A stretch of 64,000 bases of DNA from assembly GCA_051294905.1 (NCBI GenBank), contig CM119371.1, forward strand, positions 8,000,001-8,064,000, written 5' to 3'. Positions 1 to 64,000 of this stretch are shown in pieces; positions within the stretch are counted from its first letter, which is position 1, and every line of letters begins with the position of its first letter. The notes beneath the pieces are model-generated. The model was not told the DNA's origin and ran no database searches. It saw only the letters and a list, made by a program, of their open reading frames with translations. A program made the position numbers and the translations under genes. The DNA comes from Botryllus schlosseri (taxonomy: Eukaryota).

Positions 1-184
1 GTTGCACAAAATTACGATTCGCCGTCTATAGTAGCCTACTTAACGTTACAATTACAGGCGTCCATTTGTGTTGCTACTAGTGTTTAGGCTATAGCTGCCT
101 GCCTGTGTGGGTCACGTTTAGTGAATATTCGCTAATTCTGCTCGGTACTGTTTATACTGACCGCTTTTAATAATAACAAAACGA

Positions 185-410
185 ATGGGTGGTTTCTCAT
201 CCCCTCACCAAGCCAAATTAACAGAGAAGTGCGATTTGTTTAACATGGAATGGCTGTCGAAGCATATGAACACGGAAGAAAAAACTGTAAAATTAGGTGA
301 GAATATTTCTTTTTCGAGCGAGACAGGTCTGCTCTGCAAAATATGTCGAGTAGCCAAAATAGCAAACGAATAGCATTCATTTTGTTCAGAAAGCCACCGC
401 ACTCGAACTG
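185..410 (+). mobile_element. Possible relic of a hAT transposase N-terminal TTF-type zinc finger
   Basis: FNMEWL...GLLCKIC...(stop)HSFCSESH resembles the W...CxxC...HxxSxxH pattern; interrupted by a stop codon. Confidence 0.35.
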
Positions 411-1862
411 AAGCCAAAACACCCTCAAAATATGCACCACAGCACACGTGCAATATCCATGGTGTCAAGGTTTATCGTCATTGCGCGTGCGTTGTGGTGC
501 ATATCCCGAAAATATTTCAGCTGCAGCCCAAACGCAGTTGCTTTCTGAAAAAATAAATGCCTCAATGTCGTAACTTCAAGTCGAGACCACATCATGTTTG
601 GAGCGTAATTCACTTCTTCACTCGGTGTGATTATCTGGTGTCATGCAATAAAACTCAATGTAAATGCTGTACTTTGATTCTATCAATGAATCATGTTAGT
701 CGAATGGATACACGCACGTCTGGTGTTACGCACAGGACCGTAACTGCTGCATCCCAATTGGAGGGCCCGAACTCGAAGGGAAACCAAAATTATTTCGTGA
801 ATAAACATAAAATAACAATTTGAAATCGCGTACGTCTTTTAGTTTGGTACGTTAGGGCGATTTCAATATCTTTTGACACAGCAGATGGACGGACACGAAA
901 TAGCATCATGTACCGAAGTCATTATACCCACGAGTCCGCCCGAAAATGTTTGATTATTATTTAGGGGTCTTACCTTTTCCAACAGACTTCACTCGGTTAG
1001 CTCTACCGGTAAAACTGATTTCGTGAGCAGAGAGAGGATAAAATTGATAGCAATATATACATACAGTATATATATATATATATGCAATTCCCGATCATAT
1101 TGACCGATTCAAGCATGAATTACAGATTTTTTTTGCGCTCCGGGCGTCTAGGCGGTCCACCCTCTAATCGGACATGAAATGTAGATGATAAGTGGCGGCG
1201 AAATTCGTGGGGCCCGAGGGGGGTCTGGGGGGCGAAGCCCCCCAGAAGCTCTGTTTGTCAAAGGGATTGGTTGCGCACTGTTGTCCATGGGCCTGGACTT
1301 GTAAATGTGCAATGTGCAATTGTGCATACTGCATAGTTTAATTCGTTATCGGCATGGCGCAATGTGCATTGCACAGTGTTTAATTCGATTATTCGATTCG
1401 TTTATATTTTATTCCGATAAACTTAATCGACACCAAATGGACTGGTAACGAGTGCACCAATATCGAATGTCAAATCATTGACCATTTCGTACAAATCGAA
1501 TTTCTATTGATCAGGTCGTGATGTCCGCCCATATTGATCTTACTACAGTTACAGTTGAATAATAATCGCTTATTTAAAGATTGAATTGAGCTGTATGGCT
1601 TAATGTTAACGAGTACAGTCACAGTGTCAGTGTTAAAACGCCGCGTCAAAATTTTCATACTCTACACAGCAATGGCATCGAGTAAAATGCGTTCTAGTGC
1701 AACTATGATGTTATCGACAATTGACAAGTATTATTTATGGCGTCACAAGCCAACATGACAGCACCTATGTCTTCGTTGCTGCATCCGATGTTACTGACGG
1801 CTGACAGACTCTAGATTACTATAGATAACTAACCTACTGGTAAATTACTAATCTATGTAGAC

Positions 1863-2119
1863 CAGGGGTGGCCAGCCATTTCGGCTGAAGGGTCACATGA
1901 AATTGACGAACGAGTGCGCTGCCCACTAGCCGCGCCAGGCGCGTAAAATTTTCAAAGTTAATATTAATATTACTTGGGTATATTGCGGATCGACTGTATA
2001 CCGCCAGCTGAGCTCAGTTTGCAAGGACAGAACAATTCCATTTCGATAATAATACAGGATTTCGATGATGTATTGGGAAATTAGCTAGCGGGCCGCAGGC
2101 CTCGGGTTGCCCACCCCTG
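1863..2119. mobile_element. hAT MITE
   Basis: TIRs CAGGGGTGGCCA/TGCCCACCCCTG; 8-bp TSD atgtagac/atatagac. Confidence 0.8.
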
Positions 2120-2907
2120 ATATAGACAGACACCTTCGATAGTTTTCAGAGCCGGAGCCGGGGCTGGAGCCGGAGCAGTAGTAATGATGCGGCTCCGGAG
2201 TTGGAGCCGGAGCTAGTGTATGATAGATGAAATCTCCGGAGCCGGAGCTGGAGCAATGCAAATTTACGGCTGCTCCAAAGCCCTGGTGACATGAAATGAT
2301 TGTACCATTGGATTGAATGTTCTGACATCGCAACTTCAGCAGATACAGGACATAGTATATGTACGTTGTACAGCTGGAACATTGAAATATTCTTTCTCCA
2401 CATCTGTGCTGTATCCCTTTCACCAAAGTATTGTTTGAAGCTGGCCCAGCCCCAATCCGCACCATAATGAAACTAAAACCGCAATCACACAGTGGATGCA
2501 GGCATTAGATTATTGGTTTTCGCGACGTGAGTGGAACAGCAGCCATATTAATGCACGCAAGAGTTATACGATCTACAAGGACCGTAACTGCCGCACCTAA
2601 AACTCCCAATTGGTGGGAGCTCATACAGGCCCAAATTTCGTTGGTCGTTTGTTTGTTGGAGGAGATTTACTCAACTTGAATATTTTCGTCACGCTTCGCG
2701 CGATTTCATTAATTTGAAGGTCTGCATTTGTTATGATCAGTAAGAGAAAAATGAGCTGATTTTAGAGAAATAGGCATATCGGCGCTATCGATGACCACGC
2801 CTTGAACGCCACTATGACTCTAGGATAAGAGGTGGGCCACAGAACATTTTCAAACCGGAAAATGGGCCATGGGTAAAGAACGGCTGAGAACCCCTAGCCT
2901 AGACCAT

Positions 2908-3033
2908 GGTGGGTGTCTGATTCCATAGACTACTCCAAGTCGCTTCGACACCTTCCTATCTTGTCATTGTATCGCAATTTTGTTGTGTATTGAACTGATA
3001 AAAATTACTAATAAACCAATGATGATGATGATG
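2908..3033 (+). mobile_element. 3' end of a non-LTR retroelement with (ATG)n tail
   Basis: ...aataaaccaatgatgatgatgatg. Further copies at 28017-28146 (-), 35978-36080 (+), and a related one with a (TTGA)n tail at 39220-39355 (-). Confidence 0.7.
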
Positions 3034-4762
3034 TTGAACTAAGTAGCTTGCCAGGAATAGAGAAAGAACGTTCAACCATGGCAGTTTTTGTCTGGCAACA
3101 CTGAAGTTATGCGGACGCTGCTGGTGACACACCGTGTTGCTTCATTCTGACAATGTTGTATACAATGTAGACTCTACATGACAGGTTTTCTTCGTGCGAT
3201 TATTGATATAACAACCAATGTCCACGCCCACGCAGATATAACAACCAATGTCCACGCCCACGCAGTCTTGTTTTAGTTAGGATATTGCGGTATGTTGAGT
3301 ACAACACCATGTCAACCTATCTGTTTCATTTGAACTATTATGATTGAAAACGAGCAGACAACGGTATAATTATAAAGTAGGCTACAAGAAGTAAAATTTC
3401 TAATGATAAGTTCACCGACAGTGCAAACATCTACGATATCAACGAAATGCAGGTTGCAAAACATTTTGATTTTATAAACAATTTTGACAATTTTTTGACC
3501 TAACGCTACAATTTTGACATGCTAAAAAATTCGCCCTATTGATGACTAATAAAAAAAGACCATCCCTTCTCATCAAACCTCACAATCACGGCCTCATTGC
3601 CGACGATGACTTTTTTTAGTCACTGTCATTGGAATTTGGCACTGAATATGACATATCTGGACTACTATTCTTCAAAATCTATTGACATAACCCTCTTGCG
3701 GAACCCCTGCACAGTCTAGTCGGCACCCCAATGTGTCAGCATAGTGGTTGAGATCCCCTGCCATTGACGGTAGGCCCACAAGACTTTTGAAAACTACTGG
3801 ATGATTTTTAGAATGCGCCATTAGAATTTCTACTGGAACTATTCCATTTGCAACTATAACTATAACTATATTCAGTGCGGATTAAGTAACATATTGATTT
3901 TCCTTTTATCCTATATGGAAATCGGCTTTCCACATGACCTTACGTTCAAACGTGAAATAGTAGTGGTTATGAGCACAATCATCTCCCTCTTTTCTCTTAC
4001 ATCTGCACCTAAGACCAAAAAGAACTAGGGTCATAAAAGAAGGATAAACCGCCGGCATATCCTTGCGAAGCAAATCCGTCGGTGCAAAGTCAACGAGAAG
4101 AAACAAATAAAAACAACTCAAACAGCAACAAAACAAACCGATCTGGCTGCAACTTTATTAATGGGGGAGATTGGCAAAAGATCTGGCTTTTGACGGGCCG
4201 GGGTTTGGCGGGCCGCCAGAAGAGAAAAAAATGATACTAGCTCCGAAGAAATAGGACGTAATCTCTTCTCTGCCAGTCACCAAAGTAGCCAGTATAGCGA
4301 ACGTCAAATGGATAATGGATAAATAGCTGTTTGATGTTTATTTTTCATTGTGTGTTTGACATCAGCAGTTATGATGAACTATGCTTGACGAATAATATCC
4401 TTGTATGAATGTATGAAGGTACGAATGTACGAATTACCCAGATATGGACGGGCTACTTTCATCCTGGGAAGTTTTCAGACGTCGAACAAGCGAACATCAC
4501 CTAAGCGAAGTATAACTGAGTGAGTGCGCACTGCTCTCGGGGACACAACAATTTTGTCTCACGAATGTAATCAGCAGTAATTACTGCACCTTTCCTGTGT
4601 GTCTATATTTTGTCAAGCATCAACCAGCTCGGCCCTTTTGATTTTGAAGTGCGAAGTTTTCTGTTGGTAGGTTTGATCCGTGACTGTCGTTCCCGCAGTG
4701 ACGGCTGTGTAAGCAATTTGCGTTTTCTTGCAGATAAGACCGTGAAGTTGATTTTGATAGAG

Positions 4763-7700
4763 ATGTTACCTCATTCTGGAGCATTAGGGAATGCAATCGG
4801 CTCCAAGAAGCAATCGTCTCGTGAACCACAGGCAAATATGGGACAAAGCGCCCACGAGACTAGCGTCCTTTCTAAATGTGATGCTGAAGGTAAGATACGG
4901 AATGGCTTCGTCATCTGTAGGTAAAATTACTGAGGGTCAATACTTGACCCTTTGAATACTAGTTGAGGCGCAATAGGCTTGCTCATTGCGACCCTACCAT
5001 TAATTTCAGGAACTAATGTCGGGTATCGAACTCGTAAATCCGTTATCTTGGTGATTGACTGCCTTTATCATTGAACAGCTTCATTTCTCATTCTTACCTC
5101 CAACGCGTTTGTCCTACCCACCCTGTTGTGAAATGGCAAAGGTTACCAATCAGAATTAGTCAAATCGCATATCCGTACTTGCTTTATTCAGCGTAGTGTG
5201 AGATTGTTTTGAGCATCACCTCCACATCTCCTAGCAAAAGTCGTTGCTAAGTGCTAATAAAGTAAATCACCCATGGATATCGTAGGGTTAGGCGTCGTGG
5301 GTGATTGATTTCAGTGTCACCTCTGCATCTCCCATCCGAATTCGGTACTTATACAGTAAACCACATATGTATATCATAGGATTATGAATAATCAAATTAA
5401 CTCTGGAGGGGATTTGTAAGCATTTTGGAATTATCAGAAATTACCGGAGAAGGTTGTGTTCTGCCGTCATGAGCTATGAGGAACGACACGTGTCAGACAT
5501 CGTTTAAAGTATATAAAGTATAATAATTGGAAATTGGAGGCATCGTCCAACCTAGTCAACATCGAAATATCCTTTACCGGATATACCTCCATTGTGCACT
5601 TTTTTTTTATCCGTATTCTTGATCAACTTCGTTCGGTTCCGTTGCCTGCTCTGCGTTTAAATTTTGTTCTGTATCCTTGTCGTATTTGAGCACAACATAT
5701 TGAAGGAGTAATTTTGGTAGAGCCGTGAATGCCGTGATGGTCGCGGAAATCTGCACCTGTCAGCCTTATTAGTGTTCAACTAGCTCGTAGACTACTGCAA
5801 TCCCACTCTGGCCTAATCATCAGCTCTAGCAGGACACTTGATAATGCATACTATACAAGATACGACGCATGTTTCACTCTTGTGTCCACCAAGTGTTGTT
5901 CCTTCACTTTAATATCGTGGTGTATTATATAGGCACTTGGTGTCCATGACAATACTCGATATAAAATAAATGCAATTGTAATGGTGTAGATGTCACATCC
6001 GCCACTCATACAATAACTAGTGCATTTTTTGACATGTCACGAGTCAAGATTAGGTCAAAATTGTAAACATAGTCAACTTTATTTACAACCTGCATTTCGT
6101 TCGTATCGTATATTTTTCACTATGTAACTTATCATTTGATATTTTACAGCTTGTAGCCTACTTTATGGGCCTACCGTTGTTTTTGTAGCATCGCCTCCTC
6201 GTATTCTCTCCCTATTCCCCAGCTAGTAATTTTCCCTCTTACGTGGGAGTGCGAGCAAGTAATTAGTTCAGGTGGGGTTGATTTTGAGTTTTTGTAGCAT
6301 CGCCTCCTCGTATTCTCCCCCTATTCCCCAGCTAGTAATTTTCTCTCTTACGTGGGAGTGCGAGCAAGTATTTCCTTCCTTGATGACTAGCAAGTATTTC
6401 CATCCCTGATGACTATCAAGTCGAAGAAACGAAACCGACTTGTTGCGCCCATGCATGACTTTCGATGCGCTGTGAGCAAAGGTATACCACACATCGACCA
6501 GCTGGTGCAGGGTCGGCCAACCCGTGGCTTGCGAGTCAAATGTGGCCCGCGAGAAGATTTATGAGTGGTCCGGGAGACAATTCTCGAAATTACTTATAAT
6601 ATCAAATAATAACTTTTAATATCAAATAAAAAATTATTCAAGTCATTTACTGTGAACTTCCAAGACCAACCAAAAACTTGATAAGTCTGACCCCGAAATT
6701 TGGGATCTTGATGACTTAAATACCAGTTCGGACGCATTGGCGTAGCCAGGGACCAGAAACATTTTCCGTAGATCTCCCTATATGAACATAAAGTAGAATA
6801 TTTCGTGGTAGATTTATTTGAATTGATCTTTTTCTTGGCACTTAGCGCGATTTGTTGTCACTCAATTTCTTGCTTTTTCTAGCCCTTCCTGAATATAAAA
6901 ATACGCCCAATCTACTTAATTGGCTATATTGGCAATTATGAGAGAACGTGCCGCCCAACATCCGACTTCGCGTCTGCACTCGCAGAGATGATGAATAAGA
7001 TGAATATGATCGGCGATGAAATTTCTGCGCAAAATGCTAGACGCATGCTTACCGAAATCGTCGATATTCATATGTCCGAATAATCCTGTGTTTGCCAAGT
7101 GATCCCAGTGTTATACAGAGGTGACCCGCAATATATACAAGTGACATTAGTATTGGCCGAACTCATTCACTAACTTATGAAAAATTTTCGCGCTTGGCGC
7201 GGTTACTTCATGAGTGCACTATGCACACTGACTTTTCGTGACATAATTATTTTCGATTTTGATGCGTAGTAATATAAGTCTTGTTTTCATCATTACCTAA
7301 TCCGGTTCGCTCCTATATCGGGGGTGGCTAAAAAAGGTCATCAACATTCAAGTGGCCCGCGCAACGGTTGCAAATCTCATTTGGCCATTTGGTCGAAAAG
7401 GTTCGCCGACCCTGAGCTGGTGGAAAATAAGCAAATGCGGCCATCACAATAAATAAATTGGCCTTTGTTGTTTGTTTGTTATTAATTCATTACGTTGTTC
7501 TTCTTGTGACTGGTGGTGAAAAAATAATTCCATGCATCCAATCAGCCCTGACTGATGATGCCTAATTGAATAGAATTTGTTATTACACCTTGCATAGATC
7601 AAATCCGTGTCTATGACGTCATAAATGATAGAAAACTTTTTGACCGCCTTCGGCGCGCGTAACTTGTAGGTGGTACGCGAGCACTGCATAAAACCTCGAA

Positions 7701-10700
7701 ATGGTACGTGGGTAGAAAAAGGTTGGGAACCACTGTACTAACTGAAGCAAGACTGCGTGGGCATTGCATGTTTCTTATATATCAAAGCGCATGATGAAAA
7801 ATTGTGATGTAAACACGATTGTCAGAATGAAGCATCACGGCAGTCTACGCACAACTTCAATGTCGGCAGCCAACAACTGTTGCCGTTGAATGTTCTTTCT
7901 CCATTATTGGCAAGCTACTTCGTAAGGACAGACACTTTCTACCCGAGAATGGAGGGATATTTCTACAATTATGCGTGATGTAACTACTGGAATTTACCAT
8001 AGGTCCAGATTTTGATAAAATGAAGTCTTTCATGTAACAAATTGATAGTTTTAGTCCAAAAAAAAATTTTTTTTTAGGTCAAACTATTTTGTAATGACAG
8101 ACAATTCCAACCAGAAATGAAGGAAGTAGAACAATTGTAAGATTAAGTGGAGAAACACCTCGTCTGTATACGTTAGACAGTGGTTCCCAACCTTTTTCGA
8201 CTCATCTCCCCCTTTTGTAGCTCCACACCGATCATCGCCCCCCAAATATTGGGAACCGAAAAACTGCACTTCGTCAGCCCTCACCCCCCCCCCCCCATCC
8301 CCCCGAAAAAAATGTTGGACTTTGGCCTAATAGGGTGATACCAAACCCCAGACCCCTCTCAGCCAGTGGGCTTTTTGTCGCTACATATCAGCTATACCCT
8401 ATTTCATGTATTGTTTGGTGAGTCCGTATTTCGCCTAAACGCGCGAAGTGCGACAAATTTATATAATTCAGGCTTGAATCGGTCAATATGGTCGATGTGG
8501 TAAGTTGGAAAAGGTAGGACCCCTAAATAATAATTAAACATCTTCGGGCGGAATCGTTGTTATATTGACTTCTTTACATGATGCTATTTCGTGACCTCCT
8601 ATATCTGCTATATGTCAGAAGATATGGAAATCGTCAAAGCGTAACAAACTAAAAGACGCACATGATTTCATATTGGCATTTCTTTACTGGCAAATAATTT
8701 TTTCCTTGCGGGATGGCATTTGTCCTGTAGGGTTAAGGACGCCAGGACAGGAACATTCGACGCCAGCCATTGAGGCGCCTATGGACAATTAAACATATAT
8801 GTATATATATCGAAGTTTTCGGTCAGCATAAGGGCATTCTTTTTCGGCCAAGGTCTTCTCGCTGCTCATCGTTCTGGCACACTTCTCGAAGTCGCATGTT
8901 ATTTGGCCTCTAACTTCATATGTCTTGGTGCGTCGTGGCGCAGTAATGGCCGACGCCGAAGTCTTCTATTTCCATAAATCATGCGTATTTTTGTTGGGTG
9001 ATGCGGACCCCAACATCAAGATACATGAAAATATTGAATCGCGCGAAGCACGAAAAATTTTTGAAAAAGTCGCATGAATTTCTAAAATATTACTCTATCA
9101 TTCATGTTAATTCACGAGATAATTTTGGGCTTCCTTCGATTTCGGGCCGCTCACCCCCAATTGGGGGGTTTGGGGTGCGGTAGTTACGGTCCCGACTCCA
9201 ATATAGCCGTTTTAACGCGCCATCGCCCCCTATCGCCCCCTTTGTTGTTTTCGCCCCCTATCGCCCCCTTCGTCCGTTTTCGCCCCCCTATCGCCCCCTT
9301 CGTTATTTTCGCCCCCCTAGACCGCTAAATCGCCCCCTGGGGGGCGATATCGCCCACGTTGGGAACCACTGCGTTAGATCAAAATGTATTCAAATTGAGT
9401 TTTTTTGTGTCGAAAATGTCAAAATTTTGATCTTGTCTATCGAAATATTCCTTTTGTTAGGTCTACAAAATTGCTCAACTAATAAGTCGTCTAATTATTT
9501 CCGTTTCAGTGACCGTCTTTCACGAACCGGTAATTGATCGAACGAAAGCGAAAGGTGTAGATCAACTACATGCTCAAGTCGGGATTGATTGTGAGCCTGG
9601 GACTTCGAACGCAATGTCAGAAGTCTTCGTTCCAACAAATGAGGAATCTGGTAAAGCAGAGATTTGATGAGCAGTTGCTGATCACCCGCAAGCCCGTATT
9701 ATTATTATTATTAACTGATGCCGATGCATTTTATGTAGGCATACCAACGAACGCCTCCTAGATCTCCGACCTTGCAGCTACTAGTTGCTTTTAAAATATC
9801 ATCCTTTCAGGAAATATCCCACAGGGAAGCGATCAAAGCGAATGGAAAGACGATACTAAACCTGGTAGGGATAGCATCGACGGACCGTTGGATTTGCACA
9901 TTCCAGAACGTAATGGTATGCTTTCCGACACCGGAAACGTCCCAGTCACTCGATACTATACACTCCCTTTGTCGAGGACTTTTGTTCACTCCAGTCGCGT
10001 TCTGTGACGGCCTGTGTTTGAAACCCCGCCCTGCATTTTTGTCAGTGAATTGAGACAGAAGCTCAGCACGTAAAAATGATCTAATGGATAATATTCAGTC
10101 CTAATGTATAAAGTACATTTCCTATACTGCATCATAGTTCGCTTGACTACCGTTACGTGATCACCGGGACGTTGCCTATTTTCATACAACCTGTTCTTTT
10201 CCAATGAATAAAAAAGAGGGGTAGATCATATACATAGAAGTTGTACTGCTTACACAAGCGGCTCTGTTGTGTGACCACTTCCACTTCACCTCAGTATTTT
10301 TTGTGTAAAATATAAATTTCTAGATCTGTTTTTGTGGAGTAGAAGCTGTTCTAGGGTATGTTCGCATGACGATGACGTGTTTTCCGTTTCAGCGATCGTC
10401 TCGCACGAACCGTTATTTGATCAGGCGAACGCGGAAGCTGTAGAAGAACTGCCCGCTGAAGTTGGGACTGATTGTGAGCCTCGTGCGACGAGCGTAATGT
10501 CGGAAGTCTTGGTTCCAACAAATGAGGAATCTGGTAATGCAAAGTGTTAACGTGCAGTTACTGACCAGCGACCACCCGCAAGCCCCGTGTTATAGTTGCT
10601 AATGCCAATACGTTCTATGTAGCCATACCAGATAACGCCTTTTGAATCTCCCGACGTTACACTTACTGGTTGCTTTTAAAATGCCATTCTTACAGGAAAT

Positions 10701-13700
10701 ATGCCGGATATACCCGGGAGTGATCAAACTGAAGAAAATATTCCGGATAAACCAGGAAGTGATCAAACCGCATGGACGGACGGGCCTGAACCTGGCACGG
10801 ATAGCAACGACGGACAATTGGATTTGCCTGTATCGGGAAGTAAGATAATGCCTACCGTCTTCACTAGCTATTAAAGGCGGCCCGTGTTTGAAACTCCGCG
10901 CTGCATTTTAGACGTTGAAAGAGACGGACGTTCGTCCCACATGACATTCATCCATTAAGGATTAACTATTCCTAATCCATTAATTGCACTTCCTGTATTG
11001 CATCATGATTCGCTAGACTACCGTTGTGTGACCAATTTTATTTTGCCCCTTTCAAAACGTAGCCTACTCTGCTGTTTCATCAAGTAAGGAAGACAGGGGT
11101 ATTTCATACATAGAGGCTGCACAGTAGGGCTGTTCAAAAATAACCTTTTTTCCTTAATCTTGCGGGTTACTTGATTAAATCGTTAGGTTGCCTTAAAAAA
11201 CGACGCACACCAAATTTGAATTCATTCCAACCAATATTCGCGGATTTCGTAGAGTTTGAAAATTTTGAACTTGCCTAAAAATGCAAAAAAAATTTTTTTT
11301 CCAATTTTCCTTCCAACCTTATGAAATTGTTTCACTGTCTTCAAAAACGATGCAAAACAAATTTGACTCAATTCCAAGCTGCAGAAGCCGAGTTATTCAA
11401 GTTTTTTGATGATAATTCTGGGATGATCCACCAATCAAGTATAATCCCAGAATTATCAAAGAAAAACTGAAATAACTCCACTTCTACGGCTTCGAATTGA
11501 GTCAAATTTGTTTGGCATCGTTTTCGAAGACAGCGTAACAATTTCATGGGGTTGGCAGAAAAATTTGAAAATTTTTTTTTTTGCATTTTTAGGCAAATTC
11601 AAAATTTTCAAACTCTACGAAATCCGCGAATATTGGTTGGAATAAATTCAAATTTGGTGTGCGTCGTTTTTTAAGGCAACCTAACGATTTAATCAAGTAA
11701 CCCTCAAGATTCAGGAAAAAAGGTTATTTTTGAACAGCCCTACTGCACAGCCTACATGGGCAGTTATATTGTGAGACTACTTCACTCTTTTGTAATTTAA
11801 ATCATCAATTGTTAAATCTTTGGGAAGTAACTTTTGTAATTTAAATCATCAATTGTTAAATCTTTGGGAAGTACGGCGTAGGTAAAGTTCTGGGATACCC
11901 CGTTTGCATCTCTTCTACGAATGAAATTGCCATACCAATTAGGCAAAACAGCGCTGTAACATGCAAACTGTATAAAGTGTTATTCGCGAAGATGCACTTG
12001 GCAATTCGGAATATCGCCACAAACTACTTTAAAGTAGGTGAGCACTCGACCGAATCTACTCTTCAGCACTGCACACTTGAGTATTTCTTGTAACTTTCAT
12101 TTAGTACTTCTACTTGAAGTAGTTTTTACATGTCTTTGAAGTCGCAACATGTAGGCCGACTTGGTAATTGAATGGAAATTTCCGGCTTTCATTCCATTCG
12201 ATATGCACGCTATTTTGACCACTTGGCATATCGGTATATCAGCGTGGGCGGAATTACGGATACCTGGTTCACTCGTCCGTTAACCTTTTTTGGCACCGTG
12301 CGTAATGTTATACATCGCGACATGTTCCGTTTGGTAATTGTGATCCGGTAGAACTTGCAGAAACTTTCGACCACGCCCAACATTTTCACAAATAGTCTGG
12401 CGTCACGTCATCGTATAGCTACGACGATTCCAAGGCGTGGTACTGTGATTTTTATATCTTAACAGAAGTATTGGGATTGCCTCCTGTACATAATGAGGCT
12501 ACAAGAGATTCTGGTTTCCAAGAGCTCCCTTGTGAACCCGACACTGAATTGAAAGAGGCCGTGGATTGCGGGTTGGGTAGCTCTAAGGATGTCAGTGTCG
12601 TTGCTCCGGCCAGAGGTGAAAGTAAGCTTGTATTCGATAAGCGTACCACTGATATTCGTCAACGTTCCAGCAGCTCCTGGTATCATGGACACTGCATGTT
12701 GCCCAAGAGCAACTATACTGCCGTTAAGCTAAATCCGGTCCTTGATACCCAAAAGGCCTAATCGTAACTGAACGCATGTCATCTATTGTTTGGAGATCGG
12801 TTAGCTGCTTTGAAAGTTCAGTCGCTCACCATATTACGGTCCCTCGCTGCATTGCGCTTTCGCATTTGTGCTTCCAGTGACGAAGTGTAATATCGCAGGA
12901 CGGCACAAAAATACATTGATCACATTTTCTACAGTGGTCGTATTGTTCGTGGAGTTACTATTGAAAACGCACCCACTTCATTGAACAACGCGTTGCCACA
13001 AATCTGAGACAATATCTAAATAAGCTCATTTGATTCTATATGAAGCATGATTTCCCACCTTTCGCGAAGTAGGATGAATAAAGCATTGGACCAATTTTCT
13101 ATCAACTTCCATCGCTTATACATTATACTGAAAAAAAACAAGACTTAGGCCTACTTACACACATTTTCCCGCCCGTCTCTTGACTGATTGACAAGGGAGC
13201 AATATCGTACTCTTTAAGTTGCAAGTATTTTCCCCTCCGTCTCTCGACTGATTGACGAGGGACCAATATCGCCCTGTTTGGGAACCACCGACTGGGCCAT
13301 ATGTTTGCTTGCTCTTGGGAGATCGCTCAACCATTCAGGAAAAAAAGGGTATTCAATTGTTCTATTGTTACAGATGATTTTAAAAAGCCTGTCGATGCGT
13401 ACGATGATGTCGAGGCGCAAGTGAAAGAGATGCCCTCTGGATGTAAACCGCAGGCGCGAGTCGAAACGTCCGTGAAAAATGAACCAGGGGACGCGCAGGA
13501 CGTCGACGCGGACCATATTCGTGATAGTAAGCCTCGTTATAGACTCGAATGTTGCCAGAGGTGGCCAATGTAGTTACCGTTGCTTCTCAAGTACAGTAAC
13601 GGAGAACTTATACTATAATAATTTATGTTGCTAATACTAAAGTGTTTTACACTACTTCACGTCATTGGTCTTTTTACCTCACTTCATTGGTATTTTTACG

Positions 13701-16402
13701 GTATCGTTGCCACCTCGGATTGCCACCTAAATTCTACACGCAATCAATCCTTCGATCAAATCTGCGTTGCGATGGACGTAGCATTGTAGTGTAATGTCAA
13801 TGTAGACACTGTAGGCAGCAGCGTCAATTTATCTTGATGCATAGCGGTACATTTAATTCTCGCGCGCTTGAGCTTGACACGTGGGTATTTGAAGAAAAAT
13901 GAAACTAGGAAGATCGCTTTTCGTTTCTTCTAAATTCATTCGTTTCTTCCTCTAAATTCACCAAGGTTATCACGGAGCCCCGAATGCTTTCTCACATACT
14001 CCCCCCCCCCCCACAAGGAGGCCGTGAACCCAAGAGCGAGCGCCTTAGACCGTCATTCTTAACTTATACTCCATAGTAATTCGCAGTTCTTCCTGTTTAT
14101 TTCTATCGAAATATGACATGTCTCTGCAAATGCTGCAAAAGGATGCATTGTCGGATTTTACAATCCTTTCACTCCCGAAAATGGTGCGAGTCTGTCCAAA
14201 CAATACTTACACCTTAATGCAACGAAGAGACGACATTGAAAAGTAAAATGTAGCAATGAAGTATTGAAGTAATGCAATGAAGTAAGGTAAACTTGTGCAC
14301 AGGTGGTTAGTAACGATGTGCTATTTTTTCCGAGGTAGGTGTTGCCTACTCGAACTGGTTGAAGGAGCTATGATTACTAATAGGTTTTACAAACTTAAGT
14401 TAGCGATTGGGTTTTGTGATACGTTTTTATAACCAAATTGTCCTAGGAATGGCATGGAATTGAAATAGCCGATTTATCCATTCTGCAAAAAAGACTGTAG
14501 TGAAACGAGTCGGTCCTGTTGCCATTCTCATGCGTATGAGGATGAAGCCTTTCGAGCTGACATGAGCTGAATGTGATGTTTGTTGTATTTATTTCATAAT
14601 TCAATATTTAATTCCATTCTCAAGTTTGAGTGAATTGCAAGTGTTGGCGAATTCAGTAATTACAATGTTAAGCCTAATTTGGAAGAAAATGTAATTGGTG
14701 TATTACAGTGGTCGGGAACCTTTTTTGTCCGAAGAGCCATATTGACGCTATATTTTCCTTTTGATCTCCCAAAGAGCCATACATTTCTGCCAACTATTAC
14801 GTCACAATTGAAAAGTCGTGACGTCATCGTAGCGCAAATTCGAAAGCACTACTTGGGATTCGTCGTTTGTACCGTATTTTTTCTGTAAAAACTCGTACTA
14901 ATCATGCTGGTTGCCTTTATTTGAGTAAGAACTATACAAAACTTGAGTTACATAGATCTTTTGCAAGTTATCTATTTTTAATTGTATTGCACTGAGAGGC
15001 ATATCATATTTTTCGAAGCTTAAGACAATTACCTTTTAGATTTCCAACAGACGTAAACAACAGTAAAAGTATTAATCTACTTTTTAAACAGTTTTACCCA
15101 CATGTCTGCACTAGATTTTGAACATTTTTACTGCCAAATCACGCAGCTTGCCTATTTATTGTTCGAAAATAAAGTGTAAATGGAGAGGTAAGGCATAGGT
15201 GAGGCACAGCCGGGCGATGCCTTACCTGTGATAGCGCAATTCATCGCAAATATAATTTAATAACCGATATTAATCGAATTTAATTGTCGCATTGATTCCG
15301 ATTCGACTTCTCAATTCTCAAAGTATTCGGCGATAACATAACGTTGCGTCACACGCCTACATTTTAACAGCGACTACAAAGCTACGTTATCAAGAAAGTG
15401 GATAGCTATGGCGTTTTTTATAATTTGAATTTGTAATTGTGAATGTCACTTCAATGTCACAATGTGTATTTGAAAACTGCATTGTGATATAGGTGCCGCC
15501 ACATATCCTACTCTCGTTGATGAATCAACGTATCGTGCAATCCAAGATTTCGGGGCGGGTACATCGAATTCGGGAGTGATATTGGTCGCTGGCGCGACAG
15601 CAACTTAAATTTAAGGATTTTGAAATGGGGGTCCGATCCCCTAATCCCGAGTATACCTCCCCGAATATACCACTGTATTAAACTCTCACAAAGACATGTT
15701 TATACTGCCACAAGAATAAGTATACTGATCGTGCTGAAGATTTAATAACAAGTTGCTGCCATATAGATAAATTGAGCACAAAAATAAAAATTTCGCAAAG
15801 AGCCATATCTTATGCCCAAAAGAGCTATATATGGCTCGCGAGCCATAGGTTCCCGACCACTGGTGTATTAGGTCTGTGTACGAAGCCGTACCGTCGAATT
15901 CTTGGTTGATTACGTTATATTAAAGTCTAATTCTAATCCATTGGGAATGCAGAATTTTTCAAGTCTCTTTCTTTTTCATGAACCCCTTAGAATAGTCCTT
16001 GAGCCCCACGCGGTTCGTGCACGCCAGGTTAATAACGTATGAAGTAGAATTACTTCGGCAAAAAAGCCTATCGGAGGGTTAGGTAATATTTATCGCCTTG
16101 CGATTGTCGGTTTTAGACTATCGGAGGGTTGGGTTATATTTATCACCTTGCGATTGTCGGTTTTAGAAAACGATGTGCCGAAACCCGACCAGGGTAATGA
16201 CGCAGGGTACTTCCACAAGCTCAAGAACAACGGCCCTGTCCCAAATACCGTCGAATGTCCGCCATGTAATACGGCACGCATAGTTTATGCAGTGTTCCTG
16301 TCGATGGTGGTCTTTACCGCGATCTATTTTGCGTTGGAAGACGACGAGGAGCAGGAGGGCTCTTCTACCGAAAACAGCACCCAGCGTCTAGGAAGTGGCT
16401 GA
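4763..16402 (+). CDS. Gene A: uncharacterised C-terminally anchored single-pass membrane protein (317 aa, 6 coding exons)
   Basis: Exons 4763-4889, 9510-9650, 10393-10533, 12466-12621, 13374-13526 and 16167-16402. All introns are GT..AG and phase 1, and internal exons are 141/141/156/153 nt. The join is 954 nt with no internal stop (MLPHSGALGNAIGSKKQSS...TARIVYAVFLSMVVFTAIYFALEDDEEQEGSSTENSTQRLGSG*). One hydrophobic segment near the C-terminus; AATAAA at ~16480. Paralogous to genes B and C. Further small exons cannot be excluded. Confidence 0.75.
6508..7414. mobile_element. hAT MITE nested in another MITE
   Basis: TIRs CAGGGTCGGC/GCCGACCCTG; perfect TSD agctggtg. The empty site is seen in the related host element at ~45663. 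Confidence 0.9.
8178..9371. mobile_element. hAT MITE (with internal insertions)
   Basis: TIR CAGTGGTTCCCAAC at both ends; flanking direct repeat cgttaga; subterminal TCGCCCCC repeats. A short relative lies at 30924-31110. Confidence 0.85.
11125..11742. mobile_element. Palindromic (fold-back) MITE in gene A intron 3
   Basis: Near-perfect inverted arms of ~300 bp starting TAGGGCTGTTCAAAAATAACC; perfect 8-bp TSD ctgcacag; absent from the paralogous intron (~10235). Confidence 0.92.
14706..15862. mobile_element. hAT non-autonomous element
   Basis: TIR CAGTGGTCGGGAACC; perfect TSD gtgtatta. Confidence 0.92.
16068..16166 (+). promoter_or_regulatory. 50-bp tandem duplication of the gene A terminal-exon splice acceptor
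   Basis: ctatcggagggtt...ttgcgattgtcggttttag occurs twice; AGs end at 16116 and 16166. Confidence 0.85.
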
Positions 16403-19400
16403 TCGCGCGGAGCGTCGTATCTCTAGGGGGGAGGGTTTGAATAATTCATTGAGAATCGGTACTTCGTGTATGCCCCCCCAATAAACAAGTGCACGGTATA
16501 CTCTGTGTACTGTCATGTCTTGCTTCGGGCTTGCGTGAGAGCGTATACTGGGTTAAGGTGATGCTAGGTCTTTCCAGATTTAATCGGCTCGGCCTTTCCA
16601 GATTTAATCGATCTAGGTAGTGAGACTGGTTTTCAGTAGTTCTAGCACTTACAAATATATATAGGCTTTGGCTGATAAATGGAAAGCACGTGTTGGCACA
16701 GGTCATGTAGGGTATACCGGTCTAATGGGTGAATGACTGGCAGCCGTAGTATAAGCTCAGAGCCATCGCTATAATTGCAGTGGGAGTAGGGGGATATTTT
16801 GCAGGACGAAATCACAACAATGTGGCAGTTCCACTTTATAAAGAACACGCGGTGGCGATAACGAACTCGATCCAAATCTGTCTGTTGCTATATCCTGTAC
16901 TATGGACGTGGACTAATTTCGTCTCTTGACCTACAGTGAGGATGATGACAGTACCCATATCAATATAAATCGATATCAAATAACTGTTGGCCGATGAAAA
17001 TGGTACGCTGTGTCTTGGCGTCTTGTCCTCGTGATGAAAGTGCTGAATTTATGATTCTATCCTTATCACCGGCATAATGGTTCTATCAATATTTCTCCGT
17101 TTGACGGCCAAATCTACACCAGATTGGATTGGATTCCACACAAACCCTCTCTAGATATATTATCACCTTGGCCAAATACCTGTCTGATTGGAACACTTCA
17201 TGTCATTTCAATACTTTACTATCCAATATATGTTGGTGTTTTTAAATGATAAAATACTATTGCTATCAACTAGATCTCATCCTCTCTGATGATTGAGAAT
17301 GGCACGATGTAGCAGTTATAATACTCCTAAAAGACAACTAGATCTCGTCCACTCAAATCTTATCCAATCTAAAACAACTAGATCTCATCCACTCTGAGAA
17401 TTGACAATTGAACGACGTACAAGTAGTATTGATACGTTTATCTTGTTGAATAAATTGGAACGATTATAGTTTTTAAATCGGAGGTTCACGAATATTTTTA
17501 CCCGACCCCAGAAATAAATTGTATGGTAAGCACACAAACTTGGGATTGTAAAATTCTAAGCCAAGTATTATGCATGCTCATTATCAGCCGGTTACATATT
17601 AATTTTAACGTGACGGAATGTCAACCCGCTATTTGAGAAGCTCCAACACACCATATATGGTAGGGTTAACATATTTTGGAATCGGGGAAGGAGGACACTT
17701 TTTCGAAATTATCAAACTTGGAATACTGGAATCGGGAAAAATGGCAAATTTTCTCCGACTTTGTGGTTGGTTGACTAAAAAAGGAAGTCAACTTTCCGGG
17801 TAAACTCAAAAAATACAGTTTTCCTTTCACACTTTGCGTTGGTTGACTAAAAAGAAAAAGGAAATCACTTTCGTTTGAAACACGAATTTCCTATTTAGAG
17901 TCATTTATGCCCATTTTCACTGGAATCTATCCACTATCTTAGCTCTAAAAGCTGTAAAGGAGGACGACTTCCCCAAAAGGATGACATTTAGCCGTCCTCG
18001 AAGGACAATTACAAAAACCTGAAAATAGATGACGAATCCACGTGAAGGTTGACGTATGGCAACCCCTATATATGGAACTGCCCGAAGAAACCAAGAAAAA
18101 TGCTACGGTGGAAACCCAATTGATACAAATCGCATCACCGTATCCGAGAATATTCAACGACAATGCTAATGTGAAAATTACAGATTGTAAAACACAAGAA
18201 TGAGCTTGCGAGCATTCATCATTCTTGATCATCGAGTATGTACTTGAAAATCTTGAATGTTTTAGCGAATTTCGGTGCGCTACCAGCATCATATGTATCA
18301 GATACATTTAGTAAGAGTCCGACCGACAATAGTCTAGTTTTGTTGACGTCATTTGTGATCGCTGGCTTCACTGTCTTTCAGTCTTTCAGTTGGAAGTACA
18401 AAAATGACGAAATGCTATCAATATCCGACAGTATTCATGGATATCATGAACCCAACAGAGAGCTCATAGTCCAGACCGGAAACAGTGGTCATATTCGCCA
18501 ACAAGTTGCGCATGACAGACGGTTCACTTGCATAGAATAATTAGGTAATGAAGCAAAGTTGTGTGTGAAGTTGCCGCCAATTCCACGTTGGCTCATAATC
18601 ATACCTGGCTTTACTCAGCTTCACTGATTCTCTTCTGGGTTCAATGTCCAACAGCTGTAATTCAATCCATAGGCAACGCGCCAGAATTCCAAAAGAGATG
18701 TTTAAGTGACTGCACTTGAAAATGTACTGGTACAATATTTAATGGATTTATCATTGGAATGGTGGTTGCTTTTCACCAAGTATAGTTTTTTTGTTATTTT
18801 GATAGATTCAGCTAGGCCTTTTCCAAATTGTTGAATTGTCATAACGAGATGCCGTGACTGATGACTGTACGGTCTATTCTTTTGCAACAGCTTTTGCCTT
18901 TCGGCATTTACGTCTCTTCTGCAACCTTTTTCAATGAAAAGAGATGAGGATGACTCTCATTCAAGTTTCATTAGCTTCATTGTAATTCAAACGCATGATT
19001 TTTTTTATGTTGTTAGACCTGACAGCAGCAAATGTGCATTACCAAATTTTCCGTGCCACTCTACACCCATGGGTGATCTGAATTTCTGTAGGGGAATCAG
19101 GATAAATAATGTTGGTGAAATGATATTCTGCAGACATCTTTTACAGGACCAGGCAACCCTACCTCTTCTTTGTAAACGGAACCCATTCTCCCGATAACTT
19201 TCTGTTCCTTATTGAAGCATCTTTTGAGATCAAATGACCGTGATCCTTACACAATTAGAAATATAACAGCAACCATATCATACGACTCTCGAAAATTAAC
19301 AGTGATGTAATCTGCCAGGGTTCAATGTTTTAGGTCGAGTTATCTTTATCGCCCCTATTGTTCAAAATGAAGTGGAGCTGCCCCATTCAAACTAAAAGCT

Positions 19401-21336
19401 CCGTACTTTTAAAATGCTGATTTCTATCTCCAACATTGTTTCATTTGCAATTCAGTAATTCGTCTCATCCCTAGTTAGTTCGGACTTTAGACTAGTTAGT
19501 TCCGGATTTTCAAATGTCGTTAGTTCAAGTTACAGTTCTAGCTGCTCATTTTGAAAATACAGAAGTTTGTAAAATTTACCTGCAGATATTTACATACTGG
19601 CAGCCTACGTACTGCTATAAGTTTGAGGCGGTGGTTCTTGATCATAGAACAAAAGATCAATATATAACTAAGCTATCATTACAAGTTAACGTCCGACAAA
19701 ATCCGTTAAATATCGAAATTTACTTTCGCGCAAAACGAGAACGACGAGGTTTGCTACATGTTTTAATGAATGTAGTATTTATTAAACTTCGTGTCAATGA
19801 ATTGTACTTAATTTTTGGTGGCGAAATGCCCTTAATAATACTACCGTCATGCGAGCTCGGGTTATTTTCCACAAAATGTCCGAACTGGGTATTGTATCCT
19901 GCAGCACACATCGTGTCGAAATGGTAGAGGCATTGTACCACTTTTGAGAGTCAGAGCTCATTGTACACGAAATATGATTTGAAGATTCCTGGTCAAAATG
20001 ATAGCTAAGTAGACTTGTATTTGAGAGCTACTAAATCAAATCGTCAGAATATTTCTTTATCATATCATAAAGGATGCTATCTATCGTTTAGTGTTTTGAC
20101 CCACAGCCTCACATGAACGTTTTATAATGTAGGTTGCCTTGTTCGGAATAAATTCATGTTGAATTTAATAACTAGATGTATTGCTAAATTCAATGTTAGC
20201 AAAGATCTCTACCCCATTGTGAGTTGATTAACTAGTCACACAGAGCATAAAAAAATTGCAATACAATTAACTTCCACATACTGCCAATAGATGTTAACCA
20301 GATGGTATGAGCCAGTGCCCGATGGTTATTACAACGACGTTGACTTGATCCCGGATATAGCAGGCTTTTTTGTTTGTTTGTTTGATATTCACGGTGTTTC
20401 GTCTACATTGGTAATCCCAGTGTTGGGATGACTCGAGTCACCTTTTCCGTATGACTTGACTTGACTCGAGTCACTTTGCTAAAATAACTTGTCTTGACTT
20501 GACTCGACGTATGTATCAGAAATGTGGATTGACTCGTGACTCGGAGCAGAATTCGACATCACAAGTAAGCAAGCCCATTAATTTAACGAAAGAAGACCTT
20601 GAAATGGAGGAGATGGAAGGAAAACACCATAGAGTTCATTGGCACAAATCTCTATAGTCTCTTGAACTGGCACGTTCGTGAATAAACTAGATATATCAAA
20701 CGAACACATAGAGATATCGGACACATCGAAATCAACATTACGAATGGTATCAGCAAATGTGAACGAGTCACGAATTCAGTCGCAACAATGTGAGTGACTG
20801 ATGAAAATGGCGTTCCAATTGAGTGCTAAATAATTCCAAGTGTAGGTTCGTCAATTTCACGCTCGGGTAGGGAAATTTATTTTAACTGACCATTTCTATC
20901 GGGGTACCTTGAGTGATTAATAATTTATTGGTTATTTGGGGTTATTGTACGGATAAGTTACGGACTATCAGTATGTTTAATTGATTGAAATAGAGTGTGC
21001 CAAGCGGTCGCTCGAGACAGCTATATTTCTGTCGTTCAATTCTGGTGCCACTCAAACGACCGAAACGACAGTTTAAAATGTGTAACTAAAGTTTTTCATC
21101 CAGATCAGCTGTCGGGTAGTTGATCTAGACCAGTCGGGATCTGAATTATTTGACACCGGATGAGAATCACTTTTCAAATACCTACATATAACACAGAGTA
21201 AATGTATATGTATGAACATTGAATACTATGGGTGAATCCGCGTACAGCTCTGCTAGGTTGTCTGTACTAGCGAATTTGAGGACTGTCTGTTTTGATTATG
21301 ACCTATATATGACTTCTCGCGCTGGAGCCACCCCGC

Positions 21337-21413
21337 AGTTAGTCCAGCGAAATAGTGGTCATCATGTCCGCCTTACACGCGGAAGGTCATGGGTTCGATA
21401 TCCAGCGGAACTG
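21337..21413 (+). pseudogene. tRNA-Val(TAC) pseudogene
   Basis: Paralogue of 22092-22164 with the same cccgc leader. Anticodon arm TCCGC-CT TAC AC-GCGGA is intact, but the 5' acceptor strand/A-box is disrupted and the T-stem is mismatched. Confidence 0.75.
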
Positions 21414-21755
21414 TCTCCATTCATTAGCCTACTCTTCAAAATCTTGTTTGTGTCGAAGCCGATGTGGATAGAGTATCAGCAACACTACACAGACGAAACG
21501 GAAAACATTATTTCGAAGAACGCTCACACTTCTTCATGCACTACTGGTTATCAAATATTAGGGACAAATCTCCGTTACCGAAACTAGATTCTCGTCCGAT
21601 GGCCAAAGAAAATTATAATTTAGTTTGAATCCTGCAAGGTGGCATGACATCTGCTGATAAGAGCCAAGGGAAAGTTTTGATGAATCCAGTTTTAAAATGC
21701 CACATCGTTACGTTGAAATCTCCCTCTCCAAATTACGAAATCGGAATGGCAAAAC

Positions 21756-21822
21756 TGCAGCGACCCATGGCTTCACCAGGGACCTTTATATATTCAGACT
21801 ACGCCGACTGAGTTATCGCGGC
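21756..21822 (-). pseudogene. tRNA-Phe(GAA) pseudogene
   Basis: Reverse complement aligns with 63706-63778 but has a D-arm deletion and a mutated T-loop (GGTGAAG). Confidence 0.75.
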
Positions 21823-21830
21823 GATGGAAG

Positions 21831-21904
21831 TAACCAGATCTGGTCTCGAACCAGCAACATTCGCGTTATTAGCACGACGCTCTGACCAACGGAGCTGACC
21901 GATC
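21831..21904 (-). tRNA. tRNA-Ile(AAT), degenerate (likely pseudogene)
   Basis: Minus strand GATCGGTCAGCTCCGTTGGTCAGAGCGTCGTGCTAATAACGCGAATGTTGCTGGTTCGAGACCAGATCTGGTTA. Anticodon arm intact; acceptor stem is mostly G-U pairs or mismatches. Confidence 0.65.
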
Positions 21905-22091
21905 TGCGTTGAATGCCGTCGAAGATTCCGAACACCTTCCCGTTTTTTTACGAAACACTTTAAACTAAAACGACATCGATGAGGTATGCAGTGTAGATGG
22001 TTGATCCCGTGACGTCATACATACTTCGTCGATGGGACGACATCTACTATTACGAGAAATTATTTGGGAGGATGCATCCAGTAGGTCCCGC

Positions 22092-22164
22092 AGTTCCGTA
22101 GTGTAGTGGTCATCACGTCTGCTTCACACGCAGAAGGTCCTGGGTTCGAGCCCCAGCGGAACTA
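22092..22164 (+). tRNA. tRNA-Val(CAC)
   Basis: 73 nt. Acceptor stem AGTTCCG/CGGAACT, anticodon arm TCTGC-TT CAC AC-GCAGA, GGTTCGAGCC T-arm, TTTTT terminator at 22175-22179. Confidence 0.92.
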
Positions 22165-22211
22165 CTTCTAACTATTTTTATAAGGTATGTAGCGTTTAAT
22201 CGCATCGCAAG

Positions 22212-22605
22212 TAGTACCCGACCGATATCGGATTTTTGTGCCGATACCGATAAAACCGATATCTTCAGCCGAAATTCAGAGAAGGTGGAATCTACCTCAA
22301 AATACGCATTTTCAATACTTCAGAGCATTTATTTTTATTTACAGCTTTACAGCCATTGTCACACATGAACAAGAAATAAACTAGAAAGGGTGCATCTGGA
22401 CACCTTGAAAGTGTAAGAAAAATGGAATGTAGCAATGTTCCCTGTCTAGCGGTCAATCATTATAGTTTTCTGACTTCCTACCATCATGTTGTGACGTAAC
22501 AAAAATTGCCGATATTTTTTACCTCCAATGGCCGATACCGATTATTCTTTGATAGTGTAATATCGACTCGATATTATCGGCGAACCGATAATAGGTCGGG
22601 CTCTA
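22212..22605. mobile_element. MITE with CCGATA subterminal repeats
   Basis: Ends TAGTACCCGACC/GGTCGGGCTCTA; degenerate TSD atcgcaag/atctcgag. Confidence 0.7.
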
Positions 22606-23120
22606 ATCTCGAGTTCCAATGTTCGCATTCCAAATGACTTCCATCATTTCCCATCAAGTTTGGGCTGAGATAGATAGCGACTGAACATTTTATAAAGGTC
22701 TGAGTTCCAACGATTCTGAGACATAGGCTACACCATACAGGTACTTTGTGTCTCTCTGTCTGTCTGTCTTTCTATACATCAACATACCAGTCTGTTATTT
22801 ATCTGTGCGGATTTTTGATGAAACATCTTCTACTGGATCGCGACCAATTCCGATGTTGAGCGCGAATGATACGGATTCTGCTGCTTAGCCTTACAATCAC
22901 AACCGATTATAAAATACACAGGTTACCAGACTTTTTACAGCGCGATACGTATATGAGTTTTAATGCTGTCTTACGACCAAAGCCTACTAACTTTGATGAA
23001 TTTGTTGCTCGATTACCCCTATATATCACTGAAATTGGCGATTAGATCGCAAGCTCCAGCGCATTTCTATACGTGATTCACACACACACGCACGCACGCT
23101 TATTTCCACAGCGAGCTAAG

Positions 23121-23426
23121 CAGAGATGGGCATGGATTAGGATTAGTATTGGATTTACCGATTTTCTGGAAGATTGATATGGCGACAAACTTTATTCAGA
23201 TAAGGTATTGGTGTACTTACGGTACACTACACTATGGTACACTCGGTGCCAATGAATGAATATGAGAGGTACTGGTGGCTTTTGGGGTGGGCGAGGTGGG
23301 CGGTCGGATAAGGATTTGACATGGATTTGAATATATAAAAGTTATGGATCAGGATTTGGATTAGGATTCGAAGCTTCGGATTTGGATTGGATTAGGACAT
23401 GGAAATTCCAAATCCGCTTATCTCTG
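23121..23426. mobile_element. MITE with GGATT repeats
   Basis: Ends CAGAGATGGGC/GCTTATCTCTG; absent from the paralogous region at ~54120. Confidence 0.75.
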
Positions 23427-23967
23427 AAACCAAGCCATATATCACGCGATCACGAACGGGCCGGAACAGGTTGGCCGAACTTCAAACGTAAGATCCATTT
23501 ATTTGTTCCTATTGACTTTCTTCGCACCAAACCCGCAAGTATTATTATTATTAGATATCGGTAAGCAACAGCTCTCCGGACGTCCACAGCGTGAAATAAT
23601 TTCGGCAATGACATATATTCATACTAGAATTACTAATATTTTTAGTACTCTCTTAGCCCACGTCCTCAGATACATTGGTGGAGCTGATGTAGGTCGTGTG
23701 TCGAAAATCTAGGGCACGTAAATATAGATCCTGATTGAGTCGCTTGCCTGCGTAACCCCTTTTCTGGACGTCTCTCTTATTGCCTATGTATAGTTTGGCC
23801 AAGACATAGTACTTGGACATTCATAATATACCCACAAGAAATCGTATGAAACGGGTGGAAATTTATTTGTTTGGGTACAGACCCATAATGTAACAAATCC
23901 TGTTATAATCGATGAATGCTGGCGATGTTATTAGATGCTGCATGTGGTGACAAGATATTGTGGCCCC

Positions 23968-24195
23968 GTTTCGCCTGCACCATCGAGATGCTCTGACGAC
24001 GGAGATGCGATACGGCCTTTATATTAAGATCATCTAGTCTGCACCCCCATTTTTTATCCTCCATGCTATCCGTGATTGCTGAGCGCCTAGCACGATAGCC
24101 GCGGATACCAGTTTTCGAGTCTTTGGTCTGACCCGGCCGGGGATCGAACCCACGACCTACAGATCGAGAAGCCGGACGACCACTATCTCGCTCGG
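23968..24195 (-). mobile_element. tRNA-derived SINE (central domain resembles MetaSINE type)
   Basis: B-box GGTTCGATCCC followed by gggtcagaccaaagactcgaaaactggtatcc...gcgctcagca. The 3' tail is repeated at ~32483-32530. Absent from the paralogous region at ~54590. The family assignment is from memory and unverified. Confidence 0.75.
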
Positions 24196-24498
24196 TATAT
24201 AAGAACTCGGTATTGTGAATGGGCATTGCTGAGCCGAGTTCAAATTAATTTAGCTAGACTACACGTGCCCATTGGCACAGCGGTCGTTTGTTGGACTAAT
24301 CGGTGTTCCAGTCCGTCTTGTAATGATTATTATGTAACGATTGGCGAGTGCACATCGTCAATGTACATTCTTAAGCATTCCAGTGCTCGAGTAGACGGAG
24401 ATATTTTACTGCTACAATCGGTTTTATTTGGAAATTGTGATATCGCATGTCTTCTTGCAGGAACAATTACTGCCGTTGAACAATTGCTGCCGTTGAAC

Positions 24499-27400
24499 AT
24501 GCCTGGTCCATCAGAAGAGAAAGGAGATACAATCTCCTCTAAAAAGCAATCTGTTTGTGAGCTTTACCAGGCGAGAACCAGGCAAGGACATGTCAAGGTT
24601 CCCATGATTCCGGGCATTAACGGTATGGCATAGAATTGATTACTATACTACAGTAGCTGTAAAGAGTTTCCTAGCTAACCTTGGATACGTCATGATTTAC
24701 TAGTTGCTTTTCGAATATTATCCGGATTGGATGCCGAGCAGAAAGTAGGAAGACAGATTTGACTAGATCTGACATCTTTTGGAGAATCAGTAAGCCTACA
24801 TGCAGTTTTCGACCTATACTTGAAAGATGGACGGATATGTGCAACTCCTATCGTAGTAGGGGCTGGAAGAGAAAATTATCCGGATTTATGAGATTGTTTT
24901 GTATATGTCCTTCGAAACTAGCGAAGCTAGTTTGATATGTTGTGCTATGATAAGAAAACCTTCATATAATACCATTATCGTCCAGGATTCCATCTTTGGC
25001 GATTAGGGAAATTCGTGTCAGGCTTAAAGCCAGGTCAAAACTAACTAAAGAGAGCAATGGCGGCGACTGCAAAGCGCCGTGCGATATCATTGTATGGATA
25101 AAAATTCCACGTTACAGCCGTTTATGCTATCCGATAAAGGGATGTTCGTTAACGGTAAAGCGGGACTTACGTCTGATTGCCGGTTACACTCCTTTCTTTG
25201 GGAGTGTGTGTTCTTATGTAATTGTTCTAAACAATAAACATTCGTGACTGGACAGCGAGTAAGGGCGTGTGATATACTTACGCGCTTTAGATTCCGAGGT
25301 GGAGAAGTCCGTTAAATTTTGAGAGGCTCAGCCCGCAAATACGGAATCACGTGATTGAATGATTCGGGGCATATTTTATTTCATAATTCTGTCGTTTCAG
25401 ATGAATTACCTCCTCCATATAAGGAGGCTTGTGGTTCTGGATTCACAGAGATCCCGCGAGACACCGAGCCTCGAGTGATGAAGCCAGCTGAAAGTGAGCC
25501 TGGGAGGTCGCAGGATTTCAATGCCGTTGTACCGGCCTGTGGTCAAAGTAAGTTTGATGTCAATTCTCGTACCGGTCAGTTAAAAGGTGGTGAAGTATTC
25601 AGCGTTTCAACTCAAGTGGAAGTAACGCCGCAGATTTCTACACAATTCAAAGTAAACGTATAGTTATACCAAATTCGTGTAAAATCTACTTCAGATGGGA
25701 GTCTCCCAGGTATGGTGAAGGTACTCGCAGTTGATAATGCGGCAGTGTTGGGATGACTCGAGTCATGACTTGACTCGAGTCAGACTCGAGTCATCTTTTT
25801 CGTATGACTTGACTTGACTCGAGTCACTTTGCAAAAATGACTTGACTTGACTTGACTCGGCGCTTCAAAAATGCGGATTGACTCGTGACTCCGAGCAAAA
25901 TTTACGAGTCAATTTCAAGTCATCAAGTAAACCGTGTCGATCAAATCACTGTGTCTTGTGCATGTTCGGATTCTTCACGATACGCCGGTGTCACTTGTGA
26001 GATCAACCAGTCGTTCACTGATTGCACATTTCAATGGACCTTCATTGCCACGTCACAAATAAACTGACAGCAAACGAAATGATCACAGCCTGCGTTGTCG
26101 TAATGGTAGTAGGCTATTAGATGAATCTATTATTAGCAGGGTCTGTCCTTACATTGCACAGTACCCAACGTTACCAACCCTCTTGTATGATTTAAATCGA
26201 ACGAATATAGTTTATGCGTATATATTTTCACGGATGTGTAGATGGTTAGTAGTGTATTGTACGATATCAATTTATTTCAACTTCTCGAGGCTTGGTATAC
26301 GATCCTCTATTTTGGCTGATAGTAACAAGTAACAGAATGAAGCATGTAGCGCAGAGTTGTCAAACTTAACTGACGTCACGGGCCGGATTCAAACATTCAG
26401 ATCACTCGCCGGGTCACACCAGTCAAATGATTCCAAAATATTAGCAACTCTTAAATCAATATATGCACTATTTCGTATTCTCGGAATTGGGTGTCAATGC
26501 CAGCAATTTACTCCTGACGATTTCAACTGCGCTGTCGGGTGGTAATAATGTGGCCTATGAACATGCTCGACATTTGCTATCCTGAAGGAATATTTATGAG
26601 AAGTATTTGTTACTACAAATTCGAGAAATGTGCTATATAAAATACCCCAATTTTTCATTCTCTACTCAGAATTGCTTCGCGGGCCGGATGAAATCATTTG
26701 GCGGGTCGTATGTTTGATACCCCTGATGTAGCTATGCAGTTACTGACGAATTTTATAAGAGTTCTACGTGTGCGTGAGCGATACAACTCGATTTGCCCGT
26801 ATATTTAATTCTAAATTCGTTATTTTATTCAAGACGGCCAATTAATCTATCTAGCAACAAATCTAGCAAAATGTTATGACTTTAAATGATCACTCATACT
26901 TAGAAATTTCAATTTGACTTGAATTGTGACTTGACTCATGACTTGACTTGACTTGACTCGAGTCACCTCCAAAAAACGAGTGACTTGACTTGACTCGAGT
27001 CACCTTCAAAAATCGATTGACTTGACATGACTCGAGTCAAAATTTGCAATGACTCGAAATGACTCGTGACTCGAAGGTAGTGACTTGATCCCAACACTGT
27101 AATGCAGTACAGCGCTTCTCAAACATTTTGTATGCGCGTACCACTTCGAGAATTCTTACTGAGCCCCCGTGTTATATCGTTATATTGACTGGAAAAAAGG
27201 AAATTTACTCAAACGTGCTGAGAGCCGCTGTTTCAGTTGGATCACCGGTTAATAGTACCGAATAGTACCAGTTTGACACAAGTGGTTTGCTGCGGAGGTA
27301 AGATTTGGTACGGAGTCTTTTAAAAGTGCGGCAAGTCTTGATAATAATTTATAATCCTCGAGACATCAAATTGCCCGAAGCGAAGGATACTCTTTCAGTA

Positions 27401-28911
27401 GTTTGATATATCCCTAATTAATACTTTGTGCAATTGTTGTAAAATAAGCTTTACGAGCTTTAGGGAGTAGAAGTGTCTCTTTCGCCTTGCGCCGCTGTTT
27501 TACGTTTGATTAATTTTAACCACGGGCCGTAATTGAGCCACTAGCAATCGAACTCACTTGTTTGCTTCTACCATTAGGTCGTTACTACATTGAAGATTCG
27601 CAGTAACTGGGCACATGACGCTTTTTTGCATCACATGTGCAATCTAGTTTTGGTAGCCGCAGCGCTACTTGGACAAAAAGTAAAATAGAATGCTTGATAT
27701 CCATATTATGTTTTCAATACATATATTTATATGTTCGCTAAAGTTACTAGCGTACCACTTTAGATGTGCCCGCGTACCACTACTAGAACGCGTACCATAG
27801 TTTGGAAACCACTGCTACAGTAGAAGTAACGTCATGAATTTATACCAAATTACAAGTAGAAGTAGACAAATTTTTCCAACAGATGCCAAAAATGCCTGAA
27901 GTGTAAATCGAATGGGAAAGCATGAAAAGTGTGGGACTGAGCAGTTTCGTAAAGTACATCGGTCGCGTCGCACATATGTTAGATAGTTGGTCGGAATGGG
28001 CTACAAATTGTTAGACCATCATCATCATCATCATTGGTTTATTAGCAATTTTTATCAGTTCAGTGCACCACAAAAATGCGATACAATGAAACGATAAGGG
28101 GTGTCGAAGCGACTTGGAGTAGTCTATGGAATCAGACTCCCACCTTGGATGTATCTTTTTTGACTTCGTCATTGACGCATAATGACAAATGCCACTACAA
28201 ATAGGTGGAATTATTTATAATACGATGAAGTTATCGTGATACAGGAGATATTTTGCCGTCTTGGTATGACAATTTCATTCATAAATGTTATACAAACATC
28301 TCCCGCAAACTACTTCCTACGACGGATTTTAGTAAGTAATGTTGCATAAACTGTAAGTAGAATTGGAAGTAGACTAGAACATAATCCAATCGAGTCGGAA
28401 GTGGAAGTAAGGTTAAATTACATAAGCCAGTATAAACGTATATTGGCGCTTTCATTTCAACTTGTAATGTGTATGAGTGACGGTGTTATGCTCATGTGTC
28501 TCGTCCGCAATTTCGAACTGTTCCGATTTTGCGAGTGGTTTTGACGGCGAAATATTCTACCTCCAATGTCGTAATACTGGAATTATATTTAAGCACGTGT
28601 TGATTCCAACGAAGGCAATTTAATTCAGCGGCTGATTATGTTGTCTGTTGGTTAAGTTGTATTCGTAACTCTTTCGACAATGAATGTTTTAAGGCGATGA
28701 TCTGCCGGAACCGGATCCGACCATCGAAGAAGTTCGCGGCGACACTCCTAAACGTGTGAAGCCGAAGTTATCGACGATTCTGATGTTAATCCTGTTTCTG
28801 GTTATAATCGTTGGCGTACTCGCTATCATATGGAGCGTCGAACGTCCATCTTATCCGTCTTATATTATCGATATATTGACCTCGTCTAACCGATCCCCAC
28901 AAAGTGGCTGA
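24499..28911 (+). CDS. Gene B: uncharacterised PPxY-containing C-terminally anchored membrane protein (162 aa, 3 coding exons)
   Basis: Exons 24499-24622, 25401-25547 and 28694-28911 with phase-1 GT..AG introns give a 489-nt open frame: MPGPSEEKGDTISSKKQSVCELYQ...DELPPPYKEACGSG...KRVKPKLSTILMLILFLVIIVGVLAIIWSVERPSYPSYIIDILTSSNRSPQSG*. AATAAA at 29061; splice acceptor at 24460 upstream of the ATG. Confidence 0.8.
25743..27099. mobile_element. hAT-like element with GACTT/GACTC subterminal arrays in gene B intron 2
   Basis: TIR CAGTGTTGGGAT; TSD taatgcgg/taatgcag. Partial copies at ~20418-20560 and ~51110-51690. Confidence 0.9.
27110..27814. mobile_element. hAT MITE (CGCGTACCAC subterminal motif)
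   Basis: Ends CAGCGCTTCTCAAAC/TTTGGAAACCACTG; degenerate TSD atgcagta/ctacagta. Confidence 0.7.
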
Positions 28912-29935
28912 ACGCATTTTATCTTGAAGCAGGGCAATCGGCAGATCAACCTGTGAGCGAATTTTACCTTGAAGTTTAAACGTTGTATGGAAGTCTCAAG
29001 TGGAACGGAATCAGAAAGTTGCTCCGTATCATTCTTGAATCCGAAAAGTGTTTAACGTTCAATAAAACAATTGGGCTGAGTAATCATGTTGCTATTGTTC
29101 ATGTAGCTGTTGGGGCTAAATGCTAAGCTGCGATATGCTGGATATGTATATATCGGGGCCAAATTTTCCTTAACATGTTCTAAGATAAGACATTTATGTG
29201 GATAAAAAAATAAAACTTAGACGTGATCATCTCAATGCCAGCTGACTAAAATACTATGTGCTTGTACATGTACATTAATCACGTGTGTATTTCATATGTA
29301 GTCTTCGATTCGGTTAGTTTAGGACGTAGGTCGATATTGAAATAAGCAGTGATGTAAGGATTTTGTGGTACCACTATAGCAGTGCTTCTCGAGCTGGAGG
29401 GCGTGGCAGCAGCTGAAGGGGGCGCAAAGCTCTGGTCAACCGATTCTCTCTTCGCGCTTTGTCCGATTTACCACCGATCTATGAATTCGCTCCGTGTATG
29501 ATCCGAATTTTATGTTTGTGAATTCTCTTATCAACAGTAATAACTGGGGCAAGCTTTCGTTGCACTAAAGTCGCGAGAAAGTTGCATTTATTATTAGCAA
29601 CAGTTGCATTTATAATTTGTGTTGAATTTTTAGGGTATGAGATACTCGAAAGGTTCCGTTATATAACCCAGTCCCCGCAGACTTGTCAAATTTGTTACTT
29701 TATTGTCACTTAACGAACGGTCTGGCGAAGCCGCCAAAATTACATTTTTACCGGCACATAGCGAGGAAATTATGCAATGCGGGAATAATTTCCCTTAAAA
29801 AGCCAAACAGCATAGCTGTAACCCCTTCCCCTAAAACAAGTCAAATACCGCACCTCAAATCCCCTAGGTCAGCAAACTTTATCCAAGGCGTCGCAGAGAA
29901 ACTCACTCCTGGCGACTTTAACAAAATCTATAGCC

Positions 29936-30234
29936 CAGTGGTTCTCAACCTTTTTTTAGACACGCCCCCCTTTTTGATAGTGAAAAATTTCGCGCCCCCC
30001 TTATCGTCATATCACAAAATCCAACTGGGATGCTAGCAACCCCAACAGATTGTTTGGTGGTCTGGACGGTTATGAATGTTGATGATAGAATCAAAGTATA
30101 TGAAATTGGGTATATGTAGACAGAAACACGCTCGTATAGAAGGTAAATCGCGCAGAGCGCGAAAATTTTTTTCAGGTGACCGCTTCTTCGCGCCCCCTTC
30201 AGATGTTTCACGCCCCCCAGGTTGAGAACCCCTG
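29936..30234. mobile_element. hAT MITE nested within a related MITE (29380-30863)
   Basis: TIRs CAGTGGTTCTCAACC/GGTTGAGAACCCCTG. The uninterrupted host counterpart is at ~47329-47626. Confidence 0.8.
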
Positions 30235-30923
30235 CATAGACTAATGTGACCCAGCGAAAATGTAATTCTTGGCGGTCCCGCCTGGGCGTTCGTGAAATGA
30301 GAAACTACCTCAAATTTAAACGACGGTATCAATAAAGCGATCGATTTACATATTGTTCGAACACGGTCGTGCTTGGCAGGGTAGTTGAACTTTTTGCTTG
30401 CAAGTCATTGTGTCATAGATAACAAAGTGAGATGCAGCTAACCATCATATAACTCTTTGTTATGCAAATCAAAGAGAATCAAAGAGAATCGAAACATACT
30501 AGAAACAGTTTATAGCAAGTTTTTAAATAACTCCATTACATTTTGACGCAATATTTGATAAAAGTTGGAGTAAAAATTGGAATGAAAAATAGAGAAAAGT
30601 TGCAAAAATTTGCACTATTAAATCCCTCCAAACACCTTAAAACATCATAGTACATAGAATCTGAGTATCTAGGAAGCTGTAGGAAGCTGTAAAAAAGTTT
30701 CAAATGTTGCAAAAACTTGCCCTAGTAATAACTTTCCATGTCATCAAACTACTCTTCAAGATTGCTAGCATTCTGGTCTCAATTTAGGATATGACGATAA
30801 GGGGGCGCTAAGATTTTCACTATCATAAACGGGTGCGTGTCCAAAAAAGTTTGAGGACCACTGAACTACCGTATTGAACATCACTGAATTAAGGTCAGCT
30901 TAGACTTGAACTTTATTCTAGAC

Positions 30924-31110
30924 CAGTGGTTCCCAACGTGGGCGATACCACTCCCTGGTGGGCGATATTGCGGTCTGGGGGGCGAAAATCACGAAGGATG
31001 CGATGGGCGACAGTTTGTATGGAAATTTTTCGGTTCACAATGTTTGGGGGGAGATGATCGGTGTGGAGCTTGAAAAGAGGCGATGAGTCGAAAAAGGTTG
31101 GGAACCACTG
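30924..31110. mobile_element. hAT MITE
   Basis: TIR CAGTGGTTCCCAAC; perfect TSD ttctagac. Confidence 0.92.
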
Positions 31111-31273
31111 TTCTAGACGCTGGTAATATGCATGATTTCGGGGCCGACATCTCGATTTATTAGTCAAGCAAATCGAGTGTAGGTGACTGGTTTTTGTGTG
31201 TTCTCGGAAAGCCGTATCAGCTTCTGCGTCGGGATCACCCACACTCACTATGGAACTGGATGTGTGTTCTCAC

Positions 31274-33055
31274 TAGAGTTTGATCAATTGTAGTTTGTAA
31301 TTAGGCTGAATTTAATTAATTACATTTTTCATGTAATTGTAGTTGTAATTGTAATTTAAGCATTTCTATTTTGTGTAATTTTAATTGTATTTGTAATTTG
31401 ACCAAAATTTTGCTCAATGTCAATCTCAATTACATTTTCATGGAAACCTGACAATCACAATAAAAAATAGCTATTTAATCAATCATTTATTCGTCGCACC
31501 AGTGAACATCCGGTATGAACCAGGATGACGACGAGGGGCTTTAAGGCCTTAGTAAACAGTCACCACATGTAATAATTAGCCTATTTACATCGGTGTTATA
31601 TGCATGCTGCGTTATAACTAGATAATTCAGTCACGCTAAAATGTTTCCCATACTTCAGTGGCAACATAGAAAACTTTGTGAATTACAATATAGGCTAAAC
31701 CAGGGGTTCTCAAACTGGGGGCGTGTCCCATTGGGCGGCGTGAAAGCATCTGAACGGGGCGCGACGGTCCAGTGACCTGAAATCTTTTCCGCGCTTGGCC
31801 CGATTCACCTCCGTTTTATGGTTATTGCTCGGTGTATAGTCTGAATTTCGTATTGGACAATTCTCTCGTCAACAGTCATACCCTTCCATACCATCAAACT
31901 ATATGTAAGGATTGCTAACTTTCTGGTTTCATTGTGTGCTATGACGATAAGGGGGCACGAAATATTCTCTGTCATGAAGGGGGCGTGTCTAAAAAAGTTA
32001 GAGAACCAGTGGGCTAAACTAAATCTTAATATTTCAAAAATGGATGAGCAGCAAATAAACTCTTCTGAAACCTGTGCTGAACCATTTCCTACACCACGGT
32101 CAAAGTTTTTTTTTTTTTTTTTTTTATCTCTGACCAGTACCGAGGCTTGTTCCAACAATAGCAAAAAAAAAAATTCACGTTTCCACCCAAGGCTTCATCA
32201 AACTTGATCACGCATTTGTAGAGATGTTATCCCAATCTTACCTCCAATCTTGACCAAATTTACTGGGGCCAGAAACTTTTCGCATCCTAATGTTCATCAA
32301 ATGCAATCGAACAGCTTCCGAGCAACTGAAAATGTAAATGCGAACCAAAATATTGTAATTCTTAGTTGTCAGGAGGTTAAATCCTTTTGCATCTATTTTG
32401 ATTTTACGCAACTTATCGGTATCATCCTTATCGCTGACGCCTTACCAATTAGATTTCATTATCCTGACTAGATGACCTCACGGCCGTATCGCAACTCCGC
32501 CGTCAAAGCATCTCGATGGTGCAGGCAAAAAAGAATATCATATCTCTCATTGCACATTCAACATTCGACAAATAGAAAAAAATGACTCAGCTCTGAGTAG
32601 CCTAATCGTTTGATTACATTTCATTGACTGTCCTGTAGCCTATTCGCTGCTAGTCAGTCAAACCTGTGGTTCTTAACAGTCGCTTGAAACATTTTTCTGT
32701 GCTTGTAGTTTTCAGTACTCATGATTAGGAATAGTTCGAATACGTTCGAGTTTTTTTTAATTATAGGGTATTCTACATATCAGGAATGGAACATGAATAG
32801 CTTGAGATTGTTGCTAGTACGTCGCTACGGTTTTCAAAGAACGCCTCTTTACTGAATCAATTACCTGTTTAAAAGTAATTGTAATTGTAATTATAATTGT
32901 AATTAAATACACATTTAGCAGTAATTGTAATTGTAATTTTAATTGTAATTTGATATTTTTAATATTGAGTAATTGTAATTGTAGTGTAATTGAAACATGC
33001 AAGGAAGTAATTGTAATTGTAATTGAATTAAAATATTGTAATTGATCCAACTCTG
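31274..33055. mobile_element. hAT-like element with (TAATTG)n subterminal arrays; contains nested MITE 31701-32011
   Basis: Ends TAGAGTTTGATCAATT/AATTGATCCAACTCTG; perfect TSD gttctcac; empty site at ~47836 in the duplicate. The inner MITE has TSD ggctaaac. Confidence 0.9.
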
Positions 33056-34244
33056 GTTCTCACCTATCCTATGTATCGTTAGATGCCTTGTTACTTCGAC
33101 ACATTGCTTCAATCGTCTCTAGTGTTGCAATTCTGATGAGAAGGACTGCGAAATTATGTTTTGTGTTAAATTATTACGAATTAAAATGAACGCATATGTA
33201 TATTATCTGTTATATAATATACCCGTCTCCACGATGTCTTCACCTGTAAATGTTGACCTAGCTGAACTTAAGAAAAGATAGGCTTACGTGTACGAAGTTT
33301 ACTGACAAATATACTACAAGCTCGAAAAAGATAATCGTCCAGAACAGAGCTAACGCGAATCCTACATACACATAATCCCGCATCTGTGCCATATAAAACA
33401 ATTAAATCAGTCAACTGATAAGATACGCCAGTAATCAAAGCGTCCACAAAACATCAAGAATGCTCAAAGACAAGATCGACTGCAAATTATATAATGTGGA
33501 ATGAGTAATAAAATGTGTAGCAGACATGCAGGTTCATGAGCGGAACACACTTTCCTACAACGATAGCATAATAGGCCTATAAGCCGTGGAATCTCCTGGG
33601 CTCCGTAGATTGCGGATCACCTGGGGTCTCTGCTATTTCTATGCCCTAGCTATAAGGGAAAGTCAAAATGTTTTGCATTTCAAGCGAAATAGGGTCAGAG
33701 GGTACAAAACTTTAATGGCCCAATTAACATTATATCGAATTTCCAAATTATTAGACATTGAGCTTTACTACTGACTTTCTTCGGGAGCAAATGTCAGAAA
33801 ATTCTATCAACCTTATTCGAAAATAGAAATAAAATAAAAATAATCTTGTCGTTGTGACGTAATGTCAAGTACTCGGAATCTCGAACGACATATAAGAAAG
33901 CAAAGTTACAATATTATAAAAGGGAAATTCGTCTTCAAAATAAACGATTATATAATGGTTGATTCACGAACCTTCAAATGAAAAAAAGTGAGCCACCACG
34001 ACCAACTATAGGAAACTGATTTACGTTATAACATTTGGCACGTTCAGCGTGTTTTAGGAGTTGTTGCCCGAGGTCAGCTCTGATGAGAATCAGCCGAAAA
34101 GCATAGAGTGGAATAAATGTAGCAATATGAACATATTTATGTTGGGAAATCCAAGTTAAGAACTATATGCAACTATATTGTTCACCATGATGGGCTGTAT
34201 ACGGTTTCTCAATATTACACAAAGTTGTTATCCCCCGACGAAAA

Positions 34245-35085
34245 TCAAGTAGATACTTTTTCCGACTTCAGCACATCTCTAATGCGCTTGACAGTCGCAA
34301 TATCCACATTGCGAAGATCAAATGACAACCATTCCCCATCAAACGTGAGACCGGTGTTTTCCGTGACAATTCGAGACACCCGCAGTAGCATATCTCGGTT
34401 TTTAACTCGCGACAATCTCTCCTGTAACCAACGCAATTGATAATACAATTCCTGTGGAGTTTGGGACAGTGATGATGCCTGCAGTATATCGATTTTCACC
34501 GATGCAGTATCTTCTTCGTCCATGTTCAATGGCGCTTTGCCCATCTTCGAGGCCAACTCTTCGTTTTTCATAGTTTGATTTCTGTCCATTGCACCCTTCG
34601 ATGTGGACTGGCGCTGCGATACGAGCTTACACCTTTGAACACTGGAATCTCTAATCTTGACAAACTTCATCTTCAAACCACCGAACTCGCCTGGCGAAGT
34701 TTTAGGTTGAGTCGCAATCATCCAGATGGCAGATTCATGTTTCGCCTTCTTGTAACTATCGCTTCCCATATCTGCGTGCTCAGACCTGTTGTGCGGTCTT
34801 TGCTTCAATTTTTCTTCGGACGCGACTAATCTTTTCTTCACCGCAGGTATCTCGCATTTACTGGTGTCGGTCTTGGCTGCAGTTGTCGATAGATGATGAC
34901 AACTTCATCTTTCTTGGTTTATTTGTAATACTTTGCAACGCAGATTTTTGTACTGATCCTGGTTTCAAGTTTTCGTGACTGAGCTCCTTAAACTTGGCCA
35001 TCCTATTCGCGGCATGTACAAAGTCTTTCGGGTTGTGACCACGATGGACTTTTGGGCGACACGGGAGTACCGCCATATCTTCCAT
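34245..35085 (-). pseudogene. Frameshifted paralogue of the AF9/ENL-AHD gene (probable pseudogene, or sequencing error)
   Basis: ORFs 34858-35085 and 34245-34841 are consecutive parts of the 49009-50406 protein. A +1 insertion near 34883 (GACAACTGCAGCC vs GACATTGCAGCC) breaks the frame. The AHD itself is intact (QELYYQLRWLQERLSRVKN...SFDLRNVDIATVKRIRDVLKS). Confidence 0.8.
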
Positions 35086-38000
35086 TCTTGCCTTATTTAT
35101 GGGAGCGTTCCGCCGTTGCTACATCCACAGGATTCTCGGTTGAAGTGAACATTCAGCAGACTATATCCCATTTGCTATACTGTAGCTACACGTGATTTAA
35201 TTCGTTATCAATCTTTCTTCGTTCTTCCTGCTCTCGTTTCAAAGGCCCGCAAATTTGAGTACGTGAAAGCTGGTAGGAACGAACATAGGCCGGAAGCTCT
35301 GTAGTATAAATATATGCTTAACACCGACTGTCGGACTTGCTATCGGCCTAACAGTACGGTCGGGCTTCCAAATAGATAACCTAGAAACGTAAATTAATTT
35401 CTTATCAATTAGAATAACGCAGAGCGACAAAATAGACAAGGATGTCTGGTCATGTCTAGATATCGCCGAATATAGGTCATCTACATTTGTGCGTCGATAA
35501 TACAAGTTTAAGCAGGGAGAGACATAAGATTTACTTTGTGAATTAAAACCAAAATCGTTCATTTATGGTACCGTCATTGGCGAATCCCGATACGCATGCT
35601 TTTTTAAACCAGACCCCATGTGACTTCTTCCTGTAAAGGCATTGTAATTGTGGACATGGATTAGAAACATATGTCTTTATTATTGCGCTCATCAAGTCAG
35701 CATTCATTATAACAAATAGGAAATGTGCTAGCGTTAGGTTCATGTTCGCCTCTGTTGCAGACTGCAGATACGCTTTTCCCTTATCTGTATTGGACTAAAC
35801 GATCAATAAATTAAATATTCCAGATTGATGTTGACAGTAGCTCCTTTGCGACAATGGTTCTTAAACTTTTTAGTCCCTATCCTCACGCATCAAAAATAAC
35901 ACATTTTAATGCGATGCTACGTTATACGTTCATGTATGACATAGAGAGTGAGCAGACAACAGTTGGTCGCAACGCAACTCTACTCCTTGTCGCTACGACA
36001 TCTTCCTGTCATTTCATTGTATCGCATTTTTGTGGTGTATTGAACTGATAAAATTGCTAATAAACCAATGATGATGATGAACTCTATATGTAACATGTCT
36101 GACACATGCTAAATTGACGTGTATCATTCTCCTCTGCAGGTAGCATTTGTACTATTGTCTACTCAAATTGCAAGGGCGGGAATATTCGGTGCCAACCCTT
36201 TTGACATGACTGTGTGCTTTAGGCGATGATATGCCGACCATCGAGACATCATGGGCAAATTCCTAGTTTTTCATGACTCCGCGGGCTGCAGCATCAATTT
36301 AGGGTTATTCAATGTTTAATTTTCAAGTAGGCCTTATTTGACGAGACCTTGCAGACAGGAATTCCACAAACACCGTGGAAATGTAATTTACTATTGTACT
36401 GTTCACGCTTGACAGGAAAAAAATCACATTTTCAAATATTTCAATAAAATTGTTTTTGTGTCGGGCCTAATTTTTTTTTATTCAATGAGATATAGACATC
36501 ATGCGAGTAGATGTATCATGACATTGTAGAGCTGTCGGGTTATATATTGCAGCTAGTGGACCTATGACGTGCCACAATTTCATGTAGAATAATTTAAAAT
36601 CTACTGAACATTGATCTGGTATCGGAGCATTTGAGCGGTGTAGCCTAATCCTGATTTTGATATGGTCATGATAAGCATCGGCTATTGTTACTTTTATCGC
36701 CAAAGTCTAATTAAATCAGCGTTAGATTTTGCCTTCGATTATTATTATTGGAACATATCAATACCAAATTCAATATAATCAATTTTGAGCAATAGTAATA
36801 GTATTGCTTCTTATCCTTTTTAGCGATCGTACCTTTGTGCCTACAATAAGATTTTTCTTAGCCCCTGTTCATTTTCAACACAATTTCTAATGATACATAT
36901 ATTAGAATCGGAAAGCCAATTCACATAAAATCGTGCGCAGCGCGAAGACTATTTTCCAGTTAAATAAATTGGCCTCGAAAAAATTCCACAGCATTTAGGC
37001 CTAATTCCACAATTCATCGCGTACACCCTGGTGTGGTGCTTCGTACCCCGATGGGGTCTACGGACCCTGGTTAAGAACCCCTGAAATTGAAATATCCAAC
37101 CGATGTGAACATGGATAATGAGAGCTAACAATACCCAGCATGTAACCAACTATACGTCACGGGAGTCTCGTGGTCTCAACGTGGGCGAACGAGGTTGGGG
37201 ACCACTGTTATGGACCCTACGATACGCAAGCTACAACCTTTCGATATATTACTACTCCCCATGTCAGTTTCATATATTGTTGCATGCGTAGGATTACTAA
37301 ATCACCGTTCCGAGTCGCAAGTCATTCTCTGATTTCAACGTTTGACCCGAATCTACTTAATTCATTTTTATTTAATCACCCAGTCAATCCGAAAACTAGT
37401 AATTTTACGAGAAGATCGCACCAAACCAAATTACAATTTTCAGTCACGAATCATCAATGGGTCATGTTTTATCATCATGCACTAGAAATGTGACGTAAAA
37501 GCTGATCTTCTACCGCATGGTAGCTTTTAAAAGTGATATGATGGTGAAGTTTGTTGAGATTTCAGTGATTTCCATAGTAGTTTTAGAGTGAACTTTAAGT
37601 TCTTATACCTGAGAAAGATATGTGGAACTTGAATATATATTGTTGGATTCTTGAAATTCCAAAATGCCTTCGCGGACCGCACAAAATGCTCTCGCGGGCC
37701 GCGTGTTTGACACCTCTGCACTGAAGTTTGATCTTTCGAGGATTCCCCAAACCAAGAAATACCAAGTTCAAATCGCCTGCGTCTCTCTAATCACGGGTGT
37801 TCTAGGACGTTTGAGCGATTTCAATAAAAAGCTCAACACAAATTCACGCCCCAATATGTAGGCCTACGGAATCGAAAAAGATAACATATAAACGGGAATT
37901 ATTTTCACCTGACTCTGATCGTTGGCGAGTTAACTAAAAAAGGTCATTTGTCCGAGACGTTGCTCGGAAACCGGTTTCCGCGACTACTTTCTTTTGGATT

Positions 38001-41000
38001 GACCTTTTTAATAGTCAATTTTCGCGTTATATGGATAATATGCCGTTCTCACGTGCATTTCTGGTCATAATCATCAACTATATCTCACTGGATATTCTAA
38101 CATTTTCGCGACCCAATTGCACGCTTTGATATTGTGCCCCCTTGTTTCTCGAAATCGCCGACTGGGGGCGTTATCGCCGACGTTGGGAACCAGTCGTTTA
38201 TACCGACAATCCTGAGGGAAGCTCAAGAAATAACAACATGTAACAAAGTGATTAACGAAACCGGAAGATGCGTCATCATTAGTAATTTTGTGAACAATAT
38301 TTTCGACGACACCCCGTCATCAGCTCTGTCCGTTTTATTATTTGTTTAAATTGCAACAATGGAACATGGCCTCCACCCCATAAAGCAAAAGTTTGGCGCC
38401 TTGTTGACACGTTGCATGAGCACTGCGTGTTTGGTTTTGTTCAACTTATCGTTGTGAATCAATCAGCCTTTTGGGACATGAACTTCATCAAAAACAAATA
38501 CAGAACACGCCTCACTAATGCACTTGCACATCTGGAACATTCAATCAGAGTGAAGTGTCGAGTTGCATATCAGAGCACAGCGCACTATAGTTGATAGCAT
38601 GCAATGCCAGGCCTCTCACACACTGATATAGAAACAGATAACATGCCATCCACTGTCCAGTCTGAAATGTGACATGATTTATTTTATAATTTGAGTTGAC
38701 TCTTGATATGTAATTTATATAAACATGGTGCGAAGTAATTCATGATTTATTTAAAAAAGATGTTTTGATTTAAAATACTTTTTTTAGAAGTCTTACCGCA
38801 ATGTGACTTCTGCCTAGTTATATGAATATCAAAGCGGGAATTAGGTCTAATACGGGTAAATTGCGGGAGTAAATGGTAGCCCGCCGCTTCAAGCAGCTCC
38901 CAAGGAGTAGCTCTTGGTTGCAAAAAAAGGTTGGTGACCTCTGCTCTATATGTTACCGAAATGCGGCCATGAACGTCTATACCAATCTGCCATTTGTCTG
39001 CGCGGATTACACTGGTCAACACAATTTTTGTTGACTTTGATCAGACAATTGATTGTGACTAACTTTTTGGCGCTGAATTCAGAAATTACTTCCGTTTTTC
39101 TCTATAACGTCAAGTTTTCGAGTTAGGCAACCCCACATTGCCTCAAAATCCACATAATAGCACTACTTCTAATATTTTGTGTTTATTTTATAAAACGTTT
39201 CAAAAACTACAACCTGTCGAAATCAATCAATCAATCGATCAATCAGGTTTATTAATATTTTTATCGTTTCAAAACATCACAAGACTGCGATACAATGAAA
39301 AGATAGTAAGGTGTCGAAACAACTTGGAGTACCTTTAAGATCAGACACCCACCTTAGCCTAGGCGAAGTAAATAAGTAAATCATTGGACCTCAAATAAAC
39401 ATTTGCACTGTTTTATTTGGTTGATTTAAACTGATATTGCTTGTACAGGACAAATAAAGTGCGAGTTTCAGGGTCCAAATCTACGCTAATAACCTATAAT
39501 TCTGTAGGTTATCTAGTTTGATACTCGAGCAATAGTCAGCTAACATATGTAAGCTCCAATCTACTCTGGTATCTTTATCCCCATCATCTTCAGATGTTGG
39601 GGGACATTTTCTCCTTGACCATCTCTTACTATGTCAAGGTTTTCAGGGAAGTTAATAAAATGTTTTAGTTATTTTTAAATGTATGCTGTCGGATATAAAC
39701 ATAGGGCAGTGGCACATGTGTACCAGGGTTGCATGTGCTGTGCATCCTTATTGTCTGAAAAACAAAGAAAGCACAATATTTAAAAGCTGACACATATGAT
39801 CCTATCGTGCTCGTAATATTGCAACAATTGTATGTTTCTGTATAGTTCTCAATGTTTCTGTATTATTCACGAAGACTAACTGAGTGTGCAATTGTTACTG
39901 CACCCAAGACGTTGGCATTCTGGACAATACCACACTTTACGATCCTTTTTGAGCTACCTATAGGCATTTGCCATTCTCTCTTGAGTTCTAAATCGGGATT
40001 CCTAACTGCTCCGGTAATCCATGGTTACAGTATAATGCCAATACCAGTATCACGACAATACAAAAAGCTACTGAAAGTAGGCCGACAAAGAAAAGGCCGA
40101 TTGTCCTGATCGAAAGTGAGATACCTTCTGTACCTTGTCAAGTAATCTTTTCTCACTTCGTAAGGATGTTAAAAGTTCCGAAAATTTCTATTCCAAGTCC
40201 CAAAGCGTATCAATAACTTGTGCTGGTGGACAACTCTACATTCTTAATCATCTTCGATTTAAAAATCTACATCATTAGGCCTACTATCCTAAGATCTTCA
40301 TCTTGTTCCAAATTATCGAGCATATAGCAGTTTAAAGTTGCACTGGATAAGCTGAATTGGGCATTGGACCTATACAGCTGATAGTAATGTAATGTTCATT
40401 TTTCTTGCCATATCCTGCAGATTGCATCAAATATGTGTGTGAAATATCCTCGGATGGTTGCATCCTCTAACCAAAACAGGGAGAAAGCATCGGCCCAGAT
40501 CAGACCTGGGCAAAGTGCGGCCCACGGGTCAAATGCGGCCCGCGGAGCTATTCTGACCGGTCCGCGTGCCCGTTTCTTCAAATTCAAAACATAGAACCTA
40601 CTTTTGAATACTGCTGCGTGGAATAAAACCCTAAGCTGCATAAACTGAGCCGGAACGGAAATTGGTTTACGTTGAAGCCTGCTCCCAATATGCCGCGATT
40701 GCCCAGCCTACGTCCCTCGCAATCTCGCATGCGTTATCCAGATTCAATATAAAGCCAATGGAGCAAAGTATGTCGTAACAGTTGAAGTCACAATAGGTCA
40801 TCTTTCCATATAGCTTAGTTCAAACCTTGTTGCCTTGTTGCCATTGCCACATTACGCATTATACGGCATGTGCTTCAAATGCTTCGTAATTGGCTACGTT
40901 TCGAAATACTATGAGACATCATCATCCCAGGGATATCTCAAATTTTCATGTCGGAAGCTGAAATGCAAGGACGGTATAGAGCACTAAACACATGGCCGCA

Positions 41001-41773
41001 ACTGTCGCACTCCAAACCCCCAATTGGAGGGGCCGGAGCTCGAAGGGGGATCAAAATTATTTCATAAATTGACATAAATTATACAGTATTTTTCAGATAT
41101 TTGTAAAACCTTATCCAAATTTTCTTCGCGCTTGGCGCGATTTATCGTGGCTAGATATCTTAATTATAGGGTATTAATATTGCTTTCAAACTGTGTGGGC
41201 TTTGAGATCTGGCGGTCGCGCCAGAAATCGACCAAAAAAATACTATAGGAAGTATTTACCTTGAAACAGTGGTTCTCAAACTTTTGAACACACGCCCTCC
41301 CCCTTATGATGGTGAAATATTTCGCGCGCCCCTGATCGTCATATCACAAAACGCAACCAAGATGCTAGCGGTCCTTTAAATATCGTACTAGTACTTTTTT
41401 CAAGTGCATTTACTTCAATTTCTTCTTTGAAATCCGGGTGCGTTGTTAAGGATTGAATTAACCTACAGCTGTTGGACATTGAACTCCGAAGAGTATCAGT
41501 GAATGTGAGTAAAGCCAGGGATGATTATGAGCCGACGTAAAATTGGCGGCAACTTCACACACAACTTCGCGTCATTGCCTAATTATTCTATGCAAGTGAA
41601 CCTTCTGTCATGCGCAACTTATTGGCGAAAACAAACACCGTTTCCGGTCTAGATTATGAGCCCTCTATTGCCTTCATGATATTCATGATATCCATATTCA
41701 TGATATCCATGATATCCATATTCATGATATCCATCCTTCATGATATCCAGCGAAAAAACACCAACACATATAC

Positions 41774-44700
41774 CAGGGGCGGGCAACTTCTCCAGTCGGC
41801 GGGCCGGATACAGGAAAATTAAGTATTTGGCGGGCCGGATTGCTGAATCGACACATTATTCGCCCATTTATCCACATATACAAGGAATAAATCGTATTTA
41901 ATGAATGGATTTTAACGACAGTAATGTCACTTCAAAGCCATTTCTCGCCGATAATGACGAGGATATAATGTGGATTTGAGAACAGCATTGTCATACAGGC
42001 GCCGCCATGTCTGTTTCTCTCTGATCATAGTGTCCTATATGGTGTGGACACAAGCAAATCTCACGGCTCAGTGAAATTGGTCTACGTCACACTTTCCATT
42101 TGGTCTACGTCACACTTTCCATTTGGTCTAGGTCACACTTTCCATTTGGTGAAAGGCAATTAGACGGTAGTTTTCGACCGACTTGCCGAGCAATAAATTT
42201 GATAAAACTGGGATCAATCGAAAGCTACCGCGGTGCTGGTTGCGAAAATGTAAATTCTATTCTGCTCGAGGTTCTGGAACCCCCAAAATCAGCCTTGAAT
42301 GTTGCATTGTAACGGAGTTTGGTATTGTGACACAGTCATGCGGTTTACTCTGCTCCTCACCTGCTCCCAGACGGCATCGTTGCGTAACAAGACCAAACTC
42401 CGTTACAATGCAACATTCGAAGCTGATTTTGGGGGGTTCCAGGACCACGAGCAGAATATAATTTATATTTTCGCAATTATTACCGCGGGAAAGTGAAGGG
42501 AAAGTGCGACGTAGACATATTTCACTGAGCCTTGAGATTTGCTTGTGTACACACCTTATAGCAGTGCTCTTCAACCTTTTTCGACGTGGTACACCCTTTT
42601 AACGTTTGCTCAAAACTCGTACACCCCTGTTCATTAGGGGTCTTCAAACATGACTATTTTTCTCAAATCGTCTGGCTACTTGATAAAATTGTTAGGTGAC
42701 CTAACTTAAGCCTACACACCAAATTTGGTTCAATTCCAACTAGTTGCCGCCTTGCTACGGGAGAGGAAAGTTTCTATTTACTATACAAAAATGAATAACG
42801 AAAAATTTGAAATTTTTCTGTTCACCCCATGGAAGCATTAGGTTTTCTATAAAAACTATGTTCTTCAAATTTGGTTCAATTCCGACCAGTAGAAGCGGAG
42901 TTATTGCCGTAAAAAAAATGGATTTGAATAAAATAGTATTTGGTCACTGAGTATATTCGCAGCCAGTTAGGCAGCCCGCCACGCAAATTTAGGCTTACCA
43001 TATTTTGGAAATCTAAAAAGAGAACACTCTTTCAGAAATTTGAGACTTGCAAAACCGGAGAAGAATTCTAAAAAACCGGCGAATTTTTCCCACTTGGTGA
43101 TCGGTTGACTAAAAAAAGGTCGTCTTTCCGCTCAGAGCTCAAAATACCGTTTTTCTCTCCGCATTGCTAGGTGGATGACTAAAAAAAGGTCAACTTTTCA
43201 CTCAGAGCTAAAATCACAGTTTTTCACTCCGAAATACCCGCCGGAGCGTCACTTCTGTGCTGATTTACGGCATATCACTCGCAATTTGCTCTAAATCTGA
43301 CCTAAATTTTCAAAAAAGAGGACAAAATCTCAAAAAAAGAGGACAAAAGGGCGTCCTCCGAGGACACTTTCAAAAAAGTCCAAAAAGAGGACAAATCCTC
43401 TTAAAAGAGGACGTATGGTAACCCTACGCAAATTGGAATTTATTTCGTGTCAGAGCAAAAACAGCATGATATAACGAACGATAATCAACATAAATGTAAC
43501 AGTATTAGGGGGAGAGTAGGTAAAGCTACTGCTGCAGAAGCGGTAATTCAGATTAGCGATGATAGCCGGCGCACCAGCCTACTGCTCATCAGGCCTCCCA
43601 CACACCACACACAGTCGATAGTAGCACATACATGGGCTGCAAGAGACGTCAGTAACTTCAGGTCGTATGCCGCTATACACAGTTTATTGTCGCTAATTTA
43701 CATCACCTATAACAAAATACTAAATTGCAAATGTATGGCGAAAGATTGGACATACAATCGGCATTTTGAAACAAAAGGGTTTCGATTTCAATATGTAAGC
43801 TGTTTCGACCCTGGCTGGCTACGTCACTTCATTTATGTGCATTGCGGTATTCATTAGCGTCGGGTAGGAAGCACAGATTCAAAAAGTCTGAGCTATCGCG
43901 GCGGTTTCCTCAAAAATCACTAAAATACAAATGACTAGCTGAACACATGTTTGTTAACTGCATACTTTACAACACCAAACGGAGCCATTGGTCTATTGCC
44001 GACGGCTAAATGAATAGAAGAAATATTTGCTTATGACATCACAATCAAGCGGTGTACAGTATTACACTTGAGATAACATTGTACCATATTGCTCGTTAAC
44101 CTGTGCGTCAACCTGTCTGTACTGACCTATAAACGTGAATTTGTGATAGCTATACCATCGGCTCATTGTTACTCGGATCTGGTACACCCCTGTACACCGC
44201 ATCCGAGCGGTACACCCTTTGCAAATTCTGGTACACCCTAGGGTGTACGACCACCCCGGTTGAAGAGCACTGCCTTATAGGACACTATGCTGTGCTCAAT
44301 TAACTCACAGTGCAATCCCTAATTAATATTTCAAGGTGTTCGATAAGCCCGGTACCCCAAATTTACCAATATATCAATTCATTAGGGCTGAGTAGGTGAT
44401 GAGATAGGGTCGTTGTTCATCTGTGTGGCCTATTCTATCTCGATATTAAATTCATGCGGACCGCGGCATCTACGAAATTTGAAGTGGGCCGCGACCCGTT
44501 TAGAGTTGGCGTTCCCCGGCATAAGCGGTGTCTTACAAAAGCCTACAAGTGTGCCGTGCTACAGGTCTGGTGTAAATGATCATTGTAGTCTACCAACACC
44601 ATGATTACCACAAACGATATTAGGGTTGAGTACATCGTAAATGCCGAAAACGCAAGTCTTCTCGCTTCGACGAACTTACGTGCAAGCTCCACTGGCACGC

Positions 44701-44840
44701 TGCGCATACAAATAACATACAGTCACTAAAATTTGACGTATAGTAAGCAAGTAGCGGGGTATCTCGGCAGACTGTAGCCGCGGGCCACATTATCATATAA
44801 GACGGAAAACTGTCCGCGGGCCGTATGTTGCCCGCCCCTG
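41774..44840. mobile_element. hAT MITE hosting a nested stack of elements
   Basis: Perfect TIR CAGGGGCGGGCAAC and TSD acatatac. Contains fold-back element 42026-44289, itself split by MITE 42562-44272. Confidence 0.9.
42562..44272. mobile_element. hAT MITE (GTACACCC subterminal motif) with further internal fragments
   Basis: TIR CAGTGCTCTTCAACC; perfect TSD ccttatag. Confidence 0.92.
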
Positions 44841-45360
44841 ACATATACTCATATAGTGATGAGATTAAAGGATAGTAAGGTATTGACATGACAACGTATT
44901 CCAATCAGACAGCTATTTGGCCGAAGTGAATGAGAAAAATGCATACCGAGAAAAATTGATGTGATTGAGAAATTCTGGGCACAGAGTCGGATTCAGCAAC
45001 CTTATATTAGCCTACATCAATCATTAAAATTTGTTGGGCAAAATTTCATTGAAATATATGTGGTTCGGTGTAATTTTATGGGTCGAAAAGAGCTTCTGAT
45101 TGAACGAAGATAGAGAATCACTGGATTCAAGTTCATCGAAAACTCTCTCAGTCGGTACTACAACAACCCCGGTTTCGTGATTGATGATTTTAATAACAAT
45201 ATTTGATCTATTACTGTTTTATGCTAAGCGTGATGTCACTAACGAAAGCCGAAATTTGAATAATTCACGAAAATGGGAAAAGTTCGTATGGACTAAAATT
45301 GACGTGATAGAGAAATTCAGAGCACAGAATCAGATTCAGCAACCTTGAATTAGCCTAAAT

Positions 45361-47268
45361 CAGTGGTTCCCAACCTGTGGTAGGCGTGCCACTAGTGGTA
45401 CGCGAAGGTCTTCCTGGTGGTACGCGAGCAGATTCTGTTTTTTTCGACCGAGGGAGTTATTAGTTCAGGTGAGGTTGATTTTGAGTTTTTTTAAAGCCGT
45501 CGTCTCACGCTATTCCCCAGCTGCTAATTTTCCCTTATACATGGGAACTCGAGCAAGGATTTTCATCCCTGATGACTATCAAGTCGAAGAAACCAAACCG
45601 ACTTGTTGCGCCCATACATGACTTTCGATGCGCTGTAAGCAAACGTATACCACGCGTCGACAAGCTAGTGGAAAATAAACAAATGCAGCCATCGCATCAA
45701 ATAAATTGACTTTTGAATGTGTGTTGTTATTTTATTATGTTGTTCTTCTTGTGGCCGGTGGTGAAAAAACAATTCCATAAATCCCATCAACCCTGGGTGA
45801 TAAATGATAATGCCTAGTTCAGAGGTGTCAAACTCAAATTGCATCGCGGGCCGGATCGAAGTCGTGAAATCGCACGGCTGGTCAACGGAATCCAAAATGC
45901 TGCCTCGTGCCATTGCTTCTCGCGGAAATACTTTAATTATCAAGCATATATAGATAATACACGGATCGTAGGGGTTTCATTCTAGCGAGTCGCAACACCA
46001 TCATTTGCGAGCAATGAAATCGGCCAAAATGCGATGTTTGTTCGGTTGAATACAATGGCATTAGCGGCGATACAAGTAGACATATTTCAGTGTTCCTTTC
46101 GCTTTAGTCCAGGGGTGTCCAACCTGCGGCAGTAACAGGGAATTTGTGCGGCCATAGACACGCAATTCAATTAGTATGTGTTGGCGACAATCGACATGCA
46201 ATTCAAATTTACGAATTGACTCCCAATTTCTTGAAAGATTTTAATTATTTTGAAATTGTCTTCGCGCCGCGCGCGATTCAACGCGACTACATTTTACGAT
46301 TTCAATATAGTAGCACCCTTTGCAATCAGAGCCCAACAATACAGATGCGAACATCAATGGAAAATGATGCGCCTCACATGGAAATATCAGATTGGAATCG
46401 TGTGCTCCTCACTATACTAACAATACTGATAGGAGGTCAAGAAATAACAGCTTCCTACAAAGTGACTAATACCAATTGGCCCACCCGAAGATGCATCCTA
46501 ATTTATAACTTGCGTTGATTTTTCGAAAACACTCCTACATCAACTCTATACCAGGGAATCTGATCACACGGGATGAGAAAGGATATATGATTGATGGTAA
46601 TATGTAAAACTACTCATATCAATGACGAAATTCATTGTTGAATCTGAATTATTTTTCGCGCTTCGCGCGACTACGAGCACTTCCTTCCATAACATTACCA
46701 GTGACGACTCGCGATTTTGGTGCGCATAGTAAGCCTGCCATTAAATAGATTAGTTCGGAGTTTACCAGAAATGGACATAGACACTTTAACCTGGGTATTT
46801 GGCGTCGTCTAGCTCGTTCATCACGACTATGCCCAGGAATGCGGCCGTTGGCTACACAAGTAGTCGAAATATGAATGGCATAAAGGTTGGCCACCCCGGC
46901 TTTAGTCATATTCTGGCGTTATCCCTGGTATGCGTTGTGATAAATACAAGATATTTAACTGTCGATGCGGACTTTGTAATTTGGTTTATTACTGTGGATG
47001 TGATGGATGATATAATCTTTTTTCAATATACTCAGAATTGCAATGCGGGCCGGATAAAATCGTCTGGCGGGCCAGATCAGGCCCACGGGCCGTATGTTTG
47101 ACATCCCGTGCCTAGTTTAATAGAATTTGTAAATAGACCTCGCATAGGTCCAATACCTGAGTATGACGTCATAAATAGTGGAAACGCGCGTAACTTATCT
47201 AGGTGGTACGCGAGCACTGCATAAAACCTCAAAATGGTACGTGGGTGGAAAAAGATTGGGGACCACTG
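45361..47268. mobile_element. hAT MITE with two nested MITEs (45820-47109 and 46110-46899)
   Basis: Outer ends CAGTGGTTCCCAA/TTGGGGACCACTG; inner TSDs gcctagtt and ctttagtc. The outer element is related to ~6265-7735. Confidence 0.88.
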
Positions 47269-47270
47269 GT

Positions 47271-50200
47271 TTAGGACGTAGATATTGGAATCCGCAGTGA
47301 TGTAAGGAATTTCGTTGTACCACTATAGCAGTGGTTCTCATACTGGGGGGACGTGACAGCAGCTGAAGGGTGCGAAAAGCTCCGGTCCGCCGATTTGTTT
47401 CCGCGCTTTGCCCGATATACTTCCGATCTATGATTTTGCTCCGTGTATGATCCGAATTTTGTATTTGTGAATTCTCTTATCAACAGTCATAACCTTCCAT
47501 GTCGTCAAACTATCCTTTGAGATTGCTAGCGTTCTGGTTTCAATTTAAGATATGACGGTAAGTGGGCGCGAATGTTTTCACTGTCATAAAGGGGTATACG
47601 TGTCTAAAAAAGTTTGTGAATCACTGCACAATAGTATTGAACAACACTGGATGAAGGTCAGCTTAGATTCGGACTATATTCTAGTTAGACGCTGGTAATA
47701 TAATGATCTCGGGGCCGACATCTCTATTTATTAGTCAAGCAAATCGAGTGTAGGTGACTGGTTTTCGCATGTTCTCGGAAAGCCGTACCAGTTTCTGCGT
47801 CGGGATCACCCACACTCGCTATGGAACTGGCTGTGTGTTCTCACCTGTCCTATGTATCGTTAGATACCTTGTTATTTCGACACATTGCTGCAGTCGTCAG
47901 TACAGTGGAATTTTTTGTGAGAAAGACTACAAAACGATGTTTTGTGTCAAATTATTACGAATTGATATTAGCGCATATGGATAATATCTATTATATAATA
48001 TACCCTTCTTCTCGACGTCTTCACCTGCCAATTTTATCCAAGCCTAACTGTATAAAAGATAGGCTTACGTGTACGCAGTTTATTGAGAATTATACTACAA
48101 GCTCGAAAAAGATAATCGTCAAGAACAGAGCTAACGCGAATCCTGCATACACATAATCCCGCGGCTGTACCATATAAAACAATTTGATCAGTCAACTAAT
48201 AAGATACGACAGTAGCCTAATCAAAGCGTCAACAGATTATCTAAAATGCTCAAATACAATATCGACTGCCAAATAGCCAAAACGCAATATATAACGTGGA
48301 ATGAATAATAAAATGTGTTACAGACATGCAGATTCATCAGCGTAACACACTTTCTTACAGCTAGACGCATTACATGCCTATCGGCCGTAGTAGGATGCGG
48401 ATCATCCGGGGTCGGAGCTGTTTTTATGCACCAGCTATATAAAGTCGAGTCAAAATGTTTCACATTCCAAGCAATATAGGGTCAGGAGATACAAATTTTT
48501 AATAACGCAACTAACAATATATCGAATTGTCAAAGTATTCGACATTAGATTTTTCTACTGACTCTCTTCAGGAGAGAATGTCAGAAAATTCCATCAACCT
48601 AATTCGAAAATAGAAATAAAATAGAAATAATCTTATCGTTGTGACGTAATGTCAAGTACACGGAATCACGAACGACATGTAAGAAAGCAAAGTTACAATA
48701 TTATAACAGAGAAATTCGGCTTTAAAATAACCGATTTTATAATGGTTGATTCACGAACGACCACGAGCTACTACAGGAATCTGATTTACGCTATAACATT
48801 TGGCACGTCCAGTGTGTTTTAAGAGTTGGTACCCGATAGCAGTTCTAATGAGAGTCAGTCGAAAAGCTTAGACGTAAATAAATTTGGCAATATGAACACA
48901 ATTTATGTTGCGAAATCCAAGTTAAGAACTATGCAACTATATTGTTAACTATAATGAGCTGTATCCGGTTTCTCAATATGACACGAAGTTGTTTTTCCTC
49001 GACTAAAATCAAGTAGATACTTCCTCCGACTTCAGCACATCTCTAATGCGCTTGACAATCGCAATATCCAAATTGCAAAGATCAAAGGATAAACACCCTC
49101 CAGCAAACGCACGGCCGGTGTTTTCCGTGACGATTCGTGACACCCGCAGTAGCGTATCTAAGTTTTTAACTCGCGACAATCTCTCCTGCAACCAACGCAA
49201 TTGACAATATAATTCCATCGGAATTTGCGGCAGTGATGATGCTGGCAGTATATCGATTTCCACCGATGCAGTATCTTCCTCGTCCATGTTAAATGGCGCT
49301 TTGCCCATCTTCGAGGCCAGCTCGTGCTTTTTCATGCTATGGTTTTTGCCAATCACACCCTTCGATATGGACTGGCGCTGCGATACGAGCTTACACCTTT
49401 GTATATTTGAATCTCTAGTCTTGTCAAACTTCATCTTCAATCCACCGAACTCTCCTGGTGAAGTTTCGGGTTGAGAAGCAAGCACCCAGATGGCTGAATC
49501 ATGTTTCGCCTTGTTGTTACTCGCGCTTCCTGTAGTTGCGTACGCAGACATTTCTTGCAGTCTGTCCTTTAATTTTTCTTTAGATGCGACTAATCTTTTC
49601 TTCGCCGGAGGTACCTCGCATTTGGTGATATCGGCCTTGGCTGCAATGTCGATAGAAGTTGACAACTTCCTCTTTCTTGGTTTATTTATAATAGTTTGCA
49701 ACGCAGATTTTTGCACTGATCCTGGTTTCAAGTTTTCATTATTGGGCTCCTTAAACTTGGTCAACTTTTTCGCAGTATGTACAACATTTTTGCCAATCAC
49801 ACCCTTCGATGTGGACTGGCGCTGCGATACGAGCTTACACCTTTGTATATTTGAATCTCTAGTCTTGTCAAACTTCATCTTCAATCCACCGAACTCTCCT
49901 GGTGAAGTTTCAGGTTGAGAAGCAAGCACCGAAATGGCTGAATCATGTTTCGCCTTGTTGTTACTCGCGCTTCCAGTATTTGCGTACGCAGACATTTCTT
50001 GCGGTCTGTCCTTTAAATTTTCTTTAGATGAGACTAATCTTTTCTTCGCCGGAGGTACCTCGCATTTGGTTTTACGCGGTCTGTCCTTTAATTTTTCTTT
50101 AGATGCGACTAATCTTTTCTTCGCCGGAGGTACCTCGCATTTGGTGATATCGGCCTTGGCTGCAATGTCGATAGAAGTTGACAACTTCCTCTTTCTTGGT

Positions 50201-53200
50201 TTATTTATAATAGTTTGCAACGCAGATTTTTGCACTGATCCTGGTTTCAAGTTTTCAATATTGGGCTCCTTAAACTTGGTCACCTCTTTCGCAGTATGTA
50301 CAACATCTTTCGGCTTGTGACCACGATATACTTTTGGGCGACACGGGATTACCGCAATATCTTTCATCCTTGCCTTATTTATGAGAACGTTCTGCAGTTG
50401 CTGCATCCACAGGACTCTCGGTTAAAGTGAACATTCAGCAGAACATGTCCTGGTTGCTATACTGTAGCTACATAGGAGATTTAATTCGTTATCAATCTTT
50501 CTTCGTTTTTCCTGCTCTCGTTTCAATGGCGCGTTGATATCATAGTGATTGCAGATTTGAATACGTGAAAGCTGGTAGGGGCGAACGTATAGGCCGGAAG
50601 CTTTGAAATATCAATAAATGGTTATCACCGTCTGCCGAGTTGTTATGGGCGTAACAGTAAGTGCGGGCTTTCAAATAGATAATCTAGAAACGTAAATTCA
50701 TTCCTTATCATTTGGATTAACGCACAGTTACTAAATAGACAAGGATGTCTAGTCATGTCTAGACATCTCCGAATATAGGTCATATACATTTGAGCGTCGA
50801 TAATACGAGTTTAGGCAGGGAAATACATGAGATATATTTTGTGGATTGGAACCAGAATCGTATACTTATGGTATCACCATTGGCGAATCCCGATTCACAT
50901 CCTTTTATTAGACCAGACCCCATGTGACTTATTCCTGTCAAGGTATTAAAATTGTTGACATGGATTAGAAAAATATGCCTTTATTATTGCGCTAATCAAG
51001 TCAGCATTCATTATAACAAATAGGAAAGGTGCTAGCGTTTGGTTCATGTTCGCCTCTGTTGCTGACTGCAGATACGCTTTTCCCTTGTCTGTATTGGAGT
51101 AAACGATCACGAGTCAATTTCAACGAACTCGGAGCAAAATTCACGAGTCAATTTCAAGTCATCAAGTAATCGGTGTCGATAAAAATCATTGTATCTTGCA
51201 TATGGTCGGATTGCTCGCGAAACGCTCGTGTAACCCGTGAGAGCGACTAATCATTCAATGTTCAATATTGTTTTTTCCCAAATAAAGTGACCGCAAACGA
51301 AGTGATCGAAGCTTATAGCTTACGATCTCGTAAACTAGTATAGTAAAGTAATTTAATAGTAAAATGTATATTTTTGTTTTCTGTTCTTACCTTAACAAAA
51401 CCTCTTGGTTTATTGAAATTGACTTCGAATATAGTTTATAGTCATCAACCATTGGCGCAGGCTCGAATGTATAGTGCATCTTATCAATTCGTTTCGCTAT
51501 TCTCTATTTTGGCTGGTAACTATAAACTGAGGCTATGCAATTATTACGTAGTTTAGCAGTTCTACGTACAAGTGAGCGATACAGCGTCTTCTTGCGTGTA
51601 TATTTAACTCTATATTCGTTCATTGGTTCAGAATCAATGACCACTCAATCTTTATTACAGACAGCCAGCAAAATGCAATGACATAATCATGCCTCATAGG
51701 CTACTTCGTGGGCGAACGAGGTTGGGGACCACTGCCACCTACGCAACGCAAGCTACAACCGTTCGATATATTAATACTCCCCATGACAGTTTCATAGATT
51801 GTTGCATGCGTAGAATCACCAAATCACCGTCGCAAGTCCTTCTCTGGTTTTAACGTTTGACCCGACTCTGGTTAATTCAATTTTATTTAATCACACAGTC
51901 AATCCCAAATCGAGTGATTTTACGAAAAGATCGCACCAAAACCAATTACAATGTTCAGTCACTAATCATCAAAGTGTCATTTTTATCATTATGAACTAAA
52001 AATGTGACGTAAAAGCTGATCTTCTACCGCATGGTAGCCTTTAAGTGATATGATAGTGAGGTTTGTTGAGGTTTCAATGATTTTATAGTAGTTTTAGCGT
52101 GAACTTTAAGTTCTTATCTCTAAAAAGATATATAGAACTTAAATATTTTGTTGAATACTTGAAATTCCAAAATGCCGTCGCGGGCCGCACAAAATGCCCT
52201 CGCGGGCCGCGTGTTTGAGACCTCTGCACTAAAGCATGATCTTTCGAGAATTCTCCAAGCCAAGAAATACCAAGTTCAAGTCGTGTGCGTTTCTGTAATG
52301 ACGGGTGTTCTAGGATGTTTGACCGATTTCAATAAAAAGCTCAACACAAATTCACGCCCCAATATGTACGGAATCTAAAAGGATGACATGTAAACAGGAA
52401 TTTTTTCACCTTACTCTGATCGCTGGTGAGTTAACTAAAAAAGGTCAATGGTCCAAGACGTTGCTCGGAAACCGGTTTCCGCGATTACTTTCCGTTGAGT
52501 TGACCATTCTTACAGCCAACTTTCGCGTCATATGGATAATGAACCGTCTTCACGTGCATTTCTGGTCATACTCATTTAATATATCTCACTGGATATTCTA
52601 ACGTTTTCGCGACCTTATCGCACCATTTGACATTTTTGCCCCCTTCTTTCTCTAAATCGCCCACTGGGGGCGTTATTGCCCACGTTGAAAACCAGTCGTA
52701 TATACCGACAATTCTGAGGGAAGGTCAGTAAATTACAACATGCATCAAGGTGATTACCAAAACCGGAAGATGCGTCATTAGTAATTTTGTGAACAAAATT
52801 TTCGACAACACCCCTCCATCACCTCTGTCCGTTTTATTATTTATTTAAATTGTAACACTGTTATATGGCCTTCACCTCAAAGCCCACCAGGCTGCAGCAA
52901 AAGTGTGGTGCCTTGTTTACAGGGTGTATGCGCACTGCTTGTTTGGTTTTGTTCAACTTATCGTTGTGAATCAATCAGCCTTTTCGGACATTAGTTTCAT
53001 CAAAAACAAATACAGAGCACGCCTCACTAATGCACTTGCACATCTGGAACACTCAATCATAGTTGCATTGTCAAGTTACATACCAGAGCACAGCGCACTC
53101 GTTGATAGCACGCAATGACTGGCTTCCCACGCACTGATATAGAAACTGATAACATGCTATCACTGTCCAGTCTAATGTTTAACATGATTTATTTTAAAAA

Positions 53201-53544
53201 CTGAGTTGACTCTTGTTGTATTATTTATACAAACCTGGTGCGGAGTAATTCATGATTTATTTAAAAATCTTAGTGGCGAGCTAGTTGAAATGAGATGTTT
53301 TGATTTAAAAGACCTTTTAGAAGTCTTAACGCAATGTGATTCCTGCCCAGTTCTATTAATATCAAAGTGGGAATTAGGTCTAGTACGGGTAAAAGACGGG
53401 AATAAATGGTAGCCCGCAGCTTCAAGCAATTCCCAAGAAGTAGCTCTCGGTTGCAAAAAAGGTTGGTGACCCCTGCTCTATATGTTACGGAAATGTGGCC
53501 AAGAACATCGATAAACCTGATCTGTCATTTTTCTGCGCGGATTA
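47271..53544 (+). repeat. Segmental duplication copy 2 (contains the intact AHD gene)
   Basis: Colinear with 29319-39009; begins immediately after a MITE terminus at 47268. Confidence 0.9.
49009..50406 (-). CDS. Intronless AF9/ENL-like protein: basic low-complexity repeats plus C-terminal ANC1-homology (AHD/ET-like) domain, no YEATS domain
   Basis: 465-codon ORF; the true start may be the Met at 50367. The C-terminus ELYCQLRWLQERLSRVKNLDTLLRVSRIVTENTG...LSFDLCNLDIAIVKRIRDVLKS matches by eye the AF9 AHD pattern (L..L..RL......L..IV..IEETG.......FDFDLCSLDKTTVRKL..YL). NLS-like PPAKKRL x3 and KPRKRK x2. Confidence 0.85.
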   Translation of the reverse strand: MQQLQNVLINKARMKDIAVIPCRPKVYRGHKPKDVVHTAKEVTKFKEPNIENLKPGSVQKSALQTIINKPRKRKLSTSIDIAAKADITKCEVPPAKKRLVASKEKLKDRPRKTKCEVPPAKKRLVSSKENLKDRPQEMSAYANTGSASNNKAKHDSAISVLASQPETSPGEFGGLKMKFDKTRDSNIQRCKLVSQRQSTSKGVIGKNVVHTAKKLTKFKEPNNENLKPGSVQKSALQTIINKPRKRKLSTSIDIAAKADITKCEVPPAKKRLVASKEKLKDRLQEMSAYATTGSASNNKAKHDSAIWVLASQPETSPGEFGGLKMKFDKTRDSNIQRCKLVSQRQSISKGVIGKNHSMKKHELASKMGKAPFNMDEEDTASVEIDILPASSLPQIPMELYCQLRWLQERLSRVKNLDTLLRVSRIVTENTGRAFAGGCLSFDLCNLDIAIVKRIRDVLKSEEVST

Positions 53545-54029
53545 TTGATGCATCATCTTTAACTGAAACGTGACCAATTCCGACATTGAGCGCAAATGAT
53601 AGGGATTTTGACGAATAATAACCACAACCAATGATGTAATAAAGTGGGTACTAAACTTAAGGCGCGACCCATATCTGAGTTTAATGTCATCTTTCGACCC
53701 AAGAGTCACACATAGACATGAATGCACTTCCAATGCTCGTATGCTACGAACGGGCTTGTATGGAATAGAGAAGGTTCAGGCAACCAATTGTACGCATCGC
53801 AGCTCTATGAAACATAATTTGTTGATCTAGCGAGGTTGATGTCACATGACATTTATTTTTCGTAATAATATATATACACGACTCGTTTCTACTTGGCTTT
53901 ATGCTCAGATCAACGGTTTCCCAACTTTTTCTATTCATCAACTCACTGCAGGGGTTTCCAAACTTTTTCTATTCATCAACTCATTGCAGGAAATCAATGT
54001 GTAAGCTCGAGAGACAGGGAACCCTGCTG

Positions 54030-55965
54030 AAATTGGCGATCAAATCAAGAAATGAATCTCATTTCTATATGTTATTCAGAAACACACTTACACACATGCG
54101 CGCGCTCTTTCCGTAGCGAACCAGGCCATGTATTACGCAACCACGAACGGGCCAGAACACGTTGACCGAGCTACAAACATAAAACATATATTTATTTGTT
54201 CCAATTGGCTTACTGTATTGTTATTGAATATCCGTAGGCAATAGCTCTCTGGACGCTTCATGCGCGAATGAATTTCCGCAATGACATGTGTTCAACTGTT
54301 CATACTTAAATTACTATTATTTTTAGTACTCTCCTAACACATGTAATTTGGTCGTGTCGTCGAAAATTCAGGGCACGTAAATATCTATGCTAATTGAGTA
54401 GCCTTTCTGGCCGTGTTGCCCAATGTCTGTATAGTATAGCCAACAACGTAGACTTCGACATTCAAAAACTACCCGCAGGCGATCCAATGAAATGCTAAGA
54501 AAATAATTTGTCAGGATCTCGATCCGTAATGTAACAAACCCTGTTGTAATGGCTGGATGCTGCAAGCAGTCACAAGATATTGTGGCCTTATTTCACCACA
54601 GACATTATTCGAGAATTATGACGATGTTAGTAGACTTCGACTGGTGTCTATTTATGGACATCATAACTTTCATGTGCAGTGACGGTACATCTATCTTCCA
54701 TTCTAAATTGTAGCGTATGGCCTATTGTGAATGAACATTTGGCAATGCTGAGCCGAGGTCAACTGTATCTAGCTAGACTACACATATCCGTTGGCACAGC
54801 AATTGTTTGTTAGACTAATGAGTGTTCCCTTCCCTCTTGTGATGGTTATTACATTGTGATTGGTTGAATAATGAATATGCATCGTCACTGAACATTGTTG
54901 AGCATTCCAGCGCTCGGAGAGACGGTAGTATTTTATAGCTACGATCGTTTTTTGTTGAAACCTGTGACTGCGCCTGTGTTCTAGAAGGAAAAAAATACTG
55001 TTGTTGAACATGTCTACTCCATCAGCAGAGCTTGGAGATGCAATCCGATCTAAGAAGCAATCTGTTTCAGTGCTTTACCAGGCGATTACTGGGCAAGGAC
55101 CTGTCGAGATGCTCGCGATTCCTGACAATAACGGTATTGATGGATATAGCTGCAGAAGTTACAAGTTTCATGTAGTTAACCTTGGATGGGCCTACCTGTT
55201 ATTTGCGTAGTTGCATTTTGAGTAATATCTGGATAGTATTCCTTGCCGAAAGTAAGAACACCAATTTGGTTGTATCTGATATCTCTTCAAAGGGCAGTGC
55301 ATTATTATTTGACCTATACTTTTATAAGATGGATGGTTATGTGCAACTCCTCATGTTGTTGGTGCTTGAACTGAAAATAGTCCGAAGTTACGAGATTGGA
55401 TGTCCTTGGAAACTAACGAGGCTAGTCCGATATGTTATGTTATAGTCATGATAAGATAATGTTCACATAATGTGATTAGCGTACCCTATTCCCTCCATGG
55501 TGATTAGGGAAATTCGCACCCGTCTTGGCCAACGTCAAAACCATTGAAAAAACAATAGGGCGATTGCAAAGCGGCGTGTAACAATATAATCATTATATTA
55601 TTGAATACATGAAGTAAATTTACTTCTGTGTACCAGCCGTTAATGATGTCGGATAATCATCAACGGTAAAGCGTGATTCACGTCAGATTGCCGTGTTCGT
55701 AATATTGTCTATGTAAGAACATAAATGTATACGTCTAATCACGGTGGTAATATCGGTAACGCAAATGTTCGTTCAATAGTTTTCCCCCTTGTTAGCCTGG
55801 TCCGTCTAATTTTCCTTTACTTGATAAATAATAGAGATGTGTTCTCATGTAAATCGAACTTACCAATGAACATATCGTAATCAGACAACGAAGAATCACA
55901 TATCTTATACTTGTGGACTTCAGATTTCAGAGGCGAATAATTTGATAAATTTCGATAGACCGCAG
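54030..55965 (+). repeat. Diverged duplicate of 23032-25335 (upstream region, exon 1 and intron 1 of gene B)
   Basis: Shared blocks include aaattggcgat..., cacgaacgggcc, gggcacgtaaatat, acaagatattgtggcc, gctgagccgag and gattagggaaattcg. Confidence 0.85.
55010..55133 (+). pseudogene. Gene C: first coding exon of a third family member; downstream exons not found (truncated copy, or continues unseen)
   Basis: 124-nt exon MSTPSAELGDAIRSKKQSVSVLYQAITGQGPVEMLAIPDNN followed by GT, the same length and phase as gene B exon 1. Flanks 54030-55965 align with 23032-25335. Homology stops at a MITE end near 55971, shortly before where exon 2 should be. Confidence 0.6.
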
Positions 55966-56635
55966 GGTCGCAGGGGTGGCCAACCGTTTTGCTATTTAAG
56001 ACCGCATTTCGATTACTTATGTAGTCTGCGACTGCATTCTAGGGTATAGCCGTAATGAGCTGACTGGACACAACTGTCCATGTTAAACTGCCCATTAGGG
56101 TTGTTCAAAATTGACCGACTTTCAAAAAGTCTAGGTTTTCAGTCCGTTTCCCATGCCTTATACCTTAAAAACAAATTCTGGCTACTTTTTTTTTGTAATT
56201 CATCCCCTGCATCCGTGTGCATATTGCCGTTTTTCATGCACCCAAAAAATTATTCGGAATTAGGGGATTCCCTCGTTGTGAGTGACTCGACAGGAATCGC
56301 ATATGTTCTCATTGACGTGAAGCGTATGTTCTAGCGTCGATGACGCGCTAGGTACGGCAGTGAAATGGGGGATCATTGATTAGTCAGGTGTTTTGCTTCT
56401 TTGTTGCTGAAGAACTGTGTTTACGATTAAGGTGCAGGACTTTAAAAAACCTTGCTTTACAATCTTGAGAAATATAAATAATATATACTCCTATGGTACT
56501 GTGCTTCTGCAACAATGAAAACGGTAATTGGGTGGTGTTCTTTCAACGTTTTGTTTCGTTTTTACTCGCATGCCTCGCTACCCGTCAAATTGCACGTAAC
56601 ATCAATCATAGAGCATGAAGCATGAGAATGTAGAC

Positions 56636-57638
56636 CAGGGGTTCTCAACCTGGGGGGCGCGAGAAATGTTTGTCAATTTTGTCAATGTCTGTATAAATTG
56701 TGACTAAACATGTGCTTCACAACCATTCTGAAGATACGATTATTGAAGATTAAACTTAGTTCGTATTCTAGAAAGCTTGACAAACTCAAACTCCAGCAGT
56801 CGCGCTCAAAGGAGTATAGGCTGACTTCAACTTCATTTGAGCGAATTTTTGATATTCTTTGAAGATTTAGAGAAATTCCTACGTGCAAGTGCCGTGCTCT
56901 CTGTAGTGACTACCAGCATCATGATTAGTCTCATTGCAACCTACCTTGAAATGAATTGATGTCCTTTTCAATGTTTTTTTGTTATTTTCTAACAAGTTTG
57001 GGTAAGTTTGTCAGCAATGTAAAAGACTAAACAACTGTATTGCGGGTTCAAAATTGGCGTAAGATATACCTTATGTATACTATTATATCAGGGGTGGGCA
57101 CTGAACAGCCCGTACGGTCGCATGCGGCCATAGAAGGGAATTTGTGCGGCCGTCGACGCCTAATTCAATTAGTATGTGTTGGCAGCCGTGGACATGCAAA
57201 TTGCAATTACTAATTCACTCCCGAATTTTCGAGAGATTTTATTTAATCTTGAAATTTTCTTCGCGCTCCCCGCAATTCAACAAGACTTCATTTTTCGATT
57301 TTAATGCAGTAGCGCCCTTCTTAATTGGAGCAGGAGTGGGAATCCTCAAGAAATAACAATTCATTAGCGGCTCTGAAAAATTTTCGCGCTCGGCACGACT
57401 ATATGCACTCCCACCAACTATTGATTACATTTCCACGCGTGATTTCGGTGCGTACAATAGGCCGTTGTGAAAAGTAGAATAGTCCGGAGTTCACCGGGAA
57501 TGGATATGGACAGTTTACCATAGGTATTTTGCGCTTTTTGACATGACGAAAAGTGTAAGGGGGGAGGGGGTCAGGGGGGCGCAATATTTTCGACCATCCC
57601 CAAGGGGGGTATGTGTCAAAAAAGATTGAGAACCGCTG
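56636..57638. mobile_element. hAT MITE with internal insertion
   Basis: Ends CAGGGGTTCTCAA/TTGAGAACCGCTG; perfect TSD atgtagac. Confidence 0.88.
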
Positions 57639-59931
57639 ATGTAGACATACCACTTCCGCTGGGGTTCGAACGCAGTATATACCTACTTAAACTATAATGG
57701 CTACATTACAGATCTTCGTGGTATGTGCGCATAGTCCTCGATTTCTCAAAATTAGGCACGCCCAAATGATGGGGAGATGAGACGAGACACTGGTACCGAA
57801 AATACTTCCATGATTATAGTACGCGACTTTGTCTACAATGGCATGCTGGCAGAATCTTTCCTGGCATGCAAAAAACTTCTACCTGCGTGAGTTATGGGTT
57901 CTGTGACAAATGATTTACGTTTGAGGAGGTGCAAAACAAATTTTGATCGACATATAATTTTTCTATATCACCTTCCAGACTAACAAACCCGCAATACTTT
58001 TTTTGTTCGACTAACTTTGGAGGATAGATATGTGCACTTGTGCAGTTTACACGAGACAACCTGTACGTAAGTATATGTACGGGCTAATAGTAGATCCATA
58101 TATTATATATCGAAAAGAAAATGCGGAAACTCTACGAAATGCGATTCTATGCGAAGAATATCACTTCAACCATTGTGATTGTATCGAGACTATGTGTCAA
58201 ACTGTTCTTCGACGCCTTAACAATCAGTGCATTTATCCCGAATGACTTACATCGCGATAGAATAAGTGACGCGTCGTGAGGGTACCCAGAAACTTGTATA
58301 CATCTTTCAAAAATACTATTTAAAAGTCATATCCAATTTGTTTCATACCCCATTTATTCGAGACTTGAAATACATTACAAAAATTAGTCGTCGTCGTCGT
58401 TATTGGCTATATGTGTCTTAATTTATAATTGACAGGAAATTGAGAACTCCAATTATAATACGATTATTGGATATCGAATATTTATTAATCCAAGTCCATG
58501 ATGAGTTAAAATGGCAGCTGTCGTGCCACTGTGCTTGGAATCAGAACCTTCTACTTGTGAGTTAGACGTGGCAACGGCTGCACTACGGGATTAAAATCTA
58601 AGAGCCTTCATCATCGAAGTACCTAACGGTTGATGATGAATCGACCAATTGCGGTAGAGCTCAGGCATTTCGTGTTTGAATTCACAGGGTAAAAATTCGG
58701 CCACCCCCTATTTGATCGCAATCAATGCATATTTATCAGCCATATGTTAAAAGTCCGTCCTTATTCCGGATCTTTAACACTGGGGATCGTTGGACAGAGC
58801 GTCCTGCTAATAGCGCTAATGTCGCGCTTTCGTGCCACATGGCGGACACATTAATTGCCGCGGTAGTTCAGTCGTGAGGATGTAGACTGTATTGATTCCT
58901 ACTACACACATTTCCTGAAAACCGATGTTGCAAGTGACTTCAATTGTGAAATTGCTACCCTCATACCGTAATTGATGTGATAGTGTAAGCGCACGTGTAG
59001 ATTCAGTAGCTCATGATTAGGCTATACTCGAAACTATTTCGACGCATTTGGCGGTATTGAACTTGAGCGCAATATCGCAAGATGACGACAGATTCATTTT
59101 TGAGCTCATTTGTAATTCTTGTACATTATGCTGTGATAGGAATTAAAGGTGTTTAGTACTGGAATCATTAAACTTGAAAACGTTTTTCACAGCATTTAGT
59201 AGTTTTGCAATGATCGTTGATATCGATTCATTTATAGTTCAACTCGTCTGGAACGCAGGACCGTCTGCGCGTTAAGAAGAAGTGATGACAACTTCGTAGA
59301 TCTGACAGATACCGAAACAGGCCCGGTATATATATACCGCAAGCCACATTATCCTATTTGTATGTATGGAAGAACGCAGCGTCAATATGCTATATGGTGT
59401 GACACCTAAGGCCTACTTCAAATCTCCGCAAAGAAACGGAACGGAGATTCCTGAACATTACTATATCGTGTATTAATTTAAGCGCGAACTTGGCGAGTCA
59501 ATGATTTCTTAATTTATTCCACCATCCTACATACATATCCTAATTGAGTAATAGTTGAATCGATTAATCGACTCGCGCACCTTTCATATGGTAAGTGATA
59601 TGGTAATCCGTCGGCATTTGCGTTGCATTTCGAGTTTTTCCACAACCCAATAAAAGCTTGAATTTACATGTAGGCGAAATGGAAACTTTATGAGGATACT
59701 TCGGAATTAACGAACTCGTACAAAATATTTCAAGACATCTCTTTTATTACCCCGGTTTGCAATGCATGTCATTCGTTCAGATACGAATACATAACATTCA
59801 TATATGTCGAAAATATACAAATATATTCATCTTCATTATCGATCGATGACACTTTGCACCTCTGCATTCTGAAAAGAAATAATTACCAATGAATCATCGA
59901 ATCTCTTCTGGATGTGTATTAACCTTCATTG

Positions 59932-60397
59932 CTACTTACATGCACATATGCCTTCCTCGCAAAATCGACCATTGCAGTCTGAATCACTACTGCAGCGATC
60001 TGTAAAATAACCGACATGCTGAAAATAGCGAACATGTATTTTTAATCTTCGGTTTTTTGGTTTTAGTAAAAGCTGTCAGTTCATCGTAGGACACAGCCGT
60101 GATCTTACAGCGAAAACGCAAGTGCCATGGTCACTTGCACAATCTATATTAAATACTTCCCGTAAGAATGGAATTGTAGTGTCGAGATTTATGGAGCTCT
60201 TCATCGCCCAAATGTGCTCAGTGAGGTCTACAACGTCATTTCGAATAACATTAGACAATAGATTACGATATCCTTTAATAAATGCATAAATCAAGAAAAA
60301 GTAACACATAGATAGATGAGTGATTACAAGAAGCCATTATCCCACTTGTGATTGCGGCAATCGTGGAAATGAACAGAAGGATTTTCATTGCAGCCAT
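59932..60397 (-). CDS. Candidate small secreted cysteine-rich protein (~100 aa; exon structure uncertain)
   Basis: Possible exons: 60397-60346 (MAAMKILLFISTIAAIT, signal-peptide-like; weak GTGGGA donor), 60272-60109 (GTAAGA donor) and 60018-59932 (HVGYFTDRCSSDSDCNGRFCEEGICACK*). An alternative 60-nt exon 59999-59940 has strong ttttacag/gtaagt sites. Confidence 0.35.
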
Positions 60398-60468
60398 TGT
60401 TGGACGGTTAAACTGAACTTGAGATACTTAAATATGTCTGCGTAAAATTGAATAGGAGCAAAGAAATA

Positions 60469-60672
60469 TGTAGCTCGACATCCCTAATCGAATTCTTTAA
60501 ACCAACTTTCTCGAAAGACCTTTATAATTGTTACAAAACTCAAGCCGCAATTTGCCGAACAACCGATTCTTGTAGCTCGACATTCCTAATCGAATTCTTT
60601 AAACCAACTTTCTCGAAAGACCTTCATAATTGTTACAAAACTCAAGCCGCAATTTGCCGAACAACCGATTCT
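60469..60672. repeat. 102-bp tandem duplication
   Basis: tgtagctcgaca...aacaaccgattct occurs twice, nearly identical. Confidence 0.9.
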
Positions 60673-61739
60673 TGGATTCGGATATATAATCTGCAACACC
60701 GTCCATTTAGCGCTCACACCCTCAACAACTGCTGAAGTGTATTCATGTAGTGCTATTATGAACAGGGGTGCATTTATCGCTCAAGATCGCACTGGGACTC
60801 CAGTTTTATTGTGATTTTTCGCCGGTTTTGAGCCATCTCTGTCGCAGAATGATCCGAACTACAATTTCGTACGAGATGATATAATAATCGCATTTCCTTA
60901 TCATGATTGATCGACTTCCGTGCGCGGTAGCATATTTGAAGCTCGATCAATACCGTGGATCAGGATCATGCATGAATTCTGATGTACTTCCGATATGGTT
61001 GCAATAAATGAGCACATAATGTTAGGTAAGGCGCGACATGAAGCACCCGATGACTTGTAATTGATAGATAAAGGATAGCCGAGCTCAAATGAATACCTAG
61101 GTATAGACCACACAGATATGAACGGTGCCGAGGCGGCGATAGCGAATGTATACTATGGTGCCTTACTGAATTTCAGCTACAACTCTTTTCATCACTCAGC
61201 TCCATATAACTGTATCTCCATCACCATCGTGCAATGGCAGTCATAAATAATAATATTCAACGGTACTATAACATTCATCCAGTTAATATCCATAACGTAC
61301 AATGCGATAAACATGGCGCAGTGTGATGATGCTATAAGCAGATTGCATAGTGGCGAAATAAAGAAATGTGGCATTATCCACCCTAGCCTCCTGATTCTAA
61401 TACGACTATGGAGTCCATAGGCCTGACCTTTACCACCGACTCTCAGTCCAGACAATTCGAATGTCCTGACTGCAATTTCTAACCTCGAAAACTTTGAACG
61501 CATCGTGTCTGGGCAGTGGGCATTTGTTACGAACGACGCTGTGTAATTAGCTCATCAGATCAGTCGGATTAGCTTAGAAACGTGTTGCGGGCGAGACTTG
61601 AACCAACAACCATTACTGCCACGGTGGTGGCGTGAAGCAGCGGCTCGAACTCCATTGGAATCTTTGGTCAAGGGGCAAGAAATGGAGTGACATGTCATGG
61701 GAGGCGAGATCGATAGGTCAGGTCGTGGCCTGGTAATCT

Positions 61740-62182
61740 TGAGGATAGACTACTATTGATTTGGTAGTAATTGCTTGTATTTCGACTTGAATGTGGACCC
61801 TGGACATGCTCGTCGACTGTCGGATGCCCGGCGGGATACTGTTCCACACATCAGGTCCGGCATATTTGATAGAGCGATGATCTTTACGGTCGATCATATG
61901 ATATTTGGACGACGTGGACGCGTGTGTGTTGAGCTTGTGCGTTTGTGGTTCCGAGGTACAAAAGTCATTGAAATATTCGGGGCAATGGCCGCAGAGGAAC
62001 TGGTACATAAACTTGGCGATTTCTAGTTTCTGCATATCTTCTATGTTTAGGACACTGAATCTCTTCAGCAGCGACTAGTTGGATGGACAACCACGCCCTT
62101 TTGAGGCCCTAGCTATGATACGGAGCACGATATGTTGTAATTTTTGCAGTGGGTTGAGTGCAGTGTTACTGGCAGCACCCGA
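61740..62182 (-). mobile_element. 5'-truncated LINE (L2/Crack/CR1 group) ORF2 C-terminal relic
   Basis: GAASNTALNPLQKLQHIVLRII...(stop)...VLNIEDMQKLEIAKFMY...RSIKYAGPDVWNSIPPGIR is the typical post-RT C-terminal motif set. Confidence 0.8.
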
Positions 62183-63624
62183 CAGAGGAACAGTAGAACC
62201 CAGAAAACCGTCCTCTTGCGAATTGTCGGTAGATCAGTCAATTGAGATACAACAAATCCTGTTAAAGAATAATTAGTCTGTTTGTCGCAATTATCACGTC
62301 TCAAGGATGTGTGCAACTGAAACCTGAAGCTTCACTAATGGAGAATATCCGCCATTCTCGACAGTTTCATTTCTCGAATTTGACTAATCGACTGTCATTT
62401 GTAATCAGTCACTCATGTATTCATTGCTCTGATTGTGCCTATTACCAGTTATAAGAGATTCAAGTCCGATTGATCGCAATCAGTTCGATTATCCTGATCT
62501 GGGTTACGGTGCATTATGTACGTAAACGAGTCAGTTCCCTACGCTTTCTATAGATTTGGCCCTCCATGTACAAATGTTCACAGGTAGGCCAATATATTTG
62601 GCATTGTCTTGATGGCGCGAATATGACGAATTCTTGAGAGATCCATGCTCAAATCGCACTCCATCGGCCTAAAAACAAGTAGTGTTTCCGATTGATGTTT
62701 CGCGGCGGTTTTCAACCTTTTCGACTCATCGCCCCCTGATGAAGCGCTAAATTAATTTTCACACCCAATACTTACGGATCTGGAAAAGAGGACATATAAA
62801 CGGGAAATTTACTCACCAAACTCTGATCGCTGGTGGATTGAATAAAAATACAAACAATAAAAACATGTTTTAAATGTGGGCATTGTTTTAAACATGTTTA
62901 TTTCAAATCGATTTTTTGTTTTAAACGCAACCCTAAGTACAATGCTTGCAAATGATGCAGATAGTGACGAACAAGGAGAACTATAATGGCCAAGACACCC
63001 GGGCTGTGGAAGATCGTTACCGAAGTTTTTCAAATGATAAATGTGAGGGTGGCTGATGACGGCTGTTGCTGTGTTGACCCAAGTCATATGCATCAAAGAA
63101 AATCATATGCTTTACATTTTTACAAATAGCTGCGTATTTTGATTTTTCGGAAAATAGAAATTCCTTGTAGATGCGATACACCGAAGTCAGATTTCAAGCG
63201 AGCGTGAAAAATACATCTATATTCACATGAAAATTTGTTGACCAGTCTTCATCTTCGTCGGCTATGTCTGTTGTTGATAGCTGATGATGGTTTCCGACTG
63301 CAACACGAATATTGGAGCTAGAATTTTGCTTAGCCGCAACAAAGCCATAGTGCAACAGTAGTATTAGTCCTGCCTCGGCTTGACCCTTGATATATATATT
63401 CTGCGTGGAACGCGGCCGTGATAAGCACTACACTACCTACCCTACGCTATTCCATTGAGATGATAGTTTTTGATGAATTGGCCAATTGACGTGTAACGCA
63501 CTCTCTGAATGCATGATGTCACGGGGTCAGATCTCAACAACTTTCAATACTATATCTCAATAATTGTAGGTTTGACAGTTATATTCGAGAAGTAGGGCAT
63601 GCCATCTCTAGCCGTGTTCGCGTC

Positions 63625-63698
63625 GGCCGGTTAGCTCAGTTGGTTAGAGCGTCGTGGTAATAATGCGAATGTCCCGAGGTCGATCCCGGCACAGGCCA
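63625..63698 (+). tRNA. tRNA-Ile(AAT), atypical or pseudogene
   Basis: Canonical Ile 5' half GGCCGGTTAGCTCAGTTGGTTAGAGCG and AAT anticodon, but G at position 32 and a B-box reading GGTCGAT instead of GTTCGAT. Confidence 0.7.
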
Positions 63699-63705
63699 CA
63701 CCGTC

Positions 63706-63722
63706 GCCGCGATAGCTCAGTC

Positions 63723-63761
<39 letters not shown>

Positions 63762-63778
63762 AATCCCGGGTCGCGGCA
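63706..63778 (+). tRNA. tRNA-Phe(GAA)
   Basis: 73 nt with a full cloverleaf: GCCGCGA/TCGCGGC acceptor stem, TCAGA-CT GAA GA-TCTGA anticodon arm, GGTTCAATCC. TTTT terminator immediately downstream. Confidence 0.95.
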
Positions 63779-64000
63779 GTTTTGTAGTTTATAGAAGAAA
63801 CTTCATTTCACGACTTCACACAATGTCAAGATTTCTGTCCTAAGGACCAATGATTACAATTTTAGAAGTAGGCTATATTTATTGATTGCTTCATTTATTC
63901 GAAGCAATCCACGTACACGTTAATGATATAGAAATGGCACAGGACCTGAGCTCAACCAGTCACGTGATTCCTTTACACCCAATGGTTCGCCACCATTGTC

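Follow-up and report, generated by a model that had tools for sequence, protein, structure and literature searches.

A tandem array of eight related genes in Botryllus schlosseri predicted to encode fast-evolving, tail-anchored membrane proteins with possible cytosolic docking motifs

Analysis of a 64,000-nt stretch of the Botryllus schlosseri genome (GCA_051294905.1 CM119371.1:8000001-8064000, hereafter the window) led us to a tandem array of eight related copies, all on the + strand, which we read, with moderate confidence in the reading as a whole, as duplicated genes for fast-evolving tail-anchored proteins whose cytosolic part would act as a docking strip of short motifs. The array runs from -18929 to 131743 in window coordinates, a row of about 150 kb, and three of its members (A, B and C) lie inside the window. 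This reading builds on observed features of gene structure, paralogy, frame conservation and topology indicators. The first-pass annotation had pointed out three paralogous first exons sharing the pattern G[ND][AT]I.SKKQS, and we recovered these on the + strand at 4763 (A), 24499 (B) and 55010 (C), with lengths of 127, 124 and 124 nt respectively; each of them ends in phase 1 and is followed directly by a GT donor. The TBLASTN-type check for further paralogues that it had proposed, carried out by searching the genome, enlarged the family from three to eight tandem copies, with the five additional ones situated near A, B and C and displaying an identical exon order and identical phases. Whole-genome searches yielded no convincing family copy outside the array.

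Complete frames were obtained for six of the eight copies (U, A, B, E, F and D), in which the introns are without exception of the GT-AG type, every exon junction falls in phase 1 and the reading frame stays open, giving predicted proteins of 155-223 aa. Copy G is without a membrane exon and copy C consists of a first exon alone. The HMMs used for the array scan were built with U, E, F and G included, which makes their E-values circular, and the independent support for these four copies comes from a separate search. Two segments can be recognised in each of the 8 copies, namely the core of exon 1, in which an S-x-x-Q-S motif is kept, and that of exon 2, which is likewise conserved.

Gene A is predicted to be spliced from four coding exons (4763-4889, 12466-12621, 13374-13526 and 16167-16402, + strand) into a frame of 223 aa, with GT-AG introns and phase 1 junctions throughout. 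Its first exon opens with the ATG at 4763 and is followed by the donor GTAAGA. Upstream of it a pyrimidine tract and an AG ending at 4733 were noted, and the exon may thus start at 4734, behind an intron in the 5'UTR. The second and third exons, of 156 and 153 nt, are both phase 1-1 modules of the exon-2 type; the former (exon 2a) carries LPPVH at the position where gene B has LPPPY and is similar to exon 2 of B with a blastp E-value of 1e-8, and the latter (exon 2b) is a second, diverged module with AYDDV. A third stretch of this type, at 14003-14023 on the + strand and reading PPPHKEA, displays no splice sites that we could see as usable, and is probably the decayed remnant of another duplicate module. 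The acceptor of the last exon is doubled by a 50-nt tandem duplication with 2 copies (16068-16167, + strand), and, as read by eye, use of the upstream acceptor copy would lead to an in-frame stop. The last exon itself encodes a membrane-adjoining CPPC, the helix IVYAVFLSMVVFTAIYFAL and an acidic tail of 21 aa with an NST sequon, which terminates in SG before the stop codon, and an AATAAA is seen 78 nt past the stop.

Gene B is predicted to comprise three coding exons (24499-24622, 25401-25547 and 28694-28911, + strand), again joined by GT-AG introns in phase 1, which encode 162 aa. The donor of its first exon is GTATGG, and a candidate acceptor upstream would set the start of this exon at 24461. 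Its second exon is a phase 1-1 module of 147 nt with LPPPYKEA, and the last exon encodes DDLPEPDP, a basic KRVKPK stretch, a helix at residues 116-139 and a tail of 23 aa with an NRS sequon, ending in SG and the stop; an AATAAA follows 150 nt past it. AlphaFold2 modelled residues 25-48 of the 71 aa encoded by this exon as a helix. An intron block at 28194-28304 that is conserved between B and D was considered as an extra exon and rejected, as every frame is stopped in one or the other copy. The spliced frames proposed in the first-pass annotation for both genes were thus recovered in full, with summed exon lengths divisible by 3 in each and no internal stops, and the short features listed for them were all found (PPVH, YDDV, the NST sequon and the SG-stop in A; PPPY, KRVKPK before the helix, the NRS sequon and the SG-stop in B).

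The first exon of copy C (55010-55133, + strand; 124 nt, donor GTATTG) contains VLYQAI and lies within a partial duplicate of B, which takes in the region upstream of that gene, its first exon and the beginning of its first intron, with a 68% match between 24211-25182 and 54723-55693. Between it and the next copy, at 71126, we found neither an exon 2 nor a last exon. In copy U two candidate terminal exons occur in tandem, neither of which encodes a tail with a sequon or an SG end, and comparison of the U-type with the SG-type last exons detected no similarity beyond the helix (hhalign probability 6%). An ORF at 301-408 was also considered as the last exon of U and rejected.

The claim that the proteins belong to no known family agrees with our searches, which were made exon by exon rather than with spliced full-length proteins and which, in this form, revealed no known family, whether in Pfam, in the PDB or in either of two very large libraries of proteins. 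None of the eight family exons scored over the Pfam cut-off; exon 2 of B drew 24 candidates from a protein library, none of them at E <= 1; and a search with the alignment of 8 exon-2 sequences gave none among the 8000 candidates scored. The last-exon profile, run with hmmsearch over 1.84 billion representative proteins, gave 0 hits at E <= 0.001, PDB profiles gave 0 matches for exon 2 and only helix noise for the last exon (E >= 0.15), and in the ESM Atlas the top score for the last exon of B, 0.81, fell inside the range of noise. A metagenome scan with exon 2 found none, and two helix-only matches to the last exon in the corresponding scan were rejected as hydrophobic noise, as were, as repeats or noise, 87 weak genome matches to the last exon of B (E >= 0.055), which covered only the helix and were in many cases interrupted by stops. 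Given that a control ORF from the window, encoding an AHD domain, matched one protein only, at 48% identity, the libraries appear to be without this organism and its near relatives, and these blanks constitute weak evidence, also as regards the lineage specificity proposed in the first pass.

Each of A, B, D, E and F contains a single strongly hydrophobic helix (19-residue hydropathy of 2.24-3.37), with the second-best segment anywhere in these proteins reaching at most 0.49. A signal peptide is absent, as had been noted in the first pass, the maximum 19-residue hydropathy within the first 48 aa being at most 0.07. The helix is followed by 20-31 aa (21, 23, 20, 31 and 24 in the sequon-bearing copies). 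The definition of the tail-anchored class (as given in PMC5702047) concerns proteins without an N-terminal hydrophobic segment whose single helix is close to the C-terminus; the threshold is approximately 30-40 residues or fewer past the helix, which then emerges from the ribosome only once translation ends. The Botryllus proteins display this architecture, with no hydrophobic stretch at the N-terminus and a helix close enough to the C-terminus. Given that the helix is the sole hydrophobic segment and lies very near the stop codon, insertion would have to be post-translational, which points to tail-anchored proteins that likely have a cytosolic N-terminus and an exoplasmic C-terminus. Two further, indirect indicators favor the cytosolic N-terminus put forward earlier. 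Lysines and arginines within 15 aa of the helix number 15 on the N side versus 5 on the C side, with copy D balanced (3 before and 3 after). Furthermore, the tails of five complete copies, all but U, bear one to four N-x-S/T sequons (4 in E and 3 in F) along with the SG end, the last sequon lying 13-25 residues past the helix; all 10 sequons fall within the 119 tail residues versus 0 in the other 742 residues, a number reached in 0 of 20000 shuffles, although the five tails are paralogues and the test therefore overstates their independence. When tail-anchored proteins carry a short sequon tag at the C-terminus, this tag is glycosylated once in the ER lumen (PMC3198503), and the predicted exoplasmic tails of the present family are probably N-glycosylated.

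The part preceding the single transmembrane helix and the C-terminal tail is assembled from exon modules of phase 1-1; it is acidic and polar, and probably disordered. In the model that we favor, it would present short linear motifs as a docking strip tethered to the membrane. To assess these motifs we compared eight exon-2 modules (A2a, A2b, B, D, E, F, U and G2a). A PPxY motif is present in two of them, as PPPY in B and PPRY in D, and is not found in A2a (which has PPVH), A2b, E, F, U or G2a. Between B and D it is kept despite 50% amino-acid divergence, whereas shuffling a protein produces one by chance in about 4% of cases. The tyrosine of PPPY aligns with those of YDDV in A and YEDV in F, and this column is occupied by tyrosine in four modules, histidine in three and cysteine in one. 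In the B/D subgroup PPxY could recruit NEDD4-type HECT ligases, in the manner of NDFIP, UL56, UL42 and U24, while in A, B, D and F the aligned tyrosine, set in an acidic Y-[DEK]-[DE]-[VA] context, could serve as a phosphotyrosine site or as a YxxV sorting signal. Among the complete genes, E has no cytosolic tyrosine and the others have 1-2. Cysteines within 20 aa before the helix (2 in A, 1 in D, 2 in E, 2 in F and 0 in B, with a CC in U) could be palmitoylated in A, D, E, F and U. The genome gives 38 matches for WW domains and 61 for SH2 domains.

The proposal that these proteins are signaling or trafficking adaptors is sustained in part: the PPxY kept between B and D and the WW and SH2 matches in the genome speak for it, and the absence of PPxY from six of the eight modules and the replacement of the aligned tyrosine in four of them speak against it. 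The ITIM-like VLYQAI is present as reported, but occurs only in C, which has no membrane-coding exon, and the matching stretches of its relatives (ELYQAR in B, VRYQAN in D and VVFQAN in U) do not fit the ITIM pattern [IVLS]-x-Y-x-x-[ILV]. A further suggestion, that YDDV or YDxV would bind SLP-76/Nck-type SH2 domains, holds for its Nck part, pY-D-x-V being a ligand of Nck-type SH2 domains; its SLP-76 part was loosely worded, as SLP-76 carries pY-D-x-V motifs rather than binding them. Taken on its own, we regard the adaptor mechanism as tentative and rather doubtful.

An alternative, which we consider unlikely, is that the functional part is the helix with its tiny glycosylated exoplasmic tail. 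The proteins would then be small, single-helix accessory or 'micro' membrane proteins that serve a receptor, channel or transporter as subunit or regulator, or else glycan-bearing surface tags under diversifying selection, leaving the cytosolic motifs an incidental role. The most widely kept features, shared by five of six complete copies including A, are indeed the helix, the SG end and the terminal N-x-S/T, and E and F carry several sequons each, as given above. The pN/pS of exon 3 between E and F, at 1.24 versus 0.40-0.42 for exons 1-2, would fit diversifying change on the outside, but the underlying counts are small. On the other hand, U is without sequon and SG end, and the conservation of S-x-x-Q-S in exon 1 and of the exon 2 core argues for a cytosolic function too.

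The copies look like real coding genes, and on the evidence of their sequences very probably are, because frames, splice phases and in-frame indels have been kept despite fast amino-acid change. The fast evolution anticipated in the first pass is evident from dN/dS values of 0.80 (B-D) and 0.79 (E-F), which denote weak amino-acid constraint; the values per exon range from 0.40 to 1.55 and are derived from few sites. A is separated from the other copies by identities of 31-34%. It is conceivable, if distinctly improbable, that the array consists of duplicates that are young, are decaying or have never been translated, either pseudogenes or exons of non-coding transcripts, whose frames are open merely for want of time. 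Such an account would accommodate the dN/dS near 0.8 in both close pairs, the incompleteness of two of the eight copies (C and G), the decayed third module of A and the want of a homologue in any library searched. It would also accommodate the observation that the exons of E and F are no more alike than the aligned parts of their introns (identities of 0.842 versus 0.855). Against it stand the six frames that remain open across 3-4 exons and in which both the GT-AG sites and the phases are conserved; for comparison, random stretches of 124-218 nt from the region are stop-free in 4-12% of cases. When neutral divergence was simulated, the frame remained stop-free in 12% of the runs from E to F, but in only 1.9% for B to D and 0.2% for B-A. 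Furthermore, the exon length differences in the close pairs are all multiples of 3 (0, 0 and 9 nt for B-D; 0, 9 and 12 nt for E-F), whereas of the 104 gaps per 5484 aligned nt in the E-F introns only 29 are multiples of 3 and 72% are not; this rate predicts about 6 frameshifting gaps in a 468-nt CDS, versus 0 observed. Between B and D, most of the intron sequence has diverged past alignment, while blastn still aligns exon 2, the last exon with the 3'UTR and the one non-coding intron block of 111 nt; exon 1 is gapless at 71% identity versus 58% in the adjoining intron. Finally, subfamilies whose dS is saturated still share the helix, the sequon and the SG end.

It is highly unlikely that the array constitutes one combinatorial locus rather than independent genes, with alternative promoters or splicing mixing phase-compatible exons (C exon 1 with E exon 2, G with D exons, or the two alternative last exons of U). 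In its favor, all coding exon boundaries are in phase 1, such that any first exon fits any module, C exon 1 with E exons 2 and 3 forms an open frame, C retains an intact frame and donor without downstream exons of its own, the tandem terminal exons of U have strong phase-1 acceptors, and a pyrimidine tract with an AG lies 24-50 nt upstream of the ATG exon in all eight copies. Against it, every complete copy ends in a stop of its own, four of five genes have their own AATAAA within 160 nt past it, members of duplicate pairs share upstream sequence, as expected of separate promoters, and the distances of 11-22 kb exceed every intron within a unit except the first of A.

Returning to the reading of the array as separate genes for tail-anchored proteins, several known systems share parts of the layout. 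The membrane-tethered PPxY is reminiscent of NDFIP1/2. The NDFIPs have three membrane helices and orthologues conserved across animals, whereas the Botryllus family has one helix, no detectable homology to them and PPxY in one subgroup only. NDFIP1/2 are named as adaptors that recruit or activate HECT ligases in PMC5849660. The same source describes a set of small herpesviral proteins (HSV UL56, VZV ORF0, HCMV UL42 and HHV-6/7 U24) with a cytosolic N-terminal PPxY, no signal peptide and one C-terminal helix, which bind Itch/NEDD4 and have very low sequence similarity to one another (PMC5849660). The products of B (PPPY) and D (PPRY) are predicted to have the same layout. They differ in that the Botryllus genes are cellular, intron-containing and in tandem, show no sequence similarity to the viral proteins (in the Pfam exon scan), carry PPxY in only two of eight modules and have longer, sequon-bearing tails (20-31 aa). 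Transmembrane adaptors of immune cells such as LAT, PAG, described as having 16 extracellular aa (PMC2213442), and LIME (described as a transmembrane adaptor in PMC2194117) offer a second comparison. They have a very short N-terminal exoplasmic part, one helix, palmitoylated cysteines next to the membrane and a long, disordered C-terminal part in the cytosol with several tyrosine motifs. In the present family the tails are 20-31 aa long, and cysteines precede the helix, on its predicted cytosolic side, in A, D, E, F and U. The predicted topology is, however, reversed, with the N-terminus in the cytosol; the family has 0-2 cytosolic tyrosines and shares no sequence similarity with the immune adaptors. 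SMIM1, a small single-helix protein reported to have been shown to be tail-anchored (PMC7953501), is alike in size, anchoring and helix number; no sequence relation to it is known, and the tails of the present family are, unlike its own, long enough for conserved sequons. Viewed against these systems, the family could represent cellular adaptors of reversed topology, with a glycosylated mini-ectodomain ending in N-x-S/T...SG and phase 1-1 modules that have been duplicated, swapped and re-motifed between copies, some having received PPxY and others acidic tyrosine motifs; they would be a host-side counterpart of UL56, UL42 and U24 that diversifies rapidly, like immune or recognition genes, a proposal that we consider improbable in this specific form.

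Animal genomes commonly contain orphan tandem families, and short multi-exon genes of the type described here are easily missed. If expressed, this family without recognisable relatives would join the few natural tail-anchored proteins with a glycosylated exoplasmic tail. It would also provide a natural experiment, in which PPxY and an acidic tyrosine motif have been swapped at one aligned position between tandem copies, allowing the turnover of linear motifs to be followed on a fixed membrane scaffold.

Sequence searches placed the three first exons claimed by the first-pass annotation at 4763 (copy A), 24499 (copy B) and 55010 (copy C) on the + strand, with M, S, G, I, SKKQS, QA and Q columns common to all three in an alignment. 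The phase-1 spliced frames proposed for A and B, read from the DNA and computed from the coordinates, were borne out by complete models on the + strand: gene A (4763-4889, 12466-12621, 13374-13526 and 16167-16402) encodes 223 aa and gene B (24499-24622, 25401-25547 and 28694-28911) 162 aa. All introns are GT-AG with mostly GTAAG donors, every junction is in phase 1, and the internal exons are symmetric 1-1 units of 147-156 nt. Copy C is a first exon alone, lying in a partially duplicated stretch that takes in the region upstream of B, B's exon 1 and the initial 560 nt of its intron 1. In gene A, a perfect-register 50-nt tandem duplication (16068-16167, + strand) copies the acceptor site of the last exon; read by eye, splicing to the upstream copy would terminate the frame immediately, which makes it a possible cause of mis-splicing. 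The first intron of A contains a 28-29 nt tandem repeat in 3.3 copies (9223-9319, + strand), which reads as a proline-rich ORF (9184-9537) and appears to be a simple repeat, not a gene.

The family proved larger than noted at first. By searching 164 kb with the exon peptides (tblastn) and 244 kb with profiles, we recovered eight first exons, in the order U (-18929), A, B, C, E (71126), F (85823), G (114276) and D (126396), where values below 1 or above 64,000 denote flanking sequence; all lie in one 150-kb array. The same searches detected eight exon-2-type modules (A has two and a decayed third at 14003, + strand; G has one and a degenerate second) and five last exons ending in a sequon and SG-stop (A, B, E, F and D). 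The profiles were built including U, E, F and G, and their E-values for these copies are therefore circular; independent support comes from pairwise tblastn matches, such as D exon 2 against E exon 2 (6e-9), the B last exon against D (2e-14), A exon 1 against G (4e-8) and E exon 2 against U (5e-4). Copies D, E and F each have a complete frame in three exons (159, 162 and 155 aa), with phases as in A and B. Whole-genome searches with single-exon queries gave no convincing matches outside the array, which marks the family as a local tandem array, as opposed to a dispersed repeat.

As claimed earlier for A and B, the proteins have a single helix and no signal peptide: in each of A, B, D, E and F only one segment is strongly hydrophobic (19-residue hydropathy 2.24-3.37), and the N-terminus has no hydrophobic stretch. 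The helix is preceded by 109-183 aa that are 66-76% polar or disorder-promoting, with a net charge of -4 to -13, and is followed by a tail of 20-31 residues; AlphaFold2, run on the last-exon alignment, predicted a helix with confidence at residues 25-48 and had low confidence in the rest. Counted to 15 aa on either side, the helix is flanked by 15 lysines and arginines N-terminally and 5 C-terminally. The ten N-x-S/T sequons are all in the tails (119 residues), with none in the remaining 742; the number expected from shuffling is 0.7, or 2.9 with only the tails shuffled, and 0 of 20000 shuffles reached ten. The five tails are paralogues, and the shuffling overstates their independence. In all five, 13-25 residues separate the helix from the last sequon, after which 2-5 residues lead to SG-stop. 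The flanking charges of D are balanced, and the tails of U have neither a sequon nor an SG end. With so few residues between it and the stop, the helix cannot use the co-translational route, and these five proteins thus fit the tail-anchored class as defined in an excerpt of PMC5702047; in tail-anchored proteins, according to an excerpt of PMC3198503, short C-terminal sequon tags are glycosylated once in the ER lumen. The cytosolic N-terminus proposed by the first-pass annotation agrees with these charges and sequons, and the predicted topology is most likely an N-terminus in the cytosol and an exoplasmic, glycosylated C-terminus. The proteins are probably tail-anchored with such a tail.

Each motif quoted for A, B and C is present in the sequence. 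In the exon-2 alignment the tyrosines of PPPY in B, PPRY in D, IYEDV in F and AYDDV in the second module of A share one column and are followed by [DEK]-[DE]-[VA]; the column holds His in the first module of A, in U and in the first module of G, and Cys in E. PPxY occurs in two of the eight modules, B and D retaining it with the x residue changed, and arises by chance in about 4% of shuffled cytosolic parts. Five of eight copies have SKKQS or PKKQS as their N-terminal core and six have S-x-x-Q-S; K-K-x-S is similar to a basophilic-kinase site. Cysteines directly precede the helix in A, D, E, F and U, with none in B. The ITIM-like VLYQAI is confined to fragment C. The cytosolic part may be a motif-bearing docking strip, on which the PPxY of B and D would recruit a NEDD4-type ligase and the acidic tyrosine motif of A, B, D and F would be a further docking element. 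We offer this reading tentatively: the adaptor interpretation as a whole is partly supported, with the PPxY pair and the tyrosine column in its favor and the scarcity of PPxY and the His or Cys substitutions against it. Alternatively, the function could be sited in the helix and glycosylated tail, whose sequon and SG end are common to five copies; we consider this unlikely, and the docking strip remains our preferred reading.

The family had been proposed to evolve fast, and the predicted amino-acid sequences are indeed fast-evolving (Nei-Gojobori dN/dS 0.80 for B-D, dS 0.40, and 0.79 for E-F, dS 0.23; deeper pairs are saturated, and per-exon ratios, from few sites, spread from 0.40 to 1.55), and the exons of E and F are no more alike (identity 0.842) than the alignable intron parts (0.855). 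The reading frames are nevertheless protected: close pairs differ in exon length by 0, 9 or 12 nt. The E-F introns have 104 gaps in 5484 aligned nt, only 29 of them multiples of three; at this rate, by arithmetic, the 468-nt CDS would be expected to contain about 6 frameshifting gaps, and none is observed (the blastn parse gives exon gaps of 1, 3, 3, 6 and 8 nt, where 1 + 8 = 9). Neutral substitution simulations left a stop-free frame in 12% of runs from E to F, 1.9% from B to D and 0.2% from B to A. The B-D blastn alignment covers exon 2, the last exon plus 3'UTR and one 111-nt non-coding intron block; exon 1 is 71% identical and ungapped, against 58% in the adjoining intron. AATAAA occurs within 160 nt after the stop in A, B, D and F, and not in E. 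From these comparisons we conclude that selection kept the frames open, as in protein-coding genes or very recently dead ones, and a real coding family is probable. That the copies are decaying or untranslated duplicates would accommodate copy G, which is without a membrane exon and whose frame meets a stop in a satellite-invaded module; set against the open frames elsewhere, we regard it as improbable.

The intron block (28194-28304 in B, 130745-130854 in the flank for D) is 77% identical, and the rest of the last intron is not alignable. It was rejected as an exon, having stops in all frames, and may be a regulatory element or repeat remnant. A pyrimidine tract and AG lie 24-50 nt upstream of the ATG exon in all eight copies (4573-4762, 24199-24498 and 54710-55009 in the window, and the flank copies), which suggests a 5'UTR intron ahead of these exons. 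In A, G, E and F a GGTAGGT donor-like site some 60-90 nt farther upstream would make this intron very short, and upstream sequence is kept within the pairs A-G (77%) and B-C (75%).

The frame of copy U is complete with either of two tandem terminal exons in its downstream flank (-11009..-10729 and -9123..-8828), each with a strong phase-1 acceptor. They are 49% identical to each other, with a CC pair ahead of a strong helix, and apart from the helix no similarity to the SG-type last exons was detected; U may use them as alternative last exons, or the family has a second type of tail. The pair might also point to exons shared across a combinatorial locus, a reading compatible with the other alternatives that we consider very unlikely.

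The description of the family as unrecognized stands. With single exons as queries, no exon passed a Pfam family cut-off, PDB gave nothing or helix noise only, the last-exon profile had 0 matches among 1.84 billion representative proteins, exon-2 queries had none among the longer proteins of a 5.8-billion library, ESM Atlas scores stayed at noise level and metagenome scans gave no credible match. A control ORF from the window found only one relative, at 48% identity, in the protein library; the libraries thus seem to be without this organism and its near kin, which, with the single-exon queries, limits the meaning of these blanks; they do not establish the lineage-specific status proposed for the family. 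Nearest in function are the herpesviral UL56, ORF0, UL42 and U24, tail-anchored PPxY proteins that bind Itch/NEDD4 (PMC5849660), together with cellular PPxY adaptors such as NDFIP and the immune transmembrane adaptors LAT, PAG and LIME, which have the mirror topology; by sequence the family is a member of none of these.

Between B and C, on the opposite strand to the array, is a pair of paralogous ORFs (34245-34904, 219 aa, and 49009-50421, 470 aa, - strand), each with a terminal ANC1 homology domain (Pfam AHD; E 6e-8 and 1e-7, over cut-off). They sit in a segmental duplication (33056-39009 against 47837-53544, 82-85% identity), and the 470-aa ORF, whose best library relative is 48% identical, contains a tandem duplication of its own, about 440 nt long (49343-49626 against 49787-50070, 97%). 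The + strand also carries tRNA-Val(CAC) at 22092-22165 and tRNA-Phe(GAA) at 63706-63778 (Rfam 67 and 69 bits, ARAGORN agreeing), and a weak tRNA-like match lies at 21831-21904 on the - strand (30 bits, no ARAGORN call). A 118-aa ORF (61718-62074, - strand), with no Pfam match at E <= 1, presumably resembles the C-terminus of a LINE-type reverse transcriptase ORF.

The window, positions 8,000,001-8,064,000 of contig C1, is about 41% G+C with interrupted genes, in an assembly of 495.5 Mb. Tandem families without recognizable relatives are common in animal genomes. A genome search matched 38 WW domain exons and 61 SH2 domain exons, which points to an organism with animal-type signaling. Predicted from the genes alone, the tandem family is one of single-pass, motif-bearing membrane proteins.

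Follow-up and report, generated by a model that had tools for sequence, protein, structure and literature searches.

AF9 and ENL couple the reading of histone acylation (by the YEATS domain) to the recruitment of the super elongation complex and DOT1L (by the ANC1 homology domain, or AHD). In Botryllus schlosseri, we analyzed a 64-kb stretch of DNA (the window) in which a first-pass annotation had pointed to an open reading frame that seemed to encode an AHD and no YEATS domain. The question is whether this frame, which we will call copy A, is a gene for an AHD that acts without a histone reader. Whether the AHD acts alone in normal cells is a recent question, raised by the YEATS-devoid human isoforms that are described in PMC11947615 and PMC13169612.

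The frame is uninterrupted, with 470 codons from stop to stop. The window contains 17 frames of at least 120 amino acids, and this one is the longest. (The runners-up have 219 amino acids, which is copy B, its own paralogue, and 180 amino acids.) As first annotated, copy A is a single-exon open frame of 465 codons with an in-frame stop just upstream (Table 1). The family-conserved start is its second methionine, M14 (MKDIAV, 50365-50367), and the product from M14 would be 452 amino acids long. M14 aligns with the first methionine of P0002, an intact 328-amino-acid homologue without YEATS from a public sequencing run, and with the MEGIVV or MDGVVV starts of the paralogous loci L018 and L022. 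The arrangement of a stop followed by a methionine is common to copy A and these two paralogues. Copy A is an intact single-frame gene, and as described below, it codes for a lysine-rich protein that keeps the AHD and lacks YEATS.

Table 1. Features of copy A and its surroundings, in window coordinates.
Feature	Position	Strand	Remarks
Copy A coding frame, 465 aa (P0001)	49009..50406	minus	first ATG 50406; stop TGA 49009-49011
In-frame TAA upstream of copy A	50422..50424	minus	5 codons 5' of the first ATG
AHD, aa 402-458	49033..49203	minus	three helices and a short hairpin; Pfam PF17793
Strand beta2 and turn, S440-F-D-L-C-N-L-D447	49066..49089	minus	matches AF9 D544-F-D-L-C-S-L-D551
ASVEIDILPASS, aa 380-391, alternating-hydrophobic segment	49234..49269	minus	~10 residues before AHD helix 1
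In-frame internal tandem duplication of the N-terminal unit	49343..50310	minus	spacings 444 and 519 bp (148 and 173 codons); 97-98% identical
LKMKF, aa 323-327, repeat unit 2	49426..49440	minus	family alignment
LKMKF, aa 175-179, repeat unit 1	49870..49884	minus	sequence
RKRK, aa 244-247, NLS-like basic motif	49666..49677	minus	second copy 50185-50196 (aa 71-74)
75-bp (25-codon) tandem mini-duplication	50001..50145	minus	carries the second PAKKRLV; TRF
Segmental duplication block holding copy A	47269..53544		partner ~29317-39009, 82-85% identical
Copy B, one-unit paralogue of copy A	34245..35124	minus	stop at codon 2; frame change near 34885-34892

The proposed C-terminal AHD of the AF9/ENL type is confirmed by both profile and fold comparisons. 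Copy A matches Pfam's AHD model with 32.3 bits (E = 1e-7; the gathering cut-off is 27 bits), and its AHD scored 35.9 bits in a genome-wide profile scan. Copy B (33 bits) and P0002 (35.5 bits) are also above the cut-off, while L018 is below it (17.6 bits). Eight Pfam families matched copy A at E up to 1, and neither BET/ET (PF17035) nor YEATS is among them. When we compared a profile of the family to sequences in PDB, all five matches were to the AHD of AF9 (best E = 0.0039); phmmer with the whole copy A protein gave no matches in PDB at E up to 1, and a search of the ESM Atlas gave no usable match. In an AlphaFold 2 (AF2) model of the AHD (97 amino acids, mean pLDDT of 79.1), the predicted fold resembles solved AF9 AHD structures, which are at ranks 1-3 in Foldseek. 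They also lead the VIA comparison: 8tlx_A has Z = 9.4 (rmsd 2.2, 69 aligned) and 2mv7_A has Z = 8.8 (rmsd 2.4, 68 aligned), while unrelated folds have Z of 4.3 or less. The ET domains of BRD4 (Z = 8.0) and yeast Taf14 (Z = 7.9) score below or level with the AF9 AHD. ET domains have the same small fold that is predicted for copy A's AHD, and ET domains and the AHD are described as sharing a mode of binding to a partner's strand (PMC11094776). But unlike ET domains, copy A does not match the BET model, and because Pfam gives only AHD and the PDB matches of the family profile are all AF9 AHD, we rejected an origin from a BET or Taf14 ET domain.

The AHD of AF9 and ENL is described as folding around a hydrophobic beta-strand of its partner, with the consensus LxVxIxLxxV/L, and its partners include AFF1/4, DOT1L, BCOR, and CBX8 (PMC8022399). 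According to PMC11094776 and PMC8022399, D546 and S549 of AF9 are conserved hydrophilic residues and D544 is a partner-contacting residue, which touches DOT1L. HMM and family alignments show that copy A keeps D546 (as D442), L547, C548, L550, and D551, and hence the FDLCxLD core, but has serine instead of D544 and asparagine instead of S549. Across the family, the D544 position is serine in 8 of 11 rows and threonine in the other 3; it is aspartate in the genome's canonical copy. The hairpin of the AHD is also remodelled relative to AF9.

That canonical gene, with both YEATS and AHD, lies at C1:28.494-28.497 Mb, and it is the true AF9/ENL orthologue of this genome. A YEATS profile matched the genome in ten places. 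None of these is in the window, and the nearest on C1 is the one at 28.497 Mb, 20 Mb away. We also scanned for domains in 77 of the 81 window frames of at least 85 amino acids (the other four are copy A and three antisense frames within it) and found one AHD (copy B), one sub-threshold PTEN_C2, and nothing in the remaining 75. So the statement that no YEATS-like exon lies nearby holds for the protein, for the scanned frames, and for C1 out to a distance of 20 Mb.

Copy A and the canonical gene share the Pfam AHD, the predicted fold, the FDLCxLD core, and a single open frame. In contrast to the canonical type, copy A lacks YEATS, and its likeness is confined to the aligned AHD stretch, over which copies A and B share 32-34% identity with the canonical copy in the genome. 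(Similarly, P0002 is 32% identical to the canonical-type protein P0003 over 72 residues, all in the AHD.) In the tree that we built, the family is separated from the canonical type by a branch of length 1.73 with 100/100 support. The suggestion that copy A is a retrocopy-like paralogue finds no support in that form: the likeness is limited to the AHD, and because the canonical gene is itself one uninterrupted frame of 892 codons, the lack of introns in copy A says nothing about retrocopying. By eye, no remnant of a poly(A) tract or of a target-site duplication is evident in the 3' flank of copy A, and at 32-34% identity the relationship is too old for such remnants to persist.

Copy A belongs to a family that is concentrated on one contig. 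The duplicated DNA that had been noticed upstream proved to be part of a segmental duplication, and its other half holds copy B, whose AHD frame (219 codons) is still open and which keeps the equivalent of M14. Abundant repeats lie just upstream of copy A, at 51015-52421. A genome search found 18 related loci, all on C1 and in two clusters; 10 of the 18 have stops inside the match, and by our reading just two (copy A is one of them) have both the conserved start and the whole AHD. What had first been seen as a single gene is a member of this largely broken set. The distant paralogues can be aligned as DNA only over 89-337 bp that encode the AHD. P0002, which groups with copies A and B inside the family in the tree, has no match in the genome at more than 55% identity and therefore probably comes from another species. 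None of 11 candidates was a shorter relative of amino acids 340-465 of copy A, and none of 1,764 candidates was a relative of L018. A search of representative proteins returned 10 proteins at E up to 0.001 with a profile that included the N-terminus of P0002 (323 positions), which probably blunted it. Our search of the literature turned up no study of AHD genes that stand alone, nor any of AF9/ENL in tunicates.

The AHD is under moderate purifying selection. A codon model for the AHD stretch of 10 family members gave an omega of 0.505, which is significantly different from 1 (2dlnL = 30.5, p = 3e-8). With pairs among L030, L031, and L036 left out, 53 pairs yielded a dN/dS for the AHD: 52 of these fell within 0.17-0.50, and one was 0.523. 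L031 versus L036 has a dN/dS of 0.99. Between copies A and B, whose AHDs have diverged by a dS of ~0.28, 19 of 224 nonsynonymous sites and 16 of 70 synonymous sites have changed (Fisher p = 0.002). The N-terminal part evolves neutrally: over the N-terminal 80 codons, A and B have a dN/dS of 0.91. We also examined contigs from run X1, which is labelled 'RNA?' but which we treated as DNA because non-genic flanks were covered at the same low depth. Of 12 differences listed in the coding sequence, 7 are nonsynonymous and 5 are synonymous, and the stretch holds 12 further differences outside that listing. One X1 contig lacks one copy of the 75-bp repeat (joining 50000 to 50076), which is an in-frame length polymorphism. 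In three bulk RNA-seq runs (~6% read for X9 and X12, and ~13% read for X13), we saw no reads on 48000-51014.

The rest of the protein is rich in lysine, as the first-pass annotation had noted: amino acids 1-368 are 16.6% K and 22% K+R. Motifs that fit the reported nuclear localization signals (NLS) are there too, as RKRK at amino acids 71 and 244 and PAKKRLV at amino acids 94, 119, and 267, which we take to be NLS-like from the usual consensus. RKRKLSP-like motifs are also present in P0002, L018, L019, L020, and L022. Because of the RKRK and KKR motifs, the product of copy A is probably imported into the nucleus. Much of this region is repeated (Table 1), and because the internal duplication is very recent, the long frame of copy A is partly young. 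The segment ASVEIDILPASS is the only alternating-hydrophobic stretch in the protein (by regular expression), and its S, V, and I are invariant in nine of nine alignment rows. A low-confidence prediction makes it a strand; the confident 97-amino-acid model does not. Similar segments precede the AHD in the canonical-type proteins P0003, P0004, P0006, and P0007 (by eye). Given these similar segments and the confident model, we rejected the idea that ASVEIDIL is a family-specific pseudo-ligand.

Does copy A make a protein? The main rival explanation, which we consider a serious if somewhat unlikely possibility, is that it does not. Copy A would then be a silent relic, duplicated recently within a family that evolves by birth and death, and its frame would still be open by chance and because it is young. 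This would fit the lack of RNA reads in the three partly read runs, the broken state of the adjoining copy B, and the state of the family, in which the conserved start, the whole AHD, or an open frame is missing from 16 of 18 loci. The near-neutral ratios (the N-terminal part, and L031 versus L036) and the absence of copy A from its own protein-search matches point the same way; the latter may mean that the large collection that we searched contains no protein prediction for copy A. However, while the two copies diverged, A kept 465 codons open and B gained a stop and a frame change. The constraint on the AHD, the intact P0002 in another data set, and a 75-bp polymorphism that preserves the frame also argue against a relic. 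We favor the view, at a probability of about 0.55, that copy A codes for a protein and belongs to a lineage-restricted family of stand-alone AHDs, and that its product is a reader-less nuclear adaptor or competitor; we infer the partner binding, the competition, and the nuclear location.

Two other explanations bear on what kind of gene this is. In tunicates, trans-splicing and remote first exons are common, and the RNA runs gave no reads that would mark the 5' end of copy A, so the frame might be the terminal exon of a longer gene, with YEATS or other exons further upstream. This is improbable given the stop five codons upstream of the ATG, the same arrangement of stop and methionine in L018 and L022, and the start of P0002 at the matching methionine. 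Also, no part of C1 within 20 Mb, the window included, matches YEATS; 75 of 77 flanking frames are free of domains, and the other two are the AHD of copy B and a sub-threshold PTEN_C2 that is 30 kb off on the opposite strand. Alternatively, the number of copies, many of them broken, and the repeats just upstream could suggest that a mobile element picked up an AHD and carries the family as its cargo. But all 18 loci are in two clusters on one contig, the distant copies share the AHD-coding part and no flanking DNA, and the scanned window frames encode no transposase, reverse transcriptase, or integrase domain. We dropped this explanation as very improbable.

If copy A does encode a stand-alone AHD protein, then the family would have arisen long ago from the C-terminal domain of an AF9/ENL-type gene and would have expanded on one chromosome through local duplications of DNA. 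The protein would consist of a disordered, lysine-rich N-terminal repeat region with the RKRK and KKR motifs, followed by the AHD. Without a YEATS domain, it could not be anchored to acylated histones, so its most likely action would be to bind the partners of the AHD apart from this anchor. It might either compete with the canonical protein or, as an adaptor, take partners elsewhere by means of its basic region. Because D544 is replaced by serine or threonine and the hairpin is remodelled, we predict a shifted preference for partners, and binding to the classical partners is not assured.

The closest known analogues of copy A are the human YEATS-devoid isoforms s-MLLT3 (from AF9) and its MLLT1 (ENL) counterpart, which are reported to be made from internal promoters (PMC11947615, PMC13169612). 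Like these isoforms, copy A keeps the AHD without YEATS, and by analogy we would expect the same AHD partners and no histone reading. But the isoforms are described as products of the canonical genes with native AF9 or ENL sequence (PMC11947615, PMC13169612), whereas the family of copy A, which is known here from genes alone, comprises separate, old, and fast-evolving genes with an unrelated lysine-rich N-terminus and a changed D544. In the MLL-AF9 and MLL-ENL fusions, too, the AHD works without its own YEATS and is carried by another targeting part; those are described as somatic chimeras with the N-terminus of MLL1 (PMC8022399), while the partner region in copy A is a basic repeat that is encoded in the germline and belongs to no named family. 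The database proteins P0008 (806 amino acids) and P0011 (827 amino acids) have a C-terminal AHD, as copy A does, and no match to YEATS at E up to 0.001. Unlike the copy A family, they are on the canonical side of the tree and have the full FDFDLC motif and AT-hook-like GRGRPRK motifs (by eye). They may be incomplete gene models.

Separate AHD-only genes beside a normal canonical gene in a chordate relative would be a natural separation-of-function experiment: the canonical gene could be left alone while the reader-less form is removed or added. From the changed D544 and the remodelled hairpin, one could also learn which residues set the choice of partner in the AHD, which is a drug target. Even if copy A is silent, the family is a clear case of birth-and-death evolution of a domain from a chromatin factor.

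As for the partners, the genome encodes a DOT1 domain on C6 and an AFF4_CHD domain on C15. The AF-4 N-terminal model had no match in the genome, but our control likewise gave no signal, and the AF4_int model (15 positions) had five matches, none above its cut-off. We did not locate AF9-binding motifs of the DOT1 gene, which has many small exons, in the 10 kb that we searched downstream, and the regular expression L.[VAI].[IV].[LIV]..[VLI] found nothing in the 20 kb upstream of the AFF4_CHD exons.

The genome also contains AF9-type YEATS-only genes with a single frame: five in tandem on C7, and others on C8 and C10. A regular expression for the canonical ligand motif found none in the tails of these proteins. 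It is conceivable, though we think it unlikely, that the modules of AF9/ENL have split into independently expanding families (AHD-only on C1 and YEATS-only on C7, C8, and C10), with the AHD-only proteins carrying their own AF4-like strand in each repeat unit. This L-x-[MVI]-K-[LF] strand might cap the protein's own AHD, or it might link AHD-only molecules head to tail into multivalent reader-less hubs, which may tune how readily AFF and DOT1L reach the canonical protein. LKMKF lies in the most conserved N-terminal block, EF..L.[MVI]K[LF].K, and partially matches the consensus for AHD ligands. In a low-confidence AF2 model, the sole strands are the LKMKF-type motif, the pre-AHD segment, and beta2 of the AHD, and the LKMKF strand superposes on the AF4 peptide of 2lm0_A (Z = 6.6 with 84 aligned, from the low-confidence model 21-166 against a chain from residue 760).

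Copy A reads as a single exon with an in-frame stop just ahead of it, as the first-pass annotation had proposed. It runs on the minus strand from an ATG at 50406 to the stop, and the upstream stop lies five codons ahead of that ATG (see the table). Of the 17 frames in the 64-kb window with at least 120 amino acids, this one is the longest, at 470 codons from stop to stop (the runners-up have 219 and 180 amino acids). Residues 1-368 of the encoded protein (P0001) are 16.6% lysine, or 22% lysine plus arginine, and the basic motifs include RKRK (twice) and PAKKRLV (three times). Within this basic region, a unit of about 150 residues has been duplicated in tandem and in frame. The duplication is very recent: at spacings of 444 and 519 bp, the identity is 97-98%. 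A 75-bp mini-duplication is nested within the unit. One contig from X1 (a sequencing run that we treated as DNA) joins 50000 to 50076 and is thus without 50001-50075, one of the copies of the 75-bp (25-codon) repeat, so the length of copy A is polymorphic, with the frame preserved.

The assignment of the C-terminal domain to the AF9/ENL-type AHD was correct. Pfam's AHD model matches residues 402-458 of P0001 with 32.3 bits (the cut-off is 27), and the eight Pfam families listed for P0001 at E values of up to 1 include no BET and no YEATS. When we compared the family profile to the PDB, all five of the distinct sequences with E up to 1 were AF9 AHD constructs (the best was 2mv7_A, E = 0.0039); phmmer with the whole of P0001 found no match in the PDB. 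An AlphaFold2 model of the last 97 residues, built on a 12-row alignment, has a mean pLDDT of 79.1 and contains three helices and a short hairpin. With this model as the query, the top three hits from Foldseek were AF9 AHD entries. Their E values were only 0.06-0.2, as expected for a domain of merely ~70 residues. VIA-align gave Z = 9.4 with 8tlx_A (rmsd 2.2, 69 aligned residues) and Z = 8.8 with 2mv7_A (rmsd 2.4, 68 aligned), versus 8.0-7.2 for the ET domains of BRD4 and Taf14 and at most 4.3 for unrelated folds. Given the profile matches and the fold scores, the domain has the AHD/ET fold and belongs to the AHD sequence family.

Within the domain, S440-F-D-L-C-N-L-D447 of P0001 aligns with D544-F-D-L-C-S-L-D551 of AF9 (numbered as in PMC11094776). 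D546 of AF9, which is described as highly conserved (PMC11094776), is retained in copy A. D544 is reported to touch the DOT1L peptide, and the D544R mutant to lose binding to both DOT1L and AF4 (PMC11094776; PMC8022399). At this position, the 11 family rows of alignment A1 have serine (8) or threonine (3), and the canonical copy in this genome retains aspartate.

We found no YEATS match near copy A, in line with the first-pass annotation, which had reported no YEATS-like exon in the duplicated upstream DNA. The YEATS profile has 10 matches in the 495-Mb assembly and none in the window; the nearest on copy A's contig is at 28.497 Mb. Of the 81 window frames with at least 85 amino acids, we also scanned 77 against Pfam (the other four are the copy A frame and three antisense frames inside it). 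This yielded only the AHD of the paralogue, at 34248-34904, and a sub-threshold match to PTEN_C2. The latter, a 143-residue frame at 19496-19924 on the plus strand (19.5 bits versus 27.1, E = 8e-4), could be an exon from a gene resembling PTEN or tensin.

The canonical gene, with both YEATS (96.6 bits) and AHD (47 bits), is a single open frame of 892 codons at 28.494-28.497 Mb of contig C1 (we examined 28,493,500-28,498,500). Human MLLT3 is described as having 11 exons (PMC11947615); the canonical gene here is uninterrupted, and it shares its contig with all of the 18 AHD-only loci. The intronless frame of copy A cannot single it out as a retrocopy, because the coding part of the parent type has no introns either. 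At the sequence level, the likeness of the AHD-only family to the canonical type is confined to the AHD: copies A and B are 32-34% identical to this genome's canonical copy across the aligned stretch, and the match between P0002, a YEATS-less homolog from a protein collection, and the canonical-type protein P0003 spans 72 residues (32% identity). We built a maximum-likelihood tree from 21 AHD stretches. Its 11 AHD-only rows, P0002 among them, fall into one group on a long branch (length 1.73, support 100/100), with the canonical-type rows outside it; P0002 clusters with copies A and B (92/91). As the tree was built on only 99 columns, its deeper order is unsettled.

The duplicated upstream DNA of the first-pass annotation was also confirmed: about 47269-53544, which includes copy A, is 82-85% identical to 29317-39009, which includes copy B. 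Copy B is a pseudogene in which the AHD frame remains open. When we searched the genome with P0002, we found 23 matches, all on contig C1. After merging pieces and excluding the canonical gene, there were 18 AHD-only loci; one cluster of them spans 8.03-8.87 Mb and the other 23.16-24.32 Mb. Ten of the 18 have stops within the match. Among the frames that we read, only copy A and L018 have both the conserved start and a whole AHD. The AHD profile alone hit seven places in the genome, five of them above the cut-off. At the DNA level, copy A can be aligned with the distant copies over just 89-337 bp of AHD-coding sequence (67-77% identity), and the flanks are not shared. This points to constraint on the AHD and counts against a mobile element.

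Coordinates of the features (window positions, unless a contig is named)
Feature	Location	Strand	Description
Coding frame of copy A (P0001)	49009-50406	-	ORF reading, 465 codons
TAA in frame with copy A	50422-50424	-	Frame reading
Copy B	34245-35124	-	One repeat unit; stop at codon 2; frame change near 34885-34892
L018 (AHD-only)	C1:23.382 Mb		366 aa from MEGIVV; start and complete AHD
L020 (AHD-only)			Without in-frame N-terminal part
L022 (AHD-only)			Start present, AHD truncated
L010-L013 and one more (YEATS-only)	C7:25,208,031-25,254,333		Five tandem single frames, 232-290 codons (four of 289-290)
L014, L015 (YEATS-only)	C8:26,443,804, C10:24,653,858		Two further genes, 226 and 324 codons
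tRNA-Val(CAC) and tRNA-Phe(GAA)	22092-22165, 63706-63778	+	67-69 bits
tRNA-like match	21831-21904	-	Weak (30.3 bits, barely above cut-off); no ARAGORN call

In a collection of 5.8 billion proteins, the sole match to copy A was P0002 (48% identity, E = 2.4e-68). P0002 has 328 amino acids and is encoded by one Logan contig of 1864 bp. It has one repeat unit, its first methionine aligns with M14 of copy A, and AHD is its only Pfam domain. Because its best match in this genome is just 55% identical, P0002 is probably from another species. Among 1.84 billion representatives, 10 proteins were retrieved with E up to 0.001: three have YEATS and AHD, and seven have AHD without a YEATS match, although one of the seven (P0007) has, by eye, a degraded YEATS start. 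Thus, unnamed YEATS-less AHD predictions occur elsewhere; these may be partial gene models. Two of the seven, P0008 and P0011, are over 800 amino acids long; their C-terminal AHD is strong (63 and 78 bits), YEATS has no match in them, and they carry AT-hook-like GRGRPRK motifs. They may represent another YEATS-less AHD architecture or incomplete models.

We propose that copy A is possibly a functional member of a lineage-restricted and mostly decayed family of stand-alone AHD proteins, and that it probably works in the nucleus, without a reader domain and with changed specificity, either as an adaptor for AHD partners or as a competitor for them (probability roughly 0.55). Genes for two such partners are present in the genome, AFF at C15:11.115 Mb and DOT1 at C6:9.086 Mb. 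The main rival, which we consider less likely, is that copy A is a silent relic. No run on record as RNA contains the copy A stretch, and three bulk RNA-seq runs with the same species label (sampled at ~6% for X9 and X12 and ~13% for X13) have zero depth across 48000-51014, which spans the entire frame. This counts against broad, high expression of copy A and says little about expression that is limited to a stage or to the germline. All of the RNA reads that were placed (178, 56, and 79) sit on repeats upstream of copy A, at 51015-52421 and 53226-53426, and nearly all of them continue into unlike sequence. These repeats are elements present in many copies, and some place in the genome transcribes them. 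In X1, word depth across them is in the hundreds to ~16,600 in most bins, and it is 48-141 at 53025-53627.

The substitution patterns also bear on whether copy A is a relic. For the AHD stretch (81-102 aligned codons), the Nei-Gojobori method gave dN/dS values for 53 of the 55 pairs from 11 rows: 0.17-0.50 in 52 of these, 0.523 in one further pair, 0.60-0.63 for the paralogue L030 versus L031 or L036, and 0.99 for L031 versus L036. A codon model (GY+F3X4) for 10 family rows gave omega = 0.505, averaged over the family with its pseudogene branches; fixing omega at 1 loses 15.3 log-likelihood units (2dlnL = 30.5, 1 df, p = 3e-8). Between copies A and B, dN/dS is 0.91 for the N-terminal 79 codons (Fisher p = 0.49), 0.55 for the pre-AHD part (p = 0.039), and 0.33 for the AHD part (p = 0.002). 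Of the 12 listed coding differences between the window and the X1 contigs, 7 are nonsynonymous; the compared stretch has 12 more differences beyond these.

An AHD on its own is disordered. Two conserved segments of the family partly resemble the AHD-ligand consensus, which is given as LxVxIxLxxV/L (PMC8022399). ASVEID[IV]L sits about 10 residues ahead of AHD helix 1 and has invariant S, V, and I in alignment A3. No other stretch of P0001, P0002, or L018 shows full hydrophobic alternation. Since similar segments also precede the AHD in canonical-type proteins, ASVEID[IV]L seems to be an ancestral extension of this domain; it forms no strand in the confident 97-residue model. The other, EF..L.[MVI]K[LF].K, shows the strongest conservation within each N-terminal unit. 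It reads LKMKF in copy A (at residues 175 and 323) and LNIKLHKSVL in L020, which has 4 of 5 consensus positions. In an AlphaFold2 model of residues 300-465 of copy A (mean pLDDT 54.5, with the first 85 residues below 50), strands form solely at LKMKF, at ASVEI, and, within the AHD, at CLSF. With trimming off, VIA aligned 84 residues of this model to the AF4-AF9 chimera 2lm0_A (Z = 6.6), starting at model residue 21 and chain residue 760, directly before the AF4 motif, versus ~70 residues for AHD-only PDB entries. These models give only a hint that AHD-only proteins might carry their own AHD-ligand segment.

The nearest described likeness to copy A is the YEATS-devoid isoforms of human MLLT3 and MLLT1 (PMC11947615, PMC13169612), but here the form without a reader has a gene family of its own.

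AF9-type YEATS-only genes, on contigs C7, C8, and C10, mirror the AHD-only family. Pfam finds YEATS and not AHD in L011, L014, and L015, the three that were scanned. Identity to the canonical YEATS region is 34-50% for L010-L015, versus 35% for the GAS41-like gene on contig C15. At the position of the cage tyrosine of AF9 (Y78), the YEATS-only genes have N, D, or H (by eye).
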